Below are positions 1 to 64,000 of a DNA stretch of 64,000 bases, piece by piece (positions within the stretch are counted from its first letter, which is position 1; each line of letters begins with the position of its first letter). The position numbers and the translations under genes were made by a program. Source of the DNA: a virus (lineage: Duplodnaviria > Heunggongvirae > Uroviricota > Caudoviricetes). The notes under the pieces are model-generated. The model ran no database searches, was not told where the DNA came from, and was given only the letters and a program-made list of their open reading frames with translations. Where the stretch lies: IMG/VR virus record IMGVR_UViG_3300028797_000098, positions 38,321-102,320 of that record, one strand, 5' to 3'.

Positions 1-1497
1 GAACGCCGTGGCCTCTCCTTTATTGGCTATCTCATTGTAAAGGGTAGCCCGAATACCACCCAGTCTGCAGATATTGACACCCTTATCAGCCTTGGCTTTG
101 AAGTTCCGGAACACCATGTTGTTGAACATGTTGTGCAGTTCACCGCAGTTGCCGAAGGCATGCGTGAACGCCGCTTTGAACAGGCCTATCCGATTGACGG
201 TGTGGTCATCAAGGTGAACGACAAGAACCGTCAGCCGGAACTGGGCTACACTGCCAAGTCCCCGAACTTCTATCGTGCTTACAAGTTCCCGCCCGAGGAA
301 AAGGAAACCGAACTCGTCGATATTGAACCGTCAGTTGGCATGTCCGGTGCAAATACACCTGTATGCATCGTCAAACCAGTACATCTTGCTATGACTACGG
401 TCTCCCGCATTTCTGGACATAACTGGGATACCGTTGAATATCTTGGCCTTTACAAGGGATGCCACGTGGTCATCCGTAAGGCCGGTGAGATTATTCCGGA
501 ACTTGTTAAGTGTGTTGAAACAGGACGAAGCAAGGATGACTATGAAGTCATTCGCGACCAGTATGATCGTCATAAACCGGAACCGATTCCACACGTCGAG
601 CCGTATAATGGACTAACCGCCGGCGAACGCTACATGCGCCCGAAGGTCTGTCCGTTCTGCGGTGCTGAATTGAAATATGCGGTGAACGCCGAAGGTCGTG
701 AATTGGTTGCTTGGATTTGCGACAATGAAAACTGTACGTCCCAATTTGTGTTGAAACTTGCAAATTTTGCCTCCCGTGACTGCATGAACATCATGGGTGT
801 GGGCGAAAGCATGGCCGAATTGCTTTTCGAGGCGGGTAAGGTCCGTTCCTTTGACCAGCTCTACACGCTTACCAAGGAAGACTTGGTTGGCCTCGGCAAC
901 ATCCGTGAAAAGAGCGCCGTGAAGATTATTGCGGCAATCGCGAAGACCAAGGACAACTACCTGCATCAGCTTATTGAAGGGTTCTCCATTCAGGGGCTCG
1001 GACATCAGGCGTCTCCGGTGGTTGCATCCTGCGTGTCTAAGGCGGGCGGCTTCAGGTCCTTCGTGTCCTCTGAACCTGGAACCTCCGCCAAATTCTTGGG
1101 TGATTTCGTCGACTTTGCAAAGGAAGGGGGCGTAAGCGATATCATCATGACCCGTTTCGTCACGTTCATTAACCAGAACAAGGAAATGATTGCCAAGATG
1201 GTTGAGCTCGGCGTGGCCCAGAAGGTCAAGGAAGCCCAGAGCATGAAACTTGCTGGAAAGGTATGCATCATGACCGGTACGTTCTCCAAGCTTGACCGTG
1301 ACGTGTTCAAGGATATGGTAGTGTCCAACGGGGGTACAATCTGCTCTTCCATTACGAAGAAGTGCAACCTTGTGCTCCTTGGCGACAATGCCGGCCCGAA
1401 GAAGATTAAGGCTATTGATGAGTATCAGAAGGCCGGCCAGAAGATTGATGTGTACACCCCTGAAACATTGGATGAATTCTTGAAACTGTTGGACTAG
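1..1497 (+). CDS. ligA: NAD+-dependent DNA ligase (LigA-type), 5' end outside window
   Basis: Frame 1 is open from nt 1. Cys4 zinc finger (VCPFCGAEL...WICDNENC), HhH region and C-terminal BRCT-like segment (KVCIMTGTFSKLDRDVFKD...NLVLLGDNAGPKKIKA) in LigA order. Confidence 0.8.
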   Translation, partial: ERRGLSFIGYLIVKGSPNTTQSADIDTLISLGFEVPEHHVVEHVVQFTAVAEGMRERRFEQAYPIDGVVIKVNDKNRQPELGYTAKSPNFYRAYKFPPEEKETELVDIEPSVGMSGANTPVCIVKPVHLAMTTVSRISGHNWDTVEYLGLYKGCHVVIRKAGEIIPELVKCVETGRSKDDYEVIRDQYDRHKPEPIPHVEPYNGLTAGERYMRPKVCPFCGAELKYAVNAEGRELVAWICDNENCTSQFVLKLANFASRDCMNIMGVGESMAELLFEAGKVRSFDQLYTLTKEDLVGLGNIREKSAVKIIAAIAKTKDNYLHQLIEGFSIQGLGHQASPVVASCVSKAGGFRSFVSSEPGTSAKFLGDFVDFAKEGGVSDIIMTRFVTFINQNKEMIAKMVELGVAQKVKEAQSMKLAGKVCIMTGTFSKLDRDVFKDMVVSNGGTICSSITKKCNLVLLGDNAGPKKIKAIDEYQKAGQKIDVYTPETLDEFLKLLD

Positions 1498-1501
1498 CAA
1501 G

Positions 1502-1852
1502 ATGCGGAATCTCGGACAGACAATGATGCGCCATGGATACCAGGCGACTTTCATCAAGGTGGACTGTTATGGAAATCTCGCCCTGCTGTATGCCATCATG
1601 GATGAACGCCATATCCAGATTTGCGATCATGTCTGGGTCCGGGTGGGCCCATGGTGCGAACAACTGGAACCTGGGTCGGTGATAACATTCACTGCGGTCC
1701 CAATCAAGTATGTAAAACAGAATCAGCATACGACCCATCAGCTTGAAGTCGATGTTACCCTGAGTGACATCGAGGACATGCGAAAGGTGGGTGAAATTGA
1801 AATACACAAGGTGGAATACGAGCTACCGGAGGAATCGGATGACCAAGGATGA
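1502..1852 (+). CDS. hypothetical protein
   Basis: 116-aa ORF packed against neighbours. Confidence 0.4.
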   Translation: MRNLGQTMMRHGYQATFIKVDCYGNLALLYAIMDERHIQICDHVWVRVGPWCEQLEPGSVITFTAVPIKYVKQNQHTTHQLEVDVTLSDIEDMRKVGEIEIHKVEYELPEESDDQG

Positions 1853-2090
1853 TTTTACCAAGCGCCTGATTGAACTGGGGTTCACGCATGACGGCAATGA
1901 TTTTTCAAAGGATATCCTGGTGTTTCGTCAGAATGATGCCGAGAACCGGTTTGAGGTGTTCTACAAGGCTAGTTCCAATTGCCCCGAGACGCCTCCAGCA
2001 TATTTGTATGAAGAACTCTACCGAGATATGAAACAGAATGCGTTTGACTATTACGTGAATAATCTGTATGAGGCTATAAAGGAGTTTTAA
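1839..2090 (+). CDS. hypothetical protein
   Basis: ATG after GGAGG. Trimmed from the track ORF 1764-2090. Confidence 0.4.
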   Translation: MTKDDFTKRLIELGFTHDGNDFSKDILVFRQNDAENRFEVFYKASSNCPETPPAYLYEELYRDMKQNAFDYYVNNLYEAIKEF

Positions 2091-2306
2091 ATGAACGAGC
2101 ACAAAACCGCAATCATAGGCGACATTCGTAATGGAGTCTATATCAAGCTTAGTGCAAAATCTAAGTGTGTTCACGAGAAGGTTGGCAATCCGGCACCGGC
2201 TGATGATACCGGTGAACTCGTTGTTATGATTGAAAATGTGAAAACATCGGCTATCAGGTGGATTCCGGTGGAACAGCGGGTATATCTTGCAGAGGAGTAC
2301 AACTAA
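2091..2306 (+). CDS. hypothetical protein
   Basis: 71-aa ORF. Its stop overlaps the next start. Confidence 0.35.
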   Translation: MNEHKTAIIGDIRNGVYIKLSAKSKCVHEKVGNPAPADDTGELVVMIENVKTSAIRWIPVEQRVYLAEEYN

Positions 2307-2551
2307 TGGATATCGTTCGTGAAGGCACTACCAAGAAGATCCGTTTCGTGTGCGAGGAATGCGACTGCATTTTCGATGCCGACCTCGGAGAGGCCAAGGT
2401 CACCCGTCAGGGTCGGGGTGCGTTTGATTACGTGAACTATACGTGTCGGTGCCCGCATTGCGGCTATTCCTGCGACAAGACGGTAAATATCCACTGTCCC
2501 GAACAGCGCATGCAGGCCATAGGTGCATACGGCATTGAAATCAAAGTGTAA
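2306..2551 (+). CDS. zinc-ribbon protein (two CxxC pairs)
   Basis: AGGAG then ATG. Motifs CEECDC...CRCPHCGYSC. Confidence 0.45.
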   Translation: MDIVREGTTKKIRFVCEECDCIFDADLGEAKVTRQGRGAFDYVNYTCRCPHCGYSCDKTVNIHCPEQRMQAIGAYGIEIKV

Positions 2552-2721
2552 TAGTTTTACAGCATGACTATGACTTCACATAAGTTGGCTAAATTGCTCC
2601 TGGAACAGCCCGACATCGAGGTAAGGTGTCTGGGTAATACCGAGGAGTTCGGCGTAGAGGAAGTTGGTGATTGGAACGGTGAGTTCGTGTATGTCGCCAT
2701 TCATCATTGCGAGGTGGACCC

Positions 2722-3276
2722 ATGTTCGTAAGGCATCTCGTAACTCCTGAGTTGGTTGGGAAGGCACATGAACTGTTTGCCACAATTTTTCCCGACGAAC
2801 ACCTATATGATGAGGGTGGTCCGTTGAAGAGCTGTTTCGAGCTCTCGTGCGACCCGTCTCATGACCCCAATGACATCTGGCATTATTACCTGTGGAGCGA
2901 CAGTACCCCGGATTGCCCGATGGGTAAGTTCATCGGCATGTCCGGCATCTATACCGAGGCGTCCGATCCGGAAAGCGCGTGGCTCGGGTGGATTGGCGTG
3001 CTGCCCGAGTACCGTCGGGAACGGTTTGCCACCAGGATGCTGAACGCATTTGCCGAGGAGTGCAGGGAACTTGGTTTCAAGTATGCCCGCATCTACACCA
3101 ACGAGAACAACACCCCGGCCCGGAAATGCTACCTGTTCAATGACTATACCGAGGAAAAGTACAATGGCCCTACCCCGGACTATGTGCTGACCGGTGGCCC
3201 GATTTGGATCTATTCCAGGTCGCTATATCCTGAAAATGAACTAGTGCTTTGGAACGATAGGCACCTGGACTTCTAG
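2722..3276 (+). CDS. GNAT-family N-acetyltransferase
   Basis: GAGGTGG SD then ATG. Acetyl-CoA-binding-like segment WIGVLPEYRRERFATRMLNAFAEECRELGF. Confidence 0.5.
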   Translation: MFVRHLVTPELVGKAHELFATIFPDEHLYDEGGPLKSCFELSCDPSHDPNDIWHYYLWSDSTPDCPMGKFIGMSGIYTEASDPESAWLGWIGVLPEYRRERFATRMLNAFAEECRELGFKYARIYTNENNTPARKCYLFNDYTEEKYNGPTPDYVLTGGPIWIYSRSLYPENELVLWNDRHLDF

Positions 3277-3323
3277 TAAAATCTTATAAATCTGTCCCCA
3301 GATACAATAAGGGATGGTTTACC

Positions 3324-4274
3324 GTGGAATTCTCTAAGTACCTCAAAATTCTTGAATCAATGGCCGTTGACTCCAGCAGCCGCAGTCTTTGTGAGGCTGC
3401 TGCCGATGAAATGATGTCCACCGATGTTGGTGCGGATACGACTATCAATACCTATATGATAAATGTGGGTACTGAATTCCGTAAGATGATGCTCGACATG
3501 GGCAAGGATATTACTGAATATGCTGTCAACGAAGCATTCAAGAAGAATAGCGACTATGTATTCAGTGCTTTCGAGGATGGTGTATCCGCGAAGACGGTTG
3601 CAGCAAAGCTATATGGTGATGCACTGAGTGTTCCTCCGAAGGCATCCTACGTGGAACCAGTCCATTACACATCGTCACCCGAAGGCGAGTCCTTTGAAAA
3701 ACATCAGTTCCCGATGGTTGCCGAAAGCGTCGGCTCTATTACTGACTACGTGAAGAAGAATGCTATCGGGCTTGCAATCGCAGCAGCGCTTGGTGCCGGT
3801 GGTATGGCCGGTATCCCGAAGGCGTTTGATGCGGCTAAGGATGTAAAGCACAATATTCAAGAACAGATAGTTAAAGATGATAACGAAATGCAGGTAGTCA
3901 ACCAGGTTGCCCAATGGAACCTGAGCGGCCAAAATATTGGCAACAAGAAGGGCTGGCGGTATGTTGACTACAAGGATAAGCCAGGCATCTATGGCCCGCA
4001 TTTCAAGAATGTATCACTTGCTGATCTGGAACATGAAAATAGTCCAAGAACGCACGAGCCGCTGCAGATCGGCTGGTATGTCAGCGGAGACGGTAAGCAG
4101 GTATTTTCCACGGTCACCGGCAAGTATTTCAAGCTCAACAAGTCTTTCTATGACAATAATTTCACCCGTAATGACCTTGGGGAGGCAGCGGGTGTCGGCG
4201 CCCGGTATATCCTGCCTGTCAACGATTGCTATGACTGGGACCTTGACAAATATTATGGCGAGGGGAACTGGTAA
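3324..4274 (+). CDS. hypothetical protein
   Basis: 316-aa ORF, GTG start as called by the track. Confidence 0.45.
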   Translation: MEFSKYLKILESMAVDSSSRSLCEAAADEMMSTDVGADTTINTYMINVGTEFRKMMLDMGKDITEYAVNEAFKKNSDYVFSAFEDGVSAKTVAAKLYGDALSVPPKASYVEPVHYTSSPEGESFEKHQFPMVAESVGSITDYVKKNAIGLAIAAALGAGGMAGIPKAFDAAKDVKHNIQEQIVKDDNEMQVVNQVAQWNLSGQNIGNKKGWRYVDYKDKPGIYGPHFKNVSLADLEHENSPRTHEPLQIGWYVSGDGKQVFSTVTGKYFKLNKSFYDNNFTRNDLGEAAGVGARYILPVNDCYDWDLDKYYGEGNW

Positions 4275-4663
4275 TGTCAGCTGATGCACCGAACATGATA
4301 GTCTTCGGTGGACGCTCCGAAGCTGTGCAGGAACCGGGCATGGACGCGGTTACCATGTTTAACCGCATGGCCATGGAAAATCCGGTATATGGCCGTAACC
4401 TGGTCCTGGAACGGCTTGCGACATTTGATAATAGCGCCCGGTTCTCGACGGATGACGAGACAGAACTGGATGCCTATGTGCAGACCCTGTTCCTTGAACC
4501 ACTGGGTGAGCACGGTTATGATGTGAATGGCGATTCATATGGTGATTTCAAGAAGATGCAGGCTGAACTGACTGGACAGGAATATGTCCCGGAAGATGCT
4601 TATGCCGAAAGTGCGGAAGATTTCATGAATTCATTCAGTCTCATATTCGGCAGTCGCGCATAA
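4274..4663 (+). CDS. hypothetical protein
   Basis: ATG overlaps the upstream stop. Followed by a terminator hairpin. Confidence 0.45.
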   Translation: MSADAPNMIVFGGRSEAVQEPGMDAVTMFNRMAMENPVYGRNLVLERLATFDNSARFSTDDETELDAYVQTLFLEPLGEHGYDVNGDSYGDFKKMQAELTGQEYVPEDAYAESAEDFMNSFSLIFGSRA

Positions 4664-4697
4664 TACGCAATGAACATTTGCTATTGAAATAGTTTTA

Positions 4698-4724
4698 CCC
4701 CGGATAACAACCGGGGTTATTTTT
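4698..4724 (+). terminator. rho-independent terminator
   Basis: CCCCGG-ataacaa-CCGGGG followed by TTATTTTT. Confidence 0.55.
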
Positions 4725-5591
4725 ATGACAATGGATGAATATGTCGCTGCATTGCACGAAATGAGTGTCCGTCTGGATATTCGTTGGTCGAAGGCACGTC
4801 TTGAACAGTATGCAAAGACCAATTACACCAGAAACGTGCTTCTAGTCAAGCCGAGCCTGTATTACACGCTGTTCAGGATGCCATGGCATTTCCTGTGCAC
4901 CCCGTTCAACAGGTTGATGAACTGGATTGGTGACCATATGCCGCTATACGATTATGATAATAGGCCGATGGATGACGGTTACATCCACTTTACTGCGATG
5001 TTGAAAATGGCCGGATTCGTGCCTTTGCAGGATTATGGCTGGCATGTCGTCGATGCCAAGCCGGTGTGCAACATGGAACCGGAACTGTTCAAGAAGTATT
5101 TCCGTTCCCAACGGATGGCAACTAGGATGATGTCAATGAATAGGGCTGAAGAATTCCTGGATGCACTCTATTCTGACTACGTGGAAAAGCATCATATCTA
5201 TGAATTTGGCAAGTACCATAGGTTCACCACGAAGCAAAGGGAAAAGATACTCAATATAATTGCCAAGGCTGATCCTGCAAAGTCTTATATCTCAATCAAT
5301 AATAGTTCGAGCGCTGGTTTCCCAGGTGAAAAATACCGGGCCAATTTTAACATAGATGATACCCGTTATTTGTACATCAGCGTCGCAGGGCCGTTGGCAA
5401 CTCCGGAAGGCGCCCCGAAGGTAATTGTGAAAACTTCGTGGACAAAGATCATTGACGACAACGACGTGTTCAAGCATCAGACATGGTTCAACGGTGACTG
5501 CATCGGGTGGCTCACGAGACGGATGGATGAACTGGAACCGGAGTACAAGAAGGCTCACCCGGAGTTCTCGCCTGGCCATGCGGAAGATTAA
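4725..5591 (+). CDS. hypothetical protein
   Basis: 288-aa ORF that starts immediately after the terminator. Confidence 0.5.
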   Translation: MTMDEYVAALHEMSVRLDIRWSKARLEQYAKTNYTRNVLLVKPSLYYTLFRMPWHFLCTPFNRLMNWIGDHMPLYDYDNRPMDDGYIHFTAMLKMAGFVPLQDYGWHVVDAKPVCNMEPELFKKYFRSQRMATRMMSMNRAEEFLDALYSDYVEKHHIYEFGKYHRFTTKQREKILNIIAKADPAKSYISINNSSSAGFPGEKYRANFNIDDTRYLYISVAGPLATPEGAPKVIVKTSWTKIIDDNDVFKHQTWFNGDCIGWLTRRMDELEPEYKKAHPEFSPGHAED

Positions 5592-5593
5592 AA

Positions 5594-5616
5594 ATGATGT
5601 AAATTTCTTTTTACAT
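5594..5616 (+). terminator. hairpin terminator
   Basis: ATGTAAA-tttcttt-TTACAT followed by AAAAAG. Confidence 0.4.
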
Positions 5617-5871
5617 AAAAAGTTTCAAAAAAGCCTTGAAAATCCATCATTTTTATTCTACTATTGCTATAAACAATATGACGAATAGCCAATTTGGGCG
5701 CGAATGTGTTCAAATAAGCTATGAAAGAGAATTTACTATGAAACAACAACTGTCACACTTAGATTATCGCACGATGAGTTTTGCATTGGCAGAACGTAAT
5801 CTCGGTTGCGCCAAGAAAATGGGACAGTTGCACTGGTAAAAATTCCTTATAAAAGGTTAGGTTGATAAGGA

Positions 5872-5905
5872 ACCAGGTTGCAACAAAAGAGCAACCTGGT
5901 TTTTT
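5872..5905 (+). terminator. strong rho-independent terminator before the tRNA array
   Basis: ACCAGGTTGC-aacaaaagag-CAACCTGGT (10-bp stem) followed by TTTTTT. Confidence 0.7.
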
Positions 5906-5920
5906 AATTACCTACCATTT

Positions 5921-5995
5921 GGGTTTGTAGCTCAGTTTTGGCAGAGCGCCTGCCCTGCAAGCAGGAGGTCGCGGATTCGAATTCCGCCAGATCCA
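5921..5995 (+). tRNA. tRNA-Ala(TGC)
   Basis: Cloverleaf read by eye. G3:U70 present. Anticodon loop ccTGCaa. T-loop TTCGAAT. No encoded CCA. Confidence 0.7.
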
Positions 5996-6053
5996 CTAAC
6001 GCTTGGCTCGTGAAGCCTCGCAGCAGATTGACATTTCGGATGACTTTTATTAT

Positions 6054-6129
6054 GGGCCATTAGCTCAGTTTTGGTAGAGCGCCTGCATGGCATGCAGGAG
6101 GTCATCGGTTCGAGTCCGATATCGGTCCA
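6054..6129 (+). tRNA. tRNA-Ala(GGC)
   Basis: Anticodon loop atGGCat. G3:U70 only if one nt bulges in the 3' acceptor strand. Confidence 0.55.
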
Positions 6130-6138
6130 GTACACTAT

Positions 6139-6214
6139 GGGTCATTAGCTCAGTTTTGGTAGAGCACTTCGTTCGCATCGAAGAGGTCGTCGGTTCGAGC
6201 CCGACATCGATCCA
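6139..6214 (+). tRNA. tRNA-Ala(CGC)
   Basis: Anticodon loop ttCGCat. Same 3'-acceptor bulge as the previous tRNA. Confidence 0.55.
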
Positions 6215-6218
6215 CTAT

Positions 6219-6290
6219 GCTCCATTAGCTTAACTGGAAGAGCACCCGGCTACGAACCGGACGATTGGGATTCGACTTCCTGATGGAGCA
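6219..6290 (+). tRNA. tRNA-Arg(ACG)
   Basis: Perfect acceptor GCTCCAT/ATGGAGC. Anticodon loop ctACGaa. Confidence 0.65.
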
Positions 6291-6299
6291 CTACTTTAT

Positions 6300-6373
6300 G
6301 GGACCTTAGAATACGCTGGCTAGTTCATCGCCCTTTCACGGCGGGGAACCGGGATCGACACCCGGAGGTCCTA
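6300..6373 (+). tRNA. tRNA-Glu(TTC)
   Basis: Anticodon arm CGCCCTTTCACGGCGG identical to E. coli tRNA-Glu. Anticodon loop ctTTCac. Confidence 0.7.
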
Positions 6374-6445
6374 CTAAATGGATTTTGGAGCAGTATCCAT
6401 CCGGCTTTGCCGGGAAGCAACCTAGGTTGCATCGTGCTCCACCAT

Positions 6446-6519
6446 CCTCATCTATATCAATTGGTTAGATAGCTACTCTGATAAGGTAGAGGTTCCTGAT
6501 TCGAGCTCAGGGGTGAGGA
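6446..6519 (+). tRNA. tRNA-Ile(GAT)
   Basis: Acceptor CCTCATC/GGTGAGG. Anticodon loop ctGATaa. T-loop TTCGAGC. Confidence 0.65.
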
Positions 6520-6523
6520 CTAT

Positions 6524-6596
6524 GGGTCTGTAGCTTAAGAGGAAGAGCGTCCGGTTTGCACCCGGTTGGTATGGTTTCGAGCACCATCAGTATCCA
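6524..6596 (+). tRNA. tRNA-Ala(TGC), second copy
   Basis: Anticodon loop ttTGCac. G3:U70 with a 1-nt bulge in the 3' acceptor strand. Confidence 0.5.
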
Positions 6597-6613
6597 CGAT
6601 TTTAATTCTATAT

Positions 6614-6686
6614 GCACCATTAGCTCAGTTGGTAGAGCAGTTGCCTCTTAAGCATCGGGTCCAAGGTCCGAGTCCTTGATGGTGCA
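6614..6686 (+). tRNA. tRNA-Lys(CTT)
   Basis: Perfect acceptor GCACCAT/ATGGTGC. Anticodon loop ctCTTaa. Confidence 0.65.
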
Positions 6687-6698
6687 CGAAGAAATTAT

Positions 6699-6773
6699 TG
6701 CGGTGTAGCTCAGTCCGGTCAGAGCAGCGGAATCATAATCCGTTGGTCGAAGGTTCAAATCCTTCTTCCGCAA
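6699..6773 (+). tRNA. tRNA-Met or Ile2 (CAT)
   Basis: U1:A72. Anticodon loop atCATaa. T-loop TTCAAAT. Confidence 0.6.
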
Positions 6774-6886
6774 CGATGCAGCCCGGCAGTTAAAGAATGC
6801 CGGTCCCGACAAAGATAAGGTCGGTCGGTATAAAGCGCCGAAACAACATAAGAACCTAAAGCACCGGGGGCTGCGTTAAACATTTT

Positions 6887-6960
6887 GGGGGCGTGGTGAA
6901 GAGGCTCAACACAGCGGTCTGTCTAACCGCCATTCGCGGGTTCGAACCCCGCCGCTCTCG
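6887..6960 (+). tRNA. tRNA-Asp(GTC)
   Basis: Anticodon arm GCGGT-ctGTCta-ACCGC. Acceptor with two G:U pairs. T-loop TTCGAAC. Confidence 0.55.
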
Positions 6961-6964
6961 TTAT

Positions 6965-7039
6965 ACTCGGTTAGCTCAGTTGGTCCAGAGCGGCTGCCTT
7001 ACAAGCAGCGGGTCAGCGGTTCGACTCCGTTATCGAGTA
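6965..7039 (+). tRNA. tRNA-Val(TAC)
   Basis: Anticodon loop ctTACaa. D-loop agttggtcca. Confidence 0.65.
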
Positions 7040-7048
7040 CGAAATTAT

Positions 7049-7120
7049 AGGGATTTAGGACAGTGGCTAGTCTAGCGCTCTCCAAAAGCGTCTACGGGAG
7101 TTCGAGTCTCTCAGTCCCTG
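7049..7120 (+). tRNA. tRNA-Trp(CCA)
   Basis: Anticodon loop ctCCAaa. T-loop TTCGAGT. Confidence 0.65.
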
Positions 7121-7132
7121 CGAAATTTTTAT

Positions 7133-7215
7133 GGGTGTGCCGAAGAGTTGGAGATCTTCTTCGGTCTGTAAAACCGACGGCTACGCCTTTGATGGTCCGA
7201 ATCCATCCACACCCA
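7133..7215 (+). tRNA. tRNA-Tyr(GTA), class II
   Basis: Perfect acceptor GGGTGTG/CACACCC. Anticodon loop ctGTAaa. 13-nt variable arm. Confidence 0.7.
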
Positions 7216-7226
7216 CTATTCTTTAT

Positions 7227-7299
7227 TCCACCTTAGCTCAGTAGGTAGAGCGGGCGACTGTTAATCGCCTGGTCCCACGTTCGAGTCGTGGAGGTGGAG
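7227..7299 (+). tRNA. tRNA-Asn(GTT)
   Basis: Acceptor TCCACCT/AGGTGGA. Anticodon loop ctGTTaa. Confidence 0.7.
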
Positions 7300-7306
7300 C
7301 TAATAT

Positions 7307-7382
7307 TGCCGATTAGCCAAGCGGTAAGGCGCCGCGCTCTGAACGCGGGATTCTTTCGGTGGTTCGATCCCATCATCGGCAA
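7307..7382 (+). tRNA. tRNA-Gln(CTG)
   Basis: U1:A72. Anticodon loop ctCTGaa. Unusually long 9-nt variable region. Confidence 0.5.
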
Positions 7383-7393
7383 CTAAATTTTAT

Positions 7394-7464
7394 GCACCTA
7401 TGTTGTAGTGGTAGCAAACGACCTTGCCATGGTTGAAGCTCCGGATCGTACCCGGATAGGTGCT
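7394..7464 (+). tRNA. tRNA-Gly(GCC)
   Basis: Perfect acceptor GCACCTA/TAGGTGC. Anticodon loop ttGCCat. Confidence 0.7.
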
Positions 7465-7468
7465 CTAT

Positions 7469-7553
7469 CTCGTCGTGGGGGAATTTGGTAGACCCGCCAG
7501 CTTGAGGGGTTGGTGTTGAAATACACGTGGTGGTTCGAGACCACTCGACGAGA
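7469..7553 (+). tRNA. tRNA-Leu(GAG), class II
   Basis: Anticodon loop ttGAGgg. Long variable arm. Confidence 0.6.
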
Positions 7554-7566
7554 CTAACTTTAACAA

Positions 7567-7651
7567 CGCCCAGTGATGGAATTGGGTAGACAATGCGGAC
7601 TTAAAATCCGCAGCGAGTATTCGCGTGCCGGTTCGATGCCGGTCTGGGCGA
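7567..7651 (+). tRNA. tRNA-Leu(TAA), class II
   Basis: Perfect acceptor CGCCCAG/CTGGGCG. Anticodon loop ctTAAaa. Variable-arm stem GCGA/TCGC. Confidence 0.6.
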
Positions 7652-7725
7652 CTACAAGGGACAATGAATATGAAACGAAAATACAAACGATTATGATGGT
7701 GACGACTGCCAATTCAGTCGTGTCG

Positions 7726-7798
7726 GCTCCATTAACTCAGAAGATAGAGTACCGCCCTTTTAAGGCGGGAGTCGAGATGGCGGAATTCTCATGGAGCA
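7726..7798 (+). tRNA. tRNA-Lys(TTT)
   Basis: Perfect acceptor GCTCCAT/ATGGAGC. Anticodon loop ctTTTaa. Non-canonical T-loop GGCGGAA. Confidence 0.5.
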
Positions 7799-7805
7799 CT
7801 ATAAT

Positions 7806-7876
7806 GCACCTATGGTGTAGCGGTAACACGGCAGTCTTCCAAACTGCACTCGCCAGTTCGATTCTGACTAGGTGCT
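7806..7876 (+). tRNA. tRNA-Gly(TCC)
   Basis: Same acceptor as tRNA-Gly(GCC). Anticodon loop ctTCCaa. Confidence 0.65.
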
Positions 7877-7885
7877 TTATTATAC

Positions 7886-7967
7886 CGATCTGTGGCGGAA
7901 AGCATACGCAACGCACTCAAAATGCGTCGTCCGAAAGGAATTGTGGGTTCGTGTCCCACCAGATCGA
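7886..7967 (+). tRNA. tRNA-Leu(CAA), class II
   Basis: Perfect acceptor CGATCTG/CAGATCG. Anticodon loop ctCAAaa. Long variable arm. Confidence 0.6.
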
Positions 7968-7971
7968 CTAT

Positions 7972-8056
7972 CGGCATGTGGCGTAACTGGTAGCCGCGCT
8001 GCGTTCAGGGCGCAGTGTACATTTGTACGTGATGGGTTCGAATCCCTCTGTGCCGA
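7972..8056 (+). tRNA. tRNA-Leu(CAG), class II
   Basis: Anticodon loop ttCAGgg. Variable-arm hairpin GTACA/TGTAC. Weak T-stem. Confidence 0.5.
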
Positions 8057-8061
8057 CTTAT

Positions 8062-8133
8062 GGCCCCTTAGACCAGCGGTTAAGTCACAGGATTCTCATT
8101 CCTGGCACCCGAGTTCGAGCCTCGGAGGGGCTA
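8062..8133 (+). tRNA. tRNA-Glu(CTC)
   Basis: Anticodon loop ttCTCat. T-arm CCGAG-TTCGAGC-CTCGG. Confidence 0.6.
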
Positions 8134-8137
8134 CTAT

Positions 8138-8210
8138 TGGGCCGTGGTGCAATTGGTAGCACGCAAGATTTTGAGTCTTGATGTTGTTGGTTCAAGTCCA
8201 GCCAGCTCAA
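8138..8210 (+). tRNA. tRNA-Gln(TTG)
   Basis: U1:A72. Anticodon arm CAAGA-ttTTGag-TCTTG. Confidence 0.6.
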
Positions 8211-8213
8211 TTC

Positions 8214-8296
8214 CCCGAGGTGGCGGAATGGTAGACGCGCCTGCCTTAGGAGCAGGTGCCCGGAAGGGCGTGCAGGTTCGAGTCCTGTCCTCGGGA
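8214..8296 (+). tRNA. tRNA-Leu(TAG), class II
   Basis: Perfect acceptor CCCGAGG/CCTCGGG. Anticodon loop ctTAGga. Long variable arm. Confidence 0.6.
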
Positions 8297-8305
8297 TAAT
8301 GATAT

Positions 8306-8380
8306 GCGCTCTTAGCCAAGCCTGGTCTAAGGCAAGTGGTTGCAACCCACTGATCGGCGGTCCGAATCCGTCAGAGCGCT
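8306..8380 (+). tRNA. tRNA-Cys(GCA)
   Basis: Perfect acceptor GCGCTCT/AGAGCGC. Anticodon loop ttGCAac. Confidence 0.65.
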
Positions 8381-8394
8381 CGAAAGATTTTTAT

Positions 8395-8467
8395 GGGGCT
8401 GTAGCTCAGTTGGTAGAGCGGCAGGTTGAAGCCCTGCGCGTCGGAGGTTCGACTCCTCCCGGTCCCA
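8395..8467 (+). tRNA. tRNA-Phe(GAA)
   Basis: Canonical GTAGCTCAGTTGGTAGAGC D-arm. Anticodon loop ttGAAgc. Confidence 0.7.
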
Positions 8468-8473
8468 CTATTT

Positions 8474-8561
8474 GGAAATGTCCCATAATTGGTTATTGGC
8501 CCTCCTTGGAAAGGAGCGTGGTGGTGAAAGCTGCATGAAGGTTCGAGTCCTCCCATTTCCG
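8474..8561 (+). tRNA. tRNA-Ser(GGA), class II
   Basis: Perfect acceptor GGAAATG/CATTTCC. Anticodon loop ttGGAaa. Long variable arm. Confidence 0.55.
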
Positions 8562-8568
8562 CGAATTT

Positions 8569-8655
8569 GGAAGCGTAGACCTAATTGGTAAGGCCCCCGG
8601 CCCGAACCCGGTGGTGAGGAAGTTCCTCATGTAGGTTCAAGTCCTGCCGCTTCCG
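8569..8655 (+). tRNA. tRNA-Ser(CGA), class II
   Basis: Perfect acceptor GGAAGCG/CGCTTCC. Long variable arm. Anticodon reading CGA is tentative. Confidence 0.45.
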
Positions 8656-8659
8656 CTAT

Positions 8660-8743
8660 GGAAGCGCACGAGATTGGCGACTCAAGCGGACTTGAAATCC
8701 GTGGTTCCGCAAGGGCTTGGGGGTTCGACTCCCTCCGCTTCCG
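8660..8743 (+). tRNA. tRNA-Ser(TGA), class II
   Basis: Same acceptor as the previous tRNA. Anticodon loop ctTGAaa as in E. coli tRNA-Ser. Confidence 0.55.
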
Positions 8744-8752
8744 CGAAAGTAT

Positions 8753-8825
8753 TCCGACATAGCTCAATTGGTAGAGCAGTTCATTCGTAATGAACCGGTT
8801 GCTCGTTCGACCCGAGCTGTCGGAG
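8753..8825 (+). tRNA. tRNA-Thr(CGT)
   Basis: Perfect acceptor TCCGACA/TGTCGGA. Anticodon loop ttCGTaa. Confidence 0.65.
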
Positions 8826-8829
8826 CTAT

Positions 8830-8918
8830 GGAGAGGTAGCCTAATTGGTAAGGCAGGGGCTTGCTAAGCCCCCGTGGCCCTCAAAAGCTGCTTGCAGGTT
8901 CGAACCCTGTCCTCTCCT
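8830..8918 (+). tRNA. tRNA-Ser(GCT), class II
   Basis: Perfect acceptor GGAGAGG/CCTCTCC. Anticodon loop ttGCTaa. Long variable arm. Confidence 0.55.
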
Positions 8919-8924
8919 CTACAT

Positions 8925-8998
8925 GGTGTCAGTAGCTCAATCGGTGGAGCCCTGGTTTGTGGAACCAGCTGTTGCAAGTTCAAGCCTTGTCTGATACC
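8925..8998 (+). tRNA. tRNA-His(GTG) with encoded G-1
   Basis: Extra 5' G opposite discriminator C. Anticodon loop ttGTGga. Confidence 0.65.
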
Positions 8999-9046
8999 CT
9001 AAGTCATCTGAAATGTCGCGGATTTATTCAAGCAAAAGGATACAAC

Positions 9047-9376
9047 ATGATTACGGTAGCACAGATCAACGAATTGCGCAAGGCGACCCAGGTGAGCATG
9101 CTTCTATGTAAGCAGGCCCTGGAAGCGACCGGTGGCGATTTCGATGCCGCCAAGGAATGGCTCAGGGGCCAGGGCGGCGAGGTCGCCGGTGGCCCTTCCG
9201 AGTTCGGCGTCACCCTTTTCGCCGATGGCGCCGTCAATCAGCATGGTGTCACCGATGTCTTCACCTATTCCGACGGACATTCCACCGTGGACATCCGCGG
9301 TTATAGCGGTACGACCCCTTCTACCGTATGGGCCGATTTCAGGCACCAGCTCGTATTGAGACCGGCCAAGGCCTAG
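9047..9376 (+). CDS. EF-Ts N-terminal (UBA-like) domain protein
   Basis: AAAGGA SD then ATG. MITVAQINELRKATQVSMLLCKQALEATGGDFDAAKEWLRGQG resembles the EF-Tu-binding N-terminus of EF-Ts. The remainder is unrelated. Confidence 0.5.
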   Translation: MITVAQINELRKATQVSMLLCKQALEATGGDFDAAKEWLRGQGGEVAGGPSEFGVTLFADGAVNQHGVTDVFTYSDGHSTVDIRGYSGTTPSTVWADFRHQLVLRPAKA

Positions 9377-9383
9377 TCTTTCA

Positions 9384-9459
9384 GCCGGCGTAGCTCAATG
9401 GACTTCAGAGCACTCGACTTCTAATCGACAGGTTGCCAGTTCGACCCTGGCCGTCGGCA
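9384..9459 (+). tRNA. tRNA-Arg(TCT)
   Basis: Anticodon loop ctTCTaa. T-arm GCCAG-TTCGACC-CTGGC. Followed by TTTTTT. Confidence 0.6.
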
Positions 9460-9505
9460 TTTTTTGTTCATATTTTGTGAATATCTGTTGCCAACATGTG
9501 AAAAT

Positions 9506-9518
9506 ATTGCTATATATT
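9506..9518 (+). promoter_or_regulatory. TTTGCTAYATTT-family promoter element
   Basis: ATTGCTATATATT 40 nt upstream of the 9558 ATG. Confidence 0.4.
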
Positions 9519-9557
9519 CGATAACAAAAACATTAACATCTAACAAAGGATTGAAAA

Positions 9558-9788
9558 ATGAAGAAGAACGCTGTTGCTTCCGCCACGAAGACTGTTGCAG
9601 ACAAGGAATCTCAGGCAACTATCAAGAAGCTCACTGCTGAAAATGCAAAGCTCACGAAGTCCCTCAAGTCCGCTGTCGCCAAGGCTGACAAGGCTGCTTC
9701 CGCATCTGCCGCTAAGCTTGCAAAGGCTAACGACAAGATTGCAAAGTTGCAGGAAACTGTCGCAGCTCTCAAGGGCAAGAAGAAGTAA
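9558..9788 (+). CDS. small Lys/Ala-rich coiled-coil (histone-H1-like) protein
   Basis: AAAGGATTGAAAA then ATG. 76 aa, about 45% Ala+Lys. Confidence 0.5.
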   Translation: MKKNAVASATKTVADKESQATIKKLTAENAKLTKSLKSAVAKADKAASASAAKLAKANDKIAKLQETVAALKGKKK

Positions 9789-9828
9789 TTCAAACCACAT
9801 ACCCTCCTTTGTGGTAGGCAACCGGCAT

Positions 9829-9862
9829 CATGAGGGCCGGTTGTCATTTTTTATTCGTATTG
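9829..9862 (+). terminator. rho-independent terminator
   Basis: CAACCGGC-atcatgaggg-CCGGTTG followed by TCATTTTTT. Confidence 0.6.
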
Positions 9863-9870
9863 CTATATTC
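9859..9870 (+). promoter_or_regulatory. promoter element ATTGCTATATTC
   Basis: Ends 5 nt before the ATG at 9876. Confidence 0.45.
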
Positions 9871-9875
9871 GGTGT

Positions 9876-10547
9876 ATGGAACAAGGAACAAGACTTTACA
9901 TCAATATTACCAACCGCTGCAATACGGACTGCCCGTTTTGCTGCATGTACTCCGGAACGGGAAATACTATCGACATGGATTTCGATGTGTTCCGTCGCAT
10001 CATAAATGAATGCCATGGCGACTTCGAGATTCAGTTTGAGGGCGGTGAACCCTTGATCCACAAGAATTTCTACCTATTCCTCGAATATGCCATCTCGACT
10101 GGCCGTTGCAAGAAGGTGAATATCCTGACGAACGGCATCGTGCTCGGGAAACACCTGCCTCGCCTGGTAAGTGTGTACAAGTGGTATGACATTCCCTTTG
10201 AAATCAAGGTATCGGTGAACTACTGGCTTATCAGGAAGCATGAAAACCATATCAAGCTGATTGCCGACTATGTGTTCGCCACCGAATACATGCCGAACTT
10301 CAATATTGTCCTGAATACCCGCAAGCGGCATAACGATGAGTGGATTGACGAGGAAATCAAGAATGCCGGGATGGAGGCCATTAACCACTCATTTTACCTT
10401 CAGAGTTATGGTAAGATGACTGGAAGCGACTATGATGGGGTGAAGATTGTCCAGAACATTGAAAACTGGCAGATTTACTCTGTAGATGGGCTGTGTTTCC
10501 ATCAGGACCTGGTTGCCCGTTCCGAACATGAGAGGAATCTATCGTGA
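9876..10547 (+). CDS. radical SAM protein, paralog 1 (MoaA/PqqE-like core)
   Basis: CNTDCPFCC CxxxCxxC motif, FEGGEPLIH, ILTNG. Confidence 0.7.
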   Translation: MEQGTRLYINITNRCNTDCPFCCMYSGTGNTIDMDFDVFRRIINECHGDFEIQFEGGEPLIHKNFYLFLEYAISTGRCKKVNILTNGIVLGKHLPRLVSVYKWYDIPFEIKVSVNYWLIRKHENHIKLIADYVFATEYMPNFNIVLNTRKRHNDEWIDEEIKNAGMEAINHSFYLQSYGKMTGSDYDGVKIVQNIENWQIYSVDGLCFHQDLVARSEHERNLS

Positions 10548-11506
10548 ATACCATCAAGTTTGCTCCATACAATGACTTCGTGACCGAACAGCACGATGTC
10601 GAGCATGCCTCGGTGGACACCGTTAAGGTGGGTGAAACTGAGTACAGGTTCTACAACCCCTGCAACCTGAACGTGTTCATCACGAATACGTGTCAGAACG
10701 CATGCGACTTCTGCATCAACAAGGGGCAGACGGACCAGTTCCGCATGGGTGACACTACATATTACGAGGACTTGGAGAAGGGTCTGGAAAAGCTGTCCGG
10801 TGTGAAGCTGGAAGCGACCATCACAGGCGGGGAACCTACTCTTCTCCCGAGACGCCTGGTCGAGACAGTTCGTATCCTGACCAAGCACGGGGTGCATGAA
10901 CGCACCGTGTCTACCACAGGCATCGGACTCCTTGAAAAGTACGAGGGGAAGACCGTCTTCCAGCACCTAATCGAGAATGGGTACACCCACAATATCTCGA
11001 TTAGCCGCATGGCCGAGGACGAATGGGAGAATGACCGCATCATGATGGGCGAGAAGTATTCGTCCAGGCAGCGTAACATTGGAAACGACGAGCTTAGGCG
11101 CCTCGCGACCATCGCCAAGGCGAATGGGGTTCAGTTACGCACCAGTACCAATTTACTTGCCGGACATGTTGATTCGTTCAAGAAGATGCTTCAATTTGTC
11201 GATTTTCAGTATGGTAATGGTATCGAAAGCTGTCTGTTCCGTGAGCTCGAAGGAAAGATACAGAAAATGTGGACGCCGATTGACTGGATTGCCGATACCG
11301 TGCGTATCATTAAGGATTTTAAATATGTCAAGACGGTGAACGGCATGTTCTATGACATAGAACAGTATCTGTACACTTCGCAGGCAACTGGGATGGAGTA
11401 CATTGTCAAGGTTTACAAGAACCATGTGGTCGATGCCGACATCATTGGTTCGCTTTCATTTAATCACGGTGTCATCCGAAAAGGATTTCATGGAGAAGAA
11501 ATATGA
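10544..11506 (+). CDS. radical SAM protein, paralog 2
   Basis: CQNACDFC, ITGGEPTLL, TTGIG. ATGA overlap with the upstream gene. Confidence 0.7.
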   Translation: MNTIKFAPYNDFVTEQHDVEHASVDTVKVGETEYRFYNPCNLNVFITNTCQNACDFCINKGQTDQFRMGDTTYYEDLEKGLEKLSGVKLEATITGGEPTLLPRRLVETVRILTKHGVHERTVSTTGIGLLEKYEGKTVFQHLIENGYTHNISISRMAEDEWENDRIMMGEKYSSRQRNIGNDELRRLATIAKANGVQLRTSTNLLAGHVDSFKKMLQFVDFQYGNGIESCLFRELEGKIQKMWTPIDWIADTVRIIKDFKYVKTVNGMFYDIEQYLYTSQATGMEYIVKVYKNHVVDADIIGSLSFNHGVIRKGFHGEEI

Positions 11507-12627
11507 TTAAAGTGGGTGCAGAAAGAGAAATTCGCTGGCAGCCTGAACTTAGAGAAGAACGCCAGAAGAATTACGATATTACACAATACGAGAGCATTCA
11601 TCACAAGTTTGCTACTGGTGATTTTGATGTCTACAAGAACTTCAACTTCAGTATCTTCATCAGCGACTACTGCAACGCGGACTGCAAGTTCTGTGTTGCA
11701 CAGCTCCGCTATGCCAACAAGGGGCTGATGTACCAGAAGGAGAAGCTGCCGGATAACCTGTGGCTGACCCGCTGCCGTGAAGTTCTTGAAATGATCCGTC
11801 CCCTCAACCCGAGCATTTCCATTACGGGCGGTGAACCGACTATGTCCAAGAAGCTCATTCCGGTTCTTGAAATGGTGAACGAGCTTGGTTTCCGCAAGCG
11901 CACCATCACGACCAACGGTTCGCACCTCTTTGACAAGGTGGGCAACAAGATGATTATTGACCATCTTATTGATAACGGATGGAATCACTTGAACATTTCC
12001 CGCCCGGCAATCACCGACGAGACTGCGAAACGCCTCATGCGCTTCAATAACGAGGAAGGTTTCTGTTCCAATGAAATGATGCGTGACATCATCGACATTA
12101 CGAACCATTCCGACATGAAACACCGCATTTCCTGCCTCCTCTTGAAGGAGGAAGTGAACTCCGTTGAAAAGATGAAGGAGTATTTGGACACCTATATCGA
12201 CATGGGCGCCAACAATTTCATCTTCCGCGAGCTCATGGACTACGACACGACCGCAATCAACCTGGAAAAGACCAAGTATTGTGTGGACAACAAGGTCAAG
12301 CTGAACGATATCTGGGCCAAGATTGACAATTACCCTGAATTCGAGAAGTACCTGAACATCCTCGGCTACTATTACTATGTGGAAATCTACAAGTACCGTG
12401 GCGCGACGGTCGCCTCCGAGGGCGCTAACATGGTCCAGCAGGGTCTCGAAGTGAAGAAGCACCCGAACCGTGTCTACGAGGCCGTGTTCCATCCGAATGG
12501 AAACCTCTGCGCATCCTGGATTGACAAGGAACGCATCCTTGACCCGTATTACATTGAGCATAAGATCGTCAAACGCCGTTTTGGCGATACTGCTAACTCG
12601 GATGCCAACCTCAAAGTGGGGAAATAG
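11503..12627 (+). CDS. radical SAM protein, paralog 3
   Basis: CNADCKFC, ITGGEPTM, TTNGSHL. Clearly paralogous to 10544-11506. Confidence 0.7.
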   Translation: MIKVGAEREIRWQPELREERQKNYDITQYESIHHKFATGDFDVYKNFNFSIFISDYCNADCKFCVAQLRYANKGLMYQKEKLPDNLWLTRCREVLEMIRPLNPSISITGGEPTMSKKLIPVLEMVNELGFRKRTITTNGSHLFDKVGNKMIIDHLIDNGWNHLNISRPAITDETAKRLMRFNNEEGFCSNEMMRDIIDITNHSDMKHRISCLLLKEEVNSVEKMKEYLDTYIDMGANNFIFRELMDYDTTAINLEKTKYCVDNKVKLNDIWAKIDNYPEFEKYLNILGYYYYVEIYKYRGATVASEGANMVQQGLEVKKHPNRVYEAVFHPNGNLCASWIDKERILDPYYIEHKIVKRRFGDTANSDANLKVGK

Positions 12628-12628
12628 C

Positions 12629-13348
12629 ATGAAAATCGGTATCATTTGTGGAAATATCGGCTCTGGAAAGAGCAGTGTGGCCGAAGAACTCAGGAAGATG
12701 GGTTACCCGGTCATCAACACGGACGACCTGATGAAGGTTATCTACAAGAGCAACCCTAGCGTGTACGGCACTGTCACCTCCATCTGGGGCCAGGATTCAA
12801 TCGACATGTTCGGTTCCCTGTCCCAGGAAGTGCGCGACCTCGCCTTGAAGGACGAGACCGTATATGATTTCCTCATGAACCTTGTCCAGTACCCGCTGCG
12901 TTCTGCGCTTGGGAAGATATTCTGCAATTTCACCTTTGACCGGGCGTATAACGACAAGACGATCTTCATCGAGAGCGCCGTCATGTGCAAGTGGATGTAC
13001 GAATGGGTCAACCCAGCGCGTACTATCGACCATGTATTCCGCATCACCGTGCCGAATACCGACGAGCGCCTTTACCGCGTGGTGAACCGCTATGCCCGCC
13101 GCAATCGAATCGAGACGGAATGCACCGGTTTCAGTGTGCTTCCTGATGAGGAATACAAGAAGAACAAGCTGCTGCTGGCCGATTTCAGGAAGATGGTCGC
13201 TCTTACGGATGACATGCAGACTAACCTGTATAACAAGTGGCTTGGTTCCAACGATCCGCATTTCCCGGAACCTATCGTGCTTGTGAACGAGGGACGCGAA
13301 GACGTGAAGCGGATTGCCAATCGTATTGTTGAAATTGTTTCAAAGTAA
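12629..13348 (+). CDS. P-loop kinase, dephospho-CoA kinase (CoaE)-like
   Basis: MKIGIICGNIGSGKSSVAEELRKMGYPVINTDDL matches the CoaE Walker A and VIDAD context. Starts 1 nt after the upstream stop. Confidence 0.55.
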   Translation: MKIGIICGNIGSGKSSVAEELRKMGYPVINTDDLMKVIYKSNPSVYGTVTSIWGQDSIDMFGSLSQEVRDLALKDETVYDFLMNLVQYPLRSALGKIFCNFTFDRAYNDKTIFIESAVMCKWMYEWVNPARTIDHVFRITVPNTDERLYRVVNRYARRNRIETECTGFSVLPDEEYKKNKLLLADFRKMVALTDDMQTNLYNKWLGSNDPHFPEPIVLVNEGREDVKRIANRIVEIVSK

Positions 13349-13367
13349 ACGTTTTTTAACAATTCAA

Positions 13368-13400
13368 TGGCACTGCTATTTTTCAAAGTAGTGCCATTTT
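13368..13400 (+). terminator. hairpin terminator
   Basis: AATGGCACTGCT-attttt-caaAGTAGTGCCATT followed by TTTT. Confidence 0.5.
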
Positions 13401-13411
13401 TGCTATATTTT
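13397..13411 (+). promoter_or_regulatory. promoter element TTTTGCTATATTTT
   Basis: 6 nt upstream of the ATG at 13417. Confidence 0.5.
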
Positions 13412-13416
13412 CTTGT

Positions 13417-14181
13417 ATGAATAAAAATAATCCAGTAAAACTGTCCGATATCAAGGAATTCTTGCCTGAAGGCCCGGTGTTGTTCAATCCGCCCAAGACG
13501 ATGTATGTTTGGGATGATGACGATGCGAATGACCCTGAAACAAGTGCACCTTACCTTGCTGAGGTGTTATACGTAAATCCTTCTCTGGGTGTTAAGCGTG
13601 TGTTTGCTCGCGGGAATGGAATGGCTGCGCAGAATGCAGGCGCCACCTGGGACCACTGCGCCGAAACTACCGGTACGGGACGGCTATTTGCACTGGCATA
13701 CATTGATGGCACATTGGGTTCTAGTGAGCAGCTGGACCACCATGTGATCAAGATATTTAATGATGACGATGTGAAGATTAACCCGTCTGCCGGATTGGCA
13801 ACTTATCGTGAGCTATCCGAATGGCTTTCAAAAGGCAAGGGACAGGTTTTAATGGCCCGTCAAGACGATGCGATTATTCCGCCAACAATTACCAATACGC
13901 TTGCGTATCCGAATCATTTGGATGAAAAACCAGTGCCTTATTCATTGACTGCGGGTACCGGTGAAATGTATTACAAGATTAGGCGATACGACGATACCGA
14001 ATTTGTTGATCCGCTTCGTAAGAACCTGGAAGAACCGTCTTGCAAGGCTGTACTTGATTCTGCAGTTGAAGTGCCGGAATCGGTTAAGCATAATCTTGGA
14101 CTGCAACCCGGGCAATGTTGTCATCATTTAGCCAGTACTCCCGATTGGTCAACTGTTGTAGATGAGGGTAATCATGGATAA
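13417..14181 (+). CDS. hypothetical protein
   Basis: 254-aa ORF directly after a promoter element. Confidence 0.5.
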   Translation: MNKNNPVKLSDIKEFLPEGPVLFNPPKTMYVWDDDDANDPETSAPYLAEVLYVNPSLGVKRVFARGNGMAAQNAGATWDHCAETTGTGRLFALAYIDGTLGSSEQLDHHVIKIFNDDDVKINPSAGLATYRELSEWLSKGKGQVLMARQDDAIIPPTITNTLAYPNHLDEKPVPYSLTAGTGEMYYKIRRYDDTEFVDPLRKNLEEPSCKAVLDSAVEVPESVKHNLGLQPGQCCHHLASTPDWSTVVDEGNHG

Positions 14182-14929
14182 GGAAGAAGAAAAGAAGAAA
14201 ATCGATGACTTGTTTGCTCCTCATGACTTAGACCTTGAAGGATTTTCCGATGCAGTAAAGGCGAGATTCGAAGAAGCGACCTGCCGTACCGATAACCAGA
14301 ATGAGTACATGCTTTTCCCCGATGGGTGTGAATTGGGCATGATTGGAACTATGGTGAACGAACATGGTATTGAAGTTCCGGTCTATGAACGTGGGCTGTC
14401 AATCAGGTCAAAAATGAAAAGCTATGGCCCTGATTGGGCGAAAGAGATGGGTGTATATACCGAAGAGCAGCTTTCTGACCCCGAATACATGGAAACTGAG
14501 CTGTTTGCCGCTGCCGAGGAAGATTTTGAATATAATACCGTCAGGTCCCTCCCATATCAGCATGAGCATGCCCCGGTAATCATGGAAGTCCTGCATGACA
14601 TCGATGAGCGCGGCGATTCTAGTCGCTGGGATATGCCAATCGTTGGTAAATTGGACAAGCGTTGGGACAGTGCGTTCATTGGGACGATTGAAAATTCTGA
14701 TTATGCTCCCGTTGCAGTATATGAATTTGGACTGTTAGTCAAGGCCATGATGAGCGAAAACGACGTAGATGCTGATTTCGGCAAGGAACTTACGAAAAAG
14801 TATATTGCCGAAGGTATTCACGGCGACAAGCCCGTCATCCTTTACGGTTTCAAGGTAGATGCCGACCGTTGGGATGCTCTCAGGAAGGACATAAACGACG
14901 AAATGATGGAGGCTTTCTTCAATGCCTAG
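14174..14929 (+). CDS. hypothetical acidic protein
   Basis: Asp/Glu-rich ORF. Start may be 14162 or 14174. Confidence 0.45.
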   Translation: MDKEEEKKKIDDLFAPHDLDLEGFSDAVKARFEEATCRTDNQNEYMLFPDGCELGMIGTMVNEHGIEVPVYERGLSIRSKMKSYGPDWAKEMGVYTEEQLSDPEYMETELFAAAEEDFEYNTVRSLPYQHEHAPVIMEVLHDIDERGDSSRWDMPIVGKLDKRWDSAFIGTIENSDYAPVAVYEFGLLVKAMMSENDVDADFGKELTKKYIAEGIHGDKPVILYGFKVDADRWDALRKDINDEMMEAFFNA

Positions 14930-15500
14930 ATACGATAAGCCGGAATACGAGGGAGATTCCCGTCCGGAAACCCAGAAGCATATTGACCTAGTGAATGAAA
15001 ATGGCAAGAAGTTCTGTGACAAGTTCCTTGAACGTCTTAAGAATCACGATGCCTCCAAGCTAGTGGAGCCTGAACATAAATATTTTGACAAGGGCACCCC
15101 TAATTTGAAGACTAGTACCTATGGCGAAAAGTCTTATGACGATGCCAAGTCGAAGATAAAGCCGGGCCTTGACCATCACTATGCCGAGAATGATCATCAC
15201 CCCGAGCATTTTGGGGAGCAGGGCATATCTGGAATGAATCTGTACCAGTTGCTTGAGATGTGGATTGACTGGACAGCGGCTGTGAAGCGTCATGCCGACG
15301 GCAATATCTTCAATAGCCTTATGTACAACAAGGACAGGCCGGAATTCCACATGGATGACCAGGTGTTCAACATCCTGATGAATACTGCCACCGAGGATTT
15401 TCCGGAGCAGATGGATTCCGCGAATGAAAAATTCCAGAATTACATCAACGGAATGTTGAAAGAGGGTGACGATGTGGGAACTGATACTGGAGATAATTGA
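14922..15500 (+). CDS. hypothetical protein
   Basis: 192-aa ORF. ATGCCTAG overlap with the upstream gene. Confidence 0.45.
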   Translation: MPRYDKPEYEGDSRPETQKHIDLVNENGKKFCDKFLERLKNHDASKLVEPEHKYFDKGTPNLKTSTYGEKSYDDAKSKIKPGLDHHYAENDHHPEHFGEQGISGMNLYQLLEMWIDWTAAVKRHADGNIFNSLMYNKDRPEFHMDDQVFNILMNTATEDFPEQMDSANEKFQNYINGMLKEGDDVGTDTGDN

Positions 15501-15654
15501 TGTAATGCTGGACTGGTTTGCCATACCGGACTGGCCTTTCTCCAAGAAATCCAAAAAGGACAAGTAAAAATGGACATGGACCGTGCATTGGCGTTTATTT
15601 TCACGCTTGTTTGCGTGGTTTTTGTACTATGGTTGATATCTTCGTGGTAAAAAT

Positions 15655-15972
15655 ATGAGAGAATTCTGCAACTGCCCCTGTTGCCGGCACAGTGCGGGGG
15701 AACTTACTGACCGGGAGTATGCCTGGTACCTGAAAGGGTGTATTGAGATGGCCGCTTCAATTCCGAAAGAAATAATTGAAAAATGGAAATCGGAAAGCGC
15801 AGCCAAGGTTGAAAGCGATTTTGAGTGTGACTTATGGACCGAGGACTCAGGAAACCGTATCATACTGAAAGAACTTATTGAGCACATGAAAAGGGAAGGG
15901 CAACTGGTCGACCCGGCGTTCCTTCATCCGGAAGAATATCGTTTTCCAGAGGAAAAGAAAGATGGAAAATAG
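15655..15972 (+). CDS. hypothetical Cys-rich protein
   Basis: Begins MREFCNCPCCRH. Confidence 0.4.
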   Translation: MREFCNCPCCRHSAGELTDREYAWYLKGCIEMAASIPKEIIEKWKSESAAKVESDFECDLWTEDSGNRIILKELIEHMKREGQLVDPAFLHPEEYRFPEEKKDGK

Positions 15973-16369
15973 GAAAGTAGTTGAGCACGGCATCTACCGT
16001 CATTTCAAGGGCAAGTATTACATTGTCGAAGGGATTGCCAACAATTCCGAGACCAGTGAACCGATGGTAGTCTATCGTCACCTGTATGGCGACAGGTCGC
16101 TCTGTGTCCGTCCAGTGGATATGTTCCTTTCGGAAGTTGACCATGAGAAGTATCCGGATGTGAAACAGAAGTACCGCTTCGAGGAAGTGGGCGAATATGG
16201 TGGCAAACCTGTCGATGACAAAAGCGTGGGGCCGTTTCCTTGCTTATGCGAGATGTTCGGTATTGACCGACATGCCGCGGATGCCCAGGACGCCCTCATG
16301 AGTGCAATATGGGCGAACACTCCTCATTTCAGTGGGCCAAAGACCGACATTGGTAAGGGTAATACATAA
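15962..16369 (+). CDS. DUF1653-like protein
   Basis: GIYRHFKGKYYIVEGIANNSETSEPMVVYRHLYGD...VRPVDMF matches the DUF1653 pattern as I recall it. Confidence 0.45.
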   Translation: MENRKVVEHGIYRHFKGKYYIVEGIANNSETSEPMVVYRHLYGDRSLCVRPVDMFLSEVDHEKYPDVKQKYRFEEVGEYGGKPVDDKSVGPFPCLCEMFGIDRHAADAQDALMSAIWANTPHFSGPKTDIGKGNT

Positions 16370-16830
16370 TGAAGAAAAAATGGAAAGACGGTGAGGATCG
16401 TAATACATACAAGGATGAATGGTGGGAAGCTTTAATCCATCGTTACTTTCCCGATGCTGTGTTTACTAATACTCTTTTGCCCTATGATGTTTGCCGTATT
16501 GCGACAATAAATGGGCAGAATCTATTCTATAGTAATGATGACGGTACATATTCAATTGCCGTTGAAGTTGACGAGGAATATACGAGTGTTCGAAACAAGC
16601 AAAAATACACCAAAATGCTGGTTGATTTCGTTGTCGAGTACCGCGAAAAGGAATATCTGAATAAGAACCTGATGTTCAAGGACTTAGCTAGATACATATT
16701 GAATAGCCCGCTTTATAATATGCGAAATTATTTCATTAAGGATATCAGCATGCCTAATGCGAAAGCAATCACGATTACCGCGCAGAACATTGACAATCCC
16801 GATGATGAACGGCAAATTCATCTTCATTAG
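16369..16830 (+). CDS. hypothetical protein
   Basis: 153-aa ORF. TAATG overlap with the upstream gene. Confidence 0.45.
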   Translation: MKKKWKDGEDRNTYKDEWWEALIHRYFPDAVFTNTLLPYDVCRIATINGQNLFYSNDDGTYSIAVEVDEEYTSVRNKQKYTKMLVDFVVEYREKEYLNKNLMFKDLARYILNSPLYNMRNYFIKDISMPNAKAITITAQNIDNPDDERQIHLH

Positions 16831-16849
16831 ACCATTGTGGAGTTAAAAT

Positions 16850-17482
16850 ATGATTGATAAGACTAACGACCCGCATTATCCTGTAATGCCTGGAATGGAA
16901 CTGCCCCATAACATCAAGGTGGAGGTTCATAAAGGCGAATTGGAACATTTGAAGAACCTTGCAGATACTGCACTTTCCGATTTTGCACGTATGGAAGAAG
17001 AAAATGCCACATTAAGGAAGATGATTGCGTCATATCAGCGCGAATCTGCGACCGGTTCCATGTGGATTTCAATGGATGAACGCGAACCTACAGAAGAAGA
17101 TGGTCTTCTTTGTTTGCTATGGGAAGACGGAACTCCGGATGTGGGGCAATACTATAATGATGTTGGTCGGATAGTTACCCATGGCGACCGTTGCCTTGAT
17201 GTGGTAACTGGGGATGAGGGACATTCGATTGAATGGTGGATGCCGGTGCCTCCCCATCCGAACAAAATTAACCCACCGGTTGCGGTTGCTGAGCAGGATC
17301 CTAAGCCGGCATATGTCGTTGTACTGAAAATGATGGATTCTTGGTGCCTGGTGGGCAAGAAGGTGTTCATGCGGAAGGATGATGCGGAGAATTTCTGCAC
17401 ATACGCACAGGATAAGGTGCAAAAAATACTGGATGTGGAAGAGGTCAAGATATTTGACCGATATGAACTGCCGAAGGATTAA
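16850..17482 (+). CDS. hypothetical protein
   Basis: 210-aa ORF. Confidence 0.45.
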   Translation: MIDKTNDPHYPVMPGMELPHNIKVEVHKGELEHLKNLADTALSDFARMEEENATLRKMIASYQRESATGSMWISMDEREPTEEDGLLCLLWEDGTPDVGQYYNDVGRIVTHGDRCLDVVTGDEGHSIEWWMPVPPHPNKINPPVAVAEQDPKPAYVVVLKMMDSWCLVGKKVFMRKDDAENFCTYAQDKVQKILDVEEVKIFDRYELPKD

Positions 17483-17488
17483 ACAGTC

Positions 17489-17512
17489 AGGTTGCCGCAA
17501 GGCAACCTTTTT
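17489..17512 (+). terminator. rho-independent terminator
   Basis: AGGTTGCC-gcaa-GGCAACCT followed by TTTTT. Confidence 0.7.
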
Positions 17513-17523
17513 GCTACATTTGG
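17508..17523 (+). promoter_or_regulatory. promoter element TTTTGCTACATTTGGG
   Basis: Contains TAcaTTTG. 3 nt before the ATG at 17527. Confidence 0.5.
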
Positions 17524-17526
17524 GAC

Positions 17527-18762
17527 ATGAAGATTGAAGAAAAGTACATTTCCGAGACAGTCAAGAAGGGTATCGGCTTGCTCGCCGAAATCCATAAGCG
17601 CGGGCACGAGGCATACATTGCCGGTGGCGCCGTGCGCGACCTCGTAATTCGCCAGTTGCACATGGTGTCGGGTTCCGAAAATGAAGTTCCCGTGCATGAC
17701 GTGGACATCGCGACCAACATGCCCATCGAGGACCTGAAACTTGCCTTCCGCTGCGACTCCAATAACGGGGAAGCGCATGGCACGATCCTGGTCCATTATG
17801 ATGGCCTGGTGTTTGAGGTGACCCAGTTCCGCGTCGATGGCAACTATTCCGACGGTCGCCACCCGGATTCGGTGAATTTCACCAAGTCCTTCAAGGAAGA
17901 CTGCGCCCGGCGTGACTTTACCATTAACGCTATGGGTCTGGACAAGGACCTCAATGTCATCGACTATTTCGGCGGTATTGACGACCTGGTATTCCGTCGT
18001 CTCCGTGCAGTGGGCAACCCGTATGACCGCATGACCGAGGATTCCCTCCGTATCATTCGCGGTATGCGATTTGCCGCCCGTTTCGGTTTCGTGATTGACG
18101 ACCTTACCAAGTTGGCCATGCGCAGCCGCCTGCACCACATCAAGAGCGTGGCGATGGAGCGCATCCATGACGAATTGCACAAGTGTGCCGAGTATGGCGT
18201 GCTGCCTTTCGTGAACATGATTGGGTACCTGTCCGAGTATGGCATCGGATCAATTTTCCAGGATGTCGGCTTCTGCTTTGACCGTCAGCGCATGCTCGTG
18301 GAATCCTTGGTACGCGGAAACGTGGATGCCGATACAATCATGTCGGTATTCATCTGCATGCTGCCGAAGAAGTCCATGGAATGGCTCCGCTGCACCCGTA
18401 AGGAAATCCGCATGGCCGAGCGCATCAGGGATGGCCTGATTGGCATCATGTCCGGAAAGTTCGGTCTTGCCGATGAGCAGTTGCTCTATTCCGTTGAACT
18501 GGCCGCTTCCCCGGAATTCAGGCTCATTACCAACCTGTACCGCGAACTGAACCCGTATGGTACCGCCCTGGGTGATGGTGCGGCGACGATATGCGATGTC
18601 ATTGCGCGTTGCAGGAAGGGCGTACCCGAATACGGAAAGCAGGTTGCCGCGGAAGGTATCCAGGAAGGACCGGAATTTGGCAAGCGCCTGCGGGAAGTCA
18701 TCCTCGCCGACTACAAGAGAATCAAGGATGAGTGGGACAAATCAATGAACAGGATGTGGTAA
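17527..18762 (+). CDS. cca: tRNA nucleotidyltransferase (CCA-adding enzyme)
   Basis: Class II head domain GGAVRDLVI...DVDIAT, then RIIRGMRFAARFGF. Confidence 0.75.
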   Translation: MKIEEKYISETVKKGIGLLAEIHKRGHEAYIAGGAVRDLVIRQLHMVSGSENEVPVHDVDIATNMPIEDLKLAFRCDSNNGEAHGTILVHYDGLVFEVTQFRVDGNYSDGRHPDSVNFTKSFKEDCARRDFTINAMGLDKDLNVIDYFGGIDDLVFRRLRAVGNPYDRMTEDSLRIIRGMRFAARFGFVIDDLTKLAMRSRLHHIKSVAMERIHDELHKCAEYGVLPFVNMIGYLSEYGIGSIFQDVGFCFDRQRMLVESLVRGNVDADTIMSVFICMLPKKSMEWLRCTRKEIRMAERIRDGLIGIMSGKFGLADEQLLYSVELAASPEFRLITNLYRELNPYGTALGDGAATICDVIARCRKGVPEYGKQVAAEGIQEGPEFGKRLREVILADYKRIKDEWDKSMNRMW

Positions 18763-19160
18763 TCGTGGCAAAACCTACATGGACAGAAATTAGTGAGTTC
18801 AAGGACTGGATGGTCGAGCGCGGTTATGAAACCGACCGTGACCGCACCCGTTTCAAGAAGGGAAAGGACGGGATTGCCTTGGAATTCTGGATTGGCGAGT
18901 GTGCCAACGGTTCATTCAAGTGCCTCAATGCGCAGGTTCAACTGAATTTCGTTGACACATGGTTTCATACTGCCGGCATATTCCGTACCGGGGCGTTCAT
19001 GCCGTGCAAGACACTCTCGCATGAGTATGTGCTCATGTGCGAACTCCAGCACCGCAAGATTGAACTGGAAACCGAATCCTTCTTCGCCAAGGCAAATAAC
19101 CTGATTGCCGAAACGACCGATGAAATCAAGAAAATTAACCGCGGAGCACAGAATGCCTAA
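18732..19160 (+). CDS. hypothetical protein
   Basis: 142-aa ORF that overlaps both neighbours. Confidence 0.4.
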   Translation: MGQINEQDVVIVAKPTWTEISEFKDWMVERGYETDRDRTRFKKGKDGIALEFWIGECANGSFKCLNAQVQLNFVDTWFHTAGIFRTGAFMPCKTLSHEYVLMCELQHRKIELETESFFAKANNLIAETTDEIKKINRGAQNA

Positions 19161-19992
19161 CGACAACAGAAAGTACAACATCGGCATCTTCGAGAACACG
19201 ATGGGCAAGATCAACGATGACCCTATGCTTGGGGATATCATCAAGAATTCCATCTTGAACCAGGTGTTCCACCTGAAACCGGTGGACATCAAGTCCATCG
19301 CCCCGATTTACGACGAGGATTGCCCGGTTACGGTCTCCCGCGACCGTTCGATTGACAGCGCGTTGAGGTGGAAGAAGGCCATTCCCGGTGGAAAGGTGGC
19401 CGTCCTCAACTTTGCGAGCGCGACCCGTCCCGGTGGTGGTGTGGTTACTGGCTCCTCTGCCCAGGAAGAGTGCATCTGCCGTTGCACCACGCTCTACCCG
19501 TGCCTTACGACCCAGGAAGCGGATATCCGTTTCTATGACCCACACCGCAAGAACGTGGGCCCGTTGCACAACGACGACATCATCTATACGCCGAATGTCG
19601 CAATTCTCCGTAACGATGATTACGACTGGCTCCCTGAGCCGGTGTTCATCGACGTGATTACCTGCGCCGCGCCCAACCTGCGCGAGAAGAACATTTCCAA
19701 GTACAACCAGGAGCGCGAACCGGCACCGGATATTTCTCCCGAGGAATTGAAGGCACTCCATGTGTCCCGTGCCCGTCAGATTTTGAACTCCGCGGCGCAG
19801 CAGTTTGCGGATGTGGTCATCCTCGGCGCGTTCGGGTGCGGTGCCTTCCGTAATGACCCGGAAGTTGTCGCGGCTGCCTACAAGGAAGTCGTGCCGGAAT
19901 TCCGTAAGCGTTTCAAGGCAATCGAGTTTGCCGTATATTGCCGTGGAGCGGACACCGAAAACTTTGAAGCGTTCCAGAAGGTGTTCGGATGA
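19153..19992 (+). CDS. macro-domain-like protein, TIGR02452/DUF2263 (microbial PARG-like)
   Basis: VLNFASATRPGGGVVTGSSAQEECICRCTTLYPCL and FGCGAFRNDP resemble DUF2263. Confidence 0.55.
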   Translation: MPNDNRKYNIGIFENTMGKINDDPMLGDIIKNSILNQVFHLKPVDIKSIAPIYDEDCPVTVSRDRSIDSALRWKKAIPGGKVAVLNFASATRPGGGVVTGSSAQEECICRCTTLYPCLTTQEADIRFYDPHRKNVGPLHNDDIIYTPNVAILRNDDYDWLPEPVFIDVITCAAPNLREKNISKYNQEREPAPDISPEELKALHVSRARQILNSAAQQFADVVILGAFGCGAFRNDPEVVAAAYKEVVPEFRKRFKAIEFAVYCRGADTENFEAFQKVFG

Positions 19993-20519
19993 TCGATTGC
20001 AAAGGTAATACTCTCGAAGCAATCGAGAAGGACTGTTCCCAACCGGGGTGGTATGCTATCTATTCGGATGGGCGCCCCAATGAGGCCGTATCTCCTGCCG
20101 TAATCGCCCAGGCGCGGCTCATTCAGCCGTTTGTCCCCATCGAAATGGAGCTTTTCCCGTGTCCGGACGGTTCCGTACAGTGGGAAGATGCCGACCATAC
20201 CCTCGAAGTGTATGCCGACAAGTTCAAGTACGATGACGAGGAAGTGTCCTTCGGGGATGCGGTTGAAAAATTGAAGGCTCTTGATTACAATGAGCGCGAG
20301 TTCAAGCTGGAACTTACGTTTCCAAAGGAATTCCGCGAACATTTCCAGCGTGACCAGTTCAAGGACTCGCTTGGGAGGCTCGCGTTCGATGCACGGGAGC
20401 TCTTCAAGGAAAAGATGCTGCACAAGCCGAATACGCTGTGCACGTTGAGTGGTCTTGAAGAGGTTGAACTCATTGAGAAAATCAGGGATGCGGTCGCGTC
20501 CGGGAGGATAGTCAAGTGA
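19989..20519 (+). CDS. hypothetical protein
   Basis: 176-aa ORF. ATGA overlap with the upstream gene. Confidence 0.45.
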   Translation: MIDCKGNTLEAIEKDCSQPGWYAIYSDGRPNEAVSPAVIAQARLIQPFVPIEMELFPCPDGSVQWEDADHTLEVYADKFKYDDEEVSFGDAVEKLKALDYNEREFKLELTFPKEFREHFQRDQFKDSLGRLAFDARELFKEKMLHKPNTLCTLSGLEEVELIEKIRDAVASGRIVK

Positions 20520-20761
20520 TTGAATGGATCCAGGATAACAAGTGGCGCATCGTAATCCCGGAAGGGACGATGCACAAGTTCCGCGTTGACAACAAGCCGT
20601 ATGTTGTGAACCTCATGTGCAACAGTTTCAATGCGTTCCGCAACTATCTGCAGACAGGACGCCTTGGCTTGTTCGATGGCCTGTCCGCAAAGGATTGGGA
20701 AACTGTAAGGAAGATAGCCATCGGCAGGCGGGACATTCCGTTGAAAGTCAACCTTGCGTAA
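20516..20761 (+). CDS. hypothetical protein
   Basis: 81 aa, GTG start overlapping the upstream stop. Confidence 0.35.
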   Translation: MIEWIQDNKWRIVIPEGTMHKFRVDNKPYVVNLMCNSFNAFRNYLQTGRLGLFDGLSAKDWETVRKIAIGRRDIPLKVNLA

Positions 20762-20771
20762 GATTTAACAT

Positions 20772-20800
20772 AATGCGGTTTCCAAATGACCGCATTTTTG
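20772..20800 (+). terminator. rho-independent terminator
   Basis: AATGCGGT-ttccaaatga-CCGCATT followed by TTTT. Confidence 0.6.
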
Positions 20801-20810
20801 CTATATTTTG
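20795..20810 (+). promoter_or_regulatory. promoter element TTTTTGCTATATTTTG
   Basis: 3 nt before the ATG at 20814. Confidence 0.5.
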
Positions 20811-20813
20811 AAC

Positions 20814-22160
20814 ATGAACGATAATAGCGAAATTTTCAAGAATAACATCCCGGAACTCCCGCCGTTCTCGAAGGAACTCGAACGGTACTGGCAGGAACAG
20901 GTAACCAACGGTGCCATGTCCGAAACCGAGAAGAGGGTCCATGAAAAGGGTATCCTCCTCATCAAGGTGGCCGCGGGTTCGCAGTCGTTCGGTCTTGCCA
21001 CCGAGACTTCCGATGTGGACATTCACGGTGTGTATATCCTGAAATGGAGCGAGCGCATCAAGCACGATGCCCCGAGCCAGATTGCCGACGAGAAGAACAA
21101 CGAGGTCTACTGGGACATCACGAAGTTCCTTACCGAGTTGAACTCCGCCAATCCCCAGGCCCTCGAAATGCTCTATGCTCCGAAGCATTGCGTATTTGTG
21201 GGCCAGTCTATCCTCGAAATCCTCCGAAAGAAATTTGACTTCCTCACCATGCGTTGTGACAAGTCGTTCTGCGAGTATGCCCGTGGCCAGGTTGACCGTG
21301 CGAAGGGCCTGAACAAGAAGGTATTCGATCCGCAGCCGGAGAGGCGCCCGCGTTTCGTCGATTTCATCTATGTCCTCGATGGCAACCTCGCCACTCCCCT
21401 CATGGAATGGATTAAGGCCAATTATCGCGGCAAGCCGGAAGAAGTCCAGCGTTGGTTCTCCATCGCCCGGATCGACCATGGCGATTGCATCTACGCGGTG
21501 TATTTCCAGAAGAAGCCGCTGTCCATCAGTATCCACAAATTCGTCCGGAAATGTCTCTCCAAGGTATTCAAGGGTGTCCGTCAGCTTCCCGAGCACAAGT
21601 GGCGTTGGGGCTATGGTGTCGTCCGTGACATCGAGCGCAGCGATGATATCCAACTCAACTCCATCCCAAAGGGTTTGAGCTCCGTTGCCCATATCTTCGT
21701 GAACCGCAACGACTTTGCACGTAAATGCAAGAAGTGGCACGAGTATTGGGATTGGGTCAAGTCCCGTAACGAGGAACGCTACAACACCACGTTGAAGCAT
21801 GGCCAAGGCTACGATGCGAAGAACATCATGCACTGTGTCCGTCTGCTCCTTACCGCTTACGGTATCGCCACCGAGCATACCGTCCCGGTCTACCGCGCTG
21901 ATAAGGATTTGTGCAACATGGTCTGTATGGATTACAACAAGCACCCGTACAGCAATGACCGCGATTTCCTCCTTGCAATCAAGAATGGTGACTGGACGTT
22001 TGACGACATCATCGACTATATCGGTGCACTTGGCAAGGAAGTTAACAAGGCTTTTGCCGCATCCGGATTAAAGGAAAAGGCCTATACGCCGGAAGAAATC
22101 GACGAGTTTGCAGTCGAACTCTCTAAAAATATCCTTCCGATGGAATGGAAGAATTTTTAA
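20814..22160 (+). CDS. Pol-beta-superfamily nucleotidyltransferase
   Basis: GSQSFGLATETSDVDIHGVY is the G[SG]x9-13Dx[DE] motif. ATG at 20814 preferred over the TTG at 20808 used by the track. Confidence 0.5.
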   Translation: MNDNSEIFKNNIPELPPFSKELERYWQEQVTNGAMSETEKRVHEKGILLIKVAAGSQSFGLATETSDVDIHGVYILKWSERIKHDAPSQIADEKNNEVYWDITKFLTELNSANPQALEMLYAPKHCVFVGQSILEILRKKFDFLTMRCDKSFCEYARGQVDRAKGLNKKVFDPQPERRPRFVDFIYVLDGNLATPLMEWIKANYRGKPEEVQRWFSIARIDHGDCIYAVYFQKKPLSISIHKFVRKCLSKVFKGVRQLPEHKWRWGYGVVRDIERSDDIQLNSIPKGLSSVAHIFVNRNDFARKCKKWHEYWDWVKSRNEERYNTTLKHGQGYDAKNIMHCVRLLLTAYGIATEHTVPVYRADKDLCNMVCMDYNKHPYSNDRDFLLAIKNGDWTFDDIIDYIGALGKEVNKAFAASGLKEKAYTPEEIDEFAVELSKNILPMEWKNF

Positions 22161-22178
22161 ACAAAAAGGAAAGAAAAA

Positions 22179-22613
22179 ATGAAAGAAGAAACAATCACCG
22201 TCCAATATCGTTCCCCAGAAACCGCCCGTATCACCATTCGCGAAAAGGGTGACTGGATTGATCTTACTGCCGACGAAGATGTGGAAATCAAGCAAGGTGA
22301 ACTTAAGCTCATTCATCTTGGCGTGGCAATGAAGCTTCCAGAAGGATATGAAGCGCATCTTGCTCCGCGTTCTTCCACCCTCAAGAACTTCGGTGTTCTC
22401 CAGGCAAACTCTGTTGGTGTCGTAGACAACTCCTATTGTGGCCCTAATGACTGGTGGCGCTTCCCTGCATATGCTACCCGCGATACGGTAATCAAGCGCG
22501 GTGAACGCATCTGCCAGTTCCGCATCATGGAGAAGCAGCCGAAAATCAACATTGTTGAAGGCCAGATGGTTGATAAGGACCGTGGTGGCTTCGGCTCTAC
22601 CGGAACCAAGTAA
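22179..22613 (+). CDS. dut: dUTP diphosphatase (trimeric dUTPase)
   Basis: AGLDL-like motif, [14 protein letters not shown]-terminal GGFGSTG. Confidence 0.8.
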
Positions 22614-22628
22614 TAAGAAGATTAAACC

Positions 22629-23048
22629 ATGAAACTTTCTACTTTTATTTTCATCACTTCGTTCCTTGATGGCTTGGATGACCTTTTCAAGGTCTTGGCT
22701 ACCGTGGCATTCTTTGGTGCGATTATCGCATTTGTCATGTTCGTTATCTGGAAGGGTGCAAAGGATTCCGGAAGCCAACGGGATGTGGAAGAAATTGAAC
22801 CATGGATTAAGTTCATGCGAGTCCAATATTGGTTACCGGCATTCCTGTTCTTTTCCATCCTTGCTTCTGCAATTCCGCCGAAGACGGAAATGTACGCCAT
22901 GTATGGTTCTGAAATCGTGTCTAAGCTTGCCGATTCTGCCAATTTGCAGCAGGCTGGCAAGGATACACAGGAAATTGTCCACAGTCTCTCCATTATCTTG
23001 AAGGGTGCTGCGGATGAAGTCGAAAAGCCGAACCAGCAAAAGAAATAA
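22629..23048 (+). CDS. membrane protein
   Basis: Two predicted TM helices (TFIFITSFL..., FFGAIIAFVMFVIW, LPAFLFFSILASAI). Confidence 0.45.
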   Translation: MKLSTFIFITSFLDGLDDLFKVLATVAFFGAIIAFVMFVIWKGAKDSGSQRDVEEIEPWIKFMRVQYWLPAFLFFSILASAIPPKTEMYAMYGSEIVSKLADSANLQQAGKDTQEIVHSLSIILKGAADEVEKPNQQKK

Positions 23049-23068
23049 CCGGTTGCCAAATGCAACAG

Positions 23069-23084
23069 TAATTGCTATATATTG
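23069..23084 (+). promoter_or_regulatory. promoter element TAATTGCTATATATTG
   Basis: Preceded by the GGTTGC-caaa-TGCAAC hairpin. The 840-aa gene starts about 195 nt downstream. Confidence 0.4.
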
Positions 23085-23278
23085 AATAACGGCTAGGCGG
23101 CCCCTTGCGCGGCTGACTGGCTGGATTGAACGAAGAGGATTTGGATGGGACGTGTGTCGGCCCTCACCGCAAGGTGGTCAGCGGCTGGCGCGTGTTCTTG
23201 AAAGGTCCTTGGAGGCTGCGGTCGAGCAGGGGGACGCCCCTGTAAGGCCGCAGTTTCTGTTTTTTAAAGAGAGTAACG

Positions 23279-25801
23279 ATGCTACCGAACGAAACTGCAC
23301 ATGGTTCAGAAGGCGATGCCTACCGCTACACCAAGAAGGTCCTGATGGCCCTACCCAACAGGGGGCGGCTGCAGACTATCTATGAGGAAATTGCCCAGAA
23401 AAGGGGGATTTCTTCCTGGACCCGTGCAGCATACCAGGAGGTCCGTACCCACTTTTTCAGGGACGGACAGTGCAAGATCCGTTTCGCGCCGGGTGCCGCA
23501 AGAATTGCGTTTGGCGAATTGTCGCTTGGTACAGGTGATGAAGAACCGGGGCCGATTGGCCGTCTTCATGACATAATTCGCATTATTTCCATTGCCCATT
23601 CGAGTGAGTATGACCGTTATCTTGGTATTGACGGTAGACGCCCGTCATTCAAGGAACTTGATGAAATATATGGCCAGAGGATAGCCAAGCAATGGAGCGC
23701 GATGCGACGCATGCTCCGCAGACGGAAGTATGGACAGAGACGTTATGAGATAATCCCTCTTGATGAATTTGAAACGGCGAACAAATATGCCGAATACACC
23801 CAGCCGCATGTGTGGTGCCACCTCAATTCACAGAGCATGTTTGACCATTATCGGATGGCCAGTGCCGGGGATAAGAAGCTGCCGGTGAAACTTTACCTGG
23901 CCGTTCTTCCTGGTTTCGAGAATTTGACCGAAAGCGATGAACTGTATGGCGAATCCATGCTGGGTATCGACATCGGGCCCGGTGGCCGTCTAGTCCATGT
24001 GAATAACCGGTGGAACCATGCCCATGACAATGTGGATGTCCGCAAGGGCGACAACAAGTACGACGAGGTTGAACTTTCGGACTTGCTTGGTGGCCCATTC
24101 TTTGAACTATGCCCACCCTATGGGCATGATACATATCGTGAGCTGGCGGTCCGCATGCGCGAGGAGCGACTTACAAACAATGCCAAGGTGATTGCTGATA
24201 GGAAGAAGATTACTAAGAGTATATGCCTTGGCAAGAACCGCATTCGCCGGTCCGGAACATTCACTGACAAGAGGGATGGCAAGACCTACCGTACGGAGAC
24301 TATTGGAGGCAGGACGTGGATGGCCGAACCACTCAAGTACTCTCCAACGAAAATTCCGGAAATTCCGGCAAATCTGAAAAAACTGGAAACCATACTATGC
24401 CCCGTACGCCCGGAAATCAAGGTATTCCTTCCGATCCTGTGTGTTACCCGCACAGAAGAAGGACTGACATGTTCGATTGACTGGCAACATCCTGCCGATG
24501 CTGAGACGGCAAATGTCATAACGCATGAATGCAATGGCCGGGTTAATGATTCGGTGTATGTTCACCATGATATGCCGAATAACTATGTGGTAAAGACTTC
24601 CTCCAGATGCTATGTTAGTATGGGTGGCAACATAGATGTGTATGATGCGATATATAACGTGTTTCTTGAAGGGGTCAAGATAGGCGATACCATCATCGAT
24701 GGCTCTTTATTAGAGGACTTGTCGTCATGTCTTGATTTTGGCCAGGCTGACAACTACTGGGCACAAGTGCGTGATGAACGTGAGCGAACCGTGCGTGATG
24801 CACTGGAGAAAGCGAACCTCCCGCATGACGAGACGAGTGTTACAGTTGTTACCGATATGCTTGTTAAGGAATATACCAATGGCCGGGGTATTGGGGAGTT
24901 TAGGATAACCGACCAGGTAGGCAACTCCGGCACATATGGCCGAGCGTCACTTATATTATTGACCCATTCCAACACGCCGCATTCGCGTAACTATTTACAG
25001 TTTGGTAAGGCAAGGGAACTCGTCACATATAGATACAAGGCGGATGCTTTAACCCCGGAGACGGAAGCGATTATACGCGCTCTCAATCCGTCCATTACCG
25101 TCAGCGTGACGGCTGAAGATGGTTCGCGGGGTGTATTGTATTCGCATGCGGATATCAAGGAGACCATACCGGACGGCTGGCACTTGCCAACCATTGATGA
25201 CCTGTATCGCCTGTATTCGGCGTTGGGTGGAAAGGTTATTCGAAGCGGTGCTGGAAATTGCAACAAAATATGCTCCAATTCCTGGTCTAATGGCCGTGCG
25301 TTTACCATGTGCGGTGTCAGGATACCGAAACAATTACATAAGGATGATTCATATCCATCTCTGTATATTACGACTGACCAGGGAAGGTGCGACATAGTTC
25401 ACAGTAACGAGGATGAGGATGATGAAATCCGGGAAACTGGAAAGAGTGCGCCGGATATCATGCGGGACTTGATGGGGTTTGGTTCATTGGTTAAAATTGC
25501 TGGCCAAGACACCGGGTTTATTCAAAATTCAACATTTGGCAATGTGGCCCCGTTTGTGTCGCAGGAAGTATGTATCACGGACTTGCTTGACACTGATGGG
25601 AACGTGAAAACGCAGATTCATTGGTTTAGGTCGGCAAGGGTTGATCTTGTTGGCGACCAGCTCATAATGCACACTGAGACCGAACGGCAAGAAGAGAGAC
25701 TTATGGTCGGCGATGGGCAGTACATTACCGACGAGGGCTTCATACAGTACAACAAGTTTACAAACTCCCGCAGACGGTTTTTGTTCCTGGTGAAGGACTA
25801 G
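23279..25801 (+). CDS. large protein with a Fib_succ_major (TIGR02145-like) domain
   Basis: FTDKRDGKTYRTETIGGRTWMAEPL and PDGWHLPTIDDLYRLYSALGG match the Fibrobacter succinogenes major paralogous domain consensus. Confidence 0.6.
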   Translation: MLPNETAHGSEGDAYRYTKKVLMALPNRGRLQTIYEEIAQKRGISSWTRAAYQEVRTHFFRDGQCKIRFAPGAARIAFGELSLGTGDEEPGPIGRLHDIIRIISIAHSSEYDRYLGIDGRRPSFKELDEIYGQRIAKQWSAMRRMLRRRKYGQRRYEIIPLDEFETANKYAEYTQPHVWCHLNSQSMFDHYRMASAGDKKLPVKLYLAVLPGFENLTESDELYGESMLGIDIGPGGRLVHVNNRWNHAHDNVDVRKGDNKYDEVELSDLLGGPFFELCPPYGHDTYRELAVRMREERLTNNAKVIADRKKITKSICLGKNRIRRSGTFTDKRDGKTYRTETIGGRTWMAEPLKYSPTKIPEIPANLKKLETILCPVRPEIKVFLPILCVTRTEEGLTCSIDWQHPADAETANVITHECNGRVNDSVYVHHDMPNNYVVKTSSRCYVSMGGNIDVYDAIYNVFLEGVKIGDTIIDGSLLEDLSSCLDFGQADNYWAQVRDERERTVRDALEKANLPHDETSVTVVTDMLVKEYTNGRGIGEFRITDQVGNSGTYGRASLILLTHSNTPHSRNYLQFGKARELVTYRYKADALTPETEAIIRALNPSITVSVTAEDGSRGVLYSHADIKETIPDGWHLPTIDDLYRLYSALGGKVIRSGAGNCNKICSNSWSNGRAFTMCGVRIPKQLHKDDSYPSLYITTDQGRCDIVHSNEDEDDEIRETGKSAPDIMRDLMGFGSLVKIAGQDTGFIQNSTFGNVAPFVSQEVCITDLLDTDGNVKTQIHWFRSARVDLVGDQLIMHTETERQEERLMVGDGQYITDEGFIQYNKFTNSRRRFLFLVKD

Positions 25802-25816
25802 TTGCCACCTTCTGCC

Positions 25817-25836
25817 CATTTTGCTACATTTTGGGT
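25817..25836 (+). promoter_or_regulatory. promoter element CATTTTGCTACATTTTGGG
   Basis: Immediately upstream of the ATG at 25837. Confidence 0.5.
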
Positions 25837-26661
25837 ATGAATCCTAATATCAACAAGGCAATAGACATTTTCAACTCGGAACATCCGGTCTCGACCATCC
25901 TCGAAAACCGAGATTTCTTCCCGTTCATCGAAAATGAAATGATGGGGGTCGCCCATCCGAAGGTACACTGCGAGGGTGACGTGTGGGACCATACCGCCCT
26001 CGTAATCAAGAATTTACGCGATGGCCATGACTGGGTGGACGTGATGATTGCCCTGTTCCACGATGCCGGCAAGAAGCGTGCACTCGAAAAGAACGAGGGC
26101 AAGAACATGGCCGGACATGAACTTTACAGCCTGGATGTGTTCAACGAATGGATCCGAAACGAGGTTGGTGGGGTCATCCCCAATATCGTCCCGCTTCACT
26201 GGGTCATCGAGAACCACATGAACGCCCTGGTCCTCGGTGAAATGAAGTCCAGGTTCCGCATCATGCAGATTGTGACCCACCAGTGGTTCCCTAGGCTCCA
26301 TACATTGGCCGATGCCGACTGCAAGGCAACCATCGGCGAGGATGGCAAGCCCGTGCATGACTTCATGCGGGAAGTGCTGCTTTCACCCAAGGTGTCGCGA
26401 TGGGTTGGCCAGTGCGCCCCGGCGCCCATTGCCAACGAGAATGACTTCTACGAGGCGGATGTCCCGCTGAATTTCACCCGTGCGGCAGTGGAGTTCGGCC
26501 TGAAACTGCAGGTCAACGGGAACATCACTGACCGTCAGCATATTATCAACGGCGTGCTTGGTGACAAGGCATTCAGGCAGACCATTACCGACTGGCACGA
26601 AAAGTGTGACCAGTGGGTTGAAAATTTGAAGAAGGAATTTCCGGATGACGACTTACATTGA
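25837..26661 (+). CDS. HD-domain phosphohydrolase
   Basis: H...HD motif (MIALFHDAGK). ATG preferred over the TTG at 25831. Confidence 0.55.
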   Translation: MNPNINKAIDIFNSEHPVSTILENRDFFPFIENEMMGVAHPKVHCEGDVWDHTALVIKNLRDGHDWVDVMIALFHDAGKKRALEKNEGKNMAGHELYSLDVFNEWIRNEVGGVIPNIVPLHWVIENHMNALVLGEMKSRFRIMQIVTHQWFPRLHTLADADCKATIGEDGKPVHDFMREVLLSPKVSRWVGQCAPAPIANENDFYEADVPLNFTRAAVEFGLKLQVNGNITDRQHIINGVLGDKAFRQTITDWHEKCDQWVENLKKEFPDDDLH

Positions 26662-26935
26662 TAAGAAGCATCGCGTCAAGAAGATTGACGACTGGTGGAT
26701 ACCACAGTGGAAGCATGGCTGGTTTATATTTGGTTACTGGATCCGTTATAGGCTGATGGTAGCCGAGTTTGCCATGGGTGCTTTTGAAATGTATTCCGAA
26801 TCATGGCGAGAAGTGAAGTTTAAATCGGAAAAAGACGCGATTCAGTTCGTTAAAACTGCCATTGAACGGGGATATAAAGGCACATATTATGTTAAATTTG
26901 ATGAATCTTACCCAGCCGGGATAAAGAATTGGTAA
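26645..26935 (+). CDS. hypothetical protein
   Basis: 96-aa ORF. Confidence 0.4.
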   Translation: MTTYIDKKHRVKKIDDWWIPQWKHGWFIFGYWIRYRLMVAEFAMGAFEMYSESWREVKFKSEKDAIQFVKTAIERGYKGTYYVKFDESYPAGIKNW

Positions 26936-26938
26936 ATT

Positions 26939-28018
26939 ATGGAACACAAGATTGCAGTTTATGGCGGCGCATTTGACCCGCTTACCGTTGCCCATGAGGC
27001 AATTATTCAGTATCTTTTGGAAAACTACCCGGAAGTCCATGTCTATGTGACCGACAATGATGAAAAACAGTACAATGCATCATTCCAGGACCGTTATGGC
27101 ATGTTGATTGCCCGGTTTCCGAAACTGAACATCCATAAGCAGTCGGTTCGTACCTTCGATAATCTCGAAACAGTGTATGGAACATATGTTTCCGGATCCG
27201 AGAACAAGAATCCGGACATTGACCTCATTATCGGCATGGATGAGCTTGAAGCCCTTCTGGCCGGCAAGTGGAAAGATTCTGACAAGCTCATCGACAAGTA
27301 CAGCATCCGTGTATTCAACCGTGGAAAAAACTTCAATTTCCATACGGAACTTGGTACCCGAGGCGATATCAACCCTATTTTCGTAAATGTTCCCGATGTG
27401 TCGTCCACAGCTGTCCGTAGTGACATGCTCATGAACCCCATGTATGGGGGAATGTCGGTTTCGCCGCAAGTTCTTGGGTATATTTTCCAGCATGGATTAT
27501 ATCACCAGGATAATCCGCTAATACATTGGAACACTGAACATCAGGAACTTGCCAACTACAAGCCAGGCGATTATCCAAAACCTTCGGTTACGGTGACTTC
27601 CGTGGTTATCAACAGCATTGGCGAACCTACCATTGGTCGAGAGGACCAGGTGCTTCTAGTGCGCCGCAAGCGCTGGCCGTTCGCTAACTACTGGTGTCTC
27701 CCTGGTGGCTTTACCAATCCGCATGAACCCATCGAGAATTGCAGCTGTCGTGAACTCCATGAGGAAACGGGGCTTGTACTCTACCCTAATCAGGTTCACC
27801 AATTGAAGGTGTATATCCCGGAAGACCCTCGCGAGAATGTTCCTGGACACTGGGCGTATGACGTGGGTGTCTATGTTCGTGGGATTTTCGGGGCAGTCAA
27901 GGGTGACGACGATGCTGCCGAGGCAGCATGGTTCCCGTTGAGCGTAGCCCGCAAGGCTCACTTGGCGTTCCACCATAACCAAATCCTTGAAGATTACATC
28001 AAGACGATCGGGGGATAG
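26939..28018 (+). CDS. nadM: bifunctional NMN adenylyltransferase / Nudix (ADP-ribose pyrophosphatase), NadM-Nudix type
   Basis: N-terminal AVYGGAFDPLTVAHEAII (H/TxGH nucleotidyltransferase motif). C-terminal Nudix box LPGGFTNPHEPIENCSCRELHEETG. Confidence 0.7.
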   Translation: MEHKIAVYGGAFDPLTVAHEAIIQYLLENYPEVHVYVTDNDEKQYNASFQDRYGMLIARFPKLNIHKQSVRTFDNLETVYGTYVSGSENKNPDIDLIIGMDELEALLAGKWKDSDKLIDKYSIRVFNRGKNFNFHTELGTRGDINPIFVNVPDVSSTAVRSDMLMNPMYGGMSVSPQVLGYIFQHGLYHQDNPLIHWNTEHQELANYKPGDYPKPSVTVTSVVINSIGEPTIGREDQVLLVRRKRWPFANYWCLPGGFTNPHEPIENCSCRELHEETGLVLYPNQVHQLKVYIPEDPRENVPGHWAYDVGVYVRGIFGAVKGDDDAAEAAWFPLSVARKAHLAFHHNQILEDYIKTIGG

Positions 28019-28020
28019 CC

Positions 28021-28329
28021 ATGCACAAGATGTTTCCTGACATACCTCTGCCAAATCTGGTTATTGGCGTTGCAGGCGGTTTTCGTAGTTATCACCTGGC
28101 TAAGAATGTGCATGACCATTCTATTATTGAACCTATTTTCCATTTACCCAATAAGCCGCCGGCTGACTGGAATATTTCCGAGGATGAATGGGAACATGAC
28201 ATCAATCTGTGCCTTCAGGCTCGTGTAAAGGGCCGCTGGTACGGCGATGACATATTGCATCCTATCCCGATGACTGACGACATGGTTAAATTCATTGAAA
28301 AATGGGAGTCCGAATGTTCGAAGCAATAA
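28021..28329 (+). CDS. hypothetical protein
   Basis: 102-aa ORF. Confidence 0.4.
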   Translation: MHKMFPDIPLPNLVIGVAGGFRSYHLAKNVHDHSIIEPIFHLPNKPPADWNISEDEWEHDINLCLQARVKGRWYGDDILHPIPMTDDMVKFIEKWESECSKQ

Positions 28330-28439
28330 GGAAATGGCTGCATAAGGTAACTGCGCCGAAATGCAAACACCTGAATTTTACGCTGAACGGAAAGCCCACG
28401 GCTTCAGCCGTGGGATGATGAAAATGGTTGCCAATTAAG

Positions 28440-29745
28440 AAAAGTTTTTATAGATTGTTATAAACTTCTCTATGATAAGAGTTCTTGCCCGTCCTCCTAT
28501 CAAGGTTAGATTTTAAATGTCCACGGAATGCTGACGGGCAAATTAAGCGTTCTGTGGGCATTTGCTTATCTATGGTTGAATTGAAGACATACAAGTACAA
28601 GCTGTACAATCGAGATGCTCTAAGGTATCTCAACAATATACTTGTAGTTGCTGGACGGATATACAACCACTGCATTGCTCTGCACCGTCGGTACTACGGT
28701 ATCTATCATAAGATGCTTAATAAATACCAGTTGCAGAAGCACTTAACCAAACTGAAGAGACAATATCCAGAGTGGAATGAGGTTCCGTCGCAAGCCATTC
28801 AAGACATCACAGATAGGATAGACCGAGCATATCGGTTGTTCTTCTTGAACTTGAAGGCTGGAAAGAAGACCAATCCGCCTCACTTTCAGAAGACGGCTAA
28901 ATACCGTTCATTCACAACGAAGCAAGCTGGATATAAATTCCACGACTTTAACAGAGTTAAGATATGCAAGAAGGATTTTCCCTACTGGAACAGCAGGGAT
29001 TTTGATGGCAAGGTCAAGACCTTAACTGTCAAACGCAAGAGCAACGGATTCTACATATACATCGTCGTTGAGCAAGAATGTACACAGACAGAGTGGACTA
29101 AATCGGGTGAAATCGTTGGTTTCGACTTCAGTCTGCACGACTTCTTGGTTTCCTCTAACGGCGACGATTGTAGTATGCCTAAAATATTGCAGAAGAACCT
29201 CAAATCATTGAGAAACCTATCAGAAAAATACCGAAAGAGCAAGGGTAAGCGAGGTTCGCTGCGTACATTGCAGAAGCTACACGAGAAAGTAGCCAATCAG
29301 CGTTCCGATATGCACTGGAAGTTGGCTCGGCAGTTCTGCCGAGACTACGATGTTATGGTGTTTGAGACGCTAGACTTGGCCAACCTATCCAAGAAGTACA
29401 AGAAGTCTATGTACGATTTCGGGTTCAATGCTTTCTTGAGTATTCTCGAATATGTAGCTCATAAGACTGGTAAGACCGTAATGTACGCCGATAAGTGGTA
29501 TCCATCGTCGCAATTATGCTCCGAATGTGGTTATCAGAACCACGACCTAAAGGATGTATCTATCCGTCATTGGATATGTCCTAGCTGTGGTGCGGAACAC
29601 GATAGGGATAGAAATGCCGCCCGTAACTTATGTAAGGTAGGGGCATCTACCTTTGGGACATGTTGCCCATCTGTGGCAACTCCCAGAATCCCACGACTTT
29701 AGTCGTGGGAGTATGTCAAGAAGAACTGAGCGGACAGCGTTTCAT
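28440..29745 (+). mobile_element. IS200/IS605-family tnpB-only element (IS1341-like); boundaries approximate
   Basis: Left-end hairpin TTGCCCGTC...GACGGGCAA (28485-28541). Right-end hairpin CCCACGACT-tt-AGTCGTGGG (29686-29706). No tnpA. Confidence 0.6.
28572..29702 (+). CDS. tnpB: TnpB (IS605 OrfB) RuvC-like RNA-guided nuclease
   Basis: N-terminus LKTYKYKLYNRDALRYLNN. C-terminal zinc finger CSECGYQNHD...CPSCGAEHDRDRNAARNL. Confidence 0.8.
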   Translation: MVELKTYKYKLYNRDALRYLNNILVVAGRIYNHCIALHRRYYGIYHKMLNKYQLQKHLTKLKRQYPEWNEVPSQAIQDITDRIDRAYRLFFLNLKAGKKTNPPHFQKTAKYRSFTTKQAGYKFHDFNRVKICKKDFPYWNSRDFDGKVKTLTVKRKSNGFYIYIVVEQECTQTEWTKSGEIVGFDFSLHDFLVSSNGDDCSMPKILQKNLKSLRNLSEKYRKSKGKRGSLRTLQKLHEKVANQRSDMHWKLARQFCRDYDVMVFETLDLANLSKKYKKSMYDFGFNAFLSILEYVAHKTGKTVMYADKWYPSSQLCSECGYQNHDLKDVSIRHWICPSCGAEHDRDRNAARNLCKVGASTFGTCCPSVATPRIPRL

Positions 29746-29810
29746 GATGGATGGGCCTGGCTTCGGGTTCCATAAAATCTAGGATTGCATATAGTTGCCG
29801 GCAATGCCGG

Positions 29811-29829
29811 CATTTGCTATATTTGGAAC
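29811..29829 (+). promoter_or_regulatory. promoter element CATTTGCTATATTTGGAAC
   Basis: Preceded by the GCCGGC-aat-GCCGGC hairpin. ATG at 29830. Confidence 0.5.
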
Positions 29830-30384
29830 ATGACGGAAATATTTATAGACATCGAGAATACGCTCATTGACGACTTGTACAGTTGTACGCTTTTGGAGGA
29901 GCAATGTAAGCGAATTTCAAGCTATGTCTTGGAAAAAATTGCTGAACATGAACATGGAATGCCCGTCAAGGTAAGTTTGTTTACTTGGGGGTGGAAGACT
30001 AAGGATGAAATTCGGGATTACGTCGTAAAGTGGCTATTCGACGCACTGGAAATTCCGGCGGAAAATCGTGGTCGGGTATGGACCAAGGATGATTCTATCG
30101 AGTGTGCTTACAAGCATAAGTGGGTCAATACTAAGGATGAACTGGAAATCGATGACCTGCATATCCCTGGTGCAATGAATCGCTATGGATTAAATAAACA
30201 GATGTGTTTCGTGCAGCAAGCCATGGATGAAACTAGTTTCCCGTCAAGAATAGATAACACCGAAACCGATGAGTTTATCCTCATCGACGATACTAACAAT
30301 AGGTGGTATGAGACTCGTTCCATGACGACGTACGACCACAATGTGGAAGTAATTATAACGTTTGAACACCCGGAGGAAATTTAA
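29830..30384 (+). CDS. hypothetical protein
   Basis: ATG directly after the promoter element. Confidence 0.45.
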   Translation: MTEIFIDIENTLIDDLYSCTLLEEQCKRISSYVLEKIAEHEHGMPVKVSLFTWGWKTKDEIRDYVVKWLFDALEIPAENRGRVWTKDDSIECAYKHKWVNTKDELEIDDLHIPGAMNRYGLNKQMCFVQQAMDETSFPSRIDNTETDEFILIDDTNNRWYETRSMTTYDHNVEVIITFEHPEEI

Positions 30385-30782
30385 TGGAAGGTGTACTTGG
30401 CAGAATATTTAATGATTTTATCCAGGATAAGTTTACCGAAGATGAAATCAAGCAGGCTATTGCAAGGGAAACTGACGAATATGGCATTGAAGTTTCCGAT
30501 GACTCTTCTCGGATTAAGATGTATCCGAAAGATAGTGAGTCGGTGGTTGCTCCGGTTGTTCTTACAGTGGAGCATCATATTAAATGGCCGAAGGACAAGT
30601 GCTGGCACATGGAACTATTGAACCCGTTTGGAGAAGATTCGCACAATGACCCGAAAAATCATGTCAGGTGGATCAGCATACCGTTTAGGGTCTTTCTTGA
30701 CAAGGTGACAGCATTGCTGACTGATAGTAAATTTATGGATAAGGAAACGTTAAGGAGAATCAATGGCTATCTTGGTATGTAA
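30384..30782 (+). CDS. hypothetical protein
   Basis: 132-aa ORF. TAATG overlap with the upstream gene. Confidence 0.45.
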   Translation: MEGVLGRIFNDFIQDKFTEDEIKQAIARETDEYGIEVSDDSSRIKMYPKDSESVVAPVVLTVEHHIKWPKDKCWHMELLNPFGEDSHNDPKNHVRWISIPFRVFLDKVTALLTDSKFMDKETLRRINGYLGM

Positions 30783-31125
30783 TAGCATCAATGGAAATTG
30801 CATCCAAATCAATGGAAAGACAATCAAGGCCCCGTCGGGTTCAAGCATCACGATTGATGGTGACAACATCATTGTTGGCGATGAAGTGATTGTCTGCAAG
30901 GAAAAGGTTGTCAACATTTCAATCGAAGGTACGGTCGGCTCTGTTACAACAAGTTCCGGATACATCAAGGTTACTGGCGATGCAGGAAACTGCACAAGCT
31001 CTAGCGGCGACATTACAATCGGCGGAAGTGCCGGCAATATTGAAACAAGTTCCGGCGACGTGGACGTGGGTGGTTCCGTTTCGGGTAATATTAACACAAT
31101 GTCCGGTGACATCAGTCATCACTAA
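30763..31125 (+). CDS. beta-helix repeat protein (bactofilin/DUF4097-like)
   Basis: Repeating G-x-I/V-x-V-x-G units (ITIDGDNIIVGDEVIV...VTGDAGNCTSSSGDITIGGSAGNIETSSGDVDVGGSVSGNI). Confidence 0.4.
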   Translation: MAILVCNSINGNCIQINGKTIKAPSGSSITIDGDNIIVGDEVIVCKEKVVNISIEGTVGSVTTSSGYIKVTGDAGNCTSSSGDITIGGSAGNIETSSGDVDVGGSVSGNINTMSGDISHH

Positions 31126-31138
31126 AAGGAGTAATCAA

Positions 31139-31582
31139 ATGACCGACATCATTACCATTATCGCAATCGTGCTTTTCGGCATCGGGGTTGTATGGGAAAT
31201 CCTGGGTACACGTGAATCGAAGCCCAAGATTACGAGCGATTTTGCCAAGCTTATCTGCTGTGCACAGTATGAACAGGCTACCCTGCTCATGACGAAAAGC
31301 GACAAGAAGCGTCTTGGCAAGGAACTTAAAGCTATCATGCGGGATGCCGAGAAGAAAGACCGCAAGAATGTTCCGTGCCATGGCGGTGCGACACAGAAGA
31401 ATCGCTTCCGCTATGCCTATGAACTTTACCGCATGTTTGTCGGCGAGCTCAAAGTCAAGCAGTCTTTTCTTGACCAGTGCGAGCTTGATGACGGGCACAA
31501 GTCGGATATTGACCATTTGAAGGCCTGTATCAGTGAACTGGATGCCATCCAGAAGCAAGCACAGCCTATTTCGAATTTTTAA
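31139..31582 (+). CDS. membrane protein
   Basis: AAAGGAG SD. N-terminal TM helix IITIIAIVLFGIGVVW. Confidence 0.45.
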   Translation: MTDIITIIAIVLFGIGVVWEILGTRESKPKITSDFAKLICCAQYEQATLLMTKSDKKRLGKELKAIMRDAEKKDRKNVPCHGGATQKNRFRYAYELYRMFVGELKVKQSFLDQCELDDGHKSDIDHLKACISELDAIQKQAQPISNF

Positions 31583-31601
31583 CAAACAAGGATAAAACAA
31601 C

Positions 31602-32408
31602 ATGAAAAAAATCATTGCATTTTTAGCAATTCTCATCCTCTTCGCGTTCACTGGATGCTCCCAGATCGACCAAACTGAACGCGGTGTCGTTCTCAACTTC
31701 GGTAAGGTGAGCGAAACAATGGAACCTGGTCTCAACTTCTACAATGTCATCACTGAGAAGGTGGTCAAGATTCCGGTCAAGACGCAGCTTGAAACCATGC
31801 GGGTCGGTGCCGGCTCAAAGGACATGCAGGAAGTTACCGTCGGGGTCAACGTGAACTATCATATTGATCCAAAGAAGGTTGATGAAGTGTATGGCCAGTT
31901 CGGTACTGATGCGGTCGTGACTATCTTGCAGCCGAAGATGCGTGAAACCATTACCGGTGTTACCCCACAATATGTTGCAGAAGAAATGTTGCAGAAGCGT
32001 GAAGAAGTCCGTCGCCGTATGGAACAGGCTTTGCGTAACAAACTGGATTCAGCCAATTCCCATATCATTCTTGACGGCTTTACCATCTATGAATTCAAGT
32101 TTGACGCCCAGTTTAACAAGAGTATCTTGGATAAGCAGATTGCTGAACAGAATTCCTTGAAGGAAAAGAATATCCTTAAGGCTGTTGAATACCAGAATGA
32201 ACAGAAGAAGATTGCTGCCAAGGCTGATTCTGCTGCCAAGGTTATTGCTGCCAAGGCTGATTCTGTAGTAATTGCCACCCGTCTCAAGGCGTTAAAGCAG
32301 CAAAACAGCAAGGAATATATCACGTTGCAGTGGATTGAAACCTGGAATGGCGAGCTCCCCGACGTTGTGGCCAATGACAAAATCATGCCAATCATTGACT
32401 TGAAATAA
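31602..32408 (+). CDS. SPFH/band-7 (prohibitin-like) lipoprotein
   Basis: Lipobox signal MKKIIAFLAILILFAFTGC. SPFH-like core with coiled-coil C-terminus. Confidence 0.6.
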   Translation: MKKIIAFLAILILFAFTGCSQIDQTERGVVLNFGKVSETMEPGLNFYNVITEKVVKIPVKTQLETMRVGAGSKDMQEVTVGVNVNYHIDPKKVDEVYGQFGTDAVVTILQPKMRETITGVTPQYVAEEMLQKREEVRRRMEQALRNKLDSANSHIILDGFTIYEFKFDAQFNKSILDKQIAEQNSLKEKNILKAVEYQNEQKKIAAKADSAAKVIAAKADSVVIATRLKALKQQNSKEYITLQWIETWNGELPDVVANDKIMPIIDLK

Positions 32409-32437
32409 AATTTAGGAAAATCCTCCGATATGGCTGG

Positions 32438-32455
32438 AAATTTGCTATATTCGGG
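32438..32455 (+). promoter_or_regulatory. promoter element AAATTTGCTATATTCGGG
   Basis: Followed by a non-coding structured region and then tRNA-Gly(CCC). Confidence 0.45.
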
Positions 32456-32708
32456 ATAACAGTCGTCCGTTCTGCCACAAGAATCAGTGGAGTGTCGCTT
32501 GGGGTCATGACCAGGCAGCCGATGAGCGGTCCTGAATCATCAGTAAATGGTTCTGTGCCCATGCAGATATCATGCGGCGGGGGATGCCTTTCCCCTTTCT
32601 GGAAATTCGCTCCCATAAGGAAGAAATTAGGCACCCTTCCCCTGGGGTAAAAGGGGAAACGGTTGGACCACCCGTTACCGTGACGTGATTTACCACGGAG
32701 GCCCACCA

Positions 32709-32781
32709 TGCGGGAGTAGCTCAGGTGGTAGAGCGAGGCATTCCCATTGCCTAGGTCGCGAGTTCGAATCTCGTCTCCCGC
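32709..32781 (+). tRNA. tRNA-Gly(CCC)
   Basis: Perfect acceptor GCGGGAG/CTCCCGC. Anticodon loop ttCCCat. T-loop TTCGAAT. Confidence 0.7.
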
Positions 32782-32800
32782 TTTAGCAAAGGATGACAAC

Positions 32801-33061
32801 ATGGCACTGTACACGACGCCGAAAGAGACCACTTGGAAGGAGTTCCAGAGCACAGGACTTCTTCTTTTTATCAACACCTTCCTACACATCTTCGGGTGGT
32901 GCATCGTGATTGAGTGTGACGATGAAGGCGCCGACCGTGCATACCCCGCCCGCACATCCTGGCGCGGTTTCTCCGAGGATTCGATGACCCGTGCTTACCA
33001 GAAACTTACAAAGAAGATGCAGGAAGACCTCCCGCAGCTTCTCGAAGATACGAAGGACTAA
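32801..33061 (+). CDS. small membrane protein
   Basis: AAAGGA then ATG. TM helix GLLLFINTFLHIFGWCIVI. Confidence 0.35.
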   Translation: MALYTTPKETTWKEFQSTGLLLFINTFLHIFGWCIVIECDDEGADRAYPARTSWRGFSEDSMTRAYQKLTKKMQEDLPQLLEDTKD

Positions 33062-33063
33062 TA

Positions 33064-33863
33064 TGGCTGAAAGTGAATTTGACGACGTAAGATGCACTGC
33101 CCAGGATGGACAGGAAACTGAGTTCTACCACTGGGCAATCAAGCTCCAGAAGGACCCGTGGACCGTCCGTACTGACAAAATTCAGGACATTAAGTACCTG
33201 TTCTTCCGTTGGAACCATGGACAAGTGAATGCTTTTGAAGTTTCCATGAAATTTGACCTGGAAACCGGTCATTATGACGTATGTAATGTGGTTCCACTTG
33301 CGATTCCTCAATTTACCCCTCGTGAGTATAATAATAATCTTGAACGATTTGTGAATGAGATTCTTATTCCATTCAATCAGGAAAATGGAAATTCGCTTCA
33401 TTTTGAATATGAGAGATGCGGCGGACGCATGACCTATGATTACAGTCTGGATATCAAGGATATGTGGAGCAAACAGACTACCGAGGATTTACAGAAAATC
33501 TTCGTTCGAGAGATGTATTGCGCCCGTATTGAAATAATGGAAGATGTGCTTAACAGATACACGCATGAAATTGTTTCACTTGAAAAACATTCGGAAATTT
33601 CCCATCAGATTGCCGATATTATTACGAGACAGCTGCTTAGACCGGCAGATTGCGATGTTTTGATGGCAGCACAGTGCTTTGTCGGTATGTGCATGAAGAA
33701 AATGGTCATGTGCACACCTCCCACAACGATGTTTGATGAGTTCCTGACTGATGAATACCGAAAGCATTTAAATTTACTAATCGGCGTTGATACAAACTTG
33801 CTGGAAGGCACTATTCAGATTGGTGCCATAAGAACTAGCGTGTATTCGTTTTTTGCCAATTAA
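33064..33863 (+). CDS. hypothetical protein
   Basis: 266-aa ORF. Confidence 0.45.
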
Positions 33864-33874
33864 GGAGATTTGAG

Positions 33875-34501
33875 ATGGAACTTACATTTGCAGAAGTGAA
33901 AAAGGCACTGAAAATCATCCAGGACTGGGGTAACTGCGCCGGTGAGCGTGCTGTAGAGGAAATTGATAGGATTTCTAAGTGGCAGAACTTGAATATCAAG
34001 GATATTCATGGTATCCAGAAAGCGTTGAAAGACGGTGTGGATGATAGTGCGAAGAGTATTTTGCAGCATGAACTTAAACTTCACAAGCTTGTGTACAGGC
34101 ATGACTTGAAACGCAATATGAAGCGTCGCTGGCTCATGCGGGTGGTCAAGGATTTGAATTCCTGGATTCATTCTACTAGAAGGCTTCTTGATGGTGTTGG
34201 TTGTTTCTATAAAAATGGCCAGTGGAAGTCGCGTTTTCATGTGGAACGTGGTCCACAATTTAACTACATTTGTGACCTTCAGGATGCCACCGGCGAACTC
34301 GATCCGTACTTCATTCTCCGTACGCCATTCAAGCTCCACGGTAATCCTATTGAATTGATTGTGAAGCATCGAATGGAATGGATTTGTGATGCGCTCAGAA
34401 AGGATACCGGTGAAGATACGGGATTTGAAATATATCAGGCAATCCTTGTTAACGATGTGGAAGCTGAGTTCAATGCATTCTTTGGTAAACTAGACGGTTG
34501 A
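33875..34501 (+). CDS. hypothetical protein
   Basis: GGAGATTTGAG then ATG. 208 aa. Confidence 0.5.
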   Translation: MELTFAEVKKALKIIQDWGNCAGERAVEEIDRISKWQNLNIKDIHGIQKALKDGVDDSAKSILQHELKLHKLVYRHDLKRNMKRRWLMRVVKDLNSWIHSTRRLLDGVGCFYKNGQWKSRFHVERGPQFNYICDLQDATGELDPYFILRTPFKLHGNPIELIVKHRMEWICDALRKDTGEDTGFEIYQAILVNDVEAEFNAFFGKLDG

Positions 34502-34504
34502 TGT

Positions 34505-34951
34505 ATGGGTACCAACTATTATCTGAGAAATAAGGAGTTGCCTCATAATTGGCCATATAGGTCCAATTATGGACTCCATATTGGAAAATCGAGCTATGGG
34601 TGGGCGTTTTCACTTCATGTGATTCCGGGCATAGCCGAGAGTCTTGATGATTGGAGAAAACTATGGAATTCTCGCCGTTTCGTTATCGAAGATGAATATG
34701 GTGAGCGGATTTCTAAGAAAGAAATGCTATCCATCATAACCGAACGTGGAAAGCTGTCGCCGGAGCATAAGTATTCCGGGACGAAAAGCAGACTACCCGA
34801 TGTTCCTTTGGACGAATGGGACCAGAAGACGCATTTGCATCGGCATGTCCCCGAAATTCGACATGATGAAATGGGAAATGTTGAATACAAGGAATTAAAC
34901 AAGATCAACTGGGGCCTGGGATATGACCTCATGGTTGGCGAATGGTGTTAA
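34505..34951 (+). CDS. hypothetical protein
   Basis: 148-aa ORF. Confidence 0.45.
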   Translation: MGTNYYLRNKELPHNWPYRSNYGLHIGKSSYGWAFSLHVIPGIAESLDDWRKLWNSRRFVIEDEYGERISKKEMLSIITERGKLSPEHKYSGTKSRLPDVPLDEWDQKTHLHRHVPEIRHDEMGNVEYKELNKINWGLGYDLMVGEWC

Positions 34952-34963
34952 ACGAGGTACAAA

Positions 34964-36358
34964 ATGGCACAGATTCTTACAGAAAAGAAGAAACTTAGCT
35001 TGGCAATGCCGAACAGAAAGGGTCGTCGCAAGCCGGATGCAAGGCTCATTACGCCGGCTCTTCCGAAACAGTACAAGAAAAAGGACCCGAATAAATGGAT
35101 TATTCAACATTTGACTGCAACCGATTTATACAAGTACAGCATGGGCCAGTTGTACTTCCACAAGCACCGTAATGTACAGGCCCGCTGGGAGTTTAAACTC
35201 CGTTCCAAGGGTGTACGCCTTGATTACTTGCACGATGCAATCAATCGCGAACTCGACCACCTTTGCACCCTCCGCTATACGGATTGGGAACTTACTGGAA
35301 TTGGTAAAGTTGCACCGTGGATTGATGATGACTTCCTCCGTGAACTGAAACGCTTCCAGTTGCAGCGTGAATACATTCACTGCGAATATGATCCGGACGA
35401 TGAATGTGGGCTCAAAATCTGGGCAGAAGGCTCCCAGATGGATGTCTACTGGTTTGAAATCTACGTGTTGCAGATTGTGCAGCACCTCTACTTCGACGAC
35501 CTTGAAATCGACTGGGAAGCTTCCAAGCGTAACCTTGCCGAAGTAATCAAGAAGTGGAAGGAAGCATCCGAACGCGGCATCAAGTTTACCGTTTCTGACT
35601 TCGGTATCCGCCGTGGCGTATCCGACGAATGGAACGAATACATGGTGTCCACCCTCTTGAAGGAACTTCCGGGCGTGTTTGTGGGTACATCCAATGTGTA
35701 CCTCGCTATCAAGCTTGGTTGTAAGGCTATCGGCACTTTTGCGCATGAGCTTTACGCGGTCTACCAGGGCCTCGATGATGTAAAGCTCCGCAAGTGCCAG
35801 ACTCAGGTGTTTGAAGACTGGATGCACGAATTCGGCGGTGATCTCGGTATTGCCTTGTCCGATAACTTTGGCTTCAAGGCGTTCCTCGAAGATTTCGGTG
35901 CAGGCTCTCGTCGCGGCAAGCTCTATGCCAAGGTGTTCGATGGCTGCCGGCATGACTCCGGCAACCCGTACACTTGGGGCGAAATGCTCATTGCCCATTA
36001 CAAGAAGTTGAAGATTGACCCGGCCACCAAGGTTGGCTGTTGGAGCGACAGTCTCGATGTGGACAAGTCCATCGCCATCGCCGAGCACTTCAACCTCCGT
36101 ATCAAGATTGCCTTCGGCATCGGGACATTCCTCAGTGCTTCCATCGTGAAGTTCAAGGGCAATGCCGAGCGCAAGCCGCTTTCCATGGTCATGAAGGTTG
36201 TGAAGGTCAAGGCCCACAACGATGCACCGTGGGTTTGGGCTGTTAAACTGTCCGATTCCATCGGCAAGACCATGTGCCCCGACCAGGACCATGTGGAACT
36301 CGTAAAACGGACATTCAATTACAGCTCCATCGACGAGGTGCAGGAGGTTTGCCAGTGA
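34964..36358 (+). CDS. nadV: nicotinamide phosphoribosyltransferase (NAMPT/NadV)
   Basis: 464 aa. NAPRTase-family core resemblance (FGIRRGVS, GTSNVYLA...FAHELY). Partner of the NMNAT-Nudix gene, as in known phage NAD+ salvage pairs. Confidence 0.65.
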   Translation: MAQILTEKKKLSLAMPNRKGRRKPDARLITPALPKQYKKKDPNKWIIQHLTATDLYKYSMGQLYFHKHRNVQARWEFKLRSKGVRLDYLHDAINRELDHLCTLRYTDWELTGIGKVAPWIDDDFLRELKRFQLQREYIHCEYDPDDECGLKIWAEGSQMDVYWFEIYVLQIVQHLYFDDLEIDWEASKRNLAEVIKKWKEASERGIKFTVSDFGIRRGVSDEWNEYMVSTLLKELPGVFVGTSNVYLAIKLGCKAIGTFAHELYAVYQGLDDVKLRKCQTQVFEDWMHEFGGDLGIALSDNFGFKAFLEDFGAGSRRGKLYAKVFDGCRHDSGNPYTWGEMLIAHYKKLKIDPATKVGCWSDSLDVDKSIAIAEHFNLRIKIAFGIGTFLSASIVKFKGNAERKPLSMVMKVVKVKAHNDAPWVWAVKLSDSIGKTMCPDQDHVELVKRTFNYSSIDEVQEVCQ

Positions 36359-36921
36359 GCAAGCTCGGCCCGTTAAACGACTTATTTGAGTCCGAGACTG
36401 CTACAATCACCTCTCCGACCGGGGAAGTGGTTCCCGTTAAGACCTATCGTTTTTCCAAGCCGGACCCGAAGAAGGAATTGGCTTGGAAGGCGCTTGAAAA
36501 TGCCAGGGAGGCATTGCGGGTGGCGGAGGAGAATTATCGGACGGTTTCCAAGGATGACCAGACTAGCCGCATTAAGCTTCTGGATGACTTCTACCGGGAC
36601 AAATGGGTGCTTGAGTATGACCGGTTGCCCATGATGATGGGCAAAGGTGTTCCTATCAAGGAAAATTTCATCATTACCAAGGTCGAAAAGGTTATTTTCA
36701 TTGGCAATGGGTTTGTTTCCGTCAAGGGAAAGATGCTCAAGGTTGCTGGAAAGGACAAGCTTGAAATTCCGTATGGTGGCTCCAAGCTTTCGGTCTCTGT
36801 GGCAACCGGGAACGATCTTCGGATTTCCAGGGTAGACCAGGTGCTTACCGGTAACCAGCTTGACAAGCTGCTTGACAAGGTGCGCAATAACTTCTTTGAC
36901 AAGACGGGTTCCATATGGTAG
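36355..36921 (+). CDS. hypothetical protein
   Basis: GTG start overlapping the nadV stop. 188 aa. Confidence 0.4.
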   Translation: MSKLGPLNDLFESETATITSPTGEVVPVKTYRFSKPDPKKELAWKALENAREALRVAEENYRTVSKDDQTSRIKLLDDFYRDKWVLEYDRLPMMMGKGVPIKENFIITKVEKVIFIGNGFVSVKGKMLKVAGKDKLEIPYGGSKLSVSVATGNDLRISRVDQVLTGNQLDKLLDKVRNNFFDKTGSIW

Positions 36922-37199
36922 GCGAATGCTCCATCTGCCCTATCGATTGGGATGACTATTACGAGAATGTCGAGATGGCCTTGAAGACCATCTGGGATTC
37001 CAATCTGGACGATGTGGTTAAGGAACGGCTGGAAGAATTACTCCGGGTAGATACGATTAACGCCTACCCGAAACCCATCCAGTCATGGGACGATACTAAG
37101 GGTAATATCGATGGAATTTGCCCAGTTGGCGCCTCGGTGCCCGAGGTGGACTGGTTGCGGGGGCAAGTAGACAAGTTGTGTAAAGGAACTGCATTATGA
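36915..37199 (+). CDS. hypothetical protein
   Basis: 94-aa ORF. Confidence 0.4.
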   Translation: MVGECSICPIDWDDYYENVEMALKTIWDSNLDDVVKERLEELLRVDTINAYPKPIQSWDDTKGNIDGICPVGASVPEVDWLRGQVDKLCKGTAL

Positions 37200-38299
37200 G
37201 TAGCGAGAACGAGGAAGCGCAGCGTCGAGAATTTTTCGAGACACGTACGCCGGAGGATCCGGCCTACTATTCCCCGAGGATTTTGGACCTACACGATTAC
37301 GAAAGCGGGAAGATGCTTACCAAGCGCGGCCAAGATATCATGGAACGTCTCCGTGCCATGGATTGGCAGGAAGTGCTCAGGGAATACCTGAGAAATTGGA
37401 TTACGGGCATGCAGATGCTCCATGTGGTCTCGACCGACTTCAACACCGGGAACAGTTCTCCGGCCCAGTACGGGTGGTATCCGGATGGATATCTCCAGGT
37501 TGCCTACGAAAAGCTCCGTGCGTCGGTTCTTGAAGACCATCCTAACCTGACTGATGGTAAGTGCAAACTGGATTCGCATTACTCGATTATCAAGGTCGAG
37601 CGTGACCTCGGATACGGCAAGAAGGTGTCTCGCACAATCGACATGTCGATAGAGTTCTACATTCCACTCCACAGGAAGGGAATCTGTTACAAGTGCAGTG
37701 CCAAGGCATATGGTGACAATGGTTTCTGTGACGAATTTGTCCAGTACGCCAAGGAGCTGCAATCTAAAATGGAGGCCTTCAAAAAGGAACCGCTGCTCAA
37801 GACCGACTTGCGCCCGTACGACACCTATCCTGATATTTCATCCTACAAGGACAGGCGAGACCAGCTTGGCATAATACGTCACTACATGGTTCATGACACT
37901 GTGGGCAAACGGGGCAAGTGCCGGTTTACTCAAGGTTTCATCGATGCTTACAAAGACGCCCGTGACTTCTGTAAGGCGCTTCCCGACCTTAACTTTTCTG
38001 AGGTCCGTGATGCCTTCGAGTACAAGGGTAAGACATACACTGCCGAGGAGTATGACTTTCCGGCCAATGAGTTTCCGGATGAAATCCAGTTTGTCAGGCT
38101 GCTTGCCGAGGATGTCCTCTTATACAAGTACGGGTTACTCGATGCCATGGTCGAGTATAAGTGGGACAAGGAAAGTCAAGCCCGGATGTTTATCTGGCAC
38201 TGGCGAGACAAGCTTCACCAACAGGTCACACCGGATATCAAAGAATGGATCGAGAAATGGATTCCCACTGACCGAATCAATTATGTAATGGGTAAGTAA
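37196..38299 (+). CDS. hypothetical protein
   Basis: 367-aa ORF. ATGA overlap with the upstream gene. Confidence 0.5.
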   Translation: MSSENEEAQRREFFETRTPEDPAYYSPRILDLHDYESGKMLTKRGQDIMERLRAMDWQEVLREYLRNWITGMQMLHVVSTDFNTGNSSPAQYGWYPDGYLQVAYEKLRASVLEDHPNLTDGKCKLDSHYSIIKVERDLGYGKKVSRTIDMSIEFYIPLHRKGICYKCSAKAYGDNGFCDEFVQYAKELQSKMEAFKKEPLLKTDLRPYDTYPDISSYKDRRDQLGIIRHYMVHDTVGKRGKCRFTQGFIDAYKDARDFCKALPDLNFSEVRDAFEYKGKTYTAEEYDFPANEFPDEIQFVRLLAEDVLLYKYGLLDAMVEYKWDKESQARMFIWHWRDKLHQQVTPDIKEWIEKWIPTDRINYVMGK

Positions 38300-38300
38300 T

Positions 38301-38882
38301 ATGAGAAGACTTTTTATAATCAGGAAGGACTTGAACCTTCATGCCGGCAAGCTTGCCGCCATGGTTGGCCACTGTGCTGAATGTTACTGGCTAAACGTAT
38401 TTAAGCATATGAGTGTCGTCAAGGACAACGAATACGATATACTGCCAGTAGAAACCCCGGACGACCCCGATTATTGGATGTTGTATCGTCATCCTGGTGT
38501 ATATGCTGCGGCGAAAGCTGCTCATGAACGGGGTGAGAAAACCTTCCAATACAAGGCGGAAAACTCCCGTCCTACGAAGACGATTGCGTTTGAAATCCCG
38601 AAAGAAATCTGGGATGGTTACATCAATGATATCTTCACGAAGACAATCTGTGAGGCAAAGAACCTTAACCATCTAATGAAGGTGGAAGAGGTCGCCAAGG
38701 AACTTGGTCTTGTCCCGCTCATTGACTATGGGTATATCGACGATGTTTGCAAGACCGACCTGACACCGGAATTTACCGACGCGGATGGTGTGGGCCGGTG
38801 CCGCGTTGGCATCTGGTTCAAGCCACTCCCGGATGAAATTAGCCGTAAGTTGAGCAAGAAGTATCAACTGTATAAGGATTAG
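38301..38882 (+). CDS. hypothetical protein
   Basis: 193-aa ORF. Confidence 0.45.
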   Translation: MRRLFIIRKDLNLHAGKLAAMVGHCAECYWLNVFKHMSVVKDNEYDILPVETPDDPDYWMLYRHPGVYAAAKAAHERGEKTFQYKAENSRPTKTIAFEIPKEIWDGYINDIFTKTICEAKNLNHLMKVEEVAKELGLVPLIDYGYIDDVCKTDLTPEFTDADGVGRCRVGIWFKPLPDEISRKLSKKYQLYKD

Positions 38883-38885
38883 ACC

Positions 38886-39197
38886 ATGAAGGATACTAGG
38901 ATAGAAGACTTGGTCAAGACCATATTGCAGGCGACCAGTGTCAAGGAAGTTATCGACGCTGATGGAAACCGTATGAGCGTTGGCTCAAACCGTCTCCATC
39001 TGAGCGTTACCGATGATGTCGATATCATTATCGAGACAAATATGGGCCCGATGTATGACGTGTGGATTCAGAACCATACCGAGGGAGAAGGATGCACAGT
39101 CGCCCGTACTGAGGACTTGAAGAAGGTAGCAGCATTCATCCTAAGCGTATTCAAATTGTGCGGAGTAAAACCAAATGGATCGAAAAAAGAAGGCTAG
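38886..39197 (+). CDS. hypothetical protein
   Basis: 103-aa ORF. Confidence 0.4.
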   Translation: MKDTRIEDLVKTILQATSVKEVIDADGNRMSVGSNRLHLSVTDDVDIIIETNMGPMYDVWIQNHTEGEGCTVARTEDLKKVAAFILSVFKLCGVKPNGSKKEG

Positions 39198-39534
39198 GGA
39201 ACTACTGTCCCTTCCATGTTTGGGTTATTGGCAAAATACTACGGATTGCCGAGACTTCTGTTGTGATTATTATGCGGAAATCGACTGTGAAGATTGCGTA
39301 TGCAATTTCGGCAAGACCGGTAAACATCCCTATGACCCCAGGACTAGCAAACCAATATCAGGAAAAGTGCTCAAATGCATGAAGGCAATGGTAAGAGATG
39401 CAAGCAAAGAAGCTAAATTACGAGAATTACGGGAGGATGCTATTATCCTCAGCGAGGCAAGTGGGGAAGACATCTATCCATTTGGCCCAATTGATCAACT
39501 GGTTGTCATTCCAAGACCATCCACAGGACTTTAA
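39175..39534 (+). CDS. hypothetical Cys-rich protein
   Basis: Contains CRDFCCDYYAEIDCEDCVC. Confidence 0.4.
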   Translation: MDRKKKARELLSLPCLGYWQNTTDCRDFCCDYYAEIDCEDCVCNFGKTGKHPYDPRTSKPISGKVLKCMKAMVRDASKEAKLRELREDAIILSEASGEDIYPFGPIDQLVVIPRPSTGL

Positions 39535-39567
39535 GCCTCTGGAAGTCAAAATGGAGCTTGTTGAGAT

Positions 39568-39864
39568 ATGATAAAATGTGCAGAAGTAAAGAAATACTTG
39601 GATGAAATAGGCATCCCGTACATCACCAAGGATGCTAATGACATGGAGGTATTGCAGCTGCAATACAACCAGGATCTGTGTGCAATTTTTCCTCCGGTGG
39701 AAGACTGTGTTAAGTACAGTGTCATTCTGGCATATAACGGCGCGGTGCAGAGCGGAACCACTATGGACCTTGACCAGTTGAAAGAGTGGATTTACAAGGT
39801 CTGGATATTGAATTCCGAGGATTATGTTTATGAAGACGAACCTAAAGGGGAGGTTATCAACTGA
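39568..39864 (+). CDS. hypothetical protein
   Basis: 98-aa ORF. Confidence 0.4.
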   Translation: MIKCAEVKKYLDEIGIPYITKDANDMEVLQLQYNQDLCAIFPPVEDCVKYSVILAYNGAVQSGTTMDLDQLKEWIYKVWILNSEDYVYEDEPKGEVIN

Positions 39865-40190
39865 TGAAATGGCGAATTAAGGAAATTTTTAGCCCGAAAT
39901 ACAATAGGACGCTGTATGTTCCGCAGATGAAGGGGCTGTTCTTTTATAGCAGTTTTTCTTATGAGGAATATTGCGATTGTATAGAGCACCTGCATAGCAT
40001 GTGCGATGATTTCTTTCTGGTGTGGGAGTTCCCGAGTAATCGGGTTGGCTTCAAGACGATTAAGCGTGCAAAGGATATGATTGGATATTACAAAGAACAT
40101 TGTAAAATTGTTGCCGAACACAAGGAAGCCGAAAGGAAAGCTATTGAACTGGGAAAGAAGATTAAACCGAAATACATCGAGGTAGAATAA
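39864..40190 (+). CDS. hypothetical protein
   Basis: 108 aa. ATGA overlap with the upstream gene. Confidence 0.4.
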   Translation: MKWRIKEIFSPKYNRTLYVPQMKGLFFYSSFSYEEYCDCIEHLHSMCDDFFLVWEFPSNRVGFKTIKRAKDMIGYYKEHCKIVAEHKEAERKAIELGKKIKPKYIEVE

Positions 40191-40471
40191 TGCAGGCGTT
40201 TTATTGTGCGAATTCCGTATATGCCAACCGGGATGAAAATGGTGTGTTCCATACCCGTTATTGGGAAATGGCCAGTTCCAACCGTGGATGTACTGAACTG
40301 GACTTGATTGATGTCCAGATTGATGGTGATTATTTTGCCTTGGTTGTCTGCTATCCAGGGAAGCCGGAAAGTACCCATACACTCTATGCCAAGAAGGTGA
40401 CATCCGGTAATGACCGTTGCGGATGGCGCAAGCGCGTGGGTGGAATCGGCTTTGAGGAAGTTGCCGGTTGA
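40190..40471 (+). CDS. hypothetical protein
   Basis: 93 aa. TAATG overlap with the upstream gene. Confidence 0.4.
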   Translation: MQAFYCANSVYANRDENGVFHTRYWEMASSNRGCTELDLIDVQIDGDYFALVVCYPGKPESTHTLYAKKVTSGNDRCGWRKRVGGIGFEEVAG

Positions 40472-40502
40472 CGGCCACGTGCATAAATGCTAGGTTTGAT
40501 AT

Positions 40503-41102
40503 ATGGAAAAGATTGTTTATTCAGAAAGAATCCGTGACTTGATTGACCATCTGGTGCGTATCAAGGTAATTCATAAGAAGAAGGGTTATCTTGTTGGATG
40601 CCAGCAAATGCTTGAAAAAGCTCTCGACATCAGCACTGATTATGATCAGCATAATGCACTTGAAACAATCAAGGCCGAAATTTGCGCTTTGCAGCATGAA
40701 GAAACCCAGCTTCGTAAAAAGACCGGTGAGGTTAAGACTGAACTGGCTGAACTCCTGATGGAAACATATAGGGGTAAGATTGTCCGTGCAGGTGACTCGG
40801 TATTTCACATGATTGACCGGGTTGAATTTGCGTCCGGAAATGATACGCTTATCGTGTTTTACACAAGAGGGCTTGATACCAAGCTTAAGACGATGGATGC
40901 GAAACACAGGTGCTGTGATGATATGGTCCGCATGTGGCCGGAACCGTTGAAGCTGGACTTGCCGGAAGGTGAACATTATCTTACGGGTCTTCCGAGAATG
41001 TACTTTGTTACATGGGAGGACTTGGAACCGGAATTCGAACTAATCGATCCGACCGGTTCAATCAAGAAGAATGCCGCTGAAATGTGGGGCATCAAGATAT
41101 GA
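40503..41102 (+). CDS. hypothetical protein
   Basis: 199-aa ORF. Confidence 0.45.
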   Translation: MEKIVYSERIRDLIDHLVRIKVIHKKKGYLVGCQQMLEKALDISTDYDQHNALETIKAEICALQHEETQLRKKTGEVKTELAELLMETYRGKIVRAGDSVFHMIDRVEFASGNDTLIVFYTRGLDTKLKTMDAKHRCCDDMVRMWPEPLKLDLPEGEHYLTGLPRMYFVTWEDLEPEFELIDPTGSIKKNAAEMWGIKI

Positions 41103-41503
41103 CGCTTGAACAGCTATATCACTGCCTTGGAAGCTATGTCCGGAATGGGTATGGGTTCCTTAATGTTGGTGTTGAAAATGCATTTGGCGAAGGGGGCGAC
41201 CTTAATGCCGTCGTTCTCTCCAATGATGGAAAGTCAATAATCTTTAAGGAATCGTTTGAACCCCAGTTCTTTGAGGGTGGGTTATACGATGTAGACCTGA
41301 AAGGACCGTTTATTGCCAGGCGGGCTACCGGTGACGAAGGCCCGGGAACTAAGGCTGGTGATCATATCCTTGAACGGGATGATGGTGACAAGATGATGCA
41401 TGTTATCAACGGGATTCCTGAAAACGCCAGATTTACTGGCATTGTTGCACACTTTAGCATATTGAAAGAAAAGGAAGAATGCAATGGTCAAGAAGCCGGT
41501 TAA
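41084..41503 (+). CDS. hypothetical protein
   Basis: 139-aa ORF. Confidence 0.4.
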   Translation: MGHQDMTLEQLYHCLGSYVRNGYGFLNVGVENAFGEGGDLNAVVLSNDGKSIIFKESFEPQFFEGGLYDVDLKGPFIARRATGDEGPGTKAGDHILERDDGDKMMHVINGIPENARFTGIVAHFSILKEKEECNGQEAG

Positions 41504-42005
41504 ACAAGAAGCGAAGCGTAAGAGTCTTCGCGAACGTGCCATCGATGAACTGAAAGATCTTGTAAAGAATAAGCCGGATGAGTTTGATTCTGAACGGCTT
41601 GATGAAGTAATCGCTCAAATAAATTCGGTTCCAGATGAACATTTGGATGCGTACCTTGTCCTACAGGAACCTTTTAAACTGGTGTGTCGGCAGGTGGAAT
41701 TTACGCCTGAAGAGCTTGGAAAAATCAAGGACATGCTGGAAAAGAATTTTACTGTATTAAATTTCAAGCAATGCGATAAAGATGACCGTATCCGAGACGA
41801 CTATGGGTTTAATGTTTCCACAAAACAATGTCCGAATGTTTCTGCGTGGATAAGCAAGATGCGTCCCATGTTTGACGACTATAAAGATGGGTATTTCAAT
41901 ATTCTTCTATGCGGTGGCCTGTTCTCATATTGTGACTACAACTTCAAAACCATTGATGAAATGGTTCTGAAACTAAAAAGCCTGATTGAAAATTATAACG
42001 GCTAG
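41484..42005 (+). CDS. hypothetical protein
   Basis: 173-aa ORF. Confidence 0.45.
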   Translation: MVKKPVKQEAKRKSLRERAIDELKDLVKNKPDEFDSERLDEVIAQINSVPDEHLDAYLVLQEPFKLVCRQVEFTPEELGKIKDMLEKNFTVLNFKQCDKDDRIRDDYGFNVSTKQCPNVSAWISKMRPMFDDYKDGYFNILLCGGLFSYCDYNFKTIDEMVLKLKSLIENYNG

Positions 42006-42505
42006 GGTCCTAGTGTAATCCCGACTGACTTGGCCAGCTTATCAAGGCTGGCCTTGTCTGCTGAAGAGACATAGGAATTGTCCACCTTGTGGTCAATCAT
42101 GAGTTCTTGGATTGCCAGGTCCCACTGCCCATTAAGACACATCGAGCGATACTTCTCGATATTTTCCACGGAGGACATGAGTCGGAGAAGGTATTCGGCC
42201 TCGTCGTCGTTGGTGTAGACTGTCTGGAGTGTGCCGTCTTCAAGTTTGAACTTGATCCGGTAGGTGTATGGAATGTCTACTTCAAGTTTGCATGAATCGA
42301 TTGTATCAAGAGGGCCTATTCTACGGCAAACTTCGCCTTTTTGGCTGAATTTCCCTTTCTCGGTGGACAGGATGGTCACCGGATTCTGTCCGTGCCTCGC
42401 CTCCGAGATGTTGAACATGGGAAAGAACGGGGACATGGGGGCCAACTTGAATGCACACCAGATTCCACTGACTGGGACTGCTGAAATTTGGGTTACTTCT
42501 TCCAT
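42002..42505 (-). CDS. hypothetical protein
   Basis: 167-aa minus-strand ORF. Minus-strand promoter-like TTTTTTGCTACTTTTC lies just upstream. Confidence 0.45.
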   Translation of the reverse strand: MEEVTQISAVPVSGIWCAFKLAPMSPFFPMFNISEARHGQNPVTILSTEKGKFSQKGEVCRRIGPLDTIDSCKLEVDIPYTYRIKFKLEDGTLQTVYTNDDEAEYLLRLMSSVENIEKYRSMCLNGQWDLAIQELMIDHKVDNSYVSSADKASLDKLAKSVGITLGP

Positions 42506-42518
42506 TTTACATTCCTTT

Positions 42519-42561
42519 TATTTGAAAAGTAGCAAAAAATGCGCTCTTTTGCTATATTTAT
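42519..42561. promoter_or_regulatory. divergent promoter pair sharing the palindrome AGCAAAAAATGCGCTCTTTTGCT
   Basis: Minus: TTTTTTGCTACTTTTC. Plus: CTTTTGCTATATTTATTGC followed by the ATG at 42565. Confidence 0.45.
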
Positions 42562-42564
42562 TGC

Positions 42565-43143
42565 ATGAAAAAGATTGAATATCCAGAAGACCTTCTGAAA
42601 ACCGTCGATACATTCTCTGAACTTCGCGCAATCCGCAGCTTGATTGGCAAGTACATGATGATAAAGAAGCTTATGTACGATGTCAAGCGGGACGAGAATG
42701 TGACTTCAAGACTCCCCGATGACCTTATCACGGGGGTCCGAGATAGAATTGCTGAATTGAACGAAAGACGGGACTTCTTGGCCTCGAAGGAAGACGATAT
42801 CCGGCATCGACTGGTGGATTCTCTCAAAGATTTGCTGGTTTCCAAGATTTTGCATATGGAACGGTTTGACAATGCGTGGAAACTGGATGAGTATGTTGCT
42901 GTCGAAGACGTTTCGTGGTATGGACCCGTCGATATCAGGATAACCGGAAAGGCATACCAGCTTGACTGTAATTACTCTTTGACTAGGCGGGATTACACCG
43001 ATACGTTCCCCCTATGGATGGATTCCCCGGAGGCATTGAATTATAAGGGTCCCCACTATGACAATTTGCTTCCGCTTATTGCCGAGATGGATGGTGAGGA
43101 CGATGTGAAACAGCACTTGCTGGGTGAAACCTTTAACTTCTGA
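42565..43143 (+). CDS. hypothetical protein
   Basis: 192-aa ORF. Confidence 0.5.
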   Translation: MKKIEYPEDLLKTVDTFSELRAIRSLIGKYMMIKKLMYDVKRDENVTSRLPDDLITGVRDRIAELNERRDFLASKEDDIRHRLVDSLKDLLVSKILHMERFDNAWKLDEYVAVEDVSWYGPVDIRITGKAYQLDCNYSLTRRDYTDTFPLWMDSPEALNYKGPHYDNLLPLIAEMDGEDDVKQHLLGETFNF

Positions 43144-43399
43144 GGAAATTATGACAATCATGCGCGAATATCACGACAAGGACGGCAACTACTGGGAAAT
43201 CGAGACTTCCCATTACATTCCGCCGGAGGAAGCGATCAAGAATCCGGCGTATGTGCGCGGATGCATCACTGCCGAGGAACGTCGCAATGAGGAAAATGCA
43301 AGACGCCGGTTTGAACGGCTTAGCCGTAATTTGAACATTGCAATGATTAGCCTGCTCATAATTATGGGTATCGTGTTGATTATCCAGAGGACATTTTGA
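43124..43399 (+). CDS. small protein with C-terminal TM helix
   Basis: C-terminal IAMISLLIIMGIVLII. Confidence 0.4.
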   Translation: MKPLTSEEIMTIMREYHDKDGNYWEIETSHYIPPEEAIKNPAYVRGCITAEERRNEENARRRFERLSRNLNIAMISLLIIMGIVLIIQRTF

Positions 43400-44145
43400 T
43401 TATGAACTACCTGCAACTGAAAGACAATTCGACATTCGCCCCGGAAGAGGCTGCACTGGCCGAGTATTTCGGTGAGGGTAACTACGTACCGTTCCACGCG
43501 AAGGAGATCCTGCAACGGCGCATCATTCTGCTGCCGGGCGACTTCTTGGCCGGTGGCCTGCAGGTTACACTCCCTGCGCTTAGACAGCTCGGGGTGGATA
43601 ACTACCGAAACGACGACTACCCGGAAGAATTGGTCAAATACCTGCACCGCAACGTATGGTCCGGCAACATGAAGTATTTCCGCCGGAGGATTGAAGCCGA
43701 CGGCGAAATTGTGCCGGTGTTCATCAAGCCCATGCGCAAGGTGAAACGGTTTACTGGCCGTGTTATCAGTACAGCCGACGACCTGTCCCCCCTGTGCAAC
43801 ATCGGCGGCAATGTTGAACTGTACTGCTCCGAACAGGTTCGCTGGGTTTCCGAATATCGCGTACCGGTAATACATGGGAAAATCCAGGGATATTTCTGGT
43901 ATGATGGCGACAAAAGTATTACAGTGGACACTGCGGAAGTGGAGAAGATGGTTCATGATTATGTAATGGCGCCTTGGGCATATTGCTTGGATGTTGGCGT
44001 GCTTGACACCGGTGAGACTGCCCTGGTTGAGGTGAACGACGCTTTTAGCATAGGTATGTACGCGGGTATGGAAAAATGCTATGGGGATTTGCTAACAACG
44101 CGATGGAATGAACTTACATTTAGAGGAGTGAAACCTAACTTATGA
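43396..44145 (+). CDS. ATP-grasp-like protein (tentative)
   Basis: VPVFIKPMRKVKRFTGRV...E.R.P...G...DVGVLDTGETALVEVNDAFS pattern. Confidence 0.35.
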   Translation: MIMNYLQLKDNSTFAPEEAALAEYFGEGNYVPFHAKEILQRRIILLPGDFLAGGLQVTLPALRQLGVDNYRNDDYPEELVKYLHRNVWSGNMKYFRRRIEADGEIVPVFIKPMRKVKRFTGRVISTADDLSPLCNIGGNVELYCSEQVRWVSEYRVPVIHGKIQGYFWYDGDKSITVDTAEVEKMVHDYVMAPWAYCLDVGVLDTGETALVEVNDAFSIGMYAGMEKCYGDLLTTRWNELTFRGVKPNL

Positions 44146-44789
44146 CAGATGAAGAAATGAAACACAAGGCGGACTTGTTCAAGAAGTTCTGCGCTATGTC
44201 TCCAGACCAATTGGAGGCATATGAAAAGAAATTTAAAGAGGCTGAAGAGAAAGCCAAAGATGAAGAGGAGAAATATCGTCGCTGTTCATTGGAGTATTGT
44301 CATTACAACAAGGTTGTTGAGCTTGCCAAGAAAGGCTGTAAGCACCTATTCGGAAAGTGGTATGCGACGAAGAGCGGCCTCGGGAATCACCCGACCGTCT
44401 TCCGGGTGCTTAAGATGACAACAGGCACCGAAGATGAAGAATTCGATATCCTGGATGTGCAGGGAAAAACGGTGCTTACTCCGAAACAGTGGTTCAAGAG
44501 CACCAAGGTTTCTGTATACATGTTCCGGTTTGCGCCGGATTATGACTCCAAACCGGATGTATATACGAAGACTTCGTTTGAGGCCGGCGATTTATGTGCG
44601 TTGGAAAATTTTATCAATGCGCTGCTTAAAGAGATTGGCGCTGAACACGACTGGTGGAAGATGAGCGTGGAAGAATTCAGAGAAATGCTGAAAGAGAACC
44701 GTGAATCGTACGTCAAGGACGTAGACCATATCCTGATGGGCGACAACATTGACACAATCAAGAAACTTTGCAACATATTGGGTATCTAA
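44142..44789 (+). CDS. hypothetical protein
   Basis: 215-aa ORF. Confidence 0.45.
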   Translation: MTDEEMKHKADLFKKFCAMSPDQLEAYEKKFKEAEEKAKDEEEKYRRCSLEYCHYNKVVELAKKGCKHLFGKWYATKSGLGNHPTVFRVLKMTTGTEDEEFDILDVQGKTVLTPKQWFKSTKVSVYMFRFAPDYDSKPDVYTKTSFEAGDLCALENFINALLKEIGAEHDWWKMSVEEFREMLKENRESYVKDVDHILMGDNIDTIKKLCNILGI

Positions 44790-45571
44790 TGCAGAAATTT
44801 AACCCCCCTAACGAAACTGAATACACCGAATACCTGAATGATTCCAGCCATGCGGAATGGTATGACAAGGCGAGTAATAATCTTGAGCGAATACAGAAGA
44901 AAATAGACGATGAATCGGATTCGATTGAGCTTGCTAAACAGTTTGTCCCATTCTGCAAGAGACTGCAGTCGATAGCTGATGACGTTGTGGGAAAGTGGGC
45001 ATTCCTTGAACCGGGCACGGAAGTTAATTTTGGCGACAAGACGACGAAGTTACAAAATCCAATGATCCTGTATGGATTGTCATTGAACTTGTGTACTCGC
45101 ATTGTTTTGCCTGAAAATGGCGGATTTGCGAAGAATCTGGTTGGCAAGGATGGCAAGGTTGTTGAAGTGTCTTTCAATGATATGTATTATCTTGATAGAA
45201 TCAAGTTTTCTGCAATCATGCTGACAAACAAGGTTGCTAGGATTATACCCGCAATCATCTATGATGACTACATGTTTTGTTCAAAGGGGTATAAATTGGG
45301 TCCTTCATTGACTTTGACTGAAATGATTGACACGATCTTGGAAAAGGAAGACCGGTATAACCGGGTTTATCATATCATCAAGGATATGACGACGGACGGT
45401 GCTAAAGAGAAATGCGAAGAATTTCTGCGTGCCAACAAGGATCGCCTTCTTGGAACACTTGGCAACGATCGTGAAAACATCATCAAGGGCTATGATTATA
45501 TCACCGAGAACATTGGAACGGTCCTGTTTGATGGCGAGAAGGTCATGAAGCTCTACGGGAGCTACGGGTAA
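44768..45571 (+). CDS. hypothetical protein
   Basis: 267-aa ORF. Confidence 0.45.
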   Translation: MQHIGYLMQKFNPPNETEYTEYLNDSSHAEWYDKASNNLERIQKKIDDESDSIELAKQFVPFCKRLQSIADDVVGKWAFLEPGTEVNFGDKTTKLQNPMILYGLSLNLCTRIVLPENGGFAKNLVGKDGKVVEVSFNDMYYLDRIKFSAIMLTNKVARIIPAIIYDDYMFCSKGYKLGPSLTLTEMIDTILEKEDRYNRVYHIIKDMTTDGAKEKCEEFLRANKDRLLGTLGNDRENIIKGYDYITENIGTVLFDGEKVMKLYGSYG

Positions 45572-45801
45572 TGGGTACTATTGCACAAATATTGAGGGGC
45601 ATCATCAGGGCAATATTCTATGCGATTGAGTATGTACTGTATTTCCCGATGGTTGTAATGCTGTTCATCGCATTTGGAATACCGGCTATTCTTGTCCTAT
45701 GGGCATTTGATGACCGGCTGACGTTCCGAGAGTGGTGGCTTAAGACCTGGAACGATACCATGAGGCTATGCGGAATGCCTTATGACCCCAGATGGAAGTA
45801 A
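45571..45801 (+). CDS. small membrane protein
   Basis: TM helices in AIFYAIEYVLYFPMVVMLFIAFGIPAILVLWAF. Confidence 0.4.
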   Translation: MGTIAQILRGIIRAIFYAIEYVLYFPMVVMLFIAFGIPAILVLWAFDDRLTFREWWLKTWNDTMRLCGMPYDPRWK

Positions 45802-45814
45802 TTTTGGGTAGGAG

Positions 45815-46186
45815 GTGATTATGAAGCTCAAATGGAATGGCTTTGACCTTGAATTGACCGTAGAAGAACTGAAGCAGATGGTGAAGGAGGGCCTTATTGA
45901 CCCCAATGACGAGAAGGTGCCTTATCCTGACGACTGGAAGGATCTCCTGAAGCGGATTCCTGAACAGCCTAACCAGCCGTTGCGGCCCAGGGACCCTTTA
46001 CAACCGTATGTCCCGAGCGTACCGAATCCATACAAGTTCCCCGTGGTTACGACGTATGGATGCCAGTCGCTTGATACCGCAATCGGCGATACCCCGTTAA
46101 ACGGCAAGGCTGTGTGGGATGGAACGACTGCACTCGGAGATAAGGGTGACGATGACGGAGGGAAGCCTATATGTTTGCGGCCTTAA
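45815..46186 (+). CDS. hypothetical protein
   Basis: GGAGGTGATT then ATG. 123 aa. Confidence 0.45.
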   Translation: MIMKLKWNGFDLELTVEELKQMVKEGLIDPNDEKVPYPDDWKDLLKRIPEQPNQPLRPRDPLQPYVPSVPNPYKFPVVTTYGCQSLDTAIGDTPLNGKAVWDGTTALGDKGDDDGGKPICLRP

Positions 46187-46587
46187 AGAAGCTGCTTGGA
46201 CTTCCGTATAATCCATATGAAGGAATTACCGTCAGGGTGGAAAAGGACAACCTAGTGGAATACTGTCCGGGTCCGCATACGATATTAAGTAAACTCCCGT
46301 ATACATTTCCAGGGTCATGCGTGAATGTGGTTTACATGCCAGGGTACTCCATTAAATCCGGGGAACCGGGGCGTAACCTGTTTGTGCTGTTGTTCACCGA
46401 GACAAAACCGTATGAATTGTGTGACGATACTGTCAGGGTAGTCCTGGTGAATCAGTCACCCGACGGAAAGCTGTTTTGGACCAGGGTATGGGGTCACACC
46501 GATTTGGTGGAAAGAATTGGTCCCAAGGGATATGATTTCATGATACGGAATTCAAGGGTCAACTGGGGAATGATGCGTATTGGATAG
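46171..46587 (+). CDS. hypothetical protein
   Basis: 138-aa ORF. Confidence 0.45.
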   Translation: MFAALKKLLGLPYNPYEGITVRVEKDNLVEYCPGPHTILSKLPYTFPGSCVNVVYMPGYSIKSGEPGRNLFVLLFTETKPYELCDDTVRVVLVNQSPDGKLFWTRVWGHTDLVERIGPKGYDFMIRNSRVNWGMMRIG

Positions 46588-46602
46588 AAATCCTTTGCAA
46601 AA

Positions 46603-46636
46603 CACGGAAAAGGGCTCCTTTCGGAGCCCTTTTTTG
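46603..46636. terminator. bidirectional rho-independent terminator between convergent genes
   Basis: AAAAGGGCTCC-tttc-GGAGCCCTTTTTTG. Confidence 0.7.
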
Positions 46637-46654
46637 TTTTTGTTGGATGGCGGG

Positions 46655-47062
46655 CTATCCTTCGCGCCGCACTATGTCTTCATATGTTTCGGCTGGTTCC
46701 GGTGGAGGATCCTTGAATCGCTCGGCACATAACCGGAGGAATTCAGACCAGTAGTCCGGATGAATATCGAATTCGGCGGAACTTCTGTCTACCTTGATTG
46801 ACACATAGACTTCCTTCCCACCTTTCGTCGTAAAGTTGCCACTGAATTTGAAAATACCATTCACTTCGCCGGTCGCTCTGCAGCTGACAGAAGTGATACA
46901 GTCCGGGAGAGACTTGTTTACCTCTACAGCAGCTTCCAAGTCTTCCTGAATCTCATCAAATGTATTCGTAAATAGTACGGAGTAAATACCCCCGTATTTC
47001 GGCTTTACCTGACAAGCTTTGTGTGCAGCTTGCGTAATTTGCTCACGAGTAACCTTGCTCAT
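46655..47062 (-). CDS. hypothetical protein
   Basis: 135-aa ORF with SD AGGAGATCC. Confidence 0.5.
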   Translation of the reverse strand: MSKVTREQITQAAHKACQVKPKYGGIYSVLFTNTFDEIQEDLEAAVEVNKSLPDCITSVSCRATGEVNGIFKFSGNFTTKGGKEVYVSIKVDRSSAEFDIHPDYWSEFLRLCAERFKDPPPEPAETYEDIVRREG

Positions 47063-47071
47063 AGGATCTCC

Positions 47072-47482
47072 TTAGTGGACAGGTTTCAGGCCGTTCTCGG
47101 TGACCCAAGCGGCATCGATGTATATCTTGCGCCTGAGGTACAGTTCTTCGAGGAACACCACGTCGGCGATGTTCCAGTTGACCGGGTAGACCCCGTCCCA
47201 TTCCGTAATTGCGTCCGCGTAGAACTCGTACCAGTCGTCGTTGAGACACCAGCATCCGAGCTTGGTATCGCAGTAGGTATAGTGCGGATAGTTGCGTTCG
47301 ATGAGTTCTATCACCTGTTTCTCATAGGATGGATCGAGCACGAGGACCGAGAACAGTGTATTGGTGTAGTCCTTGTAGTCCAAGCGCTCGTTAATCCAGC
47401 GTTGGATACGTGCCGCGCTAGTGCATGGATTCCCATCCTGGTCATGATTCATTTCCACAACACGTTCATTGTACGGCTTCAT
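47072..47482 (-). CDS. hypothetical protein
   Basis: 136-aa ORF. Confidence 0.45.
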   Translation of the reverse strand: MKPYNERVVEMNHDQDGNPCTSAARIQRWINERLDYKDYTNTLFSVLVLDPSYEKQVIELIERNYPHYTYCDTKLGCWCLNDDWYEFYADAITEWDGVYPVNWNIADVVFLEELYLRRKIYIDAAWVTENGLKPVH

Positions 47483-48012
47483 TAGATATTCCCCTGTGCT
47501 TCATTCAATGCCCTGTCAAGGCGCTTGTTCACTGTCTTGCGAGCATTCTTGATAATGCTTGCTGCTTTTTCCGCGGAAATGACGGCAAGGTTCCCGATGT
47601 CCTTGACCCGGCGGTTGATATCCACCTCATAGATGCCACCGTTCAGGTATCCTTCGGCGGACAGGTACATCATGTGCTTCGCGATGATACGGAAGCTGTT
47701 CCCGCCTTCCCACTGCAAGGCCTTCACGACCTTGTAGATGGTGTAATGCTGCCCGTGGAACGGACACTCGTCATCATCGTTCCATCCGCCCACAATGACC
47801 CATTGGTTCATGATGCGGGAGAGCATCTCGTTCACGTACTTCTTGTCCACCCCGTCAATAACGAGCTGACGCTTCTTTTTCAGGTCCTCGATCTGCTCGT
47901 CGAGTTCCTTGACCTGCTGTTCCGGGGTGGGTTTCGCCTTGAACATGACCAAGCTTTCCACCGAGTCAAGTATATTCTGCATCATTTGGGCGTCTCCTTC
48001 GATTTCTTCCAC
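47482..48012 (-). CDS. hypothetical protein
   Basis: 176-aa ORF. Confidence 0.45.
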   Translation of the reverse strand: MEEIEGDAQMMQNILDSVESLVMFKAKPTPEQQVKELDEQIEDLKKKRQLVIDGVDKKYVNEMLSRIMNQWVIVGGWNDDDECPFHGQHYTIYKVVKALQWEGGNSFRIIAKHMMYLSAEGYLNGGIYEVDINRRVKDIGNLAVISAEKAASIIKNARKTVNKRLDRALNEAQGNI

Positions 48013-48186
48013 TGGTTGAGAATCTCGTCAAATTCCTTGGCGGATTTGAGATAGTGTTGGGCGGTTAGAACATTGGGTTCTAGTTTATTGTGTGCCGCAT
48101 AGGTAATGCTTGCTACGACAGTTGCCCTGTTATATTCAATCTTCATTATAGTGTCGCTGTCATAGGCGGCAGTGCCGACATTCGTC

Positions 48187-48834
48187 CTAAACACTATTAT
48201 CATGGGTTTGTTCCTTGCAGTAGTTCACTTGTTTCATGAATTCGGCTAAGGGTACCGGAACACCTTTGGCGGGGTTGTTGGCTTTGTAGAACATGAGGAC
48301 CGAAATGTACTGGGGCGGGATGCGCTTTGCCAGCCACACCCTGTCGTTGCCCACGAAGAACTCGATGCCGTCGGCCATTGCCTGCTTGGCGTTAATCCGC
48401 ATGATGAGCGTGCGCCCCTTGCGCCTCTTGGCCACCGTTTCCGCCATCTGGGTATCGGTGGACATATGGACATACTGGCGGGCCATGGGCAGGATGCCGT
48501 CCTTGGCGATTGCCTCCACGCAGAACTCGTTGGTGCCGTGGTACAGGATGTCAGGAGGGGTCCCGGCTTCCTTCTTGATGGTCTGGGGGACGCTGTGGCC
48601 ATAGAGGGCGCGGATGCGGTCCCCTACGATTTCATGACGCTTCTTGTCGGAAGTGCGGATGATTTCTTCCAGGTCTTCCTTGGTGACCGGGCGGTCATAA
48701 TCCTTGTTCTCATTGAGGGCATGGAGGAGCTGTTCGATGGGGACGAAGCCTTCCTCATCCAGTTCCAGTTCGTATTCCCACGGTGCATGGCGCAGCGCGT
48801 AGGAGATTTCCTTTGAGAGTTCTTTCAGGTTCAT
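48187..48834 (-). CDS. kptA: RNA 2'-phosphotransferase (KptA/Tpt1)
   Basis: LSKEISYALRHAPWEYELELDEEGFVPIEQLLHAL and RHEIVGDRIRALYGHS match Tpt1 signature regions. AAGGAG SD 8 nt before the ATG. Confidence 0.7.
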   Translation of the reverse strand: MNLKELSKEISYALRHAPWEYELELDEEGFVPIEQLLHALNENKDYDRPVTKEDLEEIIRTSDKKRHEIVGDRIRALYGHSVPQTIKKEAGTPPDILYHGTNEFCVEAIAKDGILPMARQYVHMSTDTQMAETVAKRRKGRTLIMRINAKQAMADGIEFFVGNDRVWLAKRIPPQYISVLMFYKANNPAKGVPVPLAEFMKQVNYCKEQTHDNSV

Positions 48835-49124
48835 TTGAGTTCTCCTTTCAAATCTTTCCCACAAATGTGAAAAATGCTAGCATTTGGCCTCCTTGAACGT
48901 AACGTCGTTGTAGAATGTTGCTTCTACGATACTGAGGTCCTGGCCGGGGAAGTTCTTCTTCAGGTAGTCCATGGTGCGCTTGGCGCCAGCCTTGCCAGCG
49001 AACTTCATTGCCTATTCGGCACTGTTGCAATAGACAATGCGCTTCCTGTCGGCAAAGGTCCAGTTCTGTACGGCCTGGTCCCTGTAGTCATTCACGATGA
49101 TGTATTTTACGTCCGGTCTTTCCA

Positions 49125-49724
49125 TTATTTTCCTTTGTCTTTGATATAATCAACAAATGCTTTCGTGTAGATCGGGAGTTCGTTAACCATGATTTCGAGT
49201 AGATCGATAAGTCCTCCATATTTGAGGCCGTTGCCAAGAACATATTTGTAATTTTCGCAAGATAAGCGCAAAGGCATAATTAGCATCTCATTACCGTAAA
49301 TCCCGTTTTTCTCAATTTCTTGGCGAAGGGTGTGCGAGTCGAAGAATATGGCATGCTTGCCTGTATCCGCATGTCCTTCGACGACACACATTGCACCTAG
49401 CTTGCAATTCTCCGTAATGATTAAATTTGGCTGCTGCATTCGGTTCTGTACGCACTGCTCTCCGTTACGGGAGGTGAAATATAGCGATGTCGGGTTGTTG
49501 AATGAAATGCGATCAGCTAAATCCAGTTGCGTATGAAGTGCGAATAGCGTACGCAAGCTTTCCTGGGTTGCCGCAATAGCTTGTTCGGCCTTTTCAAGAC
49601 GGCTAATACACGACTTGATCTTTTCATCACGGTCAGTTTTCTTTCGTTCCTTAAATTTATCAAGGAGCGTTTCCATTTCCTGGCGGTCGATATTGAATAG
49701 TGGCGGTGTAGATGCATTTTCCAT
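49125..49724 (-). CDS. hypothetical protein
   Basis: 199 aa. Minus-strand promoter element GGTTTGCTACATTTTATGC and a GTTGC hairpin lie upstream. Confidence 0.5.
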   Translation of the reverse strand: MENASTPPLFNIDRQEMETLLDKFKERKKTDRDEKIKSCISRLEKAEQAIAATQESLRTLFALHTQLDLADRISFNNPTSLYFTSRNGEQCVQNRMQQPNLIITENCKLGAMCVVEGHADTGKHAIFFDSHTLRQEIEKNGIYGNEMLIMPLRLSCENYKYVLGNGLKYGGLIDLLEIMVNELPIYTKAFVDYIKDKGK

Positions 49725-49730
49725 GCATAA

Positions 49731-49746
49731 AATGTAGCAAACCGTT
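49731..49746 (-). promoter_or_regulatory. promoter element TTTGCTACATTTTATG on the minus strand
   Basis: Immediately upstream of the ATG at 49724. Hairpin GTTGC-cactatt-GCAAC lies further upstream. Confidence 0.5.
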
Positions 49747-49798
49747 GCAATAGTGGCAACAAAATGCTAGTTTTGGAATAAGCGGAGGAAAATGTTAT

Positions 49799-50170
49799 AT
49801 GTCTTTATGCGCGATCATTCCAATTGCAATCGTCGTATTGATAATAGGCGCGGCACTGTTCATGACGTATTGGGACTATAAGCACTATAACCCCTATACG
49901 GAAGTAGTGTGCATAAACAACAATTCGTTTATTGTCGATACCAGTCTCATCAGTACACTGGACCGAATTGAAAATGGAGAACCGTCTATCCTGTCGGGGA
50001 CATCCACCCTTCTGTATCAGAAGCTCAAGGGGGAACTTACCCTTGCTGCAATGAAGGAGGCGCCGAAGACTGTGAAGACTTACTATCTTGCAACGGCAAC
50101 CTTCCACAATGGCAAGATTATCATTGATTATACCCTCGTTCAAAACATTGCCGACCTTTATCGGAAGTAG
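49799..50170 (+). CDS. membrane-anchored hypothetical protein
   Basis: N-terminal TM helix LCAIIPIAIVVLIIGAALFM. Confidence 0.45.
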   Translation: MSLCAIIPIAIVVLIIGAALFMTYWDYKHYNPYTEVVCINNNSFIVDTSLISTLDRIENGEPSILSGTSTLLYQKLKGELTLAAMKEAPKTVKTYYLATATFHNGKIIIDYTLVQNIADLYRK

Positions 50171-50175
50171 GATTT

Positions 50176-50517
50176 ATGTATAGGCTTGGCCCGATAAATA
50201 GCTTTTCATTTGATGTTGAACCGAATAAGGTGCAGATAATCAGAAACCATTTCCATAATGGTGATGATATTTATGCCAATGTCCGTGCCAGGGGGAACAC
50301 GAAGATACTGTGGGCATCCGACTGGGATATCGAACAGGGTGAGGTTCCGGCTGCATACGAGCTAAGTTTCGGTGAGCAGGAATACACTGTGCACGAAGAG
50401 CGTCAGAATATTGTCATTATCAATCAGAGTGACAAGACTCAGCATGTCCTCATTGAACTAGGGGCATTCGAGTATATTCCTAGATGCTGGTCAGTTACGG
50501 CAACAACGGGGTTCTGA
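50176..50517 (+). CDS. hypothetical protein
   Basis: 113-aa ORF. Confidence 0.4.
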   Translation: MYRLGPINSFSFDVEPNKVQIIRNHFHNGDDIYANVRARGNTKILWASDWDIEQGEVPAAYELSFGEQEYTVHEERQNIVIINQSDKTQHVLIELGAFEYIPRCWSVTATTGF

Positions 50518-50680
50518 TGTACAGGATTGAGTACAGGAGCGAAAACCACCCGGAATTCGGGTATTCCCATTGCTATGCGGTCAAGTACAAGGCCAGGATA
50601 GTGACCCGGCATGGCAAACGGCGAGTTGAATGGATTGAAATGGGGCCGTGCGATAGCATCGGCATGCTAATGAGGTAATC

Positions 50681-50911
50681 ATGTGGAATAGACTAATGAG
50701 AAAACTGCCCAAGCGGGTCATCAAGCGGGAAACCGGCACCTTTTACCCCCAGGTGTGGTTCCTGTGGTGGCACTATGTATGGACAACGTATTACGAGAGT
50801 TGGACGCCCGAATCGTTTGGCAACATGGATGAGGCCATTCGGCTTTTGGAAACCAGGTGGAGGGACTGTTCGGTACCAAAATCGGTTACCGTCGTATGGA
50901 GGGACAGATGA
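50681..50911 (+). CDS. hypothetical protein
   Basis: 76-aa ORF. Confidence 0.3.
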   Translation: MWNRLMRKLPKRVIKRETGTFYPQVWFLWWHYVWTTYYESWTPESFGNMDEAIRLLETRWRDCSVPKSVTVVWRDR

Positions 50912-51192
50912 TTGAAGTTCCATTGAAAACATGGGTGCTCTGCTGGATTCCTGCCCCTGGCCGCAACGACCCGGAAATACATTACTGGGGAGGAAAGGGC
51001 CACGGCTGTTGGGAAACCGATATTTCCCAGGCTACCCACTTTGCCACTCTCGGGGCAGCAAAGACAAAGATGACCGCAAATAGAAAACATATGACCGGTC
51101 GCGGCTGGTGGAATTTCACGGATGAAGACAGGATGTTCATTGGGCAGATAGATACCATTATCCAAATTAACGAGACAGGATTCGAAGGATGA
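50857..51192 (+). CDS. hypothetical protein
   Basis: 111-aa ORF. Confidence 0.4.
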   Translation: MEGLFGTKIGYRRMEGQMIEVPLKTWVLCWIPAPGRNDPEIHYWGGKGHGCWETDISQATHFATLGAAKTKMTANRKHMTGRGWWNFTDEDRMFIGQIDTIIQINETGFEG

Positions 51193-51695
51193 CACAGAAA
51201 ACGGAATTCAACGAAAACGATTTCCTTGCAGAACTTAAGTCGGTTGTTGATGAGATAGGCGGAAAGTTGTCTATTGCGCTCAATAACAATGACATGTCAT
51301 ACGTTGTTACCTATTATAGGAACGGAATTCCTTTCAAGATTAGTCTTGAAGCACTGGAAGCTGTGTGTAGCACGAATGGGCCCGGGACTCTGCGGCAAAC
51401 ATTGCTAGAAGCGACAACGCATGTAACGATGCTGAACGATAAGCAGAATGCGTTGATATGCGAACTGATGAACGTAAGCGATACGATTTCGAATCATGCT
51501 GAGACAACGCAAGAACGTGCTGAGAAGTTGAAAGCTATTGTCCAGAAGATAATGCCGGAAAAGATGGAATCATATTGTCATACGAGCGAGGATTTGTCCA
51601 TGGACCCGTTTGGTAGATTCGAGAAGGACGATGTGTTCAATATACTGCTGAGAGCCATGAAGTATGACCTTATTCAGCACATTGCGAATATATAG
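51189..51695 (+). CDS. hypothetical protein
   Basis: 168-aa ORF. Confidence 0.45.
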   Translation: MTQKTEFNENDFLAELKSVVDEIGGKLSIALNNNDMSYVVTYYRNGIPFKISLEALEAVCSTNGPGTLRQTLLEATTHVTMLNDKQNALICELMNVSDTISNHAETTQERAEKLKAIVQKIMPEKMESYCHTSEDLSMDPFGRFEKDDVFNILLRAMKYDLIQHIANI

Positions 51696-51704
51696 GAGGA
51701 ATAC

Positions 51705-52298
51705 ATGAGCAAGATATTTGTAGAGAAGTTTGATGATAACGTCCTGCGGGCGGGCGACATTTGCTACGCCCTTTACAAGAAATATCCGGGTGGATTCAAG
51801 TTCTGCATAGGCCATTTCCGTTCCGCATATGACTACGAGGCCGAGGCGGAATGGCTGGATGCGCATGAAAAGGATCCGATTCCGGCCAGTTACATTGCCA
51901 AGGAAGTGAGTGACTGGAAGCTGGAAGATATATGCGACTCCGCCAAGTTTGCCGCTCACTTGGATGTGATTGCCAGGGACCGGTGGGAGAAGGTAAAACA
52001 ATCTTCCAAGGCGTACGATGACTGGAAGGCCGGTCTTGTTGCTATGCGTATTGAAGAACATGACCTTCCTTTGAGCAAGCGCCTGATGCCCCCGTTGTTT
52101 GCCGAGCCTACTTTTGCGGACATGTATTACAGCGTCATTCGGGACAATAAGATGCTTGAACCCAAGTGGGCCGCATACAAAAAGCGGCTTAATGAATTGG
52201 TTGATAAGGCCTGCCGGGAAGAATGGAAGAAAGTTACCGAAGAAAAGGCCAGAGTCCGCCCATTATCCACTAAGGAAGGCATTGCGATACCTCCATAA
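51705..52298 (+). CDS. hypothetical protein
   Basis: GGAGGAATAC then ATG. 197 aa. Confidence 0.5.
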   Translation: MSKIFVEKFDDNVLRAGDICYALYKKYPGGFKFCIGHFRSAYDYEAEAEWLDAHEKDPIPASYIAKEVSDWKLEDICDSAKFAAHLDVIARDRWEKVKQSSKAYDDWKAGLVAMRIEEHDLPLSKRLMPPLFAEPTFADMYYSVIRDNKMLEPKWAAYKKRLNELVDKACREEWKKVTEEKARVRPLSTKEGIAIPP

Positions 52299-52362
52299 CG
52301 GGCAACCGGTGGCTAAGGATTCGGCGATAAACTTCGCCCGGAGCTTAGACCAGAGGTAAAAG

Positions 52363-52608
52363 ATGTTGTTGGATAATGTACCGGATACTGCTATAATGGA
52401 TGCCATTGAAGAACATGTGCGTAATGCCCGAATGGAATTCCTTGCAGTGCATCCGGAGTGCATAGATGCTACCGTGGAAATCGTTAAGGTCGAGCGTACA
52501 CCGGGCCACTGTGAGGTGGAGGTGAAGCTACACCCGAAACGGGAGCCGATAACGATCCACAATGTGAAACTGAATGTATCAATGGAGAAGAATGATGAAA
52601 ATACCTGA
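52363..52608 (+). CDS. hypothetical protein
   Basis: 81-aa ORF. Confidence 0.4.
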   Translation: MLLDNVPDTAIMDAIEEHVRNARMEFLAVHPECIDATVEIVKVERTPGHCEVEVKLHPKREPITIHNVKLNVSMEKNDENT

Positions 52609-52935
52609 AACGGTAGAGAAATGGAAACGGGTCCTTGAAGAGCAGAAACAGAAGGAACAACTCCATGTGATTTCCTACCCGGAATATGAGCGCCTGAAGA
52701 TATCCAAGCTCGATGAAAAGCGGTACCGGGAAGAATATCTGGGGATGCCTGTGGTGGATTAGAATGGCGCAGCATTTCTGGTGGGGATTTCTATATTTTG
52801 CCAAGACCGGCAAGCGGTCGTACGGGTACATCCTGAACAAGAAGGATTACCACCATGCGCTCGACCGGTATAAGCGTGAACAGATACTGAAAACAGAACG
52901 GTCTGAAATGGACCATTTAGCATAGGAGAAACAAC

Positions 52936-53343
52936 ATGCAGGTGAATTCGATTGAAACCTTTAAGCTCAATCCGGACAAGAAATACCATGATATCAAGGA
53001 TAAGGTCGCTGACCTTGTGAACTACATTCTCACATATGTCTCGGAATGCCCTCCGCACTGGATTATCATGACTCCGGACCTCATATCGCTGTTGCTGATT
53101 CCGCCAACTGGAATCCTTACGGTTATGTCCGACTCTCCAGGGGAATATTTGCTGAATCCTACGAATACCAGGGTCACATTGAACCAGTATTCATTAAGCG
53201 GTTCTGAAATGAGCGCCATCATCTTCACGGAGGCTACTGATTCTATGCACATCATCAACTTCGGCAAGGCTAAGGACTTCATCGGCGACTTGCCGACTGG
53301 CGATGAATGGATGAATACACCCCAATGGGGAAGGATGATTTAA
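52936..53343 (+). CDS. hypothetical protein
   Basis: GGAGAAACAAC then ATG. 135 aa. Confidence 0.45.
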   Translation: MQVNSIETFKLNPDKKYHDIKDKVADLVNYILTYVSECPPHWIIMTPDLISLLLIPPTGILTVMSDSPGEYLLNPTNTRVTLNQYSLSGSEMSAIIFTEATDSMHIINFGKAKDFIGDLPTGDEWMNTPQWGRMI

Positions 53344-53354
53344 GGAGGGTTGAC

Positions 53355-53573
53355 ATGACTTTGTTTCCACGACAGTTTCCGTCTTTGTTCCGGGATGATA
53401 CCCCATACACATACCCGGACGGTTCCCGTATCCCGTTTGACCTTGTAATGGCCCTGACCATCCAGCGGCATATTTCAGTATCGGAGGCTCGCGATCTATT
53501 GATTGAAGGTTGGCGGGGCGGGAAGGGCAACAGGGCGCAGAGGCGCCAAAGGAAGAAGCATAAAGACGTTTAA
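53355..53573 (+). CDS. small basic protein
   Basis: AAGGAGGG SD. Lys/Arg-rich C-terminus. Confidence 0.4.
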   Translation: MTLFPRQFPSLFRDDTPYTYPDGSRIPFDLVMALTIQRHISVSEARDLLIEGWRGGKGNRAQRRQRKKHKDV

Positions 53574-53589
53574 GCGCGGCTGCGGTCGC

Positions 53590-53632
53590 TTGAATTATAA
53601 ACTACCGGTGATTACCGCCGGCAGTTTTTATA
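53590..53632 (+). terminator. terminator hairpin (TATAAACTACCGG family)
   Basis: ACTACCGGTG-attaccg-CCGGCAG followed by TTTTT. Confidence 0.5.
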
Positions 53633-53656
53633 TGGCCACTAAATAGGAAATCGACG

Positions 53657-55612
53657 ATGATTGACACACTTGAGAAGAAGTACATCCCGCTGGTTGCGAA
53701 AATGATATTTAACGGACTGAACTCCCGCAATCTCAGTGACCATGCACTGAATTTCCGTTCTCGTTACAGCAGCCGTGGCGACCGGTGCCGGCGGGACCAT
53801 GAATGCGCCAAGGATATCATACGGTCGGTGGTGAGGAATCCGCAGCGGTGCAAGATTGCGGTTCTTGGATATGAAATGAAGGCCAACGGCTACGTGAGAT
53901 ATGTCGCTTACGCTTACGACCCGAATCTGGGCAGCCTGGGTGCTGCCAAGGTGATTACGGCAGATGCCCCGTTCCCGCCGACCAAGTACCTGCAGCCCCA
54001 GATTTTGACCACGTACCGGGAGTACATCGGTGCCCAGCAGAAACAGCAGCTTGAAGAGATGATGCCAATTTCGTACATCATGGAAGGCAAGACCGAAGCT
54101 GAATACCGAGCCCACAAGGAAGACCTGCGGAACGCTATGATGAATGCGCAGGTTTCTGCCAGGAAGTCCCAGGATGCAATGGCTAAATTGCAGGAGATAA
54201 TGCCAAAACGGGGCAATTTGACCAAGTCGATTACGGAAATGTTTACCAGGTCAGGCGGAAATTATGAAGAAATTCCTTATGAGCAGATGAAGGAGGCCTT
54301 GATTGCCCGCAGTGCCCTCAATGACACCATTGGCAACCTGGTCAAGATAATCAAGGAGAGCAAGCCGAATTTTGGCGAGCCTGCGGTGGAAGTATCCTCC
54401 ATTCCATCGGATGAATATGATTCTCTGGTCAAGGAATTCATCGAGATCGGTGCCAAGAAGCATGATCGACTGTATGCGGAATATATGCCCCCGGAAGCGG
54501 TTGAGGAAATTAAGGCGAGATACAGGGAACTCAATGATAAGCTGGGCGCGACGATTCCGGAAAATGAAAATACTATAAACTGCTTTGAAAGTAATTATGG
54601 GAGACACCTGATGTCTAGCAAACAAGTAAAATTCAACGCATTCCTCGAATCCGTATGTAACCAGTTCGGGTGCCGGGATGCCCTCCGTCCACTCCAGCAG
54701 GGTTTTGCTGCCCTTTGTGAAGCATTTGCTTACCGTACTGGCGAGTTGCCTCGTGCGGAAAGCAACTACTATACGTTGGTTGAAGGCAACTGCACTATCA
54801 AGAATATGCCTATTTCGGAAATTACCAAGGATGTTGTTGATAAAAAGAATATTCGTTTGGTAAGTAATGATTATGACTATTACCGTTGCATGAGTGCTGC
54901 AGAAGCCACTAGGGCTATGCGCGAGCAGAAGGGATATCATTCTTCCGACAAGGGGTGGGTTGTTATTTATTCGTCTCCTAAGGAATTTATTGCCGCCAAG
55001 GATACTAAGAATAACGGCGTGTTCGTATACCAGGCCAAGTTGCGGGTTCAACATGCTGGCGAATCGCTAGATAATGACCCGGAATGGAATATGAACCCAG
55101 CTGACCGTAAGGCTAATCGAAAGGCTCGCTGGGATCGTACAACCCAAGGTGTTTCCTTTAACCGCCCTAAAATTCCGCAAGAAATAGTCGATAAGGTTGA
55201 AAAACTTGCTGACCACATGGGTTGGAAGGTTTCGTTTGGCGAAGATTACGCCCGTAACAGATACGGTGATACTACTAATCGAATGGGAGACTGCTTCACC
55301 TTTACCCGGGTGCTTTCATCTAATGAAACTGGGCCGGATAATGTAGACAGTAAAATGATTGATGCCGTTATGACCAATCTCGGCTGTAGACTAGTCAATC
55401 GTGATGTTGAGGGACCGGATGGTATCGATCAAACGGTGTATGAATATACTACCTATATGTATGAGGATTCTGAAGCTTATGTGGATCCGGATGCCGATGA
55501 TTTCTATTATAGGCGGCGTGCAAATCCGGATGATCCGGAATTGCAGGACTACAATGAATATTCAGACCGCAGGATGGAAAACCGGTCGAACCGCTGGGAC
55601 AGCGATTACTAG
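53657..55612 (+). CDS. large hypothetical protein (651 aa)
   Basis: Long ORF bracketed by two near-identical terminators. Confidence 0.55.
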   Translation: MIDTLEKKYIPLVAKMIFNGLNSRNLSDHALNFRSRYSSRGDRCRRDHECAKDIIRSVVRNPQRCKIAVLGYEMKANGYVRYVAYAYDPNLGSLGAAKVITADAPFPPTKYLQPQILTTYREYIGAQQKQQLEEMMPISYIMEGKTEAEYRAHKEDLRNAMMNAQVSARKSQDAMAKLQEIMPKRGNLTKSITEMFTRSGGNYEEIPYEQMKEALIARSALNDTIGNLVKIIKESKPNFGEPAVEVSSIPSDEYDSLVKEFIEIGAKKHDRLYAEYMPPEAVEEIKARYRELNDKLGATIPENENTINCFESNYGRHLMSSKQVKFNAFLESVCNQFGCRDALRPLQQGFAALCEAFAYRTGELPRAESNYYTLVEGNCTIKNMPISEITKDVVDKKNIRLVSNDYDYYRCMSAAEATRAMREQKGYHSSDKGWVVIYSSPKEFIAAKDTKNNGVFVYQAKLRVQHAGESLDNDPEWNMNPADRKANRKARWDRTTQGVSFNRPKIPQEIVDKVEKLADHMGWKVSFGEDYARNRYGDTTNRMGDCFTFTRVLSSNETGPDNVDSKMIDAVMTNLGCRLVNRDVEGPDGIDQTVYEYTTYMYEDSEAYVDPDADDFYYRRRANPDDPELQDYNEYSDRRMENRSNRWDSDY

Positions 55613-55631
55613 TCGTTCCTAGTCCTATAAT

Positions 55632-55668
55632 ATTATAAACTACCGGGAAACAAATCCCGGTAGTTTTT
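55632..55668 (+). terminator. rho-independent terminator (TATAAACTACCGG family)
   Basis: ACTACCGGGA-aacaa-ATCCCGGTAGT followed by TTTTG. Confidence 0.7.
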
Positions 55669-55713
55669 GTATATGACCGGCACACAAGAAAAACGCTTTG
55701 GGTGGGCATAGCC

Positions 55714-56367
55714 ATGCAGTTTGTACAATCACATCCCGCATTTAACGATACCATAGATTCTTTGAAGCATGAATTCCGTGATGACCGGTCAAACGATGTC
55801 ATCATATGTGGAGCCCATGATTTATCACATGCTCATGCCCTTGGCGAATATAAGAGAAAAGATGGTAAGGTAATCGTGTTCAACCAGGAACCGTTGCTCG
55901 CCAAGCAGCGCAATTTCATGCACGTTGGGTACTTCGCATGGCTTACGCAAGCCGATGAAGTGTGGGACTATGATGAGGAGAATATCAGGGTATTGAAGCT
56001 GATTCGCCCTGATGTGAAGCTCCATGTGCTCAAACCGTATAAGGTGTGGCCTAAGGAAGCCAAGAAGGATATCGACATATTGTTCTATGGGTCCATGAAC
56101 GACCACCGGAAGAAAATATTGGACGAATTGAGCAAAAGGCACAATGTCAAGATTCTTACCAACTGCTGGGATAGCAACGAGCTTGACCGGTGGATCCTTC
56201 GTAGCAAGATTTTACTGAATCTGCATTACTACAATGAGACATCATTACAAGAACAGGCACGAATGATTAGGTGGATAGGGGCGCCATGCCGCATAGTGAG
56301 TGAACCGTCGGTACATAATTACTTAGGTGTGGAAGAAATGGATGAAACGGCAATAATGGGAATGTAA
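55714..56367 (+). CDS. putative glycosyltransferase (tentative)
   Basis: Sits in the glycosyltransferase cluster. Weak Rossmann-like pattern (DIDILFYGSMNDHRKKILDEL). Confidence 0.35.
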   Translation: MQFVQSHPAFNDTIDSLKHEFRDDRSNDVIICGAHDLSHAHALGEYKRKDGKVIVFNQEPLLAKQRNFMHVGYFAWLTQADEVWDYDEENIRVLKLIRPDVKLHVLKPYKVWPKEAKKDIDILFYGSMNDHRKKILDELSKRHNVKILTNCWDSNELDRWILRSKILLNLHYYNETSLQEQARMIRWIGAPCRIVSEPSVHNYLGVEEMDETAIMGM

Positions 56368-56381
56368 CGGGGTGTGGCCGT

Positions 56382-57059
56382 ATGAAAGATTATATTGTAT
56401 CAATGACTTCATGGAAAGGACGTGTCAAAGATGCTGGACCATCCATTTTCAGCTTATTAACACAGACTATTAAGCCAAAAAAGATAATTCTAAATTTATC
56501 GGCTGCCGAATTTTCTTCGATGGATGCGCTTCCCGCCGATATCCGCCTATTATCGAAAGCATATTTTCCGTTTTTTGAAATAAATTGGATATCCGGAAAA
56601 AACACCAAGGCATTCAAAAAAGTTATTCCTACAATTCAGCGATATAAACACAATGATTATGCCATACTTGCTGGCGATGATGATATGTTATATCTACCCA
56701 ATTATGCTGAATTTATGTTATCATTACTTGAAGCGTATCCTAGAAATTATTTTACGCCAGGAACTTGGGGAAGACATGTTCATGGCTATGCCATGATTTA
56801 CAGCACAAAGTGGTTCATGGATGATTTACTGTATAGTTTAACATCGGCAGACATGGATGTAATATGTTCAAGCGACTTATGGATAACAGATGTTCTGGCG
56901 CATGAAAACATTTCCCCGATGGTTGTTCCGGAAATATCAACGTTATTCATCGATATGAAAAAGAATGATACTGCACTAAGTAAGCAATATACCTCTATTC
57001 CATACGAAAGACGACGTGATGCATGTGTTAAAGCCATTAGGAGATATTATGGTAAATAA
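56382..57059 (+). CDS. putative GT-A-fold glycosyltransferase
   Basis: DDD (DxD-like) motif ILAGDDDMLY. Paralog of 57711-58388. Confidence 0.45.
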   Translation: MKDYIVSMTSWKGRVKDAGPSIFSLLTQTIKPKKIILNLSAAEFSSMDALPADIRLLSKAYFPFFEINWISGKNTKAFKKVIPTIQRYKHNDYAILAGDDDMLYLPNYAEFMLSLLEAYPRNYFTPGTWGRHVHGYAMIYSTKWFMDDLLYSLTSADMDVICSSDLWITDVLAHENISPMVVPEISTLFIDMKKNDTALSKQYTSIPYERRRDACVKAIRRYYGK

Positions 57060-57708
57060 AATAATTCGGTATGCAATTCATTCCCCTAACTACAAACTTG
57101 TGAATAAAATGCCAGGCGTCATTGATTTAACTCATGAAGAACCTGAAGCATATAGTAATTTTAGGTTTAATGAGCATCATTGGACCACAAACTATGTATG
57201 GAATACATTTATTCCACGCTTGTCCAATGATTTATCGTTACATTTTAATCCAGCCGAATTTGTATATATAACCCATGTTACTGATGGACATGATCTTAGT
57301 TATCATATTCCAGCTTCCGATGAAGTGGTTATCGTAAATGATTTGTTTTATGATACAACGACCGCGATGCGGATATCGGAGACTGCATTTAACAAGAATT
57401 TCAAGTCATATTTAGGTTGTTTTACGGATTATCACAAATTATTCATTTGCTCACATAGATGTGCTCACATAGCTAATACAAATAGCGTTACCGATCGTAA
57501 TTTACTATTAAATACCGATTCGATGTCAGTGCCATTGATGCTGTATTTAATGCATAATTTCAAGAATATCTTAATTTTGGATAATAGAACGGAACGTTCG
57601 TATGCGACTCGTATTGATGAGTTTTGCAAACATAGCAATTTAACTTACATGGAATTGTTTATTGCTGATTCATACAACATGCATAAATATGCAACCAACA
57701 TTAAATGA
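57016..57708 (+). CDS. hypothetical protein (glycosyltransferase cluster)
   Basis: 230 aa, AT-rich. Embedded between paralogous glycosyltransferases. Confidence 0.4.
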   Translation: MMHVLKPLGDIMVNKIIRYAIHSPNYKLVNKMPGVIDLTHEEPEAYSNFRFNEHHWTTNYVWNTFIPRLSNDLSLHFNPAEFVYITHVTDGHDLSYHIPASDEVVIVNDLFYDTTTAMRISETAFNKNFKSYLGCFTDYHKLFICSHRCAHIANTNSVTDRNLLLNTDSMSVPLMLYLMHNFKNILILDNRTERSYATRIDEFCKHSNLTYMELFIADSYNMHKYATNIK

Positions 57709-57710
57709 TT

Positions 57711-58388
57711 TTAGGCGAAGCGTTGATCGCGAACCCATTCAGCCACCTTAGCCGAGCCGGTGAGCGGTTTGTCCTCATCATGAAAGTAACATGGAAATGT
57801 AGTTGATATCGCTAATGGCTGGATAACTGCCTTTTGAAATATATTGGCAAAGAATCCATCATCTTGATAGCTTGATGTGGTGTATTGTTCAAATTCACTT
57901 AGTATATAACCAAACAGTGATGGCGGGTATAAAGTCGCTGGACCACATGTGCAAAACGGAATTTTTGATTTTCGATAATTGATTGGTATGTTTGTATTTT
58001 TCAGATGCGCATTATATAGCTCTTGTGCATAGTTGCATACATATATACAATCATCATCTGCGCTAATGATGGGGACTGTTTGATATTTATGCATAGTGAA
58101 GCAAACTTTTTTGAATGATTTGAAATTAGTTTTTACCCATAAAAGTTCTATCTTCTTAGAGTTTGCCAATAGTATGATATCATTTGGCATCTCCAGCATT
58201 TTTTGGGGAAACTCATCGGTCGATAAAACCAGGACAATATGAAACCCAGGGCAATTCGATATGAGACTAAATAAGGTTAGCCCGACGGTTGTAATCCGTG
58301 CTTTCCATGATGTAAGTGATATGATTGCTTGCTCGCCATCATATTGTTTTCCATCAGTACCAATTATTTCGCTATGTATATCTTGCAT
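57711..58388 (-). CDS. putative GT-A-fold glycosyltransferase (inverted paralog)
   Basis: ISLTSWKARITTVGLTLFSLI...IISADDDCIYV parallels 56382-57059. Confidence 0.45.
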   Translation of the reverse strand: MQDIHSEIIGTDGKQYDGEQAIISLTSWKARITTVGLTLFSLISNCPGFHIVLVLSTDEFPQKMLEMPNDIILLANSKKIELLWVKTNFKSFKKVCFTMHKYQTVPIISADDDCIYVCNYAQELYNAHLKNTNIPINYRKSKIPFCTCGPATLYPPSLFGYILSEFEQYTTSSYQDDGFFANIFQKAVIQPLAISTTFPCYFHDEDKPLTGSAKVAEWVRDQRFA

Positions 58389-58489
58389 AATCTGTAGTTT
58401 ATAGAATTAGCTCAGTAGTCTGTATAGTATCATTATCGCCCCGCATAACCCGCCATTCCTTGCGACAGCCACGGGTTGCCGGACGGTGC

Positions 58490-58512
58490 CCAGTTTGCTA
58501 TGTTTTCTATAT
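58490..58512 (+). promoter_or_regulatory. promoter element CCCAGTTTGCTATGTTTTCTAT
   Basis: Immediately upstream of the ATG at 58513. Confidence 0.45.
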
Positions 58513-58906
58513 GAGACATATCAATGCCAAGGAGCTACCCGTAATGCTAAATCAAAATCTTCATAATTTCTTCACCGAAGCAAAAACCGCGCTTGGAATC
58601 CATGGCAGCATTGATGACATGGCTTCTGATATTGGAAAGAAAGTATACCGGGTAGCGAAAGAACTCTCCAGGCAGTACGTCGATGGGACGGTGATGTTTA
58701 AGGACGCGGAGCATACCGACCCATATCAAGAAGTCCACTACAAAATCTCATGGGGCAAAGAACACGGAGAAAAAGTCACTGAAATCTGGGATGATGCAGT
58801 GTTTGCGGATGACGAATTGACTGGCCTATACTGCTTAAACGTTGCGACTGATGAAATGTGCGACGAGTTCGAATACATCAAAGAAATTAAACGAATCAAG
58901 AAGTAG
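58513..58906 (+). CDS. hypothetical protein
   Basis: Alternative start at 58545 after AAGGAG. Confidence 0.4.
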
Positions 58907-58920
58907 TACGTATCCGGCTT

Positions 58921-59931
58921 CTATACCCCGTAGTCATCAAGGTGCTTGATGATTTCTTCGGCGCCGTCATACCCGTCTCTTTCAGTGGCCAGGTTGACAG
59001 CGCGTGCCAGTGAGGCAGCGGTTTGCCAGCACTGTTTCCTGCGTTCCTCGGGGATCCTTCCTTCATTCCTCTTGGAATGGATGAACATGTCGTAAATCTT
59101 CTTGGCCATCTCGTTCGGACTGAGCAGCCAGTTCATACGGATGAAGCTGATGATGTGTCCCTGGACATCGGCGTCGATTTCCCAGGGAAGGAACTCGTGG
59201 TGCAGATGCGGGTCGTATTCTTCGGGCTTGATTCCGTACTTGGCGACTTCCTCCTCGGCGTTAGGCATTTCGCCGCACTTCTCCTGGACGTAGTGTGTCA
59301 GCTCGTGGGTAATCGCTTCAATAGCCGTACCTGTATTCAGGAGGGTCTCGACACCGTCAAGGATGTCAAGTGTCACCCGGTCACTGGTCTTCAGTTCCTG
59401 CATCATTTTCCAGATGCGCATTGCCTTGTCCTTGAGGTAGGCATTCTTGGTGCGTCTGCATTCATGCATCCACTCTGCGGCGAGGTCGGGGATGGTAATC
59501 TGGACCAGGTCCATCCCGACGGAATATTGGGCGCCGGTATCGTTATATTCGTCGGGGACGAGCGATATGCGGATGGTGAGCCCGTTGTCGAAGTTGGCAA
59601 TCTTGTCCAGGTTGTCCGGGTCGGAAAAGTCGAAATCATCCGGGTCGCCCCAGTCGAGATCGGTCAGTTCGTGTTCTGCGATGAAAATCGGTTCGGTAAT
59701 CGGGTCACCGCGCCCGCCGTTGGAGAGGTGCTCCCTTTCCTTCTTAATCCAGTCATTGACACGTCCCATGAGGAGATTGAATTGCTTTCTCACCTCTATG
59801 GCCCTTGCGGTATGGATGGACTCGCATAGGCACCGGAAGCCCTCCTGTAGGGGCTTTGCTGCCTCCATGCAGGCGAATTCGCCGCATACTCTGTCGATGA
59901 AGTTGGAGAACTGTATCTGGGTCTTTTCCAT
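58921..59931 (-). CDS. HExxH-motif protein (putative zinc metallopeptidase)
   Basis: ITHELTHYVQE. 336 aa. Confidence 0.4.
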   Translation of the reverse strand: MEKTQIQFSNFIDRVCGEFACMEAAKPLQEGFRCLCESIHTARAIEVRKQFNLLMGRVNDWIKKEREHLSNGGRGDPITEPIFIAEHELTDLDWGDPDDFDFSDPDNLDKIANFDNGLTIRISLVPDEYNDTGAQYSVGMDLVQITIPDLAAEWMHECRRTKNAYLKDKAMRIWKMMQELKTSDRVTLDILDGVETLLNTGTAIEAITHELTHYVQEKCGEMPNAEEEVAKYGIKPEEYDPHLHHEFLPWEIDADVQGHIISFIRMNWLLSPNEMAKKIYDMFIHSKRNEGRIPEERRKQCWQTAASLARAVNLATERDGYDGAEEIIKHLDDYGV

Positions 59932-59970
59932 AGTAAAACTGCAAGGGTTCGTGACCCTTGCAGTTTATAG

Positions 59971-60318
59971 TTAGAGGCCTTCCTTGCGGCAATATTCCTC
60001 TACCCGTTCCTTGGCTTCGGCGACGTTTCTTAGGCTAATCACTCCCTTCTTTTCAAGGTAGTAGGCGACTGTCAGCCATGTTACGGTCAGCATGTCACGG
60101 TCAGTGTATGGATTGTGGGCAATTCGTGCATTAAGCGTCCATATCTTGTCGAAGTTGCATCCTGCATGTTCCAGTGCCTTCTTGGCGATTTCCTTGGGGC
60201 AGATTTCAAAATCCCATGCCCGTTTTACCCAATCCAGCCCGTGCCTTTCGACGGCATCCATGAATGCCATGTATCTGCGCTGGTCGCGATCGAGTCCGTC
60301 TGTGTCAATTTCACACAT
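59971..60318 (-). CDS. hypothetical protein
   Basis: 115-aa ORF. Confidence 0.45.
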   Translation of the reverse strand: MCEIDTDGLDRDQRRYMAFMDAVERHGLDWVKRAWDFEICPKEIAKKALEHAGCNFDKIWTLNARIAHNPYTDRDMLTVTWLTVAYYLEKKGVISLRNVAEAKERVEEYCRKEGL

Positions 60319-60336
60319 CGAGTTAACTCCTTTGGT

Positions 60337-60726
60337 CTACCATAGGATGACCATCATGATTATCACTATTACTAAAAAGATTCCAAACAATTCCTTGCAA
60401 TCGTCCGATGATATGGACTCGGATGTGGAGTCATCATCGTCATCATCCCGCCATCCCTTGTGGTAGTCATCGGGGAAGTCGGCTTTTGCATCCGGGTCCA
60501 TGAAGGCTTCTTCCGAGTGCCATCCGTCACCGTATTCCACCCAGATGTCATCGTCCTCGTCCTCGAGCTTTTCCCATTCCCAGATGTCGTCATCGTCGCT
60601 CAGCCGGTTCTTGTATTCGTATGTCGGTTCCCGGTCGTCCTCCATGGAGGCGGGTATCCCCGGCATCCTCGATATGAACGGGCTCTCGTAGCCCGGATCA
60701 ATCATTCGTCTATATCTTTTCGCCAT
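60337..60726 (-). CDS. highly acidic protein
   Basis: Asp/Glu/Trp-rich with an N-terminal TM helix. Confidence 0.4.
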
Positions 60727-60894
60727 AGCCTGTCCCAGTATTTCTTCCAGAAGATTTCGTAGCCGGATGGCGTCTTGTCACCGTCGAAGATGCCGGCGAC
60801 ACAGAGAAGCCAGTCGGATTCGTAGTTTTCTAGGTCCTTCATCAGAGTTCCACCTCGACTTCCTTGATTACCTTGCGGAAGTCATCCTTGCATT

Positions 60895-61431
60895 TCATTT
60901 TGTCTGCCAGTCATTGATGATATCAGAGAGCTCCTTACAAGACGCCATCAGCGCCTTGGCTTCTTCTTCCTGATTCTTGATGCGCTTTTGGCACTTCTTG
61001 ATGTCAAGGGAAGCGCCTGCCCTCTCTAGCATCTTGGCGATCCATTCGCCAGACTTCTCGAAGGCGATCTCCTTGAAAGACTTCATGTTCTCCTGAGCGT
61101 AGACTGTGTCGACTCCGCATTCTCGTTCGGGAATGAAGGCTTCCACTCTGTAGGATTTCAGCACCTTTCCAGACCAGTAGTCCTCGTGCTCGTCGAAGGC
61201 CTCGATGAGCTTGATGCCGGACATGGATTCTCTCATGTAGTCGATGAGTTTATCGGATACGAAGTTGTGGTCTCCGTGGTAATTGTCGTATCTCTTCCCG
61301 TCACTCAGCTTTTTGATCTTCTTCGGAAACTTGTACCACAGGTTGAACCGGTAGTTGCTGTTTCCGATTCTCGGGAAGTCGCCACGGACTGGCGCATCTT
61401 CGGCTTCAGGTATTACGTCAAATTTTTCCAT
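60895..61431 (-). CDS. hypothetical protein
   Basis: 178-aa ORF. Confidence 0.45.
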   Translation of the reverse strand: MEKFDVIPEAEDAPVRGDFPRIGNSNYRFNLWYKFPKKIKKLSDGKRYDNYHGDHNFVSDKLIDYMRESMSGIKLIEAFDEHEDYWSGKVLKSYRVEAFIPERECGVDTVYAQENMKSFKEIAFEKSGEWIAKMLERAGASLDIKKCQKRIKNQEEEAKALMASCKELSDIINDWQTK

Positions 61432-61470
61432 TTATTCCTCTCGGGTTTCCAGTTATCCCTCTCGCTCAGC

Positions 61471-61764
61471 CTAATCACGGTATGCCAAGAACGATGGTCT
61501 GTATTTGTCATTGTTGTATGAGCCAAGTTGTTCAAGCTGCGTTTCAGACAGCTTTTCAAACACCGGTGTCATACGGAGAAAGTGAGTCGCATTTGAGAAA
61601 TAGCACACAGGTATTACACCTTCGGGAACGGGTTCATCGTAATAGGTTTCACCCGTTTGCCAGTTTCTATGGCAACTGACGGAAATCACTTCCTTGTCGT
61701 AGATTTCGCAAAGACGTTCTACTTCTTCTTTGCCAAGTTCCATAAGTTCTTTATAGTCTTTCAT
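61471..61764 (-). CDS. hypothetical protein
   Basis: 97-aa ORF. Confidence 0.45.
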   Translation of the reverse strand: MKDYKELMELGKEEVERLCEIYDKEVISVSCHRNWQTGETYYDEPVPEGVIPVCYFSNATHFLRMTPVFEKLSETQLEQLGSYNNDKYRPSFLAYRD

Positions 61765-61772
61765 AAATCCTC

Positions 61773-62103
61773 CTAGTGGATTTGTTGTAAGAGTTGTTCA
61801 ACGGAACTTCCGGCCTTGTGTTCTAGGTCCAGCAGGGATGTCAGGTAAAGCACGACATCCAGCGCTGCCTTGATTTCGACCATGTGGTCCTTGTCGGTCC
61901 CTATCTTGACTACGTGTCTGGCGTTGAAGTTGAGGGTCCCCACGGTATTGGTCAGGACGGACACCCGGCATGATGACTCGGGTAACTGGACGATGGGACA
62001 GTCGAGTAAGACAGTCACGGGAATGTTCTGCTCGAACGATACGAGGGTGCCTACGATGACACAGCCGTCACCCAGATGGACAATAAGGGGGATATTGGTC
62101 ATG
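61773..62103 (-). CDS. hypothetical protein
   Basis: AAGGAGAACCC then ATG on the minus strand. ATGA overlap with the upstream gene. Confidence 0.45.
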
Positions 62104-62917
62104 GGTTCTCCTTGTACATGTTGAAAATCTCGGCGAACTGTTCCTGCCGGCGTGCAAGCTGGCGTGCGTTGCCCCTGGCGAGCCATTCGTCGAACTCGGG
62201 GTCCTTCTTGTACTTTTCCTTTGAGGTGGCGTCGAGCATCGCCGCATTGGAATCCTGGCAGAGCTTAACGAAGTCGATGAAGCCCTGGTCGGTCTCGCTC
62301 CCGAAGGTGTAGGTCCTGTCGTACAGGTCAATGACGACCTTCATGCCATCCACGCGGACGTGGCCGATTTCGCCATCGTAGTAGTGCGAGGCTTCGCCGG
62401 TATAGATTGTGAGCTCGTCCTTCTTCATGTTCGGGACGATGCCCGCGTGGCGGTTGCGCTTGAAGTCCCATTCCAGTTCGAGCTTGCGGTGGATTGCGCT
62501 GAATATGGCCAGCTTGAAGGGAGGGACATGGTCCTTGTCGTACCATCCGGAGCCATAGTCGCCAATCTTGCGCGTGTATCCCTGTTCGCGGAGGTAGTCA
62601 TCGACGCTTCCCTCGTGGAACGGCTCGATGTCGAGGTATTCCCACTTCTCGTTGATCTTGGCGACCCTCTTGCAGTTCAGGTCCTTCAACAGGGTATTGT
62701 CCCATGTGTGCCAGTAGGCGTCATAGGAATCCTTGCCGTACTCGACCTTGTGGCCGGTGCTGTCCACTTCGAGCGCCTTGTCGAACAGTGGGCACACGTA
62801 TCCCCATTGCGGGGTGGTGTCGAGCATCTTCTTGGTAAGGAAGCGGTAGGAGGAGAGCTTGTCTTCCCCGGTGACACCACCGGACAAGATGTACATTTTG
62901 TTTAGAATTCTTCCCAT
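62099..62917 (-). CDS. hypothetical protein
   Basis: 272 aa. Minus-strand promoter-like CATTTTGCTATATTTG at 63051-63066. Confidence 0.5.
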   Translation of the reverse strand: MGRILNKMYILSGGVTGEDKLSSYRFLTKKMLDTTPQWGYVCPLFDKALEVDSTGHKVEYGKDSYDAYWHTWDNTLLKDLNCKRVAKINEKWEYLDIEPFHEGSVDDYLREQGYTRKIGDYGSGWYDKDHVPPFKLAIFSAIHRKLELEWDFKRNRHAGIVPNMKKDELTIYTGEASHYYDGEIGHVRVDGMKVVIDLYDRTYTFGSETDQGFIDFVKLCQDSNAAMLDATSKEKYKKDPEFDEWLARGNARQLARRQEQFAEIFNMYKENP

Positions 62918-63105
62918 AGTTTCATAACCCTGCCCTTATAGGCTGTGACTGCTGAATACTGAATGTACATATTCAAACTGCTGTCGCATGTATTCGGCAA
63001 ATTGCCCCATTGTCCATTTTTGACATCTCAAAATCATATAAAACTATTGACAAATATAGCAAAATGAAGTATATTTGCAATAGAATTGCCTAAGAAATCG
63101 AAAAA

Positions 63106-64000
63106 ATGAAGACGGTTAAGCTGACAATAAGCAACAGGATAGATGTGCTGGACGACATGCGTGTGTTCAGTAGTATAGTCCACGTTGCCTACAACCGTTA
63201 TCAGGATGGGATGGACGAGAAGGAAGTCCGTGCGTACTGTAATAATTTATTTGCAACGAACCGTTGGTTCATCCAGTGTGCGATCAAGGAAGCGGCTGCC
63301 TTGCATAAATTAAACGGGGATACGCGAATACTGTTCGGCGGCAAGAACAACCTTCACCAGTACCTTACCGGGATTATAGACAAGCTAACATTCAAATATC
63401 GTAGGATGTTTCCTGTAGGAATACAGGGTCAGGCGAACTATCAAGGAAATCGTCTATTTGATTTCGACTTAAATAACCAGAAGATTTTGTACAAGCCATG
63501 CCGGGGCAGGCATGTTGACATAGAATTTCTTCCGATGCGGAAGAAGATAGCAAACGAGCTTGCGAAGGTGCAGGAGCTTGCGGAGCAAAACAAGATAACG
63601 GTATCGGTTAAGTTGTCTGAAAAGTACGTATGGCTTACTTACGATGAGAGTCTGATATACGATGCGAGGTTCAAGAAGCTTAAGCGTAACCGAATACTGG
63701 GTATCGACATGAATCCCAGCTATATCGGGCTTTCCGTAATAGAGTTCGACAAGAACGATGAATTCAGGGTGCTTCACAAGCGTGTATTCGATTTGAGCAA
63801 ATTAACGGTATCCTCCGGCAAGGCAAGCAGCGATTCCGCATCCAAGTACATTACGAACAAGCTAAGGCACGAGACGATTGCGATTGCACACGAGATTTCC
63901 CGACTTGTGGATGTGTGGAAATGCAGGACGGTCGCCATTGAGGATCTAAGCATCAAGCCGAAGGATCACAAGAAAGGCAAGAAGGTAAACCGGCTATGCA
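63106..64000 (+). CDS. tnpB: TnpB-like RuvC nuclease, 3' end outside window
   Basis: Open frame runs from the ATG at 63106 to the window end, so the stop-requiring ORF track misses it. RuvC-I ILGIDMNPSYIG and RuvC-II IAIEDLSIK. Confidence 0.55.
   Translation, partial: MKTVKLTISNRIDVLDDMRVFSSIVHVAYNRYQDGMDEKEVRAYCNNLFATNRWFIQCAIKEAAALHKLNGDTRILFGGKNNLHQYLTGIIDKLTFKYRRMFPVGIQGQANYQGNRLFDFDLNNQKILYKPCRGRHVDIEFLPMRKKIANELAKVQELAEQNKITVSVKLSEKYVWLTYDESLIYDARFKKLKRNRILGIDMNPSYIGLSVIEFDKNDEFRVLHKRVFDLSKLTVSSGKASSDSASKYITNKLRHETIAIAHEISRLVDVWKCRTVAIEDLSIKPKDHKKGKKVNRLC

Follow-up and report, generated by a model that had tools for sequence, protein, structure and literature searches.

A conserved, ACCA-ended element in the tRNA array of a gut jumbo phage that is uncultivated, a candidate tRNA-like RNA without an anticodon

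In the tRNA array of an uncultivated gut jumbo phage, the 71 nt between the genes of tRNA-Glu(UUC) and tRNA-Ile(GAU) (positions 6375-6445) raise a question: is this stretch, which ends in ACCA-U in the very place where a tRNA would be expected, a spacer, a decayed tRNA or the gene of an RNA of another kind? The window, by which we mean the whole stretch of 64,000 nucleotides that was analysed, is heavily devoted to tRNA biology. ARAGORN calls an array of 33 tRNA genes on the + strand (5921-9459) and one further tRNA at 32710; three radical-SAM proteins are encoded directly downstream of the array, and the window also holds genes for a nucleotidyltransferase of the CCA-adding type (Table 1), an RlaP-type RNA-repair nucleotidyltransferase, an NAD-dependent DNA ligase, PARG, NAD-salvage enzymes and TnpB. 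A weak PTH2-like match was also seen among the window proteins. The same phage is present in several metagenome assemblies, a 160-kb JGI contig and an ENA contig among them, with arrays identical to that of the window. Among the cultured phages of INPHARED none similar to the window was found, and one large window protein had no match there either. The array itself is mosaic in composition: in place of many tRNAs there are exchanged versions with the same anticodon that are about 70% identical, other blocks, including the one running from tRNA-Glu to tRNA-Ile, are nearly identical, and these arrays have also been entered by mobile genes, namely those of HNH, a Zn-ribbon protein and TnpB. The array contains further long inserts, conserved and closed by a stem but lacking CCA, for example at 6775-6885, with compensatory changes in the locus L019.

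Architecture of the element and its encoded CCA end

The sequence between the two tRNA genes, both of which are identified by ARAGORN and Rfam, reads as the initial annotation had given it, GGAGCAG...GTGCTCC-ACCA. In the minimum-energy fold its core of about 58 nt (6387-6444) forms a three-way junction of the helices P1, P2 and P3, followed by A-CCA (Table 1). The closing stem had been described as comprising 6 bp; these six Watson-Crick pairs (GGAGCA/UGCUCC) hold, and a seventh position, occupied by a G·G mismatch, has to be added to them. Both of the tight hairpins proposed at the same time are present, but the second one, written as GCAACC-ta-GGTTGC, would have an impossible loop of 2 nt and forms 5 bp with a CUAG tetraloop instead. 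The minimum free energy of -27.5 kcal/mol compares with -17.75 +/- 2.84 kcal/mol in 200 dinucleotide shuffles (z = -3.43), none of which was as stable, and a control spacer of the same array (5997-6053) is unstructured (z = +0.9). The antisense strand yields a fold about as good (z = -3.3) because the hairpins are palindromic; the + strand is favoured because the array runs in that orientation.

Table 1. Features of the element, its neighbours and the CCA-adding-type enzyme, in window coordinates
Feature	Position	Strand	Remarks
tRNA-Glu(UUC)	6300-6373/4	+	ARAGORN; Rfam tRNA, 40.2 bits at 6300-6373; upstream context, outside the element
Leader UAAAUGGAUUUU	6375-6386	+	12 nt; identical in four lineages, largely kept in L021
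P1 5' strand, GGAGCAG	6387-6393	+	Corresponds to acceptor-stem positions 1-7; all other lineages have G for A6389, giving G3·U70
J1/2, UAUCCAU	6394-6400	+	Single-stranded junction, invariant; 7/7 between window type and L021
P2 hairpin, CCGGC-UUU-GCCGG	6401-6413	+	Variable in size; 45-nt branched hairpin in its place in L021
J2/3, GAA	6414-6416	+	Invariant; 3/3 with L021
P3 hairpin GCAACCUAGGUUGC, GCAAC-CUAG-GUUGC	6417-6430	+	5 bp and tetraloop; stem covaries, loop unconserved
J3/1, AUC	6431-6433	+	AAA in L021
P1 3' strand, GUGCUCC	6434-6440	+	Corresponds to acceptor positions 66-72; invariant
Discriminator A and genome-encoded CCA (ACCA)	6441-6444	+	A6441, CCA 6442-6444; kept in 5/5 sequences
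Single U	6445	+	Separates CCA from +1 of tRNA-Ile; could pair with A73 of tRNA-Ile
tRNA-Ile(GAU)	6446-6519/20	+	ARAGORN; Rfam, 53 bits; downstream neighbour in window-type lineages
CCA-adding-type nucleotidyltransferase	17527-18762		Encoded in the window

The element shares with the real tRNAs of the array one and the same grammar, i.e. a T-rich leader, a terminal stem of seven positions and N73-C, and in this sense it does sit in a tRNA slot, as had been noticed at first sight. The tail, then called ACCA-like, deserves more attention. Only one of the 231 ARAGORN tRNAs in the arrays of ten loci has an encoded N73-CCA, and in 169 of them N73-C is followed by T or G, while the element carries the full ACCA in both of its divergent forms, the window type and that of the locus L021. 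The encoded ACCA is thus a real outlier, and it is conserved. In L021 the CCA runs directly into +1 of the next tRNA; in the window the two are separated by one U.

The conserved leader of 12 nt goes beyond what the initial annotation contained. It can be paired either with J1/2, as a pseudoknot (AUGGAU/AUCCAU), or through its UGG with the CCA end, and the available sequences hold no informative variation for either alternative. Through such pairing, as drawn from the sequence, the 3' end may be sequestered, or the leader may form part of the mature RNA.

Relatives of the element and their distribution

Relatives were reached through homologs of the 288-aa protein encoded upstream in a large protein database, through their contigs and through one metagenome DNA scan. 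The block of tRNA-Glu, 71 nt and tRNA-Ile is kept in three lineages, L008, L014 and L015, whose 288-aa neighbour protein is 70% (L008 and L015) or 65% (L014) identical to that of the window. Their elements differ from the window copy by two to three changes in 71 nt: in all three, A6389 is replaced by G, which turns A3-U70 into G3·U70, and A6420 is replaced by G, by which an A-U pair in P3 becomes G·U; in L008 only, T6428 is replaced by C, resulting in a disruptive A·C mismatch in P3. The flanking tRNAs show zero to two differences, and in front of the array 330 nt of non-coding sequence are only about 85% identical. Since the array is a mosaic with nearly identical blocks, high identity alone is weak evidence for constraint, and that of the stretch from tRNA-Glu through the element to tRNA-Ile could partly result from recent cassette exchange.

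A more distant homolog was reached by using the Zn-ribbon protein, which adjoins the block in L008 and L015, as a handle. It is located on L021, a contig of 235 kb whose DNA ligase is 63% identical to that of the window. Directly after tRNA-Glu(UUC), this contig reads UACAAAUGGGAUUUGGGGGCCUUAUCCAU, then a hairpin of 45 nt, then GAAGCAGGGACGCCUGCAAAGUGCUCCACCA, and continues at once with +1 of a tRNA-Phe-like gene. Folded independently, the L021 homolog adopts in its minimum-energy structure the same P1/P2/P3 layout as the window copy, and RNAalifold agrees. The second of two RNA models, R2, gives L021 a score of 62 bits (E = 1.6e-15), a match by construction, L021 being one of its five training sequences. 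The conservation in related tRNA arrays, for which the initial annotation had suggested to look, is therefore found in L008, L014 and L015 as well as in the distant L021, with one and the same three-helix architecture.

What has and what has not changed along the element can be read from these five sequences. The 3' strand with its tail, GUGCUCCACCA, is identical at 11 of 11 positions in all of them, and the AAAUGG and AUUU of the leader are mostly kept in L021. P2 grows from 13 to 45 nt. P3 is unchanged in length (GCAGG-GACG-CCUGC in L021), with two pairs differing, one from C-G to G-C and one in a series of A-U, G·U and G-C, and with a loop of GACG in place of CUAG. P1 of L021 carries a C·U mismatch. 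In statistical terms the covariation is non-significant, with four distinct sequences, a single pair changed on both sides and 87 of 500 shuffles scoring as high. A pattern in which the loops and the length of P2 vary freely, P3 compensates, and the junctions and the 3' strand are fixed would nonetheless be typical of a structured RNA, and judged by these comparisons the element is a conserved unit, not a loose spacer.

The same substitutions bear on two explanations that do without a folded RNA. A micro-ORF of 15 codons, with its ATG at 6378, its stop at 6423 and a Shine-Dalgarno-like GGAGG inside the 3' end of tRNA-Glu (6365-6369), has its start codon 8 nt downstream of this GGAGG, and L021 has an ATG-started frame as well, of 18 codons. 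The invariant UAUCCAU, however, lies in different frames in the window type and in L021, so that its conservation is at the nucleotide level, the peptides of the window and L021 share their first residues only, and the GGAGG is buried in the T and acceptor stems of tRNA-Glu; a coding function is hardly credible. The second explanation assumes a function of the DNA, with the palindromes serving as the site of a dimeric protein, as a target of a homing endonuclease or of recombination, or as an end of the IS200/IS605 type. We consider this very improbable. It would suit the perfect 14-bp palindrome GCAACCTAGGTTGC of the window, the equal folding of both strands and the invasion of these arrays by HNH, Zn-ribbon protein and TnpB genes, but the palindrome is imperfect in L008, L014 and L015, and L021 (GCAGG-GACG-CCTGC) keeps the pairing and not the symmetry, its loop not being self-complementary. 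Moreover, conservation lies in the asymmetric junctions and in the CCA strand, and the element is present in a single copy, without any repeat family in the window or the loci.

That the element occurs only once in the window and once per locus also led us to dismiss a repeat or a mobile-element end (REP, MITE, IS200/IS605 PATE), and two covariance models detected no paralogs in the window or the loci. A presumed second copy upstream of the lone tRNA-Gly(CCC) (32543-32709), which shares the termini UAAAUGG...CCACCAU, was likewise rejected: it is unstructured by the same measure (z = -0.3) and matches no model, and the shared termini are largely the usual trailer and leader motifs of the array.

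So far, the family is confined to five lineages of uncultivated gut phages, among which its occurrence is patchy. It is absent from closer relatives of the window, L009 (ligase 88% identical), L012 (77%) and L013, which makes it dispensable, and it is also absent from L011. L012 and L013 have the same tRNA-Glu with a different tRNA-Ile 3 nt behind it; in the IMG/VR relatives L023 and L024 tRNA-Ile or tRNA-Phe comes directly after tRNA-Glu. DNA-pattern scans gave no match to the element in IMG/VR or in the GTDB genomes (one per species), IMG/VR scans with the flanking proteins retrieved no relatives, none of the 80 IMG/VR loci encoding the Zn-ribbon family contained the element, and near as well as distant searches of the cultured phages in INPHARED returned no homolog. 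In the locus L020, the same slot is occupied by a 57-nt insert with a closing stem like a diverged P1 and without CCA.

In every locus bearing the element (window, L008, L014, L015 and L021) the upstream neighbour is tRNA-Glu(UUC), while the downstream neighbour varies, being tRNA-Ile in the window type and the tRNA-Phe-like gene in L021. This would be expected of a cis-acting processing or insulator element, which works only within the precursor transcript, is degraded afterwards and has no role in trans; it could guide or protect the maturation of the unusual tRNA-Glu(UUC) at its 3' end, act as a pause site for exonucleases, or bring the downstream tRNA into reach of RNase P. The conserved leader next to tRNA-Glu, with its pairing to J1/2 or CCA, and the existence of other conserved, stem-closed inserts without CCA in the array (as that at 6775-6885) point in the same direction. 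Yet L012, L013, L023 and L024 possess the same tRNA-Glu with another tRNA directly behind it and no element, hence tRNA-Glu processing does not need the element, and a pure spacer function leaves the invariant 11-nt 3' strand, with its encoded CCA abutting the next tRNA, unexplained. We regard a purely cis-acting role as unlikely.

Comparison with tRNAs, tmRNAs and other known RNAs

Neither a tRNA nor a tmRNA is called at the element by ARAGORN in bacterial mode, and no call was obtained in the pseudogene mode or in the mitochondrial mode, which tolerates arm-less tRNAs and which in the same run recovered two odd tRNAs elsewhere. Rfam 15, run across 5000-10500, gave nothing for the element at E <= 1, and the element scored nothing in a scan that gave the flanking tRNAs 40-53 bits; the 71 nt alone, searched at E <= 10, yielded noise only and no match to the tRNA clan or the tmRNA families. 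The best Rfam match near the element, Tymo_tRNA-like, reaches 12.5 bits against a threshold of 40 and mostly covers tRNA-Glu. The sequence itself lacks an anticodon loop (7 nt on a 5-bp stem), the loops of P2 (UUU) and P3 (CUAG) having 3 and 4 nt and being unconserved in L021, and it lacks a D arm and a T-loop (TΨC type, 7 nt). Also absent are the T arm of tmRNA with its T-loop and the D-loop analogue (GGAUUCGAC / GGUUUCGAC), both of which are present in the tmRNA of the L020 phage. What is present are the acceptor features of a tRNA: the stem of seven positions, the discriminator base and the CCA end. The element is not a tRNA, a tmRNA or a member of any Rfam family, and the earlier impression of an RNA of about 58 nt without D or T-loop signatures is borne out. 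A terminator, which had been offered as one option, must be abandoned: P3 is followed by AUCGUGCUCC and no U-tract, and no terminator-like site is found at 6375-6445. A promoter was not called at this site either.

The acceptor features can be specified further, again beyond the initial annotation. In four of the five lineages (L008, L014, L015 and L021) P1 consists of G1-C72, G2-C71, G3·U70, G4-C69 and C5-G68 and is followed by A73, which is the tRNA-Ala type; the window copy has A3-U70. In these arrays, a G·U pair at 3:70 was scored in at least 10 of 21 tRNA-Ala, those without it being mostly register errors of the script, as compared to 8 of 210 other tRNAs. A matching acceptor, GGGGCAG-UA...CUGCUCC-ACCA, is found on a non-canonical tRNA-Ala(UGC)-like gene in L059, an unrelated IMG/VR phage. 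The nucleotide set listed above, together with CCA, is sufficient for helices to be alanylated when all other parts of the tRNA are missing, and minihelices and microhelices of the tRNA-Ala acceptor were reportedly found by Francklyn and Schimmel in 1989 to be substrates of alanyl-tRNA synthetase (AlaRS). The elements of L008, L014, L015 and L021 carry this very set; they differ from such synthetic minihelices in being natural genes, and the window copy differs by A3-U70. According to classical work A3-U70 abolishes alanine acceptance, and therefore alanylation cannot be the universal function of the element.

Descent from tRNA-Ala is plausible on this sequence basis, and it could be asked whether the element is anything more than a decayed remnant, i.e. 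a gene of the tRNA-Ala or tmRNA type that lost its D arm and loops, is non-functional and is kept by its position in an exchanged cassette. The tRNA-Ala-type acceptor end, identical to that of the L059 gene, would agree with such an origin, as would UUUGC in P2, which is also found in the anticodon loop of tRNA-Ala(UGC), the mosaic of swapped cassettes, the dispensability of the element in relatives, and the L020 insert with its P1-like closing stem and no CCA. Against it, the element has no significant similarity to any of 167 array tRNAs (the best local alignment score was 19, the shuffle mean maximum 19.8), both hairpins are perfectly paired in a fold of significant stability, and L021, with its ligase at 63% identity, has retained architecture, junctions and CCA and shows compensation in P3, which is not the drift of a pseudogene. 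A mere relic seems to us rather improbable.

Among described RNAs, the closest precedent is a tmRNA reduced to its tRNA-like domain (TLD), beyond which we found no described equivalent in the literature. Mycobacteriophage DS6A carries little beyond the tRNA-like domain of tmRNA, and a TLD-only molecule was reported to inhibit tmRNA, whether chargeable or not (PMC4131195). In such RNAs (DS6A; jakobid mt-tmRNA, RF02544), as in the element, the molecule is reduced to an acceptor without anticodon arm and without coding part, of the tRNA-Ala type (for the element, in the G3·U70 lineages), and the parts follow in the same order: acceptor 5' strand, short linker, variable helix, short hairpin, acceptor 3' strand and ACCA. 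The element differs in having no T-loop and no D-loop analogue of the GGAUUCGAC type, in matching none of RF00023, RF01849-51 and RF02544, and in being much smaller (58 nt). A TLD-only tmRNA in the strict sense was therefore rejected: the GGUUUCGAC motif and a UUCGAAU T-loop occur in the genuine tmRNA of L020, and the element has neither.

Other systems resemble the element in part. The rnaC (species 1) and rnaD (species 2) of T4 are likewise small RNAs other than tRNAs, stable and with no assigned function, whose genes lie within the tRNA cluster of the phage; ...GCGCACCA comes after rnaD, and a T-arm-like GGGTTCGAATCCC is present in rnaC. With 119-139 nt they are longer than the element (58-71 nt), and they are located at the end of the cluster and not between two tRNAs. 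Homology was rejected, as model R2 matches neither of them, and only the genomic context is alike. The mascRNA and other tRNA-like small RNAs are cut out by RNase P and RNase Z, and the tRNA-like structures (TLS) of the TYMV type end in ACCA on a pseudoknotted acceptor stem. Both mascRNA and the TLS of plant RNA viruses recruit tRNA-processing or tRNA-binding enzymes by mimicry of the acceptor end, without decoding, which is the likeness to the role proposed here, and a pseudoknot between leader and J1/2, comparable to that of the TYMV type, is sterically possible in the element; unlike the latter, they belong to eukaryotic or RNA-virus systems and have cloverleaf-like folds. The arm-less mitochondrial tRNAs of nematodes and mites, which lack the D arm or the T arm, have about 55 nt, keep an anticodon loop of 7 nt and decode. 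The element is similar to them in size and in combining an acceptor stem with reduced arms, but neither of its loops can hold an anticodon.

A possible role as acceptor-end mimic

The reading we favour, to which we would assign about an even chance, takes the element for a small tRNA-like RNA that is excised by tRNA-processing enzymes and acts as a mimic of the acceptor end; an RNA of this build most likely mimics the end of a tRNA rather than decodes. P1 with A-CCA reproduces the acceptor end, and the D arm is absent; P3 occupies the place of the T arm with nothing but a tetraloop, and P2, free in size, occupies that of the anticodon arm without an anticodon loop. Of the options offered initially, 'minimal tRNA-like' is thus the one that fits best.

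The element would be transcribed within the polycistronic tRNA array and excised by the same enzymes as the neighbouring tRNAs. Its 5' end would be set by 3' maturation of tRNA-Glu and, probably, by an RNase P cut 5' of G6387, and RNase P, by cutting the downstream tRNA at its 5' end, would leave a ready-made ...CUCCACCA 3' end, exactly at CCA in L021 and with one extra U in the window; these steps draw on the established knowledge of RNase P. With a CCA end ready-made by RNase P cleavage, the element would not need the CCA-adding enzyme, unlike the CCA-less tRNAs of the array. In the last and least certain step, the RNA would offer its acceptor end to some factor by which such ends are recognised, as mimic, substrate or decoy, the candidate targets being alanyl-tRNA synthetase (in the G3·U70 lineages), the partners of tmRNA, and host enzymes or toxins acting on tRNA 3' ends. 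Excision, stability and a role in trans are what we infer from the sequences. Given the precedent of tmRNA inhibition by a TLD-only RNA, a mimic or decoy function appears reasonable by analogy, and since that inhibition is exerted by chargeable and non-chargeable molecules, such a function would also tolerate the A3-U70 of the window.

It should also be noted what counts against the favoured reading. The tRNA elbow is normally used by RNase P, EF-Tu, SmpB and CCA-adding enzymes, and with P3 having no T-loop this elbow is absent from the element. To this are added the A·C mismatch in P3 of L008, the C·U mismatch in P1 of L021, the patchy distribution and the non-significant covariation.

A narrower proposal, which we hold only tentatively and consider improbable as it stands, is that of an alanine-type acceptor RNA, released by RNase P, which would be charged by the AlaRS of the host or attacked in place of real tRNAs and would thereby form a decoy or sink for host factors acting on tRNA 3' ends. 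Defence toxins that modify or cleave acceptor ends, as well as the tmRNA-SmpB rescue pathway, would be candidates for what is decoyed.

The element may be one example of a wider, so far undescribed class, namely stem-closed, NCCA-ended non-tRNA genes in phage tRNA arrays. As a side observation, other candidates for such a class were noted in L019 (10875-10959), in L046-48 and in L072. For annotation, general caution should be taken, as 'gaps' in tRNA arrays can hide structured RNA genes and non-canonical tRNAs that are missed by standard finders. With its 58 nt, its natural variants of G3·U70 and A3-U70 and its size-variable arm, the element would offer a compact test system for the least that a natural tRNA mimic requires. 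The usual view of phage tRNA arrays is that of sets of tRNAs for codon supply or for anti-defence; if the favoured reading is true, phages would also exploit the non-decoding face of tRNA, which is addressed by RNase P, synthetases, CCA enzymes, rescue factors and tRNA-targeting toxins.

Structured inserts and sequences shared with the element

Besides the anticodon-less tRNA-like element between tRNA-Glu(UUC) and tRNA-Ile(GAU), we observed other structured sequences between array tRNAs, listed in the table with the further features discussed here. The conserved insert flanked by tRNA-Met and tRNA-Asp is closed by a GCAGCCC/GGGCUGC stem (fold z = -2.8) and shows 95-96% identity in L008, L014 and L015, three related phages with a near-identical element, and the closing stem of its homologue in the related locus L019 (GUAGCC/GGCUAC) constitutes a compensatory change. 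The insert lacks CCA, and no Rfam match was found. In the very stable three-way junction of L019 (-49 kcal/mol), a closing stem of 11 bp is combined with two hairpins, and the U-CCA end directly abuts the next tRNA; this junction shares the design of the element, whereas its sequence is unrelated. Stem-closed non-tRNA gaps ending in NCCA were also found in further loci compared.

In the related phage L020, the slot of the element is occupied by an insert with the closing stem GAGUCGCG/CGUGACUC, after which A-C-UAU follows without CCA. The 3' end of this insert resembles that of the element (CGUG-CUC-AC); a search with R2, the second covariance model of the element, built from five sequences including that of the distant phage L021, did not detect it. 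It may represent a degenerate relative of the element. L020 also has a complete tmRNA gene; the tag reads ADDSMTYSIAA, the tRNA-like domain is normal, and A73 is followed by C-TAT. The ORF overlapping or adjacent to it, a neighbour of the 30-gene tRNA array of L020, gave a faint match to TROVE (Ro60-like).

Two other sites in the window have sequence in common with the element. The non-coding region upstream of the lone tRNA-Gly(CCC) shares its termini, namely UAAAUGG (32545) and an end in GGCCCACCAU just ahead of +1; its fold is not significant (z = -0.3), and neither the element model nor Rfam gave a match there. The terminator-like hairpin upstream of the array (AACCAGGUUGC...GCAACCUGGUU, followed by a U-run) has GCAACCU/AGGUUGC in common with the P3 hairpin of the element, which is probably a coincidence.

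Coordinates and setting of features in the window and in the loci compared
Feature	Locus	Coordinates	Length	Setting
Conserved structured insert	Window	6775-6885	111 nt	tRNA-Met / tRNA-Asp
Homologue of this insert	L019	11034-11144
Three-way junction	L019	10875-10959	85 nt	tRNA-Arg / tRNA-Phe
Stem-closed NCCA-ended gap	L046-48		95 nt
Stem-closed NCCA-ended gap	L072		126 nt
Stem-closed NCCA-ended gap	L035
Insert	L020	7798-7854	57 nt	Glu-to-Ile slot
tmRNA and adjoining/overlapping ORF	L020	13634-13989 and 13945-15438
Non-coding region	Window	32409-32709	300 nt	Upstream of tRNA-Gly(CCC)
Terminator-like hairpin	Window	5868-5905		Just upstream of array
tRNA array	Window	5921-9459
HNH protein	L013			Inside array
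Zn-ribbon protein	L008, L015, L019-21		261-271 aa	Inside arrays
TnpB-like genes	L009, L021			Inside arrays
ORF	Window	8987-9376	129 aa	tRNA-His / tRNA-Arg
Unstructured spacer	Window	5997-6053	57 nt	After first tRNA-Ala
tRNA-Lys(UUU) candidate	Window	7725-7798		Within 153-nt 'gap' 7653-7805
tRNA-Phe(GAA)	L021	11063-11136
tRNA-Ala(UGC)-like gene	L059	2474-2549

Composition of the tRNA array

Of the 231 tRNAs in the array of the window and the related loci, 169 carry C and then T or G after the discriminator, and CCA is encoded in a single one (1/231). AT or TTT is the usual ending of the spacers ahead of +1. Comparison with L008, L014 and L015 reveals the window array as a mosaic, in which some tRNAs are identical across the phages and others have been replaced by same-anticodon versions of about 55-75% identity. 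The arrays of relatives contain mobile-looking ORFs (HNH, Zn-ribbon and TnpB-like). The ORF within the window array, conserved in L014 and L015, weakly matches the N-terminal (UBA-like) domain of elongation factor Ts. The spacer after the first tRNA-Ala, near-identical in L014 and conserved in L009, contains TTGACA and may be an internal promoter; a promoter consensus scan made no call at this spacer.

tRNAs with altered T-loops

In the unrelated IMG/VR phage L059, a non-canonical gene resembling tRNA-Ala(UGC) has its ACCA encoded and shows an odd T-loop; it received no ARAGORN call, and its acceptor stem is identical to that of the element in L014. The tRNA-Lys(UUU) candidate of the window, with the non-canonical T-loop GGCGGAA, was recovered by the mitochondrial mode of ARAGORN and called neither by its bacterial mode nor by Rfam. 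A similar T-loop, GGCGGCA, is found in the tRNA-Phe(GAA) of L021, and tRNAs with altered T-loops may form a class carried by the phage of the window and its relatives.

Follow-up and report, generated by a model that had tools for sequence, protein, structure and literature searches.

The closest known analogue of the motif described here is the PeSL cassette of T4-like phages, in which a stem-loop terminator is joined to a strong sigma-70-like promoter that is highly conserved and present in many copies (Arbiol et al. 2010, PMC2839356; Comeau et al. 2014, PMC4122927). The stem-loop of PeSL varies in register relative to the -35 and -10 boxes and often lies between the boxes or over one of them, the copies cluster in regions with many ORFans and auxiliary genes, and the gene blocks form insulated expression units. 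The motif that recurs in the window (the whole 64-kb stretch of phage DNA that was analysed) appears to resemble PeSL in each of these respects. Leaderless phage transcripts have a precedent in lambda cI, transcribed from PRM, and Sevostyanova and colleagues are said to have described in 2007 a further precedent in Thermus phage phiYS40, among its middle and late genes.

Conservation and Placement of the Motif

All 14 positions at which a first-pass annotation had placed the motif carry a copy, offset by 0–4 nt. The sequence TTTGCTAYATTT has 8 exact matches in the 64-kb window, as compared with 0.02 expected, and 11 matches when up to one mismatch is allowed (0.67 expected). In a scan of the window with a 33-nt position weight matrix the 14 sites score 19–37, with a next-best score of 14 and a maximum of 16 in mononucleotide shuffles. 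All 14 copies are intergenic or at the 5′ ends of genes and all are oriented to the downstream gene. Two additional, degenerate copies are present at 40486 and 49763 on the plus strand, and the divergent pairs have palindromic or reciprocal boxes in common.

The longest contig with an identical window protein is 221,920 bp, which puts the phage genome at about 220 kb or above, and related rumen phage contigs of 200–250 kb carry the same promoter design. At orthologous sites in these relatives both boxes are kept, with the spacer and the upstream flank diverged. Seventeen further instances in relatives were chosen by their -10 block only; nine have a GTTGNC-type hexamer at the exact -35 position and one more has TTGCCA displaced by a single base.

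Probable Promoter Architecture

The initial reading of the motif as a promoter is supported in silico, although the element is longer than first described and its upstream GTTGCC(A) box probably belongs to the promoter. This box lies exactly 13 nt upstream of the conserved 12-mer, giving TTGCCA-N17-TAYATT with an invariant TG. Numbered from the start of the 12-mer, the bases G, T, T, G, C, and C at -19 to -14 are each found in 10–12 of the 14 sites, with 11 sites having an A at -13; among promoter positions, the TG and A-11 are present in 14/14 sites and T-7 in 12/14. GTTGCC had been regarded as a feature of hairpin stems. Its distance of 13 nt from the 12-mer is fixed with or without a hairpin, which argues that it acts as the -35 box and is not a hairpin-defined sequence.

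The motif is best read as a promoter of the sigma-70 family with an extended -10 element. The -35 box, (G)TTGCC(A), would be followed by a fixed 17-bp spacer, the extended -10 TTTG-C and the -10 box TAYATT(T); downstream of the -10 box a pyrimidine and then an A, six to seven bases on, would mark the predicted transcription start. An independent consensus scanner called seven sites promoter-like with an upstream TG. Counting against this explanation, a generic sigma-70 scan of the window showed no overall enrichment. We assign a probability of about 0.68 to the motif being the consensus promoter that this rumen jumbo phage shares with its relatives, read by a sigma-70-family holoenzyme, most probably with the primary sigma of the host.

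Predicted Start Sites and Translation

An A is found 17 nt after the start of the 12-mer (+17) in 12/14 sites, with a pyrimidine at +16. The distance to the ATG, earlier given as 3–10 nt, is sharper than this, at 5 nt in 8/14 sites and 6 nt in 1/14, such that the ATG is at +17 or +18 in 9/14 (the chance of at least nine being about 1.6e-9). Pooling the window with its relatives gives 72 distinct instances: 27 have the ATG at +17, 57 have an A there, and 62 carry a pyrimidine just before it, at +16. Start codons that abut the motif have a 12-nt offset from the first T of the -10 box, a published signature of leaderless genes (PMC3160421); like leaderless genes they are all ATG, with no Shine-Dalgarno (SD) sequence, and public gene calls start at them independently. 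No ATG-abutting gene pairs with the anti-SD more strongly than -3.1 kcal/mol, bearing out the earlier remark that downstream genes lack an SD. Because these genes abut the promoter and have no SD, leaderless mRNAs would be expected, as was originally proposed; at about two-thirds of the sites the predicted start A would be the first base of the ATG and the first cistron leaderless.

The following copies are predicted to be leaderless and lie on the plus strand unless stated. GTTGTC/ATTGCTATATTC at 9840–9878 abuts ATG 9876, the first of three radical-SAM genes, and a copy with a weak -35 (TTTTCA) and TTTGCTATATTT at 13380–13419 has ATG 13417 at +18. GTTGCC/TTTGCTACATTT at 17491–17529 abuts ATG 17527 of a CCA-adding enzyme and GTTTCC/TTTGCTATATTT at 20778–20816 abuts ATG 20814 of an RlaP nucleotidyltransferase. 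At 25801–25839, GTTGCC/TTTGCTACATTT abuts ATG 25837, has no hairpin, and begins its -35 box at the final base of the upstream stop codon. Further copies are GTTGCC/TTTGCTATATTT at 29794–29832 (ATG 29830), the degenerate GTTGAC-N13-AATGCTAGGTTT at 40467–40505 (ATG 40503), and GTTGCC/TTTGCTATGTTT at 58475–58513 (ATG 58511).

At non-abutting sites the predicted start is ATAA, from which the transcript would continue into a structured non-coding RNA, a tRNA or a short leader that contains an SD. The copy at 9487–9525 (+; -35 GTTGCC 9487–9492, -10 block ATTGCTATATAT 9506–9517, predicted start A9523 in ATAAC) precedes a 35-nt leader with AAAGGA and ATG 9558 (76 aa). Downstream of GTTGCC/ATTGCTATATAT at 23052–23090 (+; predicted start A23088, ATAAC) is a GC-rich structured RNA of 185 nt at 23088–23272 (+), ending in a 3′ hairpin and T-run (MFE -97.1 kcal/mol, z -5.5). 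It is conserved in the relative L149 and matched no family in Rfam; transcribed from the 23071 promoter, it would be a candidate small RNA or leader of the phage. The copy at 32422–32460 (+), TTTGCTATATTC without a recognisable -35 box (predicted start A32458, ATAAC), is followed by 250 nt of non-coding sequence and then tRNA-Gly(CCC) at 32710–32782.

Divergent copies include both classes. Back to back with the 42548 promoter, TTTGCTACTTTT at 42517–42555 (-) has a predicted start near 42519 and a 14-nt leader with AAAGGAA before ATG 42505; its plus-strand neighbour, GTAGCA/TTTGCTATATTT at 42529–42567, abuts ATG 42565 (predicted leaderless), and the -35 position of this copy is the reverse complement of the neighbouring -10 block. 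GTTGCC/TTTGCTACATTT at 49722–49760 (-) abuts ATG 49724 (predicted leaderless) and heads a minus-strand operon ending with KptA and a bidirectional terminator at 46604–46637. Its degenerate partner, GTTGCA-N13-AATGCTAGTTTT at 49744–49782 (+), has a predicted start at A49780 and a 19-nt leader with GGAGG before ATG 49799, and the palindrome GTTGCnnnnnnnGCAAC supplies the pair with one -35 box per strand. TATTGC/TTTGCTATATTT at 63044–63082 (-), with a predicted start near 63046, would give a leadered transcript toward the gene at 62917–62099. It overlaps a divergent canonical promoter at 63047–63083 (+), TTGACA-N17-TATATTTG with TATATT(TG), which is the top sigma-70-type match of the window (11/12), with a gene start near 63105 downstream.

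Internal genes carry an SD signal, with duplexes of -6 kcal/mol or stronger in 41% as compared with 7% of controls and G at 35–55% in positions -12 to -8 of the logo. The occurrence of both types of gene had suggested two expression classes. Operon position appears to explain it better, whereby the promoter-proximal cistron would be leaderless and internal cistrons would be translated via SD sequences.

Terminator-Like Hairpins

Of the six hairpins first reported, five exist and three are strong, whereas the one at 25801 is not a hairpin. A terminator does run into the promoter at some sites, but a terminator-like hairpin accompanies only about 5/14 copies rather than many. The hairpin at 9817–9845 (+), GGCAACCGGC..GCCGGTTGTC followed by a T-run, has an MFE of -18.8 kcal/mol (background quantile 0.006) and its 3′ arm doubles as the -35 box of the 9859 promoter. 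In the terminator hairpin at 17489–17508 it is the 5′ arm that coincides with the -35 box of the 17491–17529 promoter. The hairpin at 13366–13398 overlaps the 13380–13419 copy, a terminator hairpin at 20772–20796 lies at the 20778–20816 copy, and that at 29796–29812 is inside the spacer of the 29794–29832 promoter. Hairpins are optional additions to the motif; their register varies, and relatives do not keep them at orthologous sites. Where the preceding unit has the same direction, an intrinsic terminator would often be packed into the next promoter, with its stem over the -35 box or spacer and the TTTTG of the extended -10 supplying its U-tract; such packing may create compact, insulated expression units.

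Polymerase Recognition

No sigma or RNA polymerase domains were found in the window and the 5–6 kb flanking it on each side (about 75 kb of genome). The insertion sequence (IS) carries GGTTGCCAA-N..-TAGATT, with 17-bp spacing, upstream of tnpB, and a different jumbo-phage family, in which this IS also occurs, has a few promoters built like the motif. Together, the absent domains and the promoters of the other family and the IS are evidence for a host over a phage sigma. Twelve consecutive bases, including C-13, T-8, and T-6, are near-invariant, which is stricter than in ordinary host promoters and could reflect a dedicated factor. It is possible, although we consider it unlikely, that a phage-encoded sigma, or host polymerase re-targeted by a phage protein, reads the motif as a middle or late class with leaderless first genes, as in phiYS40. 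In addition to the unusual invariance of the 12-mer, a sigma-70-like protein is encoded beside an IF1 homologue in a jumbo-phage family that co-occurs in the rumen, so such factors exist in this habitat, and the domain search took in about 75 kb of a genome of about 220 kb or larger. No homologue of that sigma factor was found in the relatives of the window, however, and the genes downstream of the motif look auxiliary or early, with functions in tRNA processing, NAD metabolism, and RNA repair. Moreover, the complete near-consensus -35, 17-bp spacing, and extended -10 are of primary-sigma design, a geometry shared by the IS promoter-like sequence and the canonical TTGACA-N17-TATATT.

The first-pass annotation had recognised a Bacteroidota-type -7 element (TAnnTTTG), and a sigma-ABfr promoter (-33 TTTG/-7 TAnnTTTG) in a phage of Prevotella or other Bacteroidota is a second, also improbable, explanation. 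T-12, A-11, T-8, T-7, and T-6 are conserved, so that the motif shares TA..TTT at -12 to -6 with sigma-ABfr promoters, along with a gap of 4 nt between the element and the predicted start A, as in Flavobacterium, and a TTG (here GTTG) about 20 nt upstream of TA (PMC6847099, PMC7366714). The promoters of Bacteroides phage B40-8, TTGC(A/C)A-N16-TAnnTTTG, have similar TTGC-type upstream boxes, Bacteroidota are the only predicted hosts of one clade of NAD-synthesising gut jumbo phages (PMC11662467), a FISUMP domain protein is present, and one copy of the IS is in a Prevotella-binned contig. That contig, however, is 2 kb and holds the IS only. TAnnTTTG is exact in only 3/14 sites, and the window shows no enrichment for it, with 30 occurrences against 35 expected; G-5, near-invariant in Bacteroidota, is not conserved here and accompanies the full element in just these three sites. 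The invariant extended -10 TG, the 17-bp spacer, and the SD logo weaken the original assignment, and the spacer is not AT-rich. The internal genes have a real SD signal, whereas none was seen when phage B40-8 was searched as a control, and Bacteroidia ribosomes do not use the SD (PMC3155529, PMC13000453). The median 5′ UTR in Bacteroidota is 24–32 nt (PMC6847099, PMC7366714), as opposed to the leaderless transcripts predicted here. Fibrobacter is our leading guess for the host.

Alternative Roles of the Cassettes

Besides acting as promoters, the cassettes (30–40 bp) might serve as recombination linkers that shuffle accessory genes, a role demonstrated for PeSL in T4-like phages but one that we regard as doubtful here. 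The PeSL-like architecture, with its variable-register stem-loop in an ORFan and auxiliary region (PMC2839356, PMC4122927), and the insertion of an IS beside one motif copy would fit such a role. Comparison of the window with its relatives revealed no indel flanked by two motif copies, however, and the conserved part is only about 18 bp in two blocks, short for homologous recombination.

Although the ATG distance is fixed at 9–10 sites and an SD is absent, it is very improbable that the motif is instead an RNA-level element of polycistronic transcripts (enhancing translation independently of an SD, or marking a site for processing, 5 nt ahead of the ATG), as five or six copies have no following ATG and precede a non-coding RNA, a tRNA or SD-containing leaders, which argues against a translational signal, a second conserved box matching the -35 element is fixed 13 nt upstream across a spacer free to vary, and terminators directly upstream at five sites would leave little read-through RNA containing the element.

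Comparison with Known Systems

Relative to the leaderless precedents, the promoters here belong to a rumen jumbo phage, have a full -35 box, and are predicted to leave only the first cistron per operon leaderless. The candidate host lineages are not known for efficient leaderless translation, and leaderless mRNAs are rare in Bacteroidota (3.7–5.5% of mRNAs; PMC7366714, PMC9723704), which counts against the favoured explanation of a host-read promoter.

As in sigma-70 extended -10 promoters (TGnTATAAT) and T4 early promoters (PMC2988021), the -35 box matches TTGACA at 5/6 positions, the spacer is 17 bp, the TG lies one base before the -10, and A-11 is invariant and T-7 nearly so; conservation is stricter than in host promoters, as in strong host-dependent early promoters of the T4 type. 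The motif differs in its TTGCCA -35 with a preceding G, the invariant C-13, T in place of A at -8, and the conserved T-6.

PeSL ends with an SD before the ATG, whereas here the ATG is at the predicted start with no leader. The stem-loop is found in a minority of copies (about 21–35%), the box sequences differ, and the cassettes belong to another phage lineage with another host, both uncultured. The recombination and mini-circles associated with PeSL are features of T4-like phages, and the reading of the present cassettes is an in silico one. Taken together, the motif is best read as a variant of the known phage promoter-terminator cassettes, rather than a new kind of element.

A Repeated, Probable Extended −10 Promoter

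The 12-mer TTTGCTAYATTT has eight exact copies in the window where 0.02 would be expected, and with one mismatch allowed the number rises to 11 (0.67 expected). A position weight matrix spanning −20 to +12 scored 14 sites at 19–37, with the next best score at 14 and shuffled sequence never above 16, and these 14 are exactly the sites listed in the first-pass annotation. All lie in intergenic sequence or at gene 5′ ends, and every one is oriented toward the downstream gene. When aligned on the 12-mer, with its first base as 0, the 14 window sites carry G-T-T-G-C-C at −19 to −14 in 10–12 cases and A at −13 in 11, and the distance between this box and the 12-mer is always 13 nt. The TTGCCA so placed matches the −35 hexamer TTGACA in five of six bases at a fixed position, and the spacer is 17 bp (tested range, 17 ± 1 bp) at every site with a recognizable −35 box. 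The −10 region has the form TAnnnT with conserved A-11 and T-7 and a TG at −15/−14; its columns are, in order, T (14/14), A (14/14), Y, A (12/14), T (14/14), and T (12/14), with the TG present in 14/14. A generic consensus scanner, run independently, called seven sites promoter-like with an upstream TG. Taken as a promoter, the motif is TTGCCA, a 17-bp spacer, and TAYATT, with TG one base 5′ of the −10, a σ70-family extended −10 design.

The same arrangement is found in related contigs, where 17 instances picked by the −10 block alone included nine with a GTTGNC-type hexamer at the exact position and a tenth with TTGCCA shifted by one base. In one relative, L149, the motif is present at each orthologous position. 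Orthologous pairs keep both boxes intact and have diverged almost completely in the spacer and upstream flank, which would be the footprint expected of a bipartite protein-binding site. In a whole-collection scan for TTTGCTAYATTT-N5-ATG, the matches listed were dominated by chance hits. Divergent pairs adopt two layouts: in the first, the two promoters share a palindromic −35 element, GTTGSCAAC (49741/49763, and 5270/5300 in related contig L156), and in the second they stand back-to-back, the reverse complement of one −10 block lying at the −35 of the other (42536/42548 and 63063/63047).

Predicted Transcription Start and Putative Leaderless Cistrons

σ70-type enzymes start transcription ∼7 nt past the −10 hexamer (6–8 nt). 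Position +17 of the motif sits 7 nt past the hexamer and is A in 12 of 14 sites, with mostly a pyrimidine at +16, and this A is the predicted transcription start. At eight of the 14 sites it opens an ATG, and at a ninth the ATG lies one base later (chance ∼1.6e-9); a degenerate tenth copy (GTTGAC-N13-AATGCTAGGTTT) likewise abuts the ATG at 40503. Of 72 instances, 27 have the ATG at +17 and three have it at +18, with every other offset used at most twice. The abutting start codons are all ATG, none has a Shine-Dalgarno (SD) sequence (anti-SD duplex of −3.1 kcal/mol or weaker), and public gene calls start at the same ATGs. The first T of the −10 box lies 12 nt 5′ of the start codon, a spacing that is the published signature of leaderless genes (PMC3160421). 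A −10 box ∼12 nt before the start codon, an AUG, and no SD occur together at nine of the 14 sites and at 40503, and the leaderless mRNAs proposed earlier are upheld at the sequence level by these ATGs at +17/+18, the mRNA ends being predicted.

The remaining sites open ATAA(C/A/G) at the same position and lead to short SD-containing leaders (ATGs at 9558, 42505, and 49799), to a structured RNA with its own terminator (23088–23272, 185 nt, z −5.5), or to 250 nt of non-coding sequence and then a tRNA-Gly (32458–32782). Such ATAA sites, ahead of leaders, an RNA, and a tRNA, speak for a promoter whose start is fixed rather than for a signal acting in translation.

A further copy lies at 4642–4661 of L157, a stretch reaching upstream of the window, ∼600 bp 5′ of window position 1 and 69 nt into the gene called as a DNA ligase. 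Its +17 position again opens an ATG, which is probably where the ligase begins as a leaderless gene, the public call being over-extended. Leaderless expression is known for lambda cI and Thermus phage phiYS40. Such expression from ORF-abutting promoters is well known in the Actinobacteria and Deinococcus-Thermus (PMC3160421, PMC12340547), and leaderless mRNAs are rare in Bacteroidota, at 3.7–5.5% (PMC7366714, PMC9723704).

SD Use and Predicted Non-coding Transcripts

Leadered ATG genes show anti-SD pairing at −6 kcal/mol or stronger in 41% of cases versus 7% of controls, and the G frequency at −12 to −8 of the leadered or internal genes of the phage reaches 35–55%, a clear SD logo. The AAGGAG reported for KptA is indeed present. 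The SD-led genes are internal cistrons and the predicted leaderless genes are the first cistrons after a promoter, so the split reflects operon position, and the “two expression classes” of the first-pass annotation need not be two regulons. It is conceivable, if rather improbable, that translation runs on two tracks, with leaderless first genes, which need no SD, expressed at once and the many SD-led internal genes translatable only once the anti-SD has been released, for instance through a phage replacement or modification of bS21; if true, the promoter motif would mark the entry points of a ribosome-reprogramming strategy.

The RNA at 23088–23272 (+) is GC-rich and folds into three strong hairpins with a T-run after the final one (MFE −97.1 kcal/mol). 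It sits between a motif copy and the gene for an 840-aa FISUMP-domain protein, is conserved in L149, and may be a small RNA of the phage or a regulatory leader. The 250-nt non-coding stretch at 32458–32709 (+) shows no significant structure (z −0.66); transcription from the motif copy at 32441 is predicted to pass through it into a solitary tRNA-Gly(CCC). Rfam searches with both transcripts gave no credible match.

Host and the Bacteroidota Alternative

The motif might instead be read as a Bacteroidota σABfr promoter, for which there are points on both sides. T-12, A-11, T-8, T-7, and T-6, together with a 4-nt distance to the start, fit this reading (PMC6847099), as do the TTGC-type upstream boxes of Bacteroides phage B40-8, but the TG of the extended −10 is invariant. 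The TAnnTTTG −7 element claimed earlier, with its nearly invariant G-5, is poorly matched: it is found in full at only 3 of 14 sites and is not enriched, the window having 30 against 35 expected. With respect to a −33 TTTG and an AT-rich spacer, GTTG does lie 20 nt before the TA, the right distance, but the spacer is not AT-rich and often contains GC-rich stems. The foremost objection is that the phage has an SD logo, whereas the upstream regions of B40-8, used as a control, are A-rich only and have none. Bacteroidetes, including Prevotella, are without SD use and Fibrobacteres have a detectable SD (PMC3155529). An SD logo versus A-rich upstream sequence offers a quick discriminator of host type.

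Host links for the phage are weak and conflicting. With TnpB as a host marker, insertion sequence (IS) copies 88% identical to that of the window were found twice in a contig of a Fibrobacter MAG and also in a 2-kb contig of a Prevotella MAG; TnpB matches in plasmids were all below 60% identity. The Fibrobacter contig is a piece of another, 348-kb jumbo phage (σ gene 100% identical), so that the link it offers is a binning association. The IS605-type TnpB element itself occupies 28377–29719, inserted just upstream of the promoter at 29813; L149 has no IS at that position and carries another TnpB copy elsewhere. The GC content of the window is 48%, a value that matches Fibrobacter succinogenes, and a FISUMP domain protein passes the cut-off. 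On these weak indications, together with the binning association, Fibrobacter is the leading guess. The host probably lies within the Fibrobacterota-Chlorobiota-Bacteroidota group. The literature searched held nothing usable on Fibrobacter promoters.

Polymerase and Sigma Factor

No σ or RNA polymerase domain was found in the window plus 5–6 kb of flanking contig on each side. Searches of the available sequence of the window's phage family with E. coli queries found no phage σ factor, bS21, IF1, or IF3; the σ and IF1 hits belonged to another family, the rumen jumbo phages of 300–355 kb. A σ70-like gene with an adjacent IF1 gene was found only on the contig binned as Fibrobacter sp. ruminal_MAG_346 (L024), a fragment of the different 348-kb jumbo phage IMGVR_UViG_3300037512_000782, and no homologue of this σ factor was found among the relatives of the window. 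On L024 the σ70-like protein (regions 2 and 4; ∼1460–2310, −) lies beside the IF1 homologue (2666–2884, +), and the gene pair is conserved across the family of 300–355 kb phages (L158–L183).

This other family shares the IS of the window (88% identical in nucleotides) and has a few promoters built like those of the window. Upstream of tnpB, the IS itself has GGTTGCCAA and TAGATT at 17-bp spacing, and the window also contains a canonical TTGACA-N17-TATATT promoter sequence. Taken together with the lack of a σ gene in the sequence searched, these observations lead us to favor the host holoenzyme with its primary σ factor as the polymerase that would read the motif.

Hairpins as Passengers of the Proposed Promoter

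The first-pass annotation had fused the promoter to a hairpin with a GTTGCC stem. Hairpins do occur at some sites, but GTTGCC is the −35 box at its fixed 13 nt and not a hairpin feature. Folding of the 45 nt upstream of each site gave convincing terminator-like hairpins at only five (9859, 13399, 17510, 20797, and 29813) and weaker stems of 5–6 bp at 23071, 49741, and 58494. Their register varies: the −35 box serves as 5′ arm of the hairpin at 17510 but as 3′ arm at 9859; box and stem overlap in part at 29813, and at 20797 the box falls in the stem or loop. A strict hairpin ending beside the T-run was found in 15 of the 72 distinct instances from the window and its relatives (21%) versus 7.2% of control TTTG sites (P = 1.5e-4), an enrichment without constancy. 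Orthologous sites retain both boxes and not the hairpin, with GCCGGCAATGCCGGC at 29813 in the window facing unrelated sequence in the related contig L011. The varying register and lack of conservation argue that a terminator is packed in where a co-directional unit ends just upstream; its stem-loop would be squeezed into the promoter, and the extended −10 TTTTG would supply its U-tract. What stays fixed in the cassette is the promoter, and the hairpins are frequent passengers outside its core.

GTTGC..GCAAC palindromes could alternatively form a dimeric operator, a reading rejected because half-site spacing varies (0, 1, 4, 5, or 7 nt) and the palindromes are unconserved at orthologous sites. 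A mobile, MITE-like repeat is dismissed since conservation is confined to two short boxes and the flanking sequences are unrelated.

A second repeated cassette, present in two copies only, stands on both sides of a 651-aa gene (53590–53650 and 55625–55690, +). It consists of TATAAACTACCGG, a loop, and CCGGYAGTTTTTRTATATGRCC, which together make up a terminator hairpin with TATATG after it, and may be a different promoter or terminator type.

The Phage

Metagenome contigs of 160–220 kb carry proteins identical to those of the window, and the same genes and motif occur on IMG/VR contigs of 198–253 kb, which makes the window a segment of an uncultured jumbo phage. One of the former contigs comes from JGI sample 3300031998, whose related IMG sample series are presumably rumen projects, and the rumen is the probable source. 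The window holds 34 tRNA genes and codes for an NAD-dependent ligase, a CCA-adding enzyme, an RlaP nucleotidyltransferase, NMNAT/NUDIX and NAMPT-type enzymes, KptA, and three radical-SAM proteins, in addition to the TnpB insertion sequence and dozens of small ORFs without a family match. Its phage is assigned to the NAD-synthesizing jumbo phages (PMC11662467). Nucleotide and protein searches of cultured phages gave no close relative, and hence no host.

An array of 33 tRNAs at 5921–9459 covers nearly all amino acids. Ahead of it, at 5873–5905, is a strong hairpin (CCAGGTTGC..GCAACCTGG plus T6) with a GTTGC stem and no −10 block, and an extended-10-like ATTGCTATAAAC accompanies a 54-codon ORF at 5662–5841. 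A low-GC island at 56380–58390 (∼37% versus 48% overall) was probably acquired recently; the codon usage of its three ORFs is foreign.

Significance and Comparison with Known Systems

For an uncultured rumen jumbo-phage family, the analysis yields a precise promoter model that predicts the nucleotide at which transcription begins. It corrects gene starts over-extended by ORF finders (20808 to 20814, 25831 to 25837, 29785 to 29830, and 58460 to 58511), delimits operons, and points to two non-coding transcripts. It also suggests that leaderless first cistrons, to our knowledge uncommon outside the Actinobacteria, Deinococcus-Thermus, and archaea, are routine in these phages, which would be informative on translation in the host. 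As a compact part that combines promoter and terminator, the 40-bp element may also be of use in the engineering of rumen bacteria.

Among described elements, the nearest is the PeSL (promoter-early stem-loop) of T4-like phages. In PeSLs, a strong σ70-like early promoter is repeated and fused to a stem-loop terminator whose register varies. They occupy accessory-gene regions, and experiments confirmed that both the promoters and the terminators are active (PMC2839356, PMC4122927). At the sequence level, the cassettes described here share with them a repeated strong σ70-like consensus in intergenic positions within accessory-gene blocks. Here the stem-loop accompanies only a minority (∼5 of the 14 sites in the window), and the box sequences differ. 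PeSLs further have an SD and start codon at the 3′ end, a T4-like phage as carrier, and recombination between copies, whereas here there is no SD and the ATG stands at the predicted start. The feature is real and well defined, a known kind of phage regulatory cassette in a new form.

Follow-up and report, generated by a model that had tools for sequence, protein, structure and literature searches.

A candidate radical-SAM nucleotide-tailoring module linked to NAD/ADP-ribose metabolism in a large gut or rumen phage

Closest described systems

Phages are known to carry NAD pathways of their own, namely NARP1 (Adps and Namat), NARP2 (NAMPT and NMNAT), NARP3 (PnuC and NadR) and the NAD clusters of gut jumbo phages, none of which includes a radical-SAM enzyme (bioRxiv 10.1101/2024.02.11.579819; PMC13464706; PMC11662467). 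The locus analysed here, an operon of three radical-SAM enzymes (rSAM1, rSAM2 and rSAM3) and a P-loop kinase in a phage DNA window of 64,000 nucleotides, resembles these compact phage-borne gene sets in that the module occurs with NAPRTase, NMNAT and NadE genes across this phage and two others (L004 and L148), and its bacterial counterparts lie in NAD salvage operons. It differs from them in containing radical-SAM enzymes, and its part in NAD supply is a predicted one. A literature search found no paper describing the radical-SAM module.

By profile, the closest sequence family is viperin/pVip (pVip E 8e-17), with which the module shares a nucleotide-modifying radical-SAM fold and a neighbouring kinase gene. 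However, the module scores only 53 against the viperin cut-off of 180, is found in NAD operons instead of defence islands, requires rSAM1 as a partner, and is here borne by a phage rather than aimed at one. MoaA, the GTP 3',8-cyclase, is also distinct: rSAM3 scores 44 against the TIGR02666 cut-off of 284, lacks both the C-terminal cysteine triad of a second [4Fe-4S] cluster and a MoaC partner, is set apart by a 45-aa extension at its N-terminus and a Tyr-rich beta domain (GYYYYVE) at its C-terminus, and is always paired with a second radical-SAM enzyme.

CofG/CofH (F0 synthase) and MqnE/MqnC are two-component radical-SAM cofactor synthases. They likewise place two different radical-SAM enzymes side by side, sometimes fused, and consecutive action on one small-molecule scaffold would be shared, whereas their sequence relationship to the module extends only to the superfamily level.

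Operon organisation, enzyme families and kinase partners

Positions 9876-13348 form one operon, in which rSAM1, rSAM2, rSAM3 and a CoaE-like kinase follow a single promoter between two intrinsic terminators:

9817..9852, + strand: intrinsic terminator ending the upstream 76-aa gene and insulating the operon (12-bp interrupted stem and T-run)
9841..9869, + strand: sigma-70-type promoter with extended -10 (TTGTCA-17-TG-n-TATATT; 10/12 matches with TG in the promoter scan)
9876..10547, + strand: rSAM1, 223 aa, core-only radical-SAM enzyme with CNTDCPFCC and GGEP (Pfam Radical_SAM 45 bits)
10544..11506, + strand: rSAM2, 320 aa, GTG start, with CQNACDFC and GGEP; divergent rSAM3 paralog
11503..12627, + strand: rSAM3, 374 aa, with CNADCKFC, GGEPT, FRKRTITTNGS and GYYYYVE; MoaA/viperin-like
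12629..13348, + strand: CoaE-family P-loop kinase, 239 aa, with GNIGSGKSS (Pfam CoaE 36 bits)
13366..13404, + strand: operon-ending intrinsic terminator (12-bp stem and T-run)

The two flanking terminator-promoter cassettes reported in the preliminary description proved to be real, as both hairpins, each with a T-run, fold strongly: -18.8 kcal/mol for 9817-9845 (z -4.68; 0/200 shuffles equal) and -17.0 kcal/mol for 13366-13398 (z -4.97), the downstream promoter overlapping the operon-ending terminator. The operon promoter is one copy of a phage-wide motif, TTGCTATAT, which occurs nine times on the + strand, every time ahead of a gene. ATGA coupling, proposed for the whole trio, applies to the rSAM2/rSAM3 junction, while rSAM1 and rSAM2 are joined by a GTGA overlap instead. 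A homolog shares the MNTIKF N-terminus of rSAM2, in support of the GTG start. As originally stated, the kinase ATG lies one nucleotide after the rSAM3 stop, and its assignment to the CoaE type holds at a Pfam cut-off of 27.

All three enzymes exceed the Pfam Radical_SAM cut-off of 29.5 bits (rSAM1 45, rSAM2 37, rSAM3 42). The suggestion that they are mutual paralogs sharing CxxxCxxC, GGEP and TNG motifs survives in part: rSAM2 and rSAM3 are 28% identical over 215 aa (E 2e-26), whereas the alignments of rSAM1 with the other two (E 7e-5 and 6e-3) are confined to the cluster/GGEP core of ~90 aa, rSAM1 having just the N-terminal radical-SAM core in common with them, and rSAM2 reads STTG in place of TNG. 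None of the curated models for MoaA, viperin, QueE and SPASM reaches its cut-off, all remaining far below, which bears out the view that the trio represents an uncharacterised multi-step radical-SAM pathway other than MoaA/MoaC, QueE or canonical viperin.

The AF2 model of rSAM1 (pLDDT 93), a protein with 361 homologs, matches a generic radical-SAM core, its best fold matches including the peptide-modifying EpeE/YydG and SkfB, while rSAM3 matches MoaA best and viperin next. Searches for a second (auxiliary) Fe-S cluster in rSAM3 and for SPASM/twitch cysteine clusters in all three enzymes were negative; the conserved cysteines are those of CX3CX2C plus one to three isolated ones, and CX3CX2C is retained in 23 of 25 rSAM2-type sequences. 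The most conserved component of the operon is rSAM3, whose many invariant basic residues (R69, R131-K132-R133, R167, R180, R208, R242 and K256) are expected for a polyphosphate-bearing nucleotide substrate.

The enzyme family is widespread, also on bacterial chromosomes, and the distribution of the module is patchy, shaped by horizontal transfer and inclusive of many phages. Genes for rSAM1 and an rSAM3-type enzyme are adjacent in ~140 loci, nearly all of the ~150 related ones, and protein P0265 is a fusion of the two (residues 30-249 match rSAM1, E 8e-28; residues 309-614 match rSAM3, E 6e-52). This pair, fused in at least one protein, is the conserved core. In contrast, rSAM2 is limited to three-gene versions, two-gene loci of phages and bacteria lacking it; it is a lineage-specific duplicate of rSAM3.

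The best PDB match of the operon kinase is the dephospho-CoA kinase 2if2 (E 3e-9), and no homolog of it was found beside the module in other loci. Four unrelated P-loop kinase families lie directly 3' of the module, according to lineage:

this phage: CoaE-like
L004: Aldolase_II+AAA_33
11 loci: 188-aa P-loop kinase
~30 loci: AAA_28, the family to which Pfam assigns the ribosylnicotinamide kinase domain of NadR

A kinase function therefore recurs with the module but is supplied by non-orthologous families. The neighbourhood search recommended earlier for the trio plus kinase recovered the radical-SAM genes, in bacterial NAD salvage/NrtR operons, and not the CoaE-like kinase. The L004 kinase carries a fused class II aldolase-like domain and could instead serve the disposal of 5-deoxyribose, the radical-SAM by-product.

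NAD genes around the module in bacteria and phages

In genomes of Bacilli, Erysipelotrichaceae, candidate-phylum Dojkabacteria and Lachnospiraceae, the module is located inside NAD operons among NadD, NadE, PncA, PncB, PncC, NadK, Prs, Nudix and NrtR genes, neighbours that Pfam confirmed. The first three arrangements below come from Bacilli, Erysipelotrichaceae and Dojkabacteria genomes:

order 1: NadD-rSAM1-rSAM2-rSAM3-kinase-PncC-NadK-NrtR
order 2: trio-PncA-PncB-Nudix-NadE-NadD-NadK-NrtR
order 3: trio-kinase-PncB-PncA-NadE-NadD-NrtR
Lachnospiraceae: NADAR-NrtR-trio
Pirellulaceae genome: Nudix-Tpt1-ADP-ribosylglycohydrolase-rSAM1-rSAM3-AAA_28
Woesearchaeote: NAD-kinase-like gene, then the rSAM1/rSAM3 pair and AAA_28
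Ruminococcus: module convergent with an NrtR-PncA-PncB operon

Tpt1 adjoins the rSAM1/rSAM3 pair in L083 and is no more than 10 kb away from it in L098. Within the clade of at least 46% identity, 15 of 33 species-level loci have NAD/ADP-ribose genes no more than 10 kb from the module, against a chance expectation of ~8% per locus that is a rough estimate and not a computed value; roughly one in two close-clade loci, among them the Lachnospiraceae SulP-trio operon and the Ruminococcus fusion type, lacks any NAD gene within that distance.

Upstream of rSAM1 in seven species loci lies a 21-bp palindrome, TTATTAnTAnAATGnTAATAA, which overlaps the -10 box and also precedes PncA, PncB, Prs and NadD in those same loci. 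It yields 45 sites versus 8-22 in shuffles, with the top-scoring sites nearly all in rSAM1 or NAD-gene promoters. The palindrome fits the description of the NrtR operator as a 21-bp palindrome (PMC2330246) and, from its co-location with nrtR genes, is predicted to be that operator; such a shared operator points to a common regulon of the module and the NAD genes. No operator was found upstream of the trio in the Ruminococcus fusion type or in the Lachnospiraceae operon in which translational coupling ties the trio to a SulP/STAS anion transporter and not to NAD genes. The TylF-like methyltransferase or MoxR/VWA-type neighbours of distant-clade loci suggest other or broader roles for the module, and the known salvage route in module-bearing NAD operons is already complete without it.

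The window itself encodes NAD genes 6-22 kb distant from the operon, as well as an NAD-dependent ligase:

19105..19992, + strand: microbial-type poly(ADP-ribose) glycohydrolase, PARG (Pfam PARG_cat_microb 108 bits)
26939..28018, + strand: NMN/NaMN adenylyltransferase-Nudix fusion of the NadM-Nudix type (Pfam CTP_transf_like and NUDIX; NadD and NrtR/Nudix profiles match)
34964..36358, + strand: NAPRTase-family phosphoribosyltransferase (Pfam NAPRTase 195 bits, NAPRTase_N 75 bits)

NAPRTase, PncA, NMNAT and NadE surround the module in phage L004 (425 kb), and phage L148 has the order PncB-rSAM1-rSAM3-rSAM-NadE-x-NadD-Nudix, while most phage loci, including that of a 73-kb phage, hold the rSAM1/rSAM3 pair with no NAD neighbour.

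On balance, it is somewhat probable that the operon constitutes a new radical-SAM nucleotide-tailoring module of NAD/ADP-ribose metabolism in a large gut or rumen phage. Its core would be a two-enzyme system of rSAM1 and the MoaA/viperin-like rSAM3-type enzyme, with rSAM2 as a duplicated rSAM3 copy that would still be catalytic. Consecutive 5'-deoxyadenosyl-radical steps may take place on a phosphorylated compound akin to ADP-ribose or to a pyridine nucleotide, and the adjacent kinase would phosphorylate this substrate or the product; the CoaE family, to which the kinase of this phage belongs, acts on ADP-X compounds by phosphorylating their 3'-OH. What the module yields would then flow into the branch from NaMN/NMN to NAD that NAPRTase and NMNAT operate, in the direction of supply rather than recycling. 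If so, bacteria would gain from the module a further input to their NAD pool under NrtR control, and in the phage it would have an auxiliary or counter-defence role, preserving NAD during infection beside the NAPRTase, NMNAT-Nudix, PARG and NAD-dependent ligase that the phage itself encodes. Phages probably use the module to sustain NAD, a step that they appear to have borrowed. The original idea of a nucleotide or cofactor as the substrate class, with the kinase as a functional partner, is supported as probable.

Alternative explanations

A viperin-like role is unlikely but deserves consideration, in which the radical-SAM enzymes turn a standard, kinase-supplied NTP (cf. CMPK2/viperin) into a modified nucleotide serving as chain terminator, signal or enzyme inhibitor, for conflict in bacteria or for use by the phage against the host or competing phages. 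The adjacent kinase, as in kinase-associated pVips, the patchy, horizontally transferred distribution with many phage carriers, and some distant-clade loci with MoxR/VWA-type neighbours and NTase or SelO-like fusions are in line with this role. Besides the low viperin score, it is opposed by the constant need for a second, different radical-SAM enzyme, rSAM1, a need that viperins do not share, by PADLOC defence models, which matched none of the module's neighbours, and by the placement of close-clade genes in housekeeping NAD operons with a shared operator in reduced genomes (Dojkabacteria, Mollicutes-like Bacilli), which is not a defence-island context.

It is quite unlikely that the module performs a step in the biosynthesis of another cofactor or metabolite, such as a Moco-like compound or a sugar-nucleotide derivative, its NAD co-location then reflecting co-regulation or shared precursors (PRPP, ATP, SAM). 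The SulP/STAS coupling in Lachnospiraceae, Ham1 (a non-canonical NTP pyrophosphatase) after the kinase in two loci, and a methyltransferase that is fused to the module or adjoins it in myxobacteria and cyanobacteria would suit such a step. Nevertheless, neither the second cluster that defines MoaA nor MoaC is present, the operator shared with the NAD genes speaks for a single regulon, and the NAD link recurs independently in Firmicutes, Dojkabacteria, the Woesearchaeote, Planctomycetes and three phage lineages, with different NAD/ADP-ribose genes each time.

A nucleic-acid function, either tRNA/RNA modification or repair or hypermodification of phage DNA, is very improbable. It is suggested by the start of the operon 417 nt past the last tRNA of a 33-tRNA array, the CCA-adding enzyme and RlaP (RNA-repair genes) encoded by the phage, the RNA ligase gene that splits the trio in phage L005, and Tpt1 near the pair in L083 and L098. 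However, of the 21 other loci checked (mostly phage), only 3 have tRNA genes within 10 kb, and a Pfam search of the operon proteins revealed no TRAM, PUA, THUMP or DNA-binding domain. A Pfam scan of the operon's immediate neighbours found no DNA-modification partner (glycosyltransferase, hydroxymethylase, or DpdA/QueC type). The phage-specific DNA or tRNA modification considered in the preliminary description also conflicts with the same genes on bacterial chromosomes, where the orthologs occupy NAD operons instead of tRNA-modification or replication contexts.

RiPP-like maturation of the upstream Lys/Ala-rich 76-aa protein by the three enzymes, to which the small ORF immediately upstream and the EpeE/YydG and SkfB fold matches of rSAM1 had lent some appeal, is rejected as extremely improbable, since that gene is a separate transcription unit, driven by a promoter of its own and closed off from the operon by a strong terminator, has no homolog in the ~150 related loci outside this same phage, and is accompanied by no SPASM, twitch or RRE element. 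The 76-aa protein resembles a coiled coil (weak matches of the ZapB/SlyX type) and not a leader-core peptide, and its Ala+Lys content is 51%, not the ~45% given before.

Structure of the radical-SAM operon

An operon of three radical-SAM genes and a CoaE-like kinase gene was confirmed at 9876-13348 of the window. A protein was assigned to the radical SAM superfamily (PF04055) if it had a CX3CX2C cluster motif, a SAM-binding motif of the GGE type and more than 29.5 bits, the gathering cut-off, in Pfam; rSAM1, rSAM2 and rSAM3 all qualify.

Genes of the operon
9876-10547, + strand: rSAM1, 223 aa, Pfam Radical_SAM 45.3 bits, CNTDCPFC and GGEP
10544-11506, + strand: rSAM2, 320 aa, GTG start, 37.3 bits, CQNACDFC and GGEP
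11503-12627, + strand: rSAM3, 374 aa, 42.2 bits, CNADCKFC and GGEP
12629-13348, + strand: P-loop kinase, 239 aa, above the Pfam CoaE threshold

The rSAM1/rSAM2 junction is a GTGA overlap, the rSAM2/rSAM3 junction is an ATGA overlap, and a 1-nt gap separates rSAM3 from the kinase gene; the GTG start of rSAM2 is supported because a homolog opens with the same MNTIKF. Two hairpins with T-runs bracket the operon (computed folds of -18.8 and -17.0 kcal/mol, z about -5), which is preceded at 9841-9869 by a promoter-like site, TTGTCA-17-TATATT with a TG extension. This operon promoter is one copy of a phage motif, TTGCTATAT. Written as TTGCTATAT(T/A), the motif is an extended -10 with about nine copies in the window, mostly on the + strand and each before a gene.

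Copies of TTGCTATAT(T/A) from the motif scan
9507, 9860, 13400, 20798, 23072, 29814, 32442 and 42549, + strand
63055, - strand

GTTGCC or GTTTCC usually lies about 17 nt upstream of this motif, which often overlaps the 3' arm and T-run of a hairpin, leading to compact terminator-promoter cassettes between genes.

The three radical-SAM genes and the kinase gene were shown to make up a radical-SAM system that is transcribed as one unit and coupled in translation, with two core enzymes that work jointly. The gene order, packing and cassettes of the preliminary description thus stand, with three details corrected. ATGA overlaps had been given for the radical-SAM genes, and the first overlap is GTGA; the 76-aa protein upstream had been put at about 45% Ala+Lys, and its computed share is 51%. 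The three enzymes had been called paralogs, which holds for rSAM2 and rSAM3 (28% identity over 215 aa, E 2e-26) and not for rSAM1, whose similarity to the other two is a core match confined to about 90 residues around the cluster and GGEP motifs.

Known families, distribution and partner enzymes

Curated models (NCBIfam, PHROGs and PADLOC) gave only generic or sub-cut-off matches to the operon proteins, and a fold search with rSAM1 returned only generic radical-SAM cores. MoaA is a GTP 3',8-cyclase in which a second, C-terminal [4Fe-4S] cluster with three cysteines anchors GTP. The MoaA models TIGR02666/NF001199, which have a cut-off of 284 bits, gave rSAM1, rSAM2 and rSAM3 scores of 38.5, 27.2 and 44.3. 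No MoaA-type second cluster was seen when 24 rSAM3 homologs were aligned (mean column identity 59%), the only invariant cysteines beyond CX3CX2C being C211 and C260, 49 residues apart, and no auxiliary-cluster motif was found in rSAM1, whose extra cysteines are only C23 and the nearly invariant C78. MoaC, MoaB/MogA and MoaD/E partners were absent from the operon, the Pfam-scanned window ORFs and the scanned conserved neighbour families.

Viperin and pVip convert CTP, UTP or GTP to the 3'-deoxy-3',4'-didehydro nucleotide. The best viperin score was that of rSAM3, 53.3 bits against cut-offs of 180 (NF038283) and 450 (TIGR04278); the PADLOC pVip profile, from a library without a curated cut-off, gave it 59.6 bits. 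Viperin and pVip act as lone radical-SAM enzymes in defence islands, whereas the rSAM3-type core of the present module is nearly always paired with rSAM1 and has NAD metabolism genes as neighbours; PADLOC defence models matched none of the module neighbours, including those of MoxR, VWA and kinase type. For QueE, rSAM3 reached 21.9 bits with TIGR03963 (cut-off 260) and a PHROG QueE-like match of E 7e-4, and Que genes of the QueC/QueD/FolE type were found neither near the operon nor among the Pfam-scanned window ORFs. As for SPASM/twitch maturases, no Cys-rich C-terminus was present in the rSAM1/rSAM3 homologs, and all SPASM-family models scored far under their cut-offs.

By these tests the module lies outside the MoaA, viperin, QueE and SPASM families. 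The preliminary view that it belongs to no MoaA, QueE or viperin pathway was borne out (44 vs 284, 22 vs 260 and 53 vs 180 bits, partner genes not found), and the auxiliary-cluster cysteines that it had proposed to look for were not found in the rSAM1/rSAM3 alignments. MoaA and viperin resemble rSAM3 in fold; two-component radical-SAM synthases resemble the module in architecture, and phage NAD pathways do so in biology.

By sequence, the rSAM3 family forms a clade that is both compact and distinct. A search of proteins clustered at 90% identity gave 491 relatives for rSAM3 (50-94% identity, almost all unnamed) and 361 for rSAM1; an exhaustive rSAM3-type profile search of 1.84 billion representative proteins gave 98 clusters at E ≤ 1e-30 and 535 at ≤ 1e-10. 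A scan of one genome per species located the family in Lachnospiraceae, Ruminococcus, Erysipelotrichaceae, uncultured Bacilli, Mollicutes-like lineages and Muribaculaceae, in the candidate phylum Dojkabacteria, in Woesearchaeota, Nanoarchaeota, cyanobacteria, Obscuribacterales and Planctomycetes, and in Enhygromyxa and every Sorangium genome scanned. The viral scan yielded 58 module loci on contigs from a few kb to 440 kb; a single-protein query of viral contigs had found no match, and the alignment-based scan did succeed. A protein search of deposited phages found a single record, Dulem virus 40, a complete 73-kb phage genome carrying the module under the annotation 'molybdenum cofactor biosynthesis enzyme'. 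At the DNA level, the 4.1-kb region had no megablast match among 50,697 phage records; a plasmid search gave only a 22%-identity match.

The ORFs of the module loci were called, clustered and then profile-scanned. In almost all loci rSAM1 adjoins an rSAM3-type gene, the conserved partner across loci, and rSAM2 is a faster-evolving duplicate restricted to three-gene versions, with CX3CX2C kept in 23 of 25 rSAM2-type sequences. This adjacency, the restriction of rSAM2 and a natural rSAM1-rSAM3 fusion protein (P0265) indicate that the functional core is a two-enzyme radical-SAM system.

Several variants were observed. The rSAM2-type gene appears degenerate in L022 and L026 (uncultured Bacilli, Tenericutes), that of L022 being without CX3CX2C, and in both loci a Ham1-family non-canonical NTP pyrophosphatase gene follows the kinase gene. 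By eye, P0256 (1836 aa) joins an rSAM3-type domain to methyltransferase-like and SelO/AMPylase-like regions, and P0342 and P0370 (about 500 aa) join one to a C-terminal minimal-nucleotidyltransferase-like region. In Lachnospiraceae (L001 7209-13025; also L002, L003, L011 and L012) the trio is translationally coupled to an upstream gene for a 706-aa SulP/STAS anion transporter, and its third gene encodes a 658-aa fusion whose 340-aa N-terminal domain bears an invariant GGCPCT...C...C.H...C; in some Lachnospiraceae and Ruminococcus genomes it is the second copy that instead bears this Cys-rich domain. The domain had no Pfam match and no PDB profile match, and a homolog search gave two proteins; assignment as a DHH/DHHA1 phosphoesterase was rejected after hhalign against a neighbouring DHH protein gave 0.1% probability.

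Compared with dephospho-CoA kinase (CoaE), the operon kinase scored 36.1 bits with Pfam CoaE (cut-off 27) and 30.8 bits with NCBIfam TIGR00152 (cut-off 65.55), and only its residues 3-107 align with solved CoaE structures (2if2, E 3e-9); it is a predicted member of the CoaE-like fold family. The trio with a CoaE-like kinase, suggested earlier as a set to seek in other phages, does not recur: no homolog of this kinase was found adjoining the module in other loci, which carry unrelated kinases or none. A P-loop kinase of some type follows the module in many lineages: 11 loci have a 188-aa kinase, about 30 distant-clade loci have one of the AAA_28 family, and a 425-kb phage contig (L004) has an Aldolase_II-like/AAA_33 fusion. 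The ribosylnicotinamide kinase domain of NadR belongs to AAA_28 in Pfam; PDB sequence searches with the AAA_28 and 188-aa kinases were uninformative. Unrelated kinases have been recruited repeatedly, which argues for phosphorylation as part of the pathway; it is no universal part, since a kinase is missing from several operons and from most phages. Alternatively, the aldolase-kinase fusion of the L004 phage could handle the 5-deoxyribose by-product.

NAD operons and the probable NrtR regulon of bacterial orthologs

In the closest clade (46-60% identity to rSAM3) the module lies inside NAD operons, whose neighbour families were each confirmed by Pfam.

NAD operons containing the module
NadD-rSAM1-rSAM2-rSAM3-kinase-PncC-NadK-NrtR, often preceded by Prs
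rSAM1-rSAM2-rSAM3-PncA-PncB-Nudix-NadE-NadD-NadK-NrtR
rSAM1-rSAM2-rSAM3-kinase-PncB-PncA-NadE-NadD-NrtR, in Dojkabacteria

In a profile census, NAD/ADP-ribose genes were present no more than 10 kb from the module in 15 of the 33 species-level close-clade loci, in most cases several of them, lying on the same strand; the chance rate of about 8% per locus is a rough estimate of the analyst, not a computed value. Further arrangements are NADAR-NrtR-trio in Lachnospiraceae, Nudix-Tpt1-ADP-ribosylglycohydrolase-rSAM1-rSAM3-AAA_28 in a Pirellulaceae genome, and an NAD-kinase-like gene, the rSAM1-rSAM3 pair and AAA_28, in that order, in a Woesearchaeote. In Ruminococcus the module and an operon encoding NrtR, a HemN-like radical-SAM and Nudix fusion, PncA and PncB converge; with the fusion (636 aa, L009 12927-14837, - strand), another radical-SAM protein, unrelated to the first, is linked to NAD genes.

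Upstream of rSAM1 in seven species loci (L014, L015, L022, L029, L033, L036 and L048), the -10 box is covered by the 21-bp palindrome TTATTAnTAnAATGnTAATAA, often with a second copy about 50 nt downstream; in the same loci the palindrome also precedes PncA, PncB, Prs and NadD. A total of 45 sites were counted vs 8-22 in shuffled sequence, the best-scoring nearly all in the rSAM1, PncA, PncB, Prs and NadD promoters. The predicted NrtR operator of the Bacilli genomes (e.g. L015 and L047) is TTATTACTATAATGGTAATAA, and four of the seven loci (L015, L033, L036 and L048) have an nrtR gene in the retrieved sequence. The published NrtR operator is a 21-bp palindrome, and ADP-ribose is the published NrtR effector (PMC2330246). 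Because the palindrome is common to the rSAM1 and NAD gene promoters and has the published NrtR form, the module is considered to be co-regulated with NAD salvage, and NrtR is most likely the regulator of both. The bacterial orthologs were thereby shown to be members of NAD operons and of an NAD regulon. An operator common with NAD genes, together with NrtR in the genome, was found in the bacterial loci scanned for it; the window was searched with protein profiles, and an NrtR operator is not expected in the phage operon, which uses a phage promoter. No TGATAATATCA-type operator was found upstream of the Lachnospiraceae and Ruminococcus trios, and an Rfam riboswitch search of 7 bacterial loci at gathering thresholds gave no match.

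Four points count against a simple NAD reading. The NAD operons of the module already contain the whole classical salvage route; an NAD neighbour is missing from roughly half of the close-clade loci and from most of the phage loci; in the distant clade the neighbours are a TylF-like methyltransferase, which is fused in Sorangium, or genes of MoxR/VWA type; and the aldolase-kinase fusion of L004 could serve the 5-deoxyribose by-product instead. The distant-clade pair follows a conserved block of a MoxR-type AAA_3 ATPase and four proteins without a Pfam or PADLOC match in L055, L059, L061-L064 and L077 (Planctomycetota, Obscuribacterales, Polyangiaceae, Terriglobia, Burkholderiales and an unclassified proteobacterium), one of these four, of about 460 aa, always being encoded directly upstream of the pair. 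In a phage (L007 11052-13745) the gene for an 897-aa VWA-domain protein comes after the trio.

Proposed role and phage gene content

Two features of rSAM3, its MoaA/viperin-like fold and its invariant basic residues (R69, R167, R180, R208, R242, K256 and an RKR ahead of the TTNG strand), point to a di- or triphosphate nucleotide as the substrate, which the NAD-gene context narrows to an NAD-related nucleotide. Candidates would be a pyridine nucleotide, its riboside or an ADP-ribose derivative. A CoaE-type kinase, which normally phosphorylates the adenosine 3'-OH of an ADP-X compound, would suit such an ADP-X-like substrate. The module may build the pyridine ring, recycle an ADP-ribose product or make a modified NAD analogue; a role in supply or regeneration is favoured because NrtR regulons hold NAD supply genes, and the output would then feed NAPRTase, NMNAT and NadE.

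A link between the radical-SAM module and NAD/ADP-ribose metabolism is judged moderately probable. It is a tentative and rather unlikely proposal that rSAM1/rSAM3, with rSAM2 and the kinase as accessories, form a new NAD-metabolic branch and give phages a fourth way to restore NAD. Such a branch could be an oxygen-independent route for making or regenerating a pyridine nucleotide or its riboside from a common nucleotide or ADP-ribose, would be under NrtR control in bacteria, in a candidate-phylum bacterium and in DPANN-type archaea of reduced genome size, and would have been captured repeatedly by phages of many sizes as a counter-defence against NAD-depleting immunity. NAD depletion is among the commonest outcomes of bacterial anti-phage immunity, and to our knowledge the three phage NAD-restoring pathways so far found all reuse classical salvage enzymes. 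In the phage, the module may help to keep NAD available by analogy with NARP1-3, the phage NAD reconstitution pathways (bioRxiv 10.1101/2024.02.11.579819; PMC13464706). Full-text literature searches gave no paper that assigns a radical-SAM component to NAD metabolism, to NrtR regulons or to phage NAD pathways, and a survey of viral NAD/ADP-ribose systems mentions none (PMC9503650).

If true, the proposal would bring new enzymology to a pathway held to be fully mapped, and a function to a conserved unnamed family of several hundred clusters at 90% identity that spans Firmicutes, candidate-phylum bacteria, DPANN-type archaea, myxobacteria and cyanobacteria. The module occurs in dozens of phage lineages (the 58 viral loci of one scan), from the 73-kb phage to the 440-kb contigs, and the set is small and tractable, with two to three enzymes and a kinase, a short substrate list and a predicted operator.

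Some phages carry NAD genes beside the module. The 425-kb contig L004 has NAPRTase, PncA, NMNAT, NadE and a nucleoside deoxyribosyltransferase-like gene around the trio, and the 165-kb contig L148 has the island PncB-rSAM1-rSAM3-rSAM-NadE-x-NadD-Nudix.

Other genes of the window
133-1497: NAD-dependent DNA ligase, cut by the window start
5921-9459, + strand: array of 33 tRNA genes for 19 of 20 amino acids, no tRNA-Pro
9558-9788: 76-aa protein, 51% Ala+Lys, weak coiled-coil-type Pfam matches (ZapB, SlyX)
17527-18762: CCA-adding/PolyA_pol enzyme
19105-19992: microbial-type PARG (Pfam)
20808-22160: RlaP RNA-repair nucleotidyltransferase
26939-28018: NMNAT-Nudix fusion (Pfam and own profiles)
28485-29702: TnpB (OrfB_IS605/Cas12f-like)
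32710-32782: tRNA-Gly(ccc), a single further tRNA gene
34964-36358: NAPRTase-family enzyme (Pfam)

The defining enzymes of NARP1 (Adps and Namat), NARP2 (NAMPT and NMNAT) and NARP3 (PnuC and NadR) are absent from the operon itself; the NAPRTase-family and NMNAT-Nudix genes of the window form a NARP2-like pair separate from it. The NAD genes of the window match the 'NAD jumbo phage' gene content of gut phages, among whose NAD genes the radical-SAM genes of the module are not mentioned (PMC11662467). The ligase, CCA-adding enzyme, PARG, RlaP and TnpB together make up an RNA-repair and ADP-ribose toolkit of this phage.

The preliminary description had offered a novel nucleotide or cofactor pathway, a nucleic-acid modification or a RiPP-like modification of the 76-aa peptide; the first is supported, the other two are not, and the NAD link had been overlooked. 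A role in nucleic-acid modification could draw on the position of the operon, 417 nt downstream of the end of the tRNA array, which is considered incidental because only 3 of the 21 other loci checked, mostly phage, have tRNA genes at a distance of up to 10 kb. The RiPP reading is effectively excluded because the 76-aa gene is separately transcribed, with its own promoter and a strong terminator before the operon, and is not conserved with the module (no homolog in related loci outside copies of the same phage), SPASM-type cysteines also being absent.

The 76-aa protein has the look of a small, strongly expressed protein that would serve in structure or in coating nucleic acid. Within the tRNA array, an ORF at 8957-9376 between tRNA-His and tRNA-Arg encodes a UBA/EF-Ts N-terminal-like domain (Pfam EF-Ts_N, E 1e-5, sub-cut-off). 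After the operon, a run of small uncharacterised genes with its own promoter includes genes with DUF5662 (14922-15500, 113 bits) and DUF1653 (about 15962-16369).
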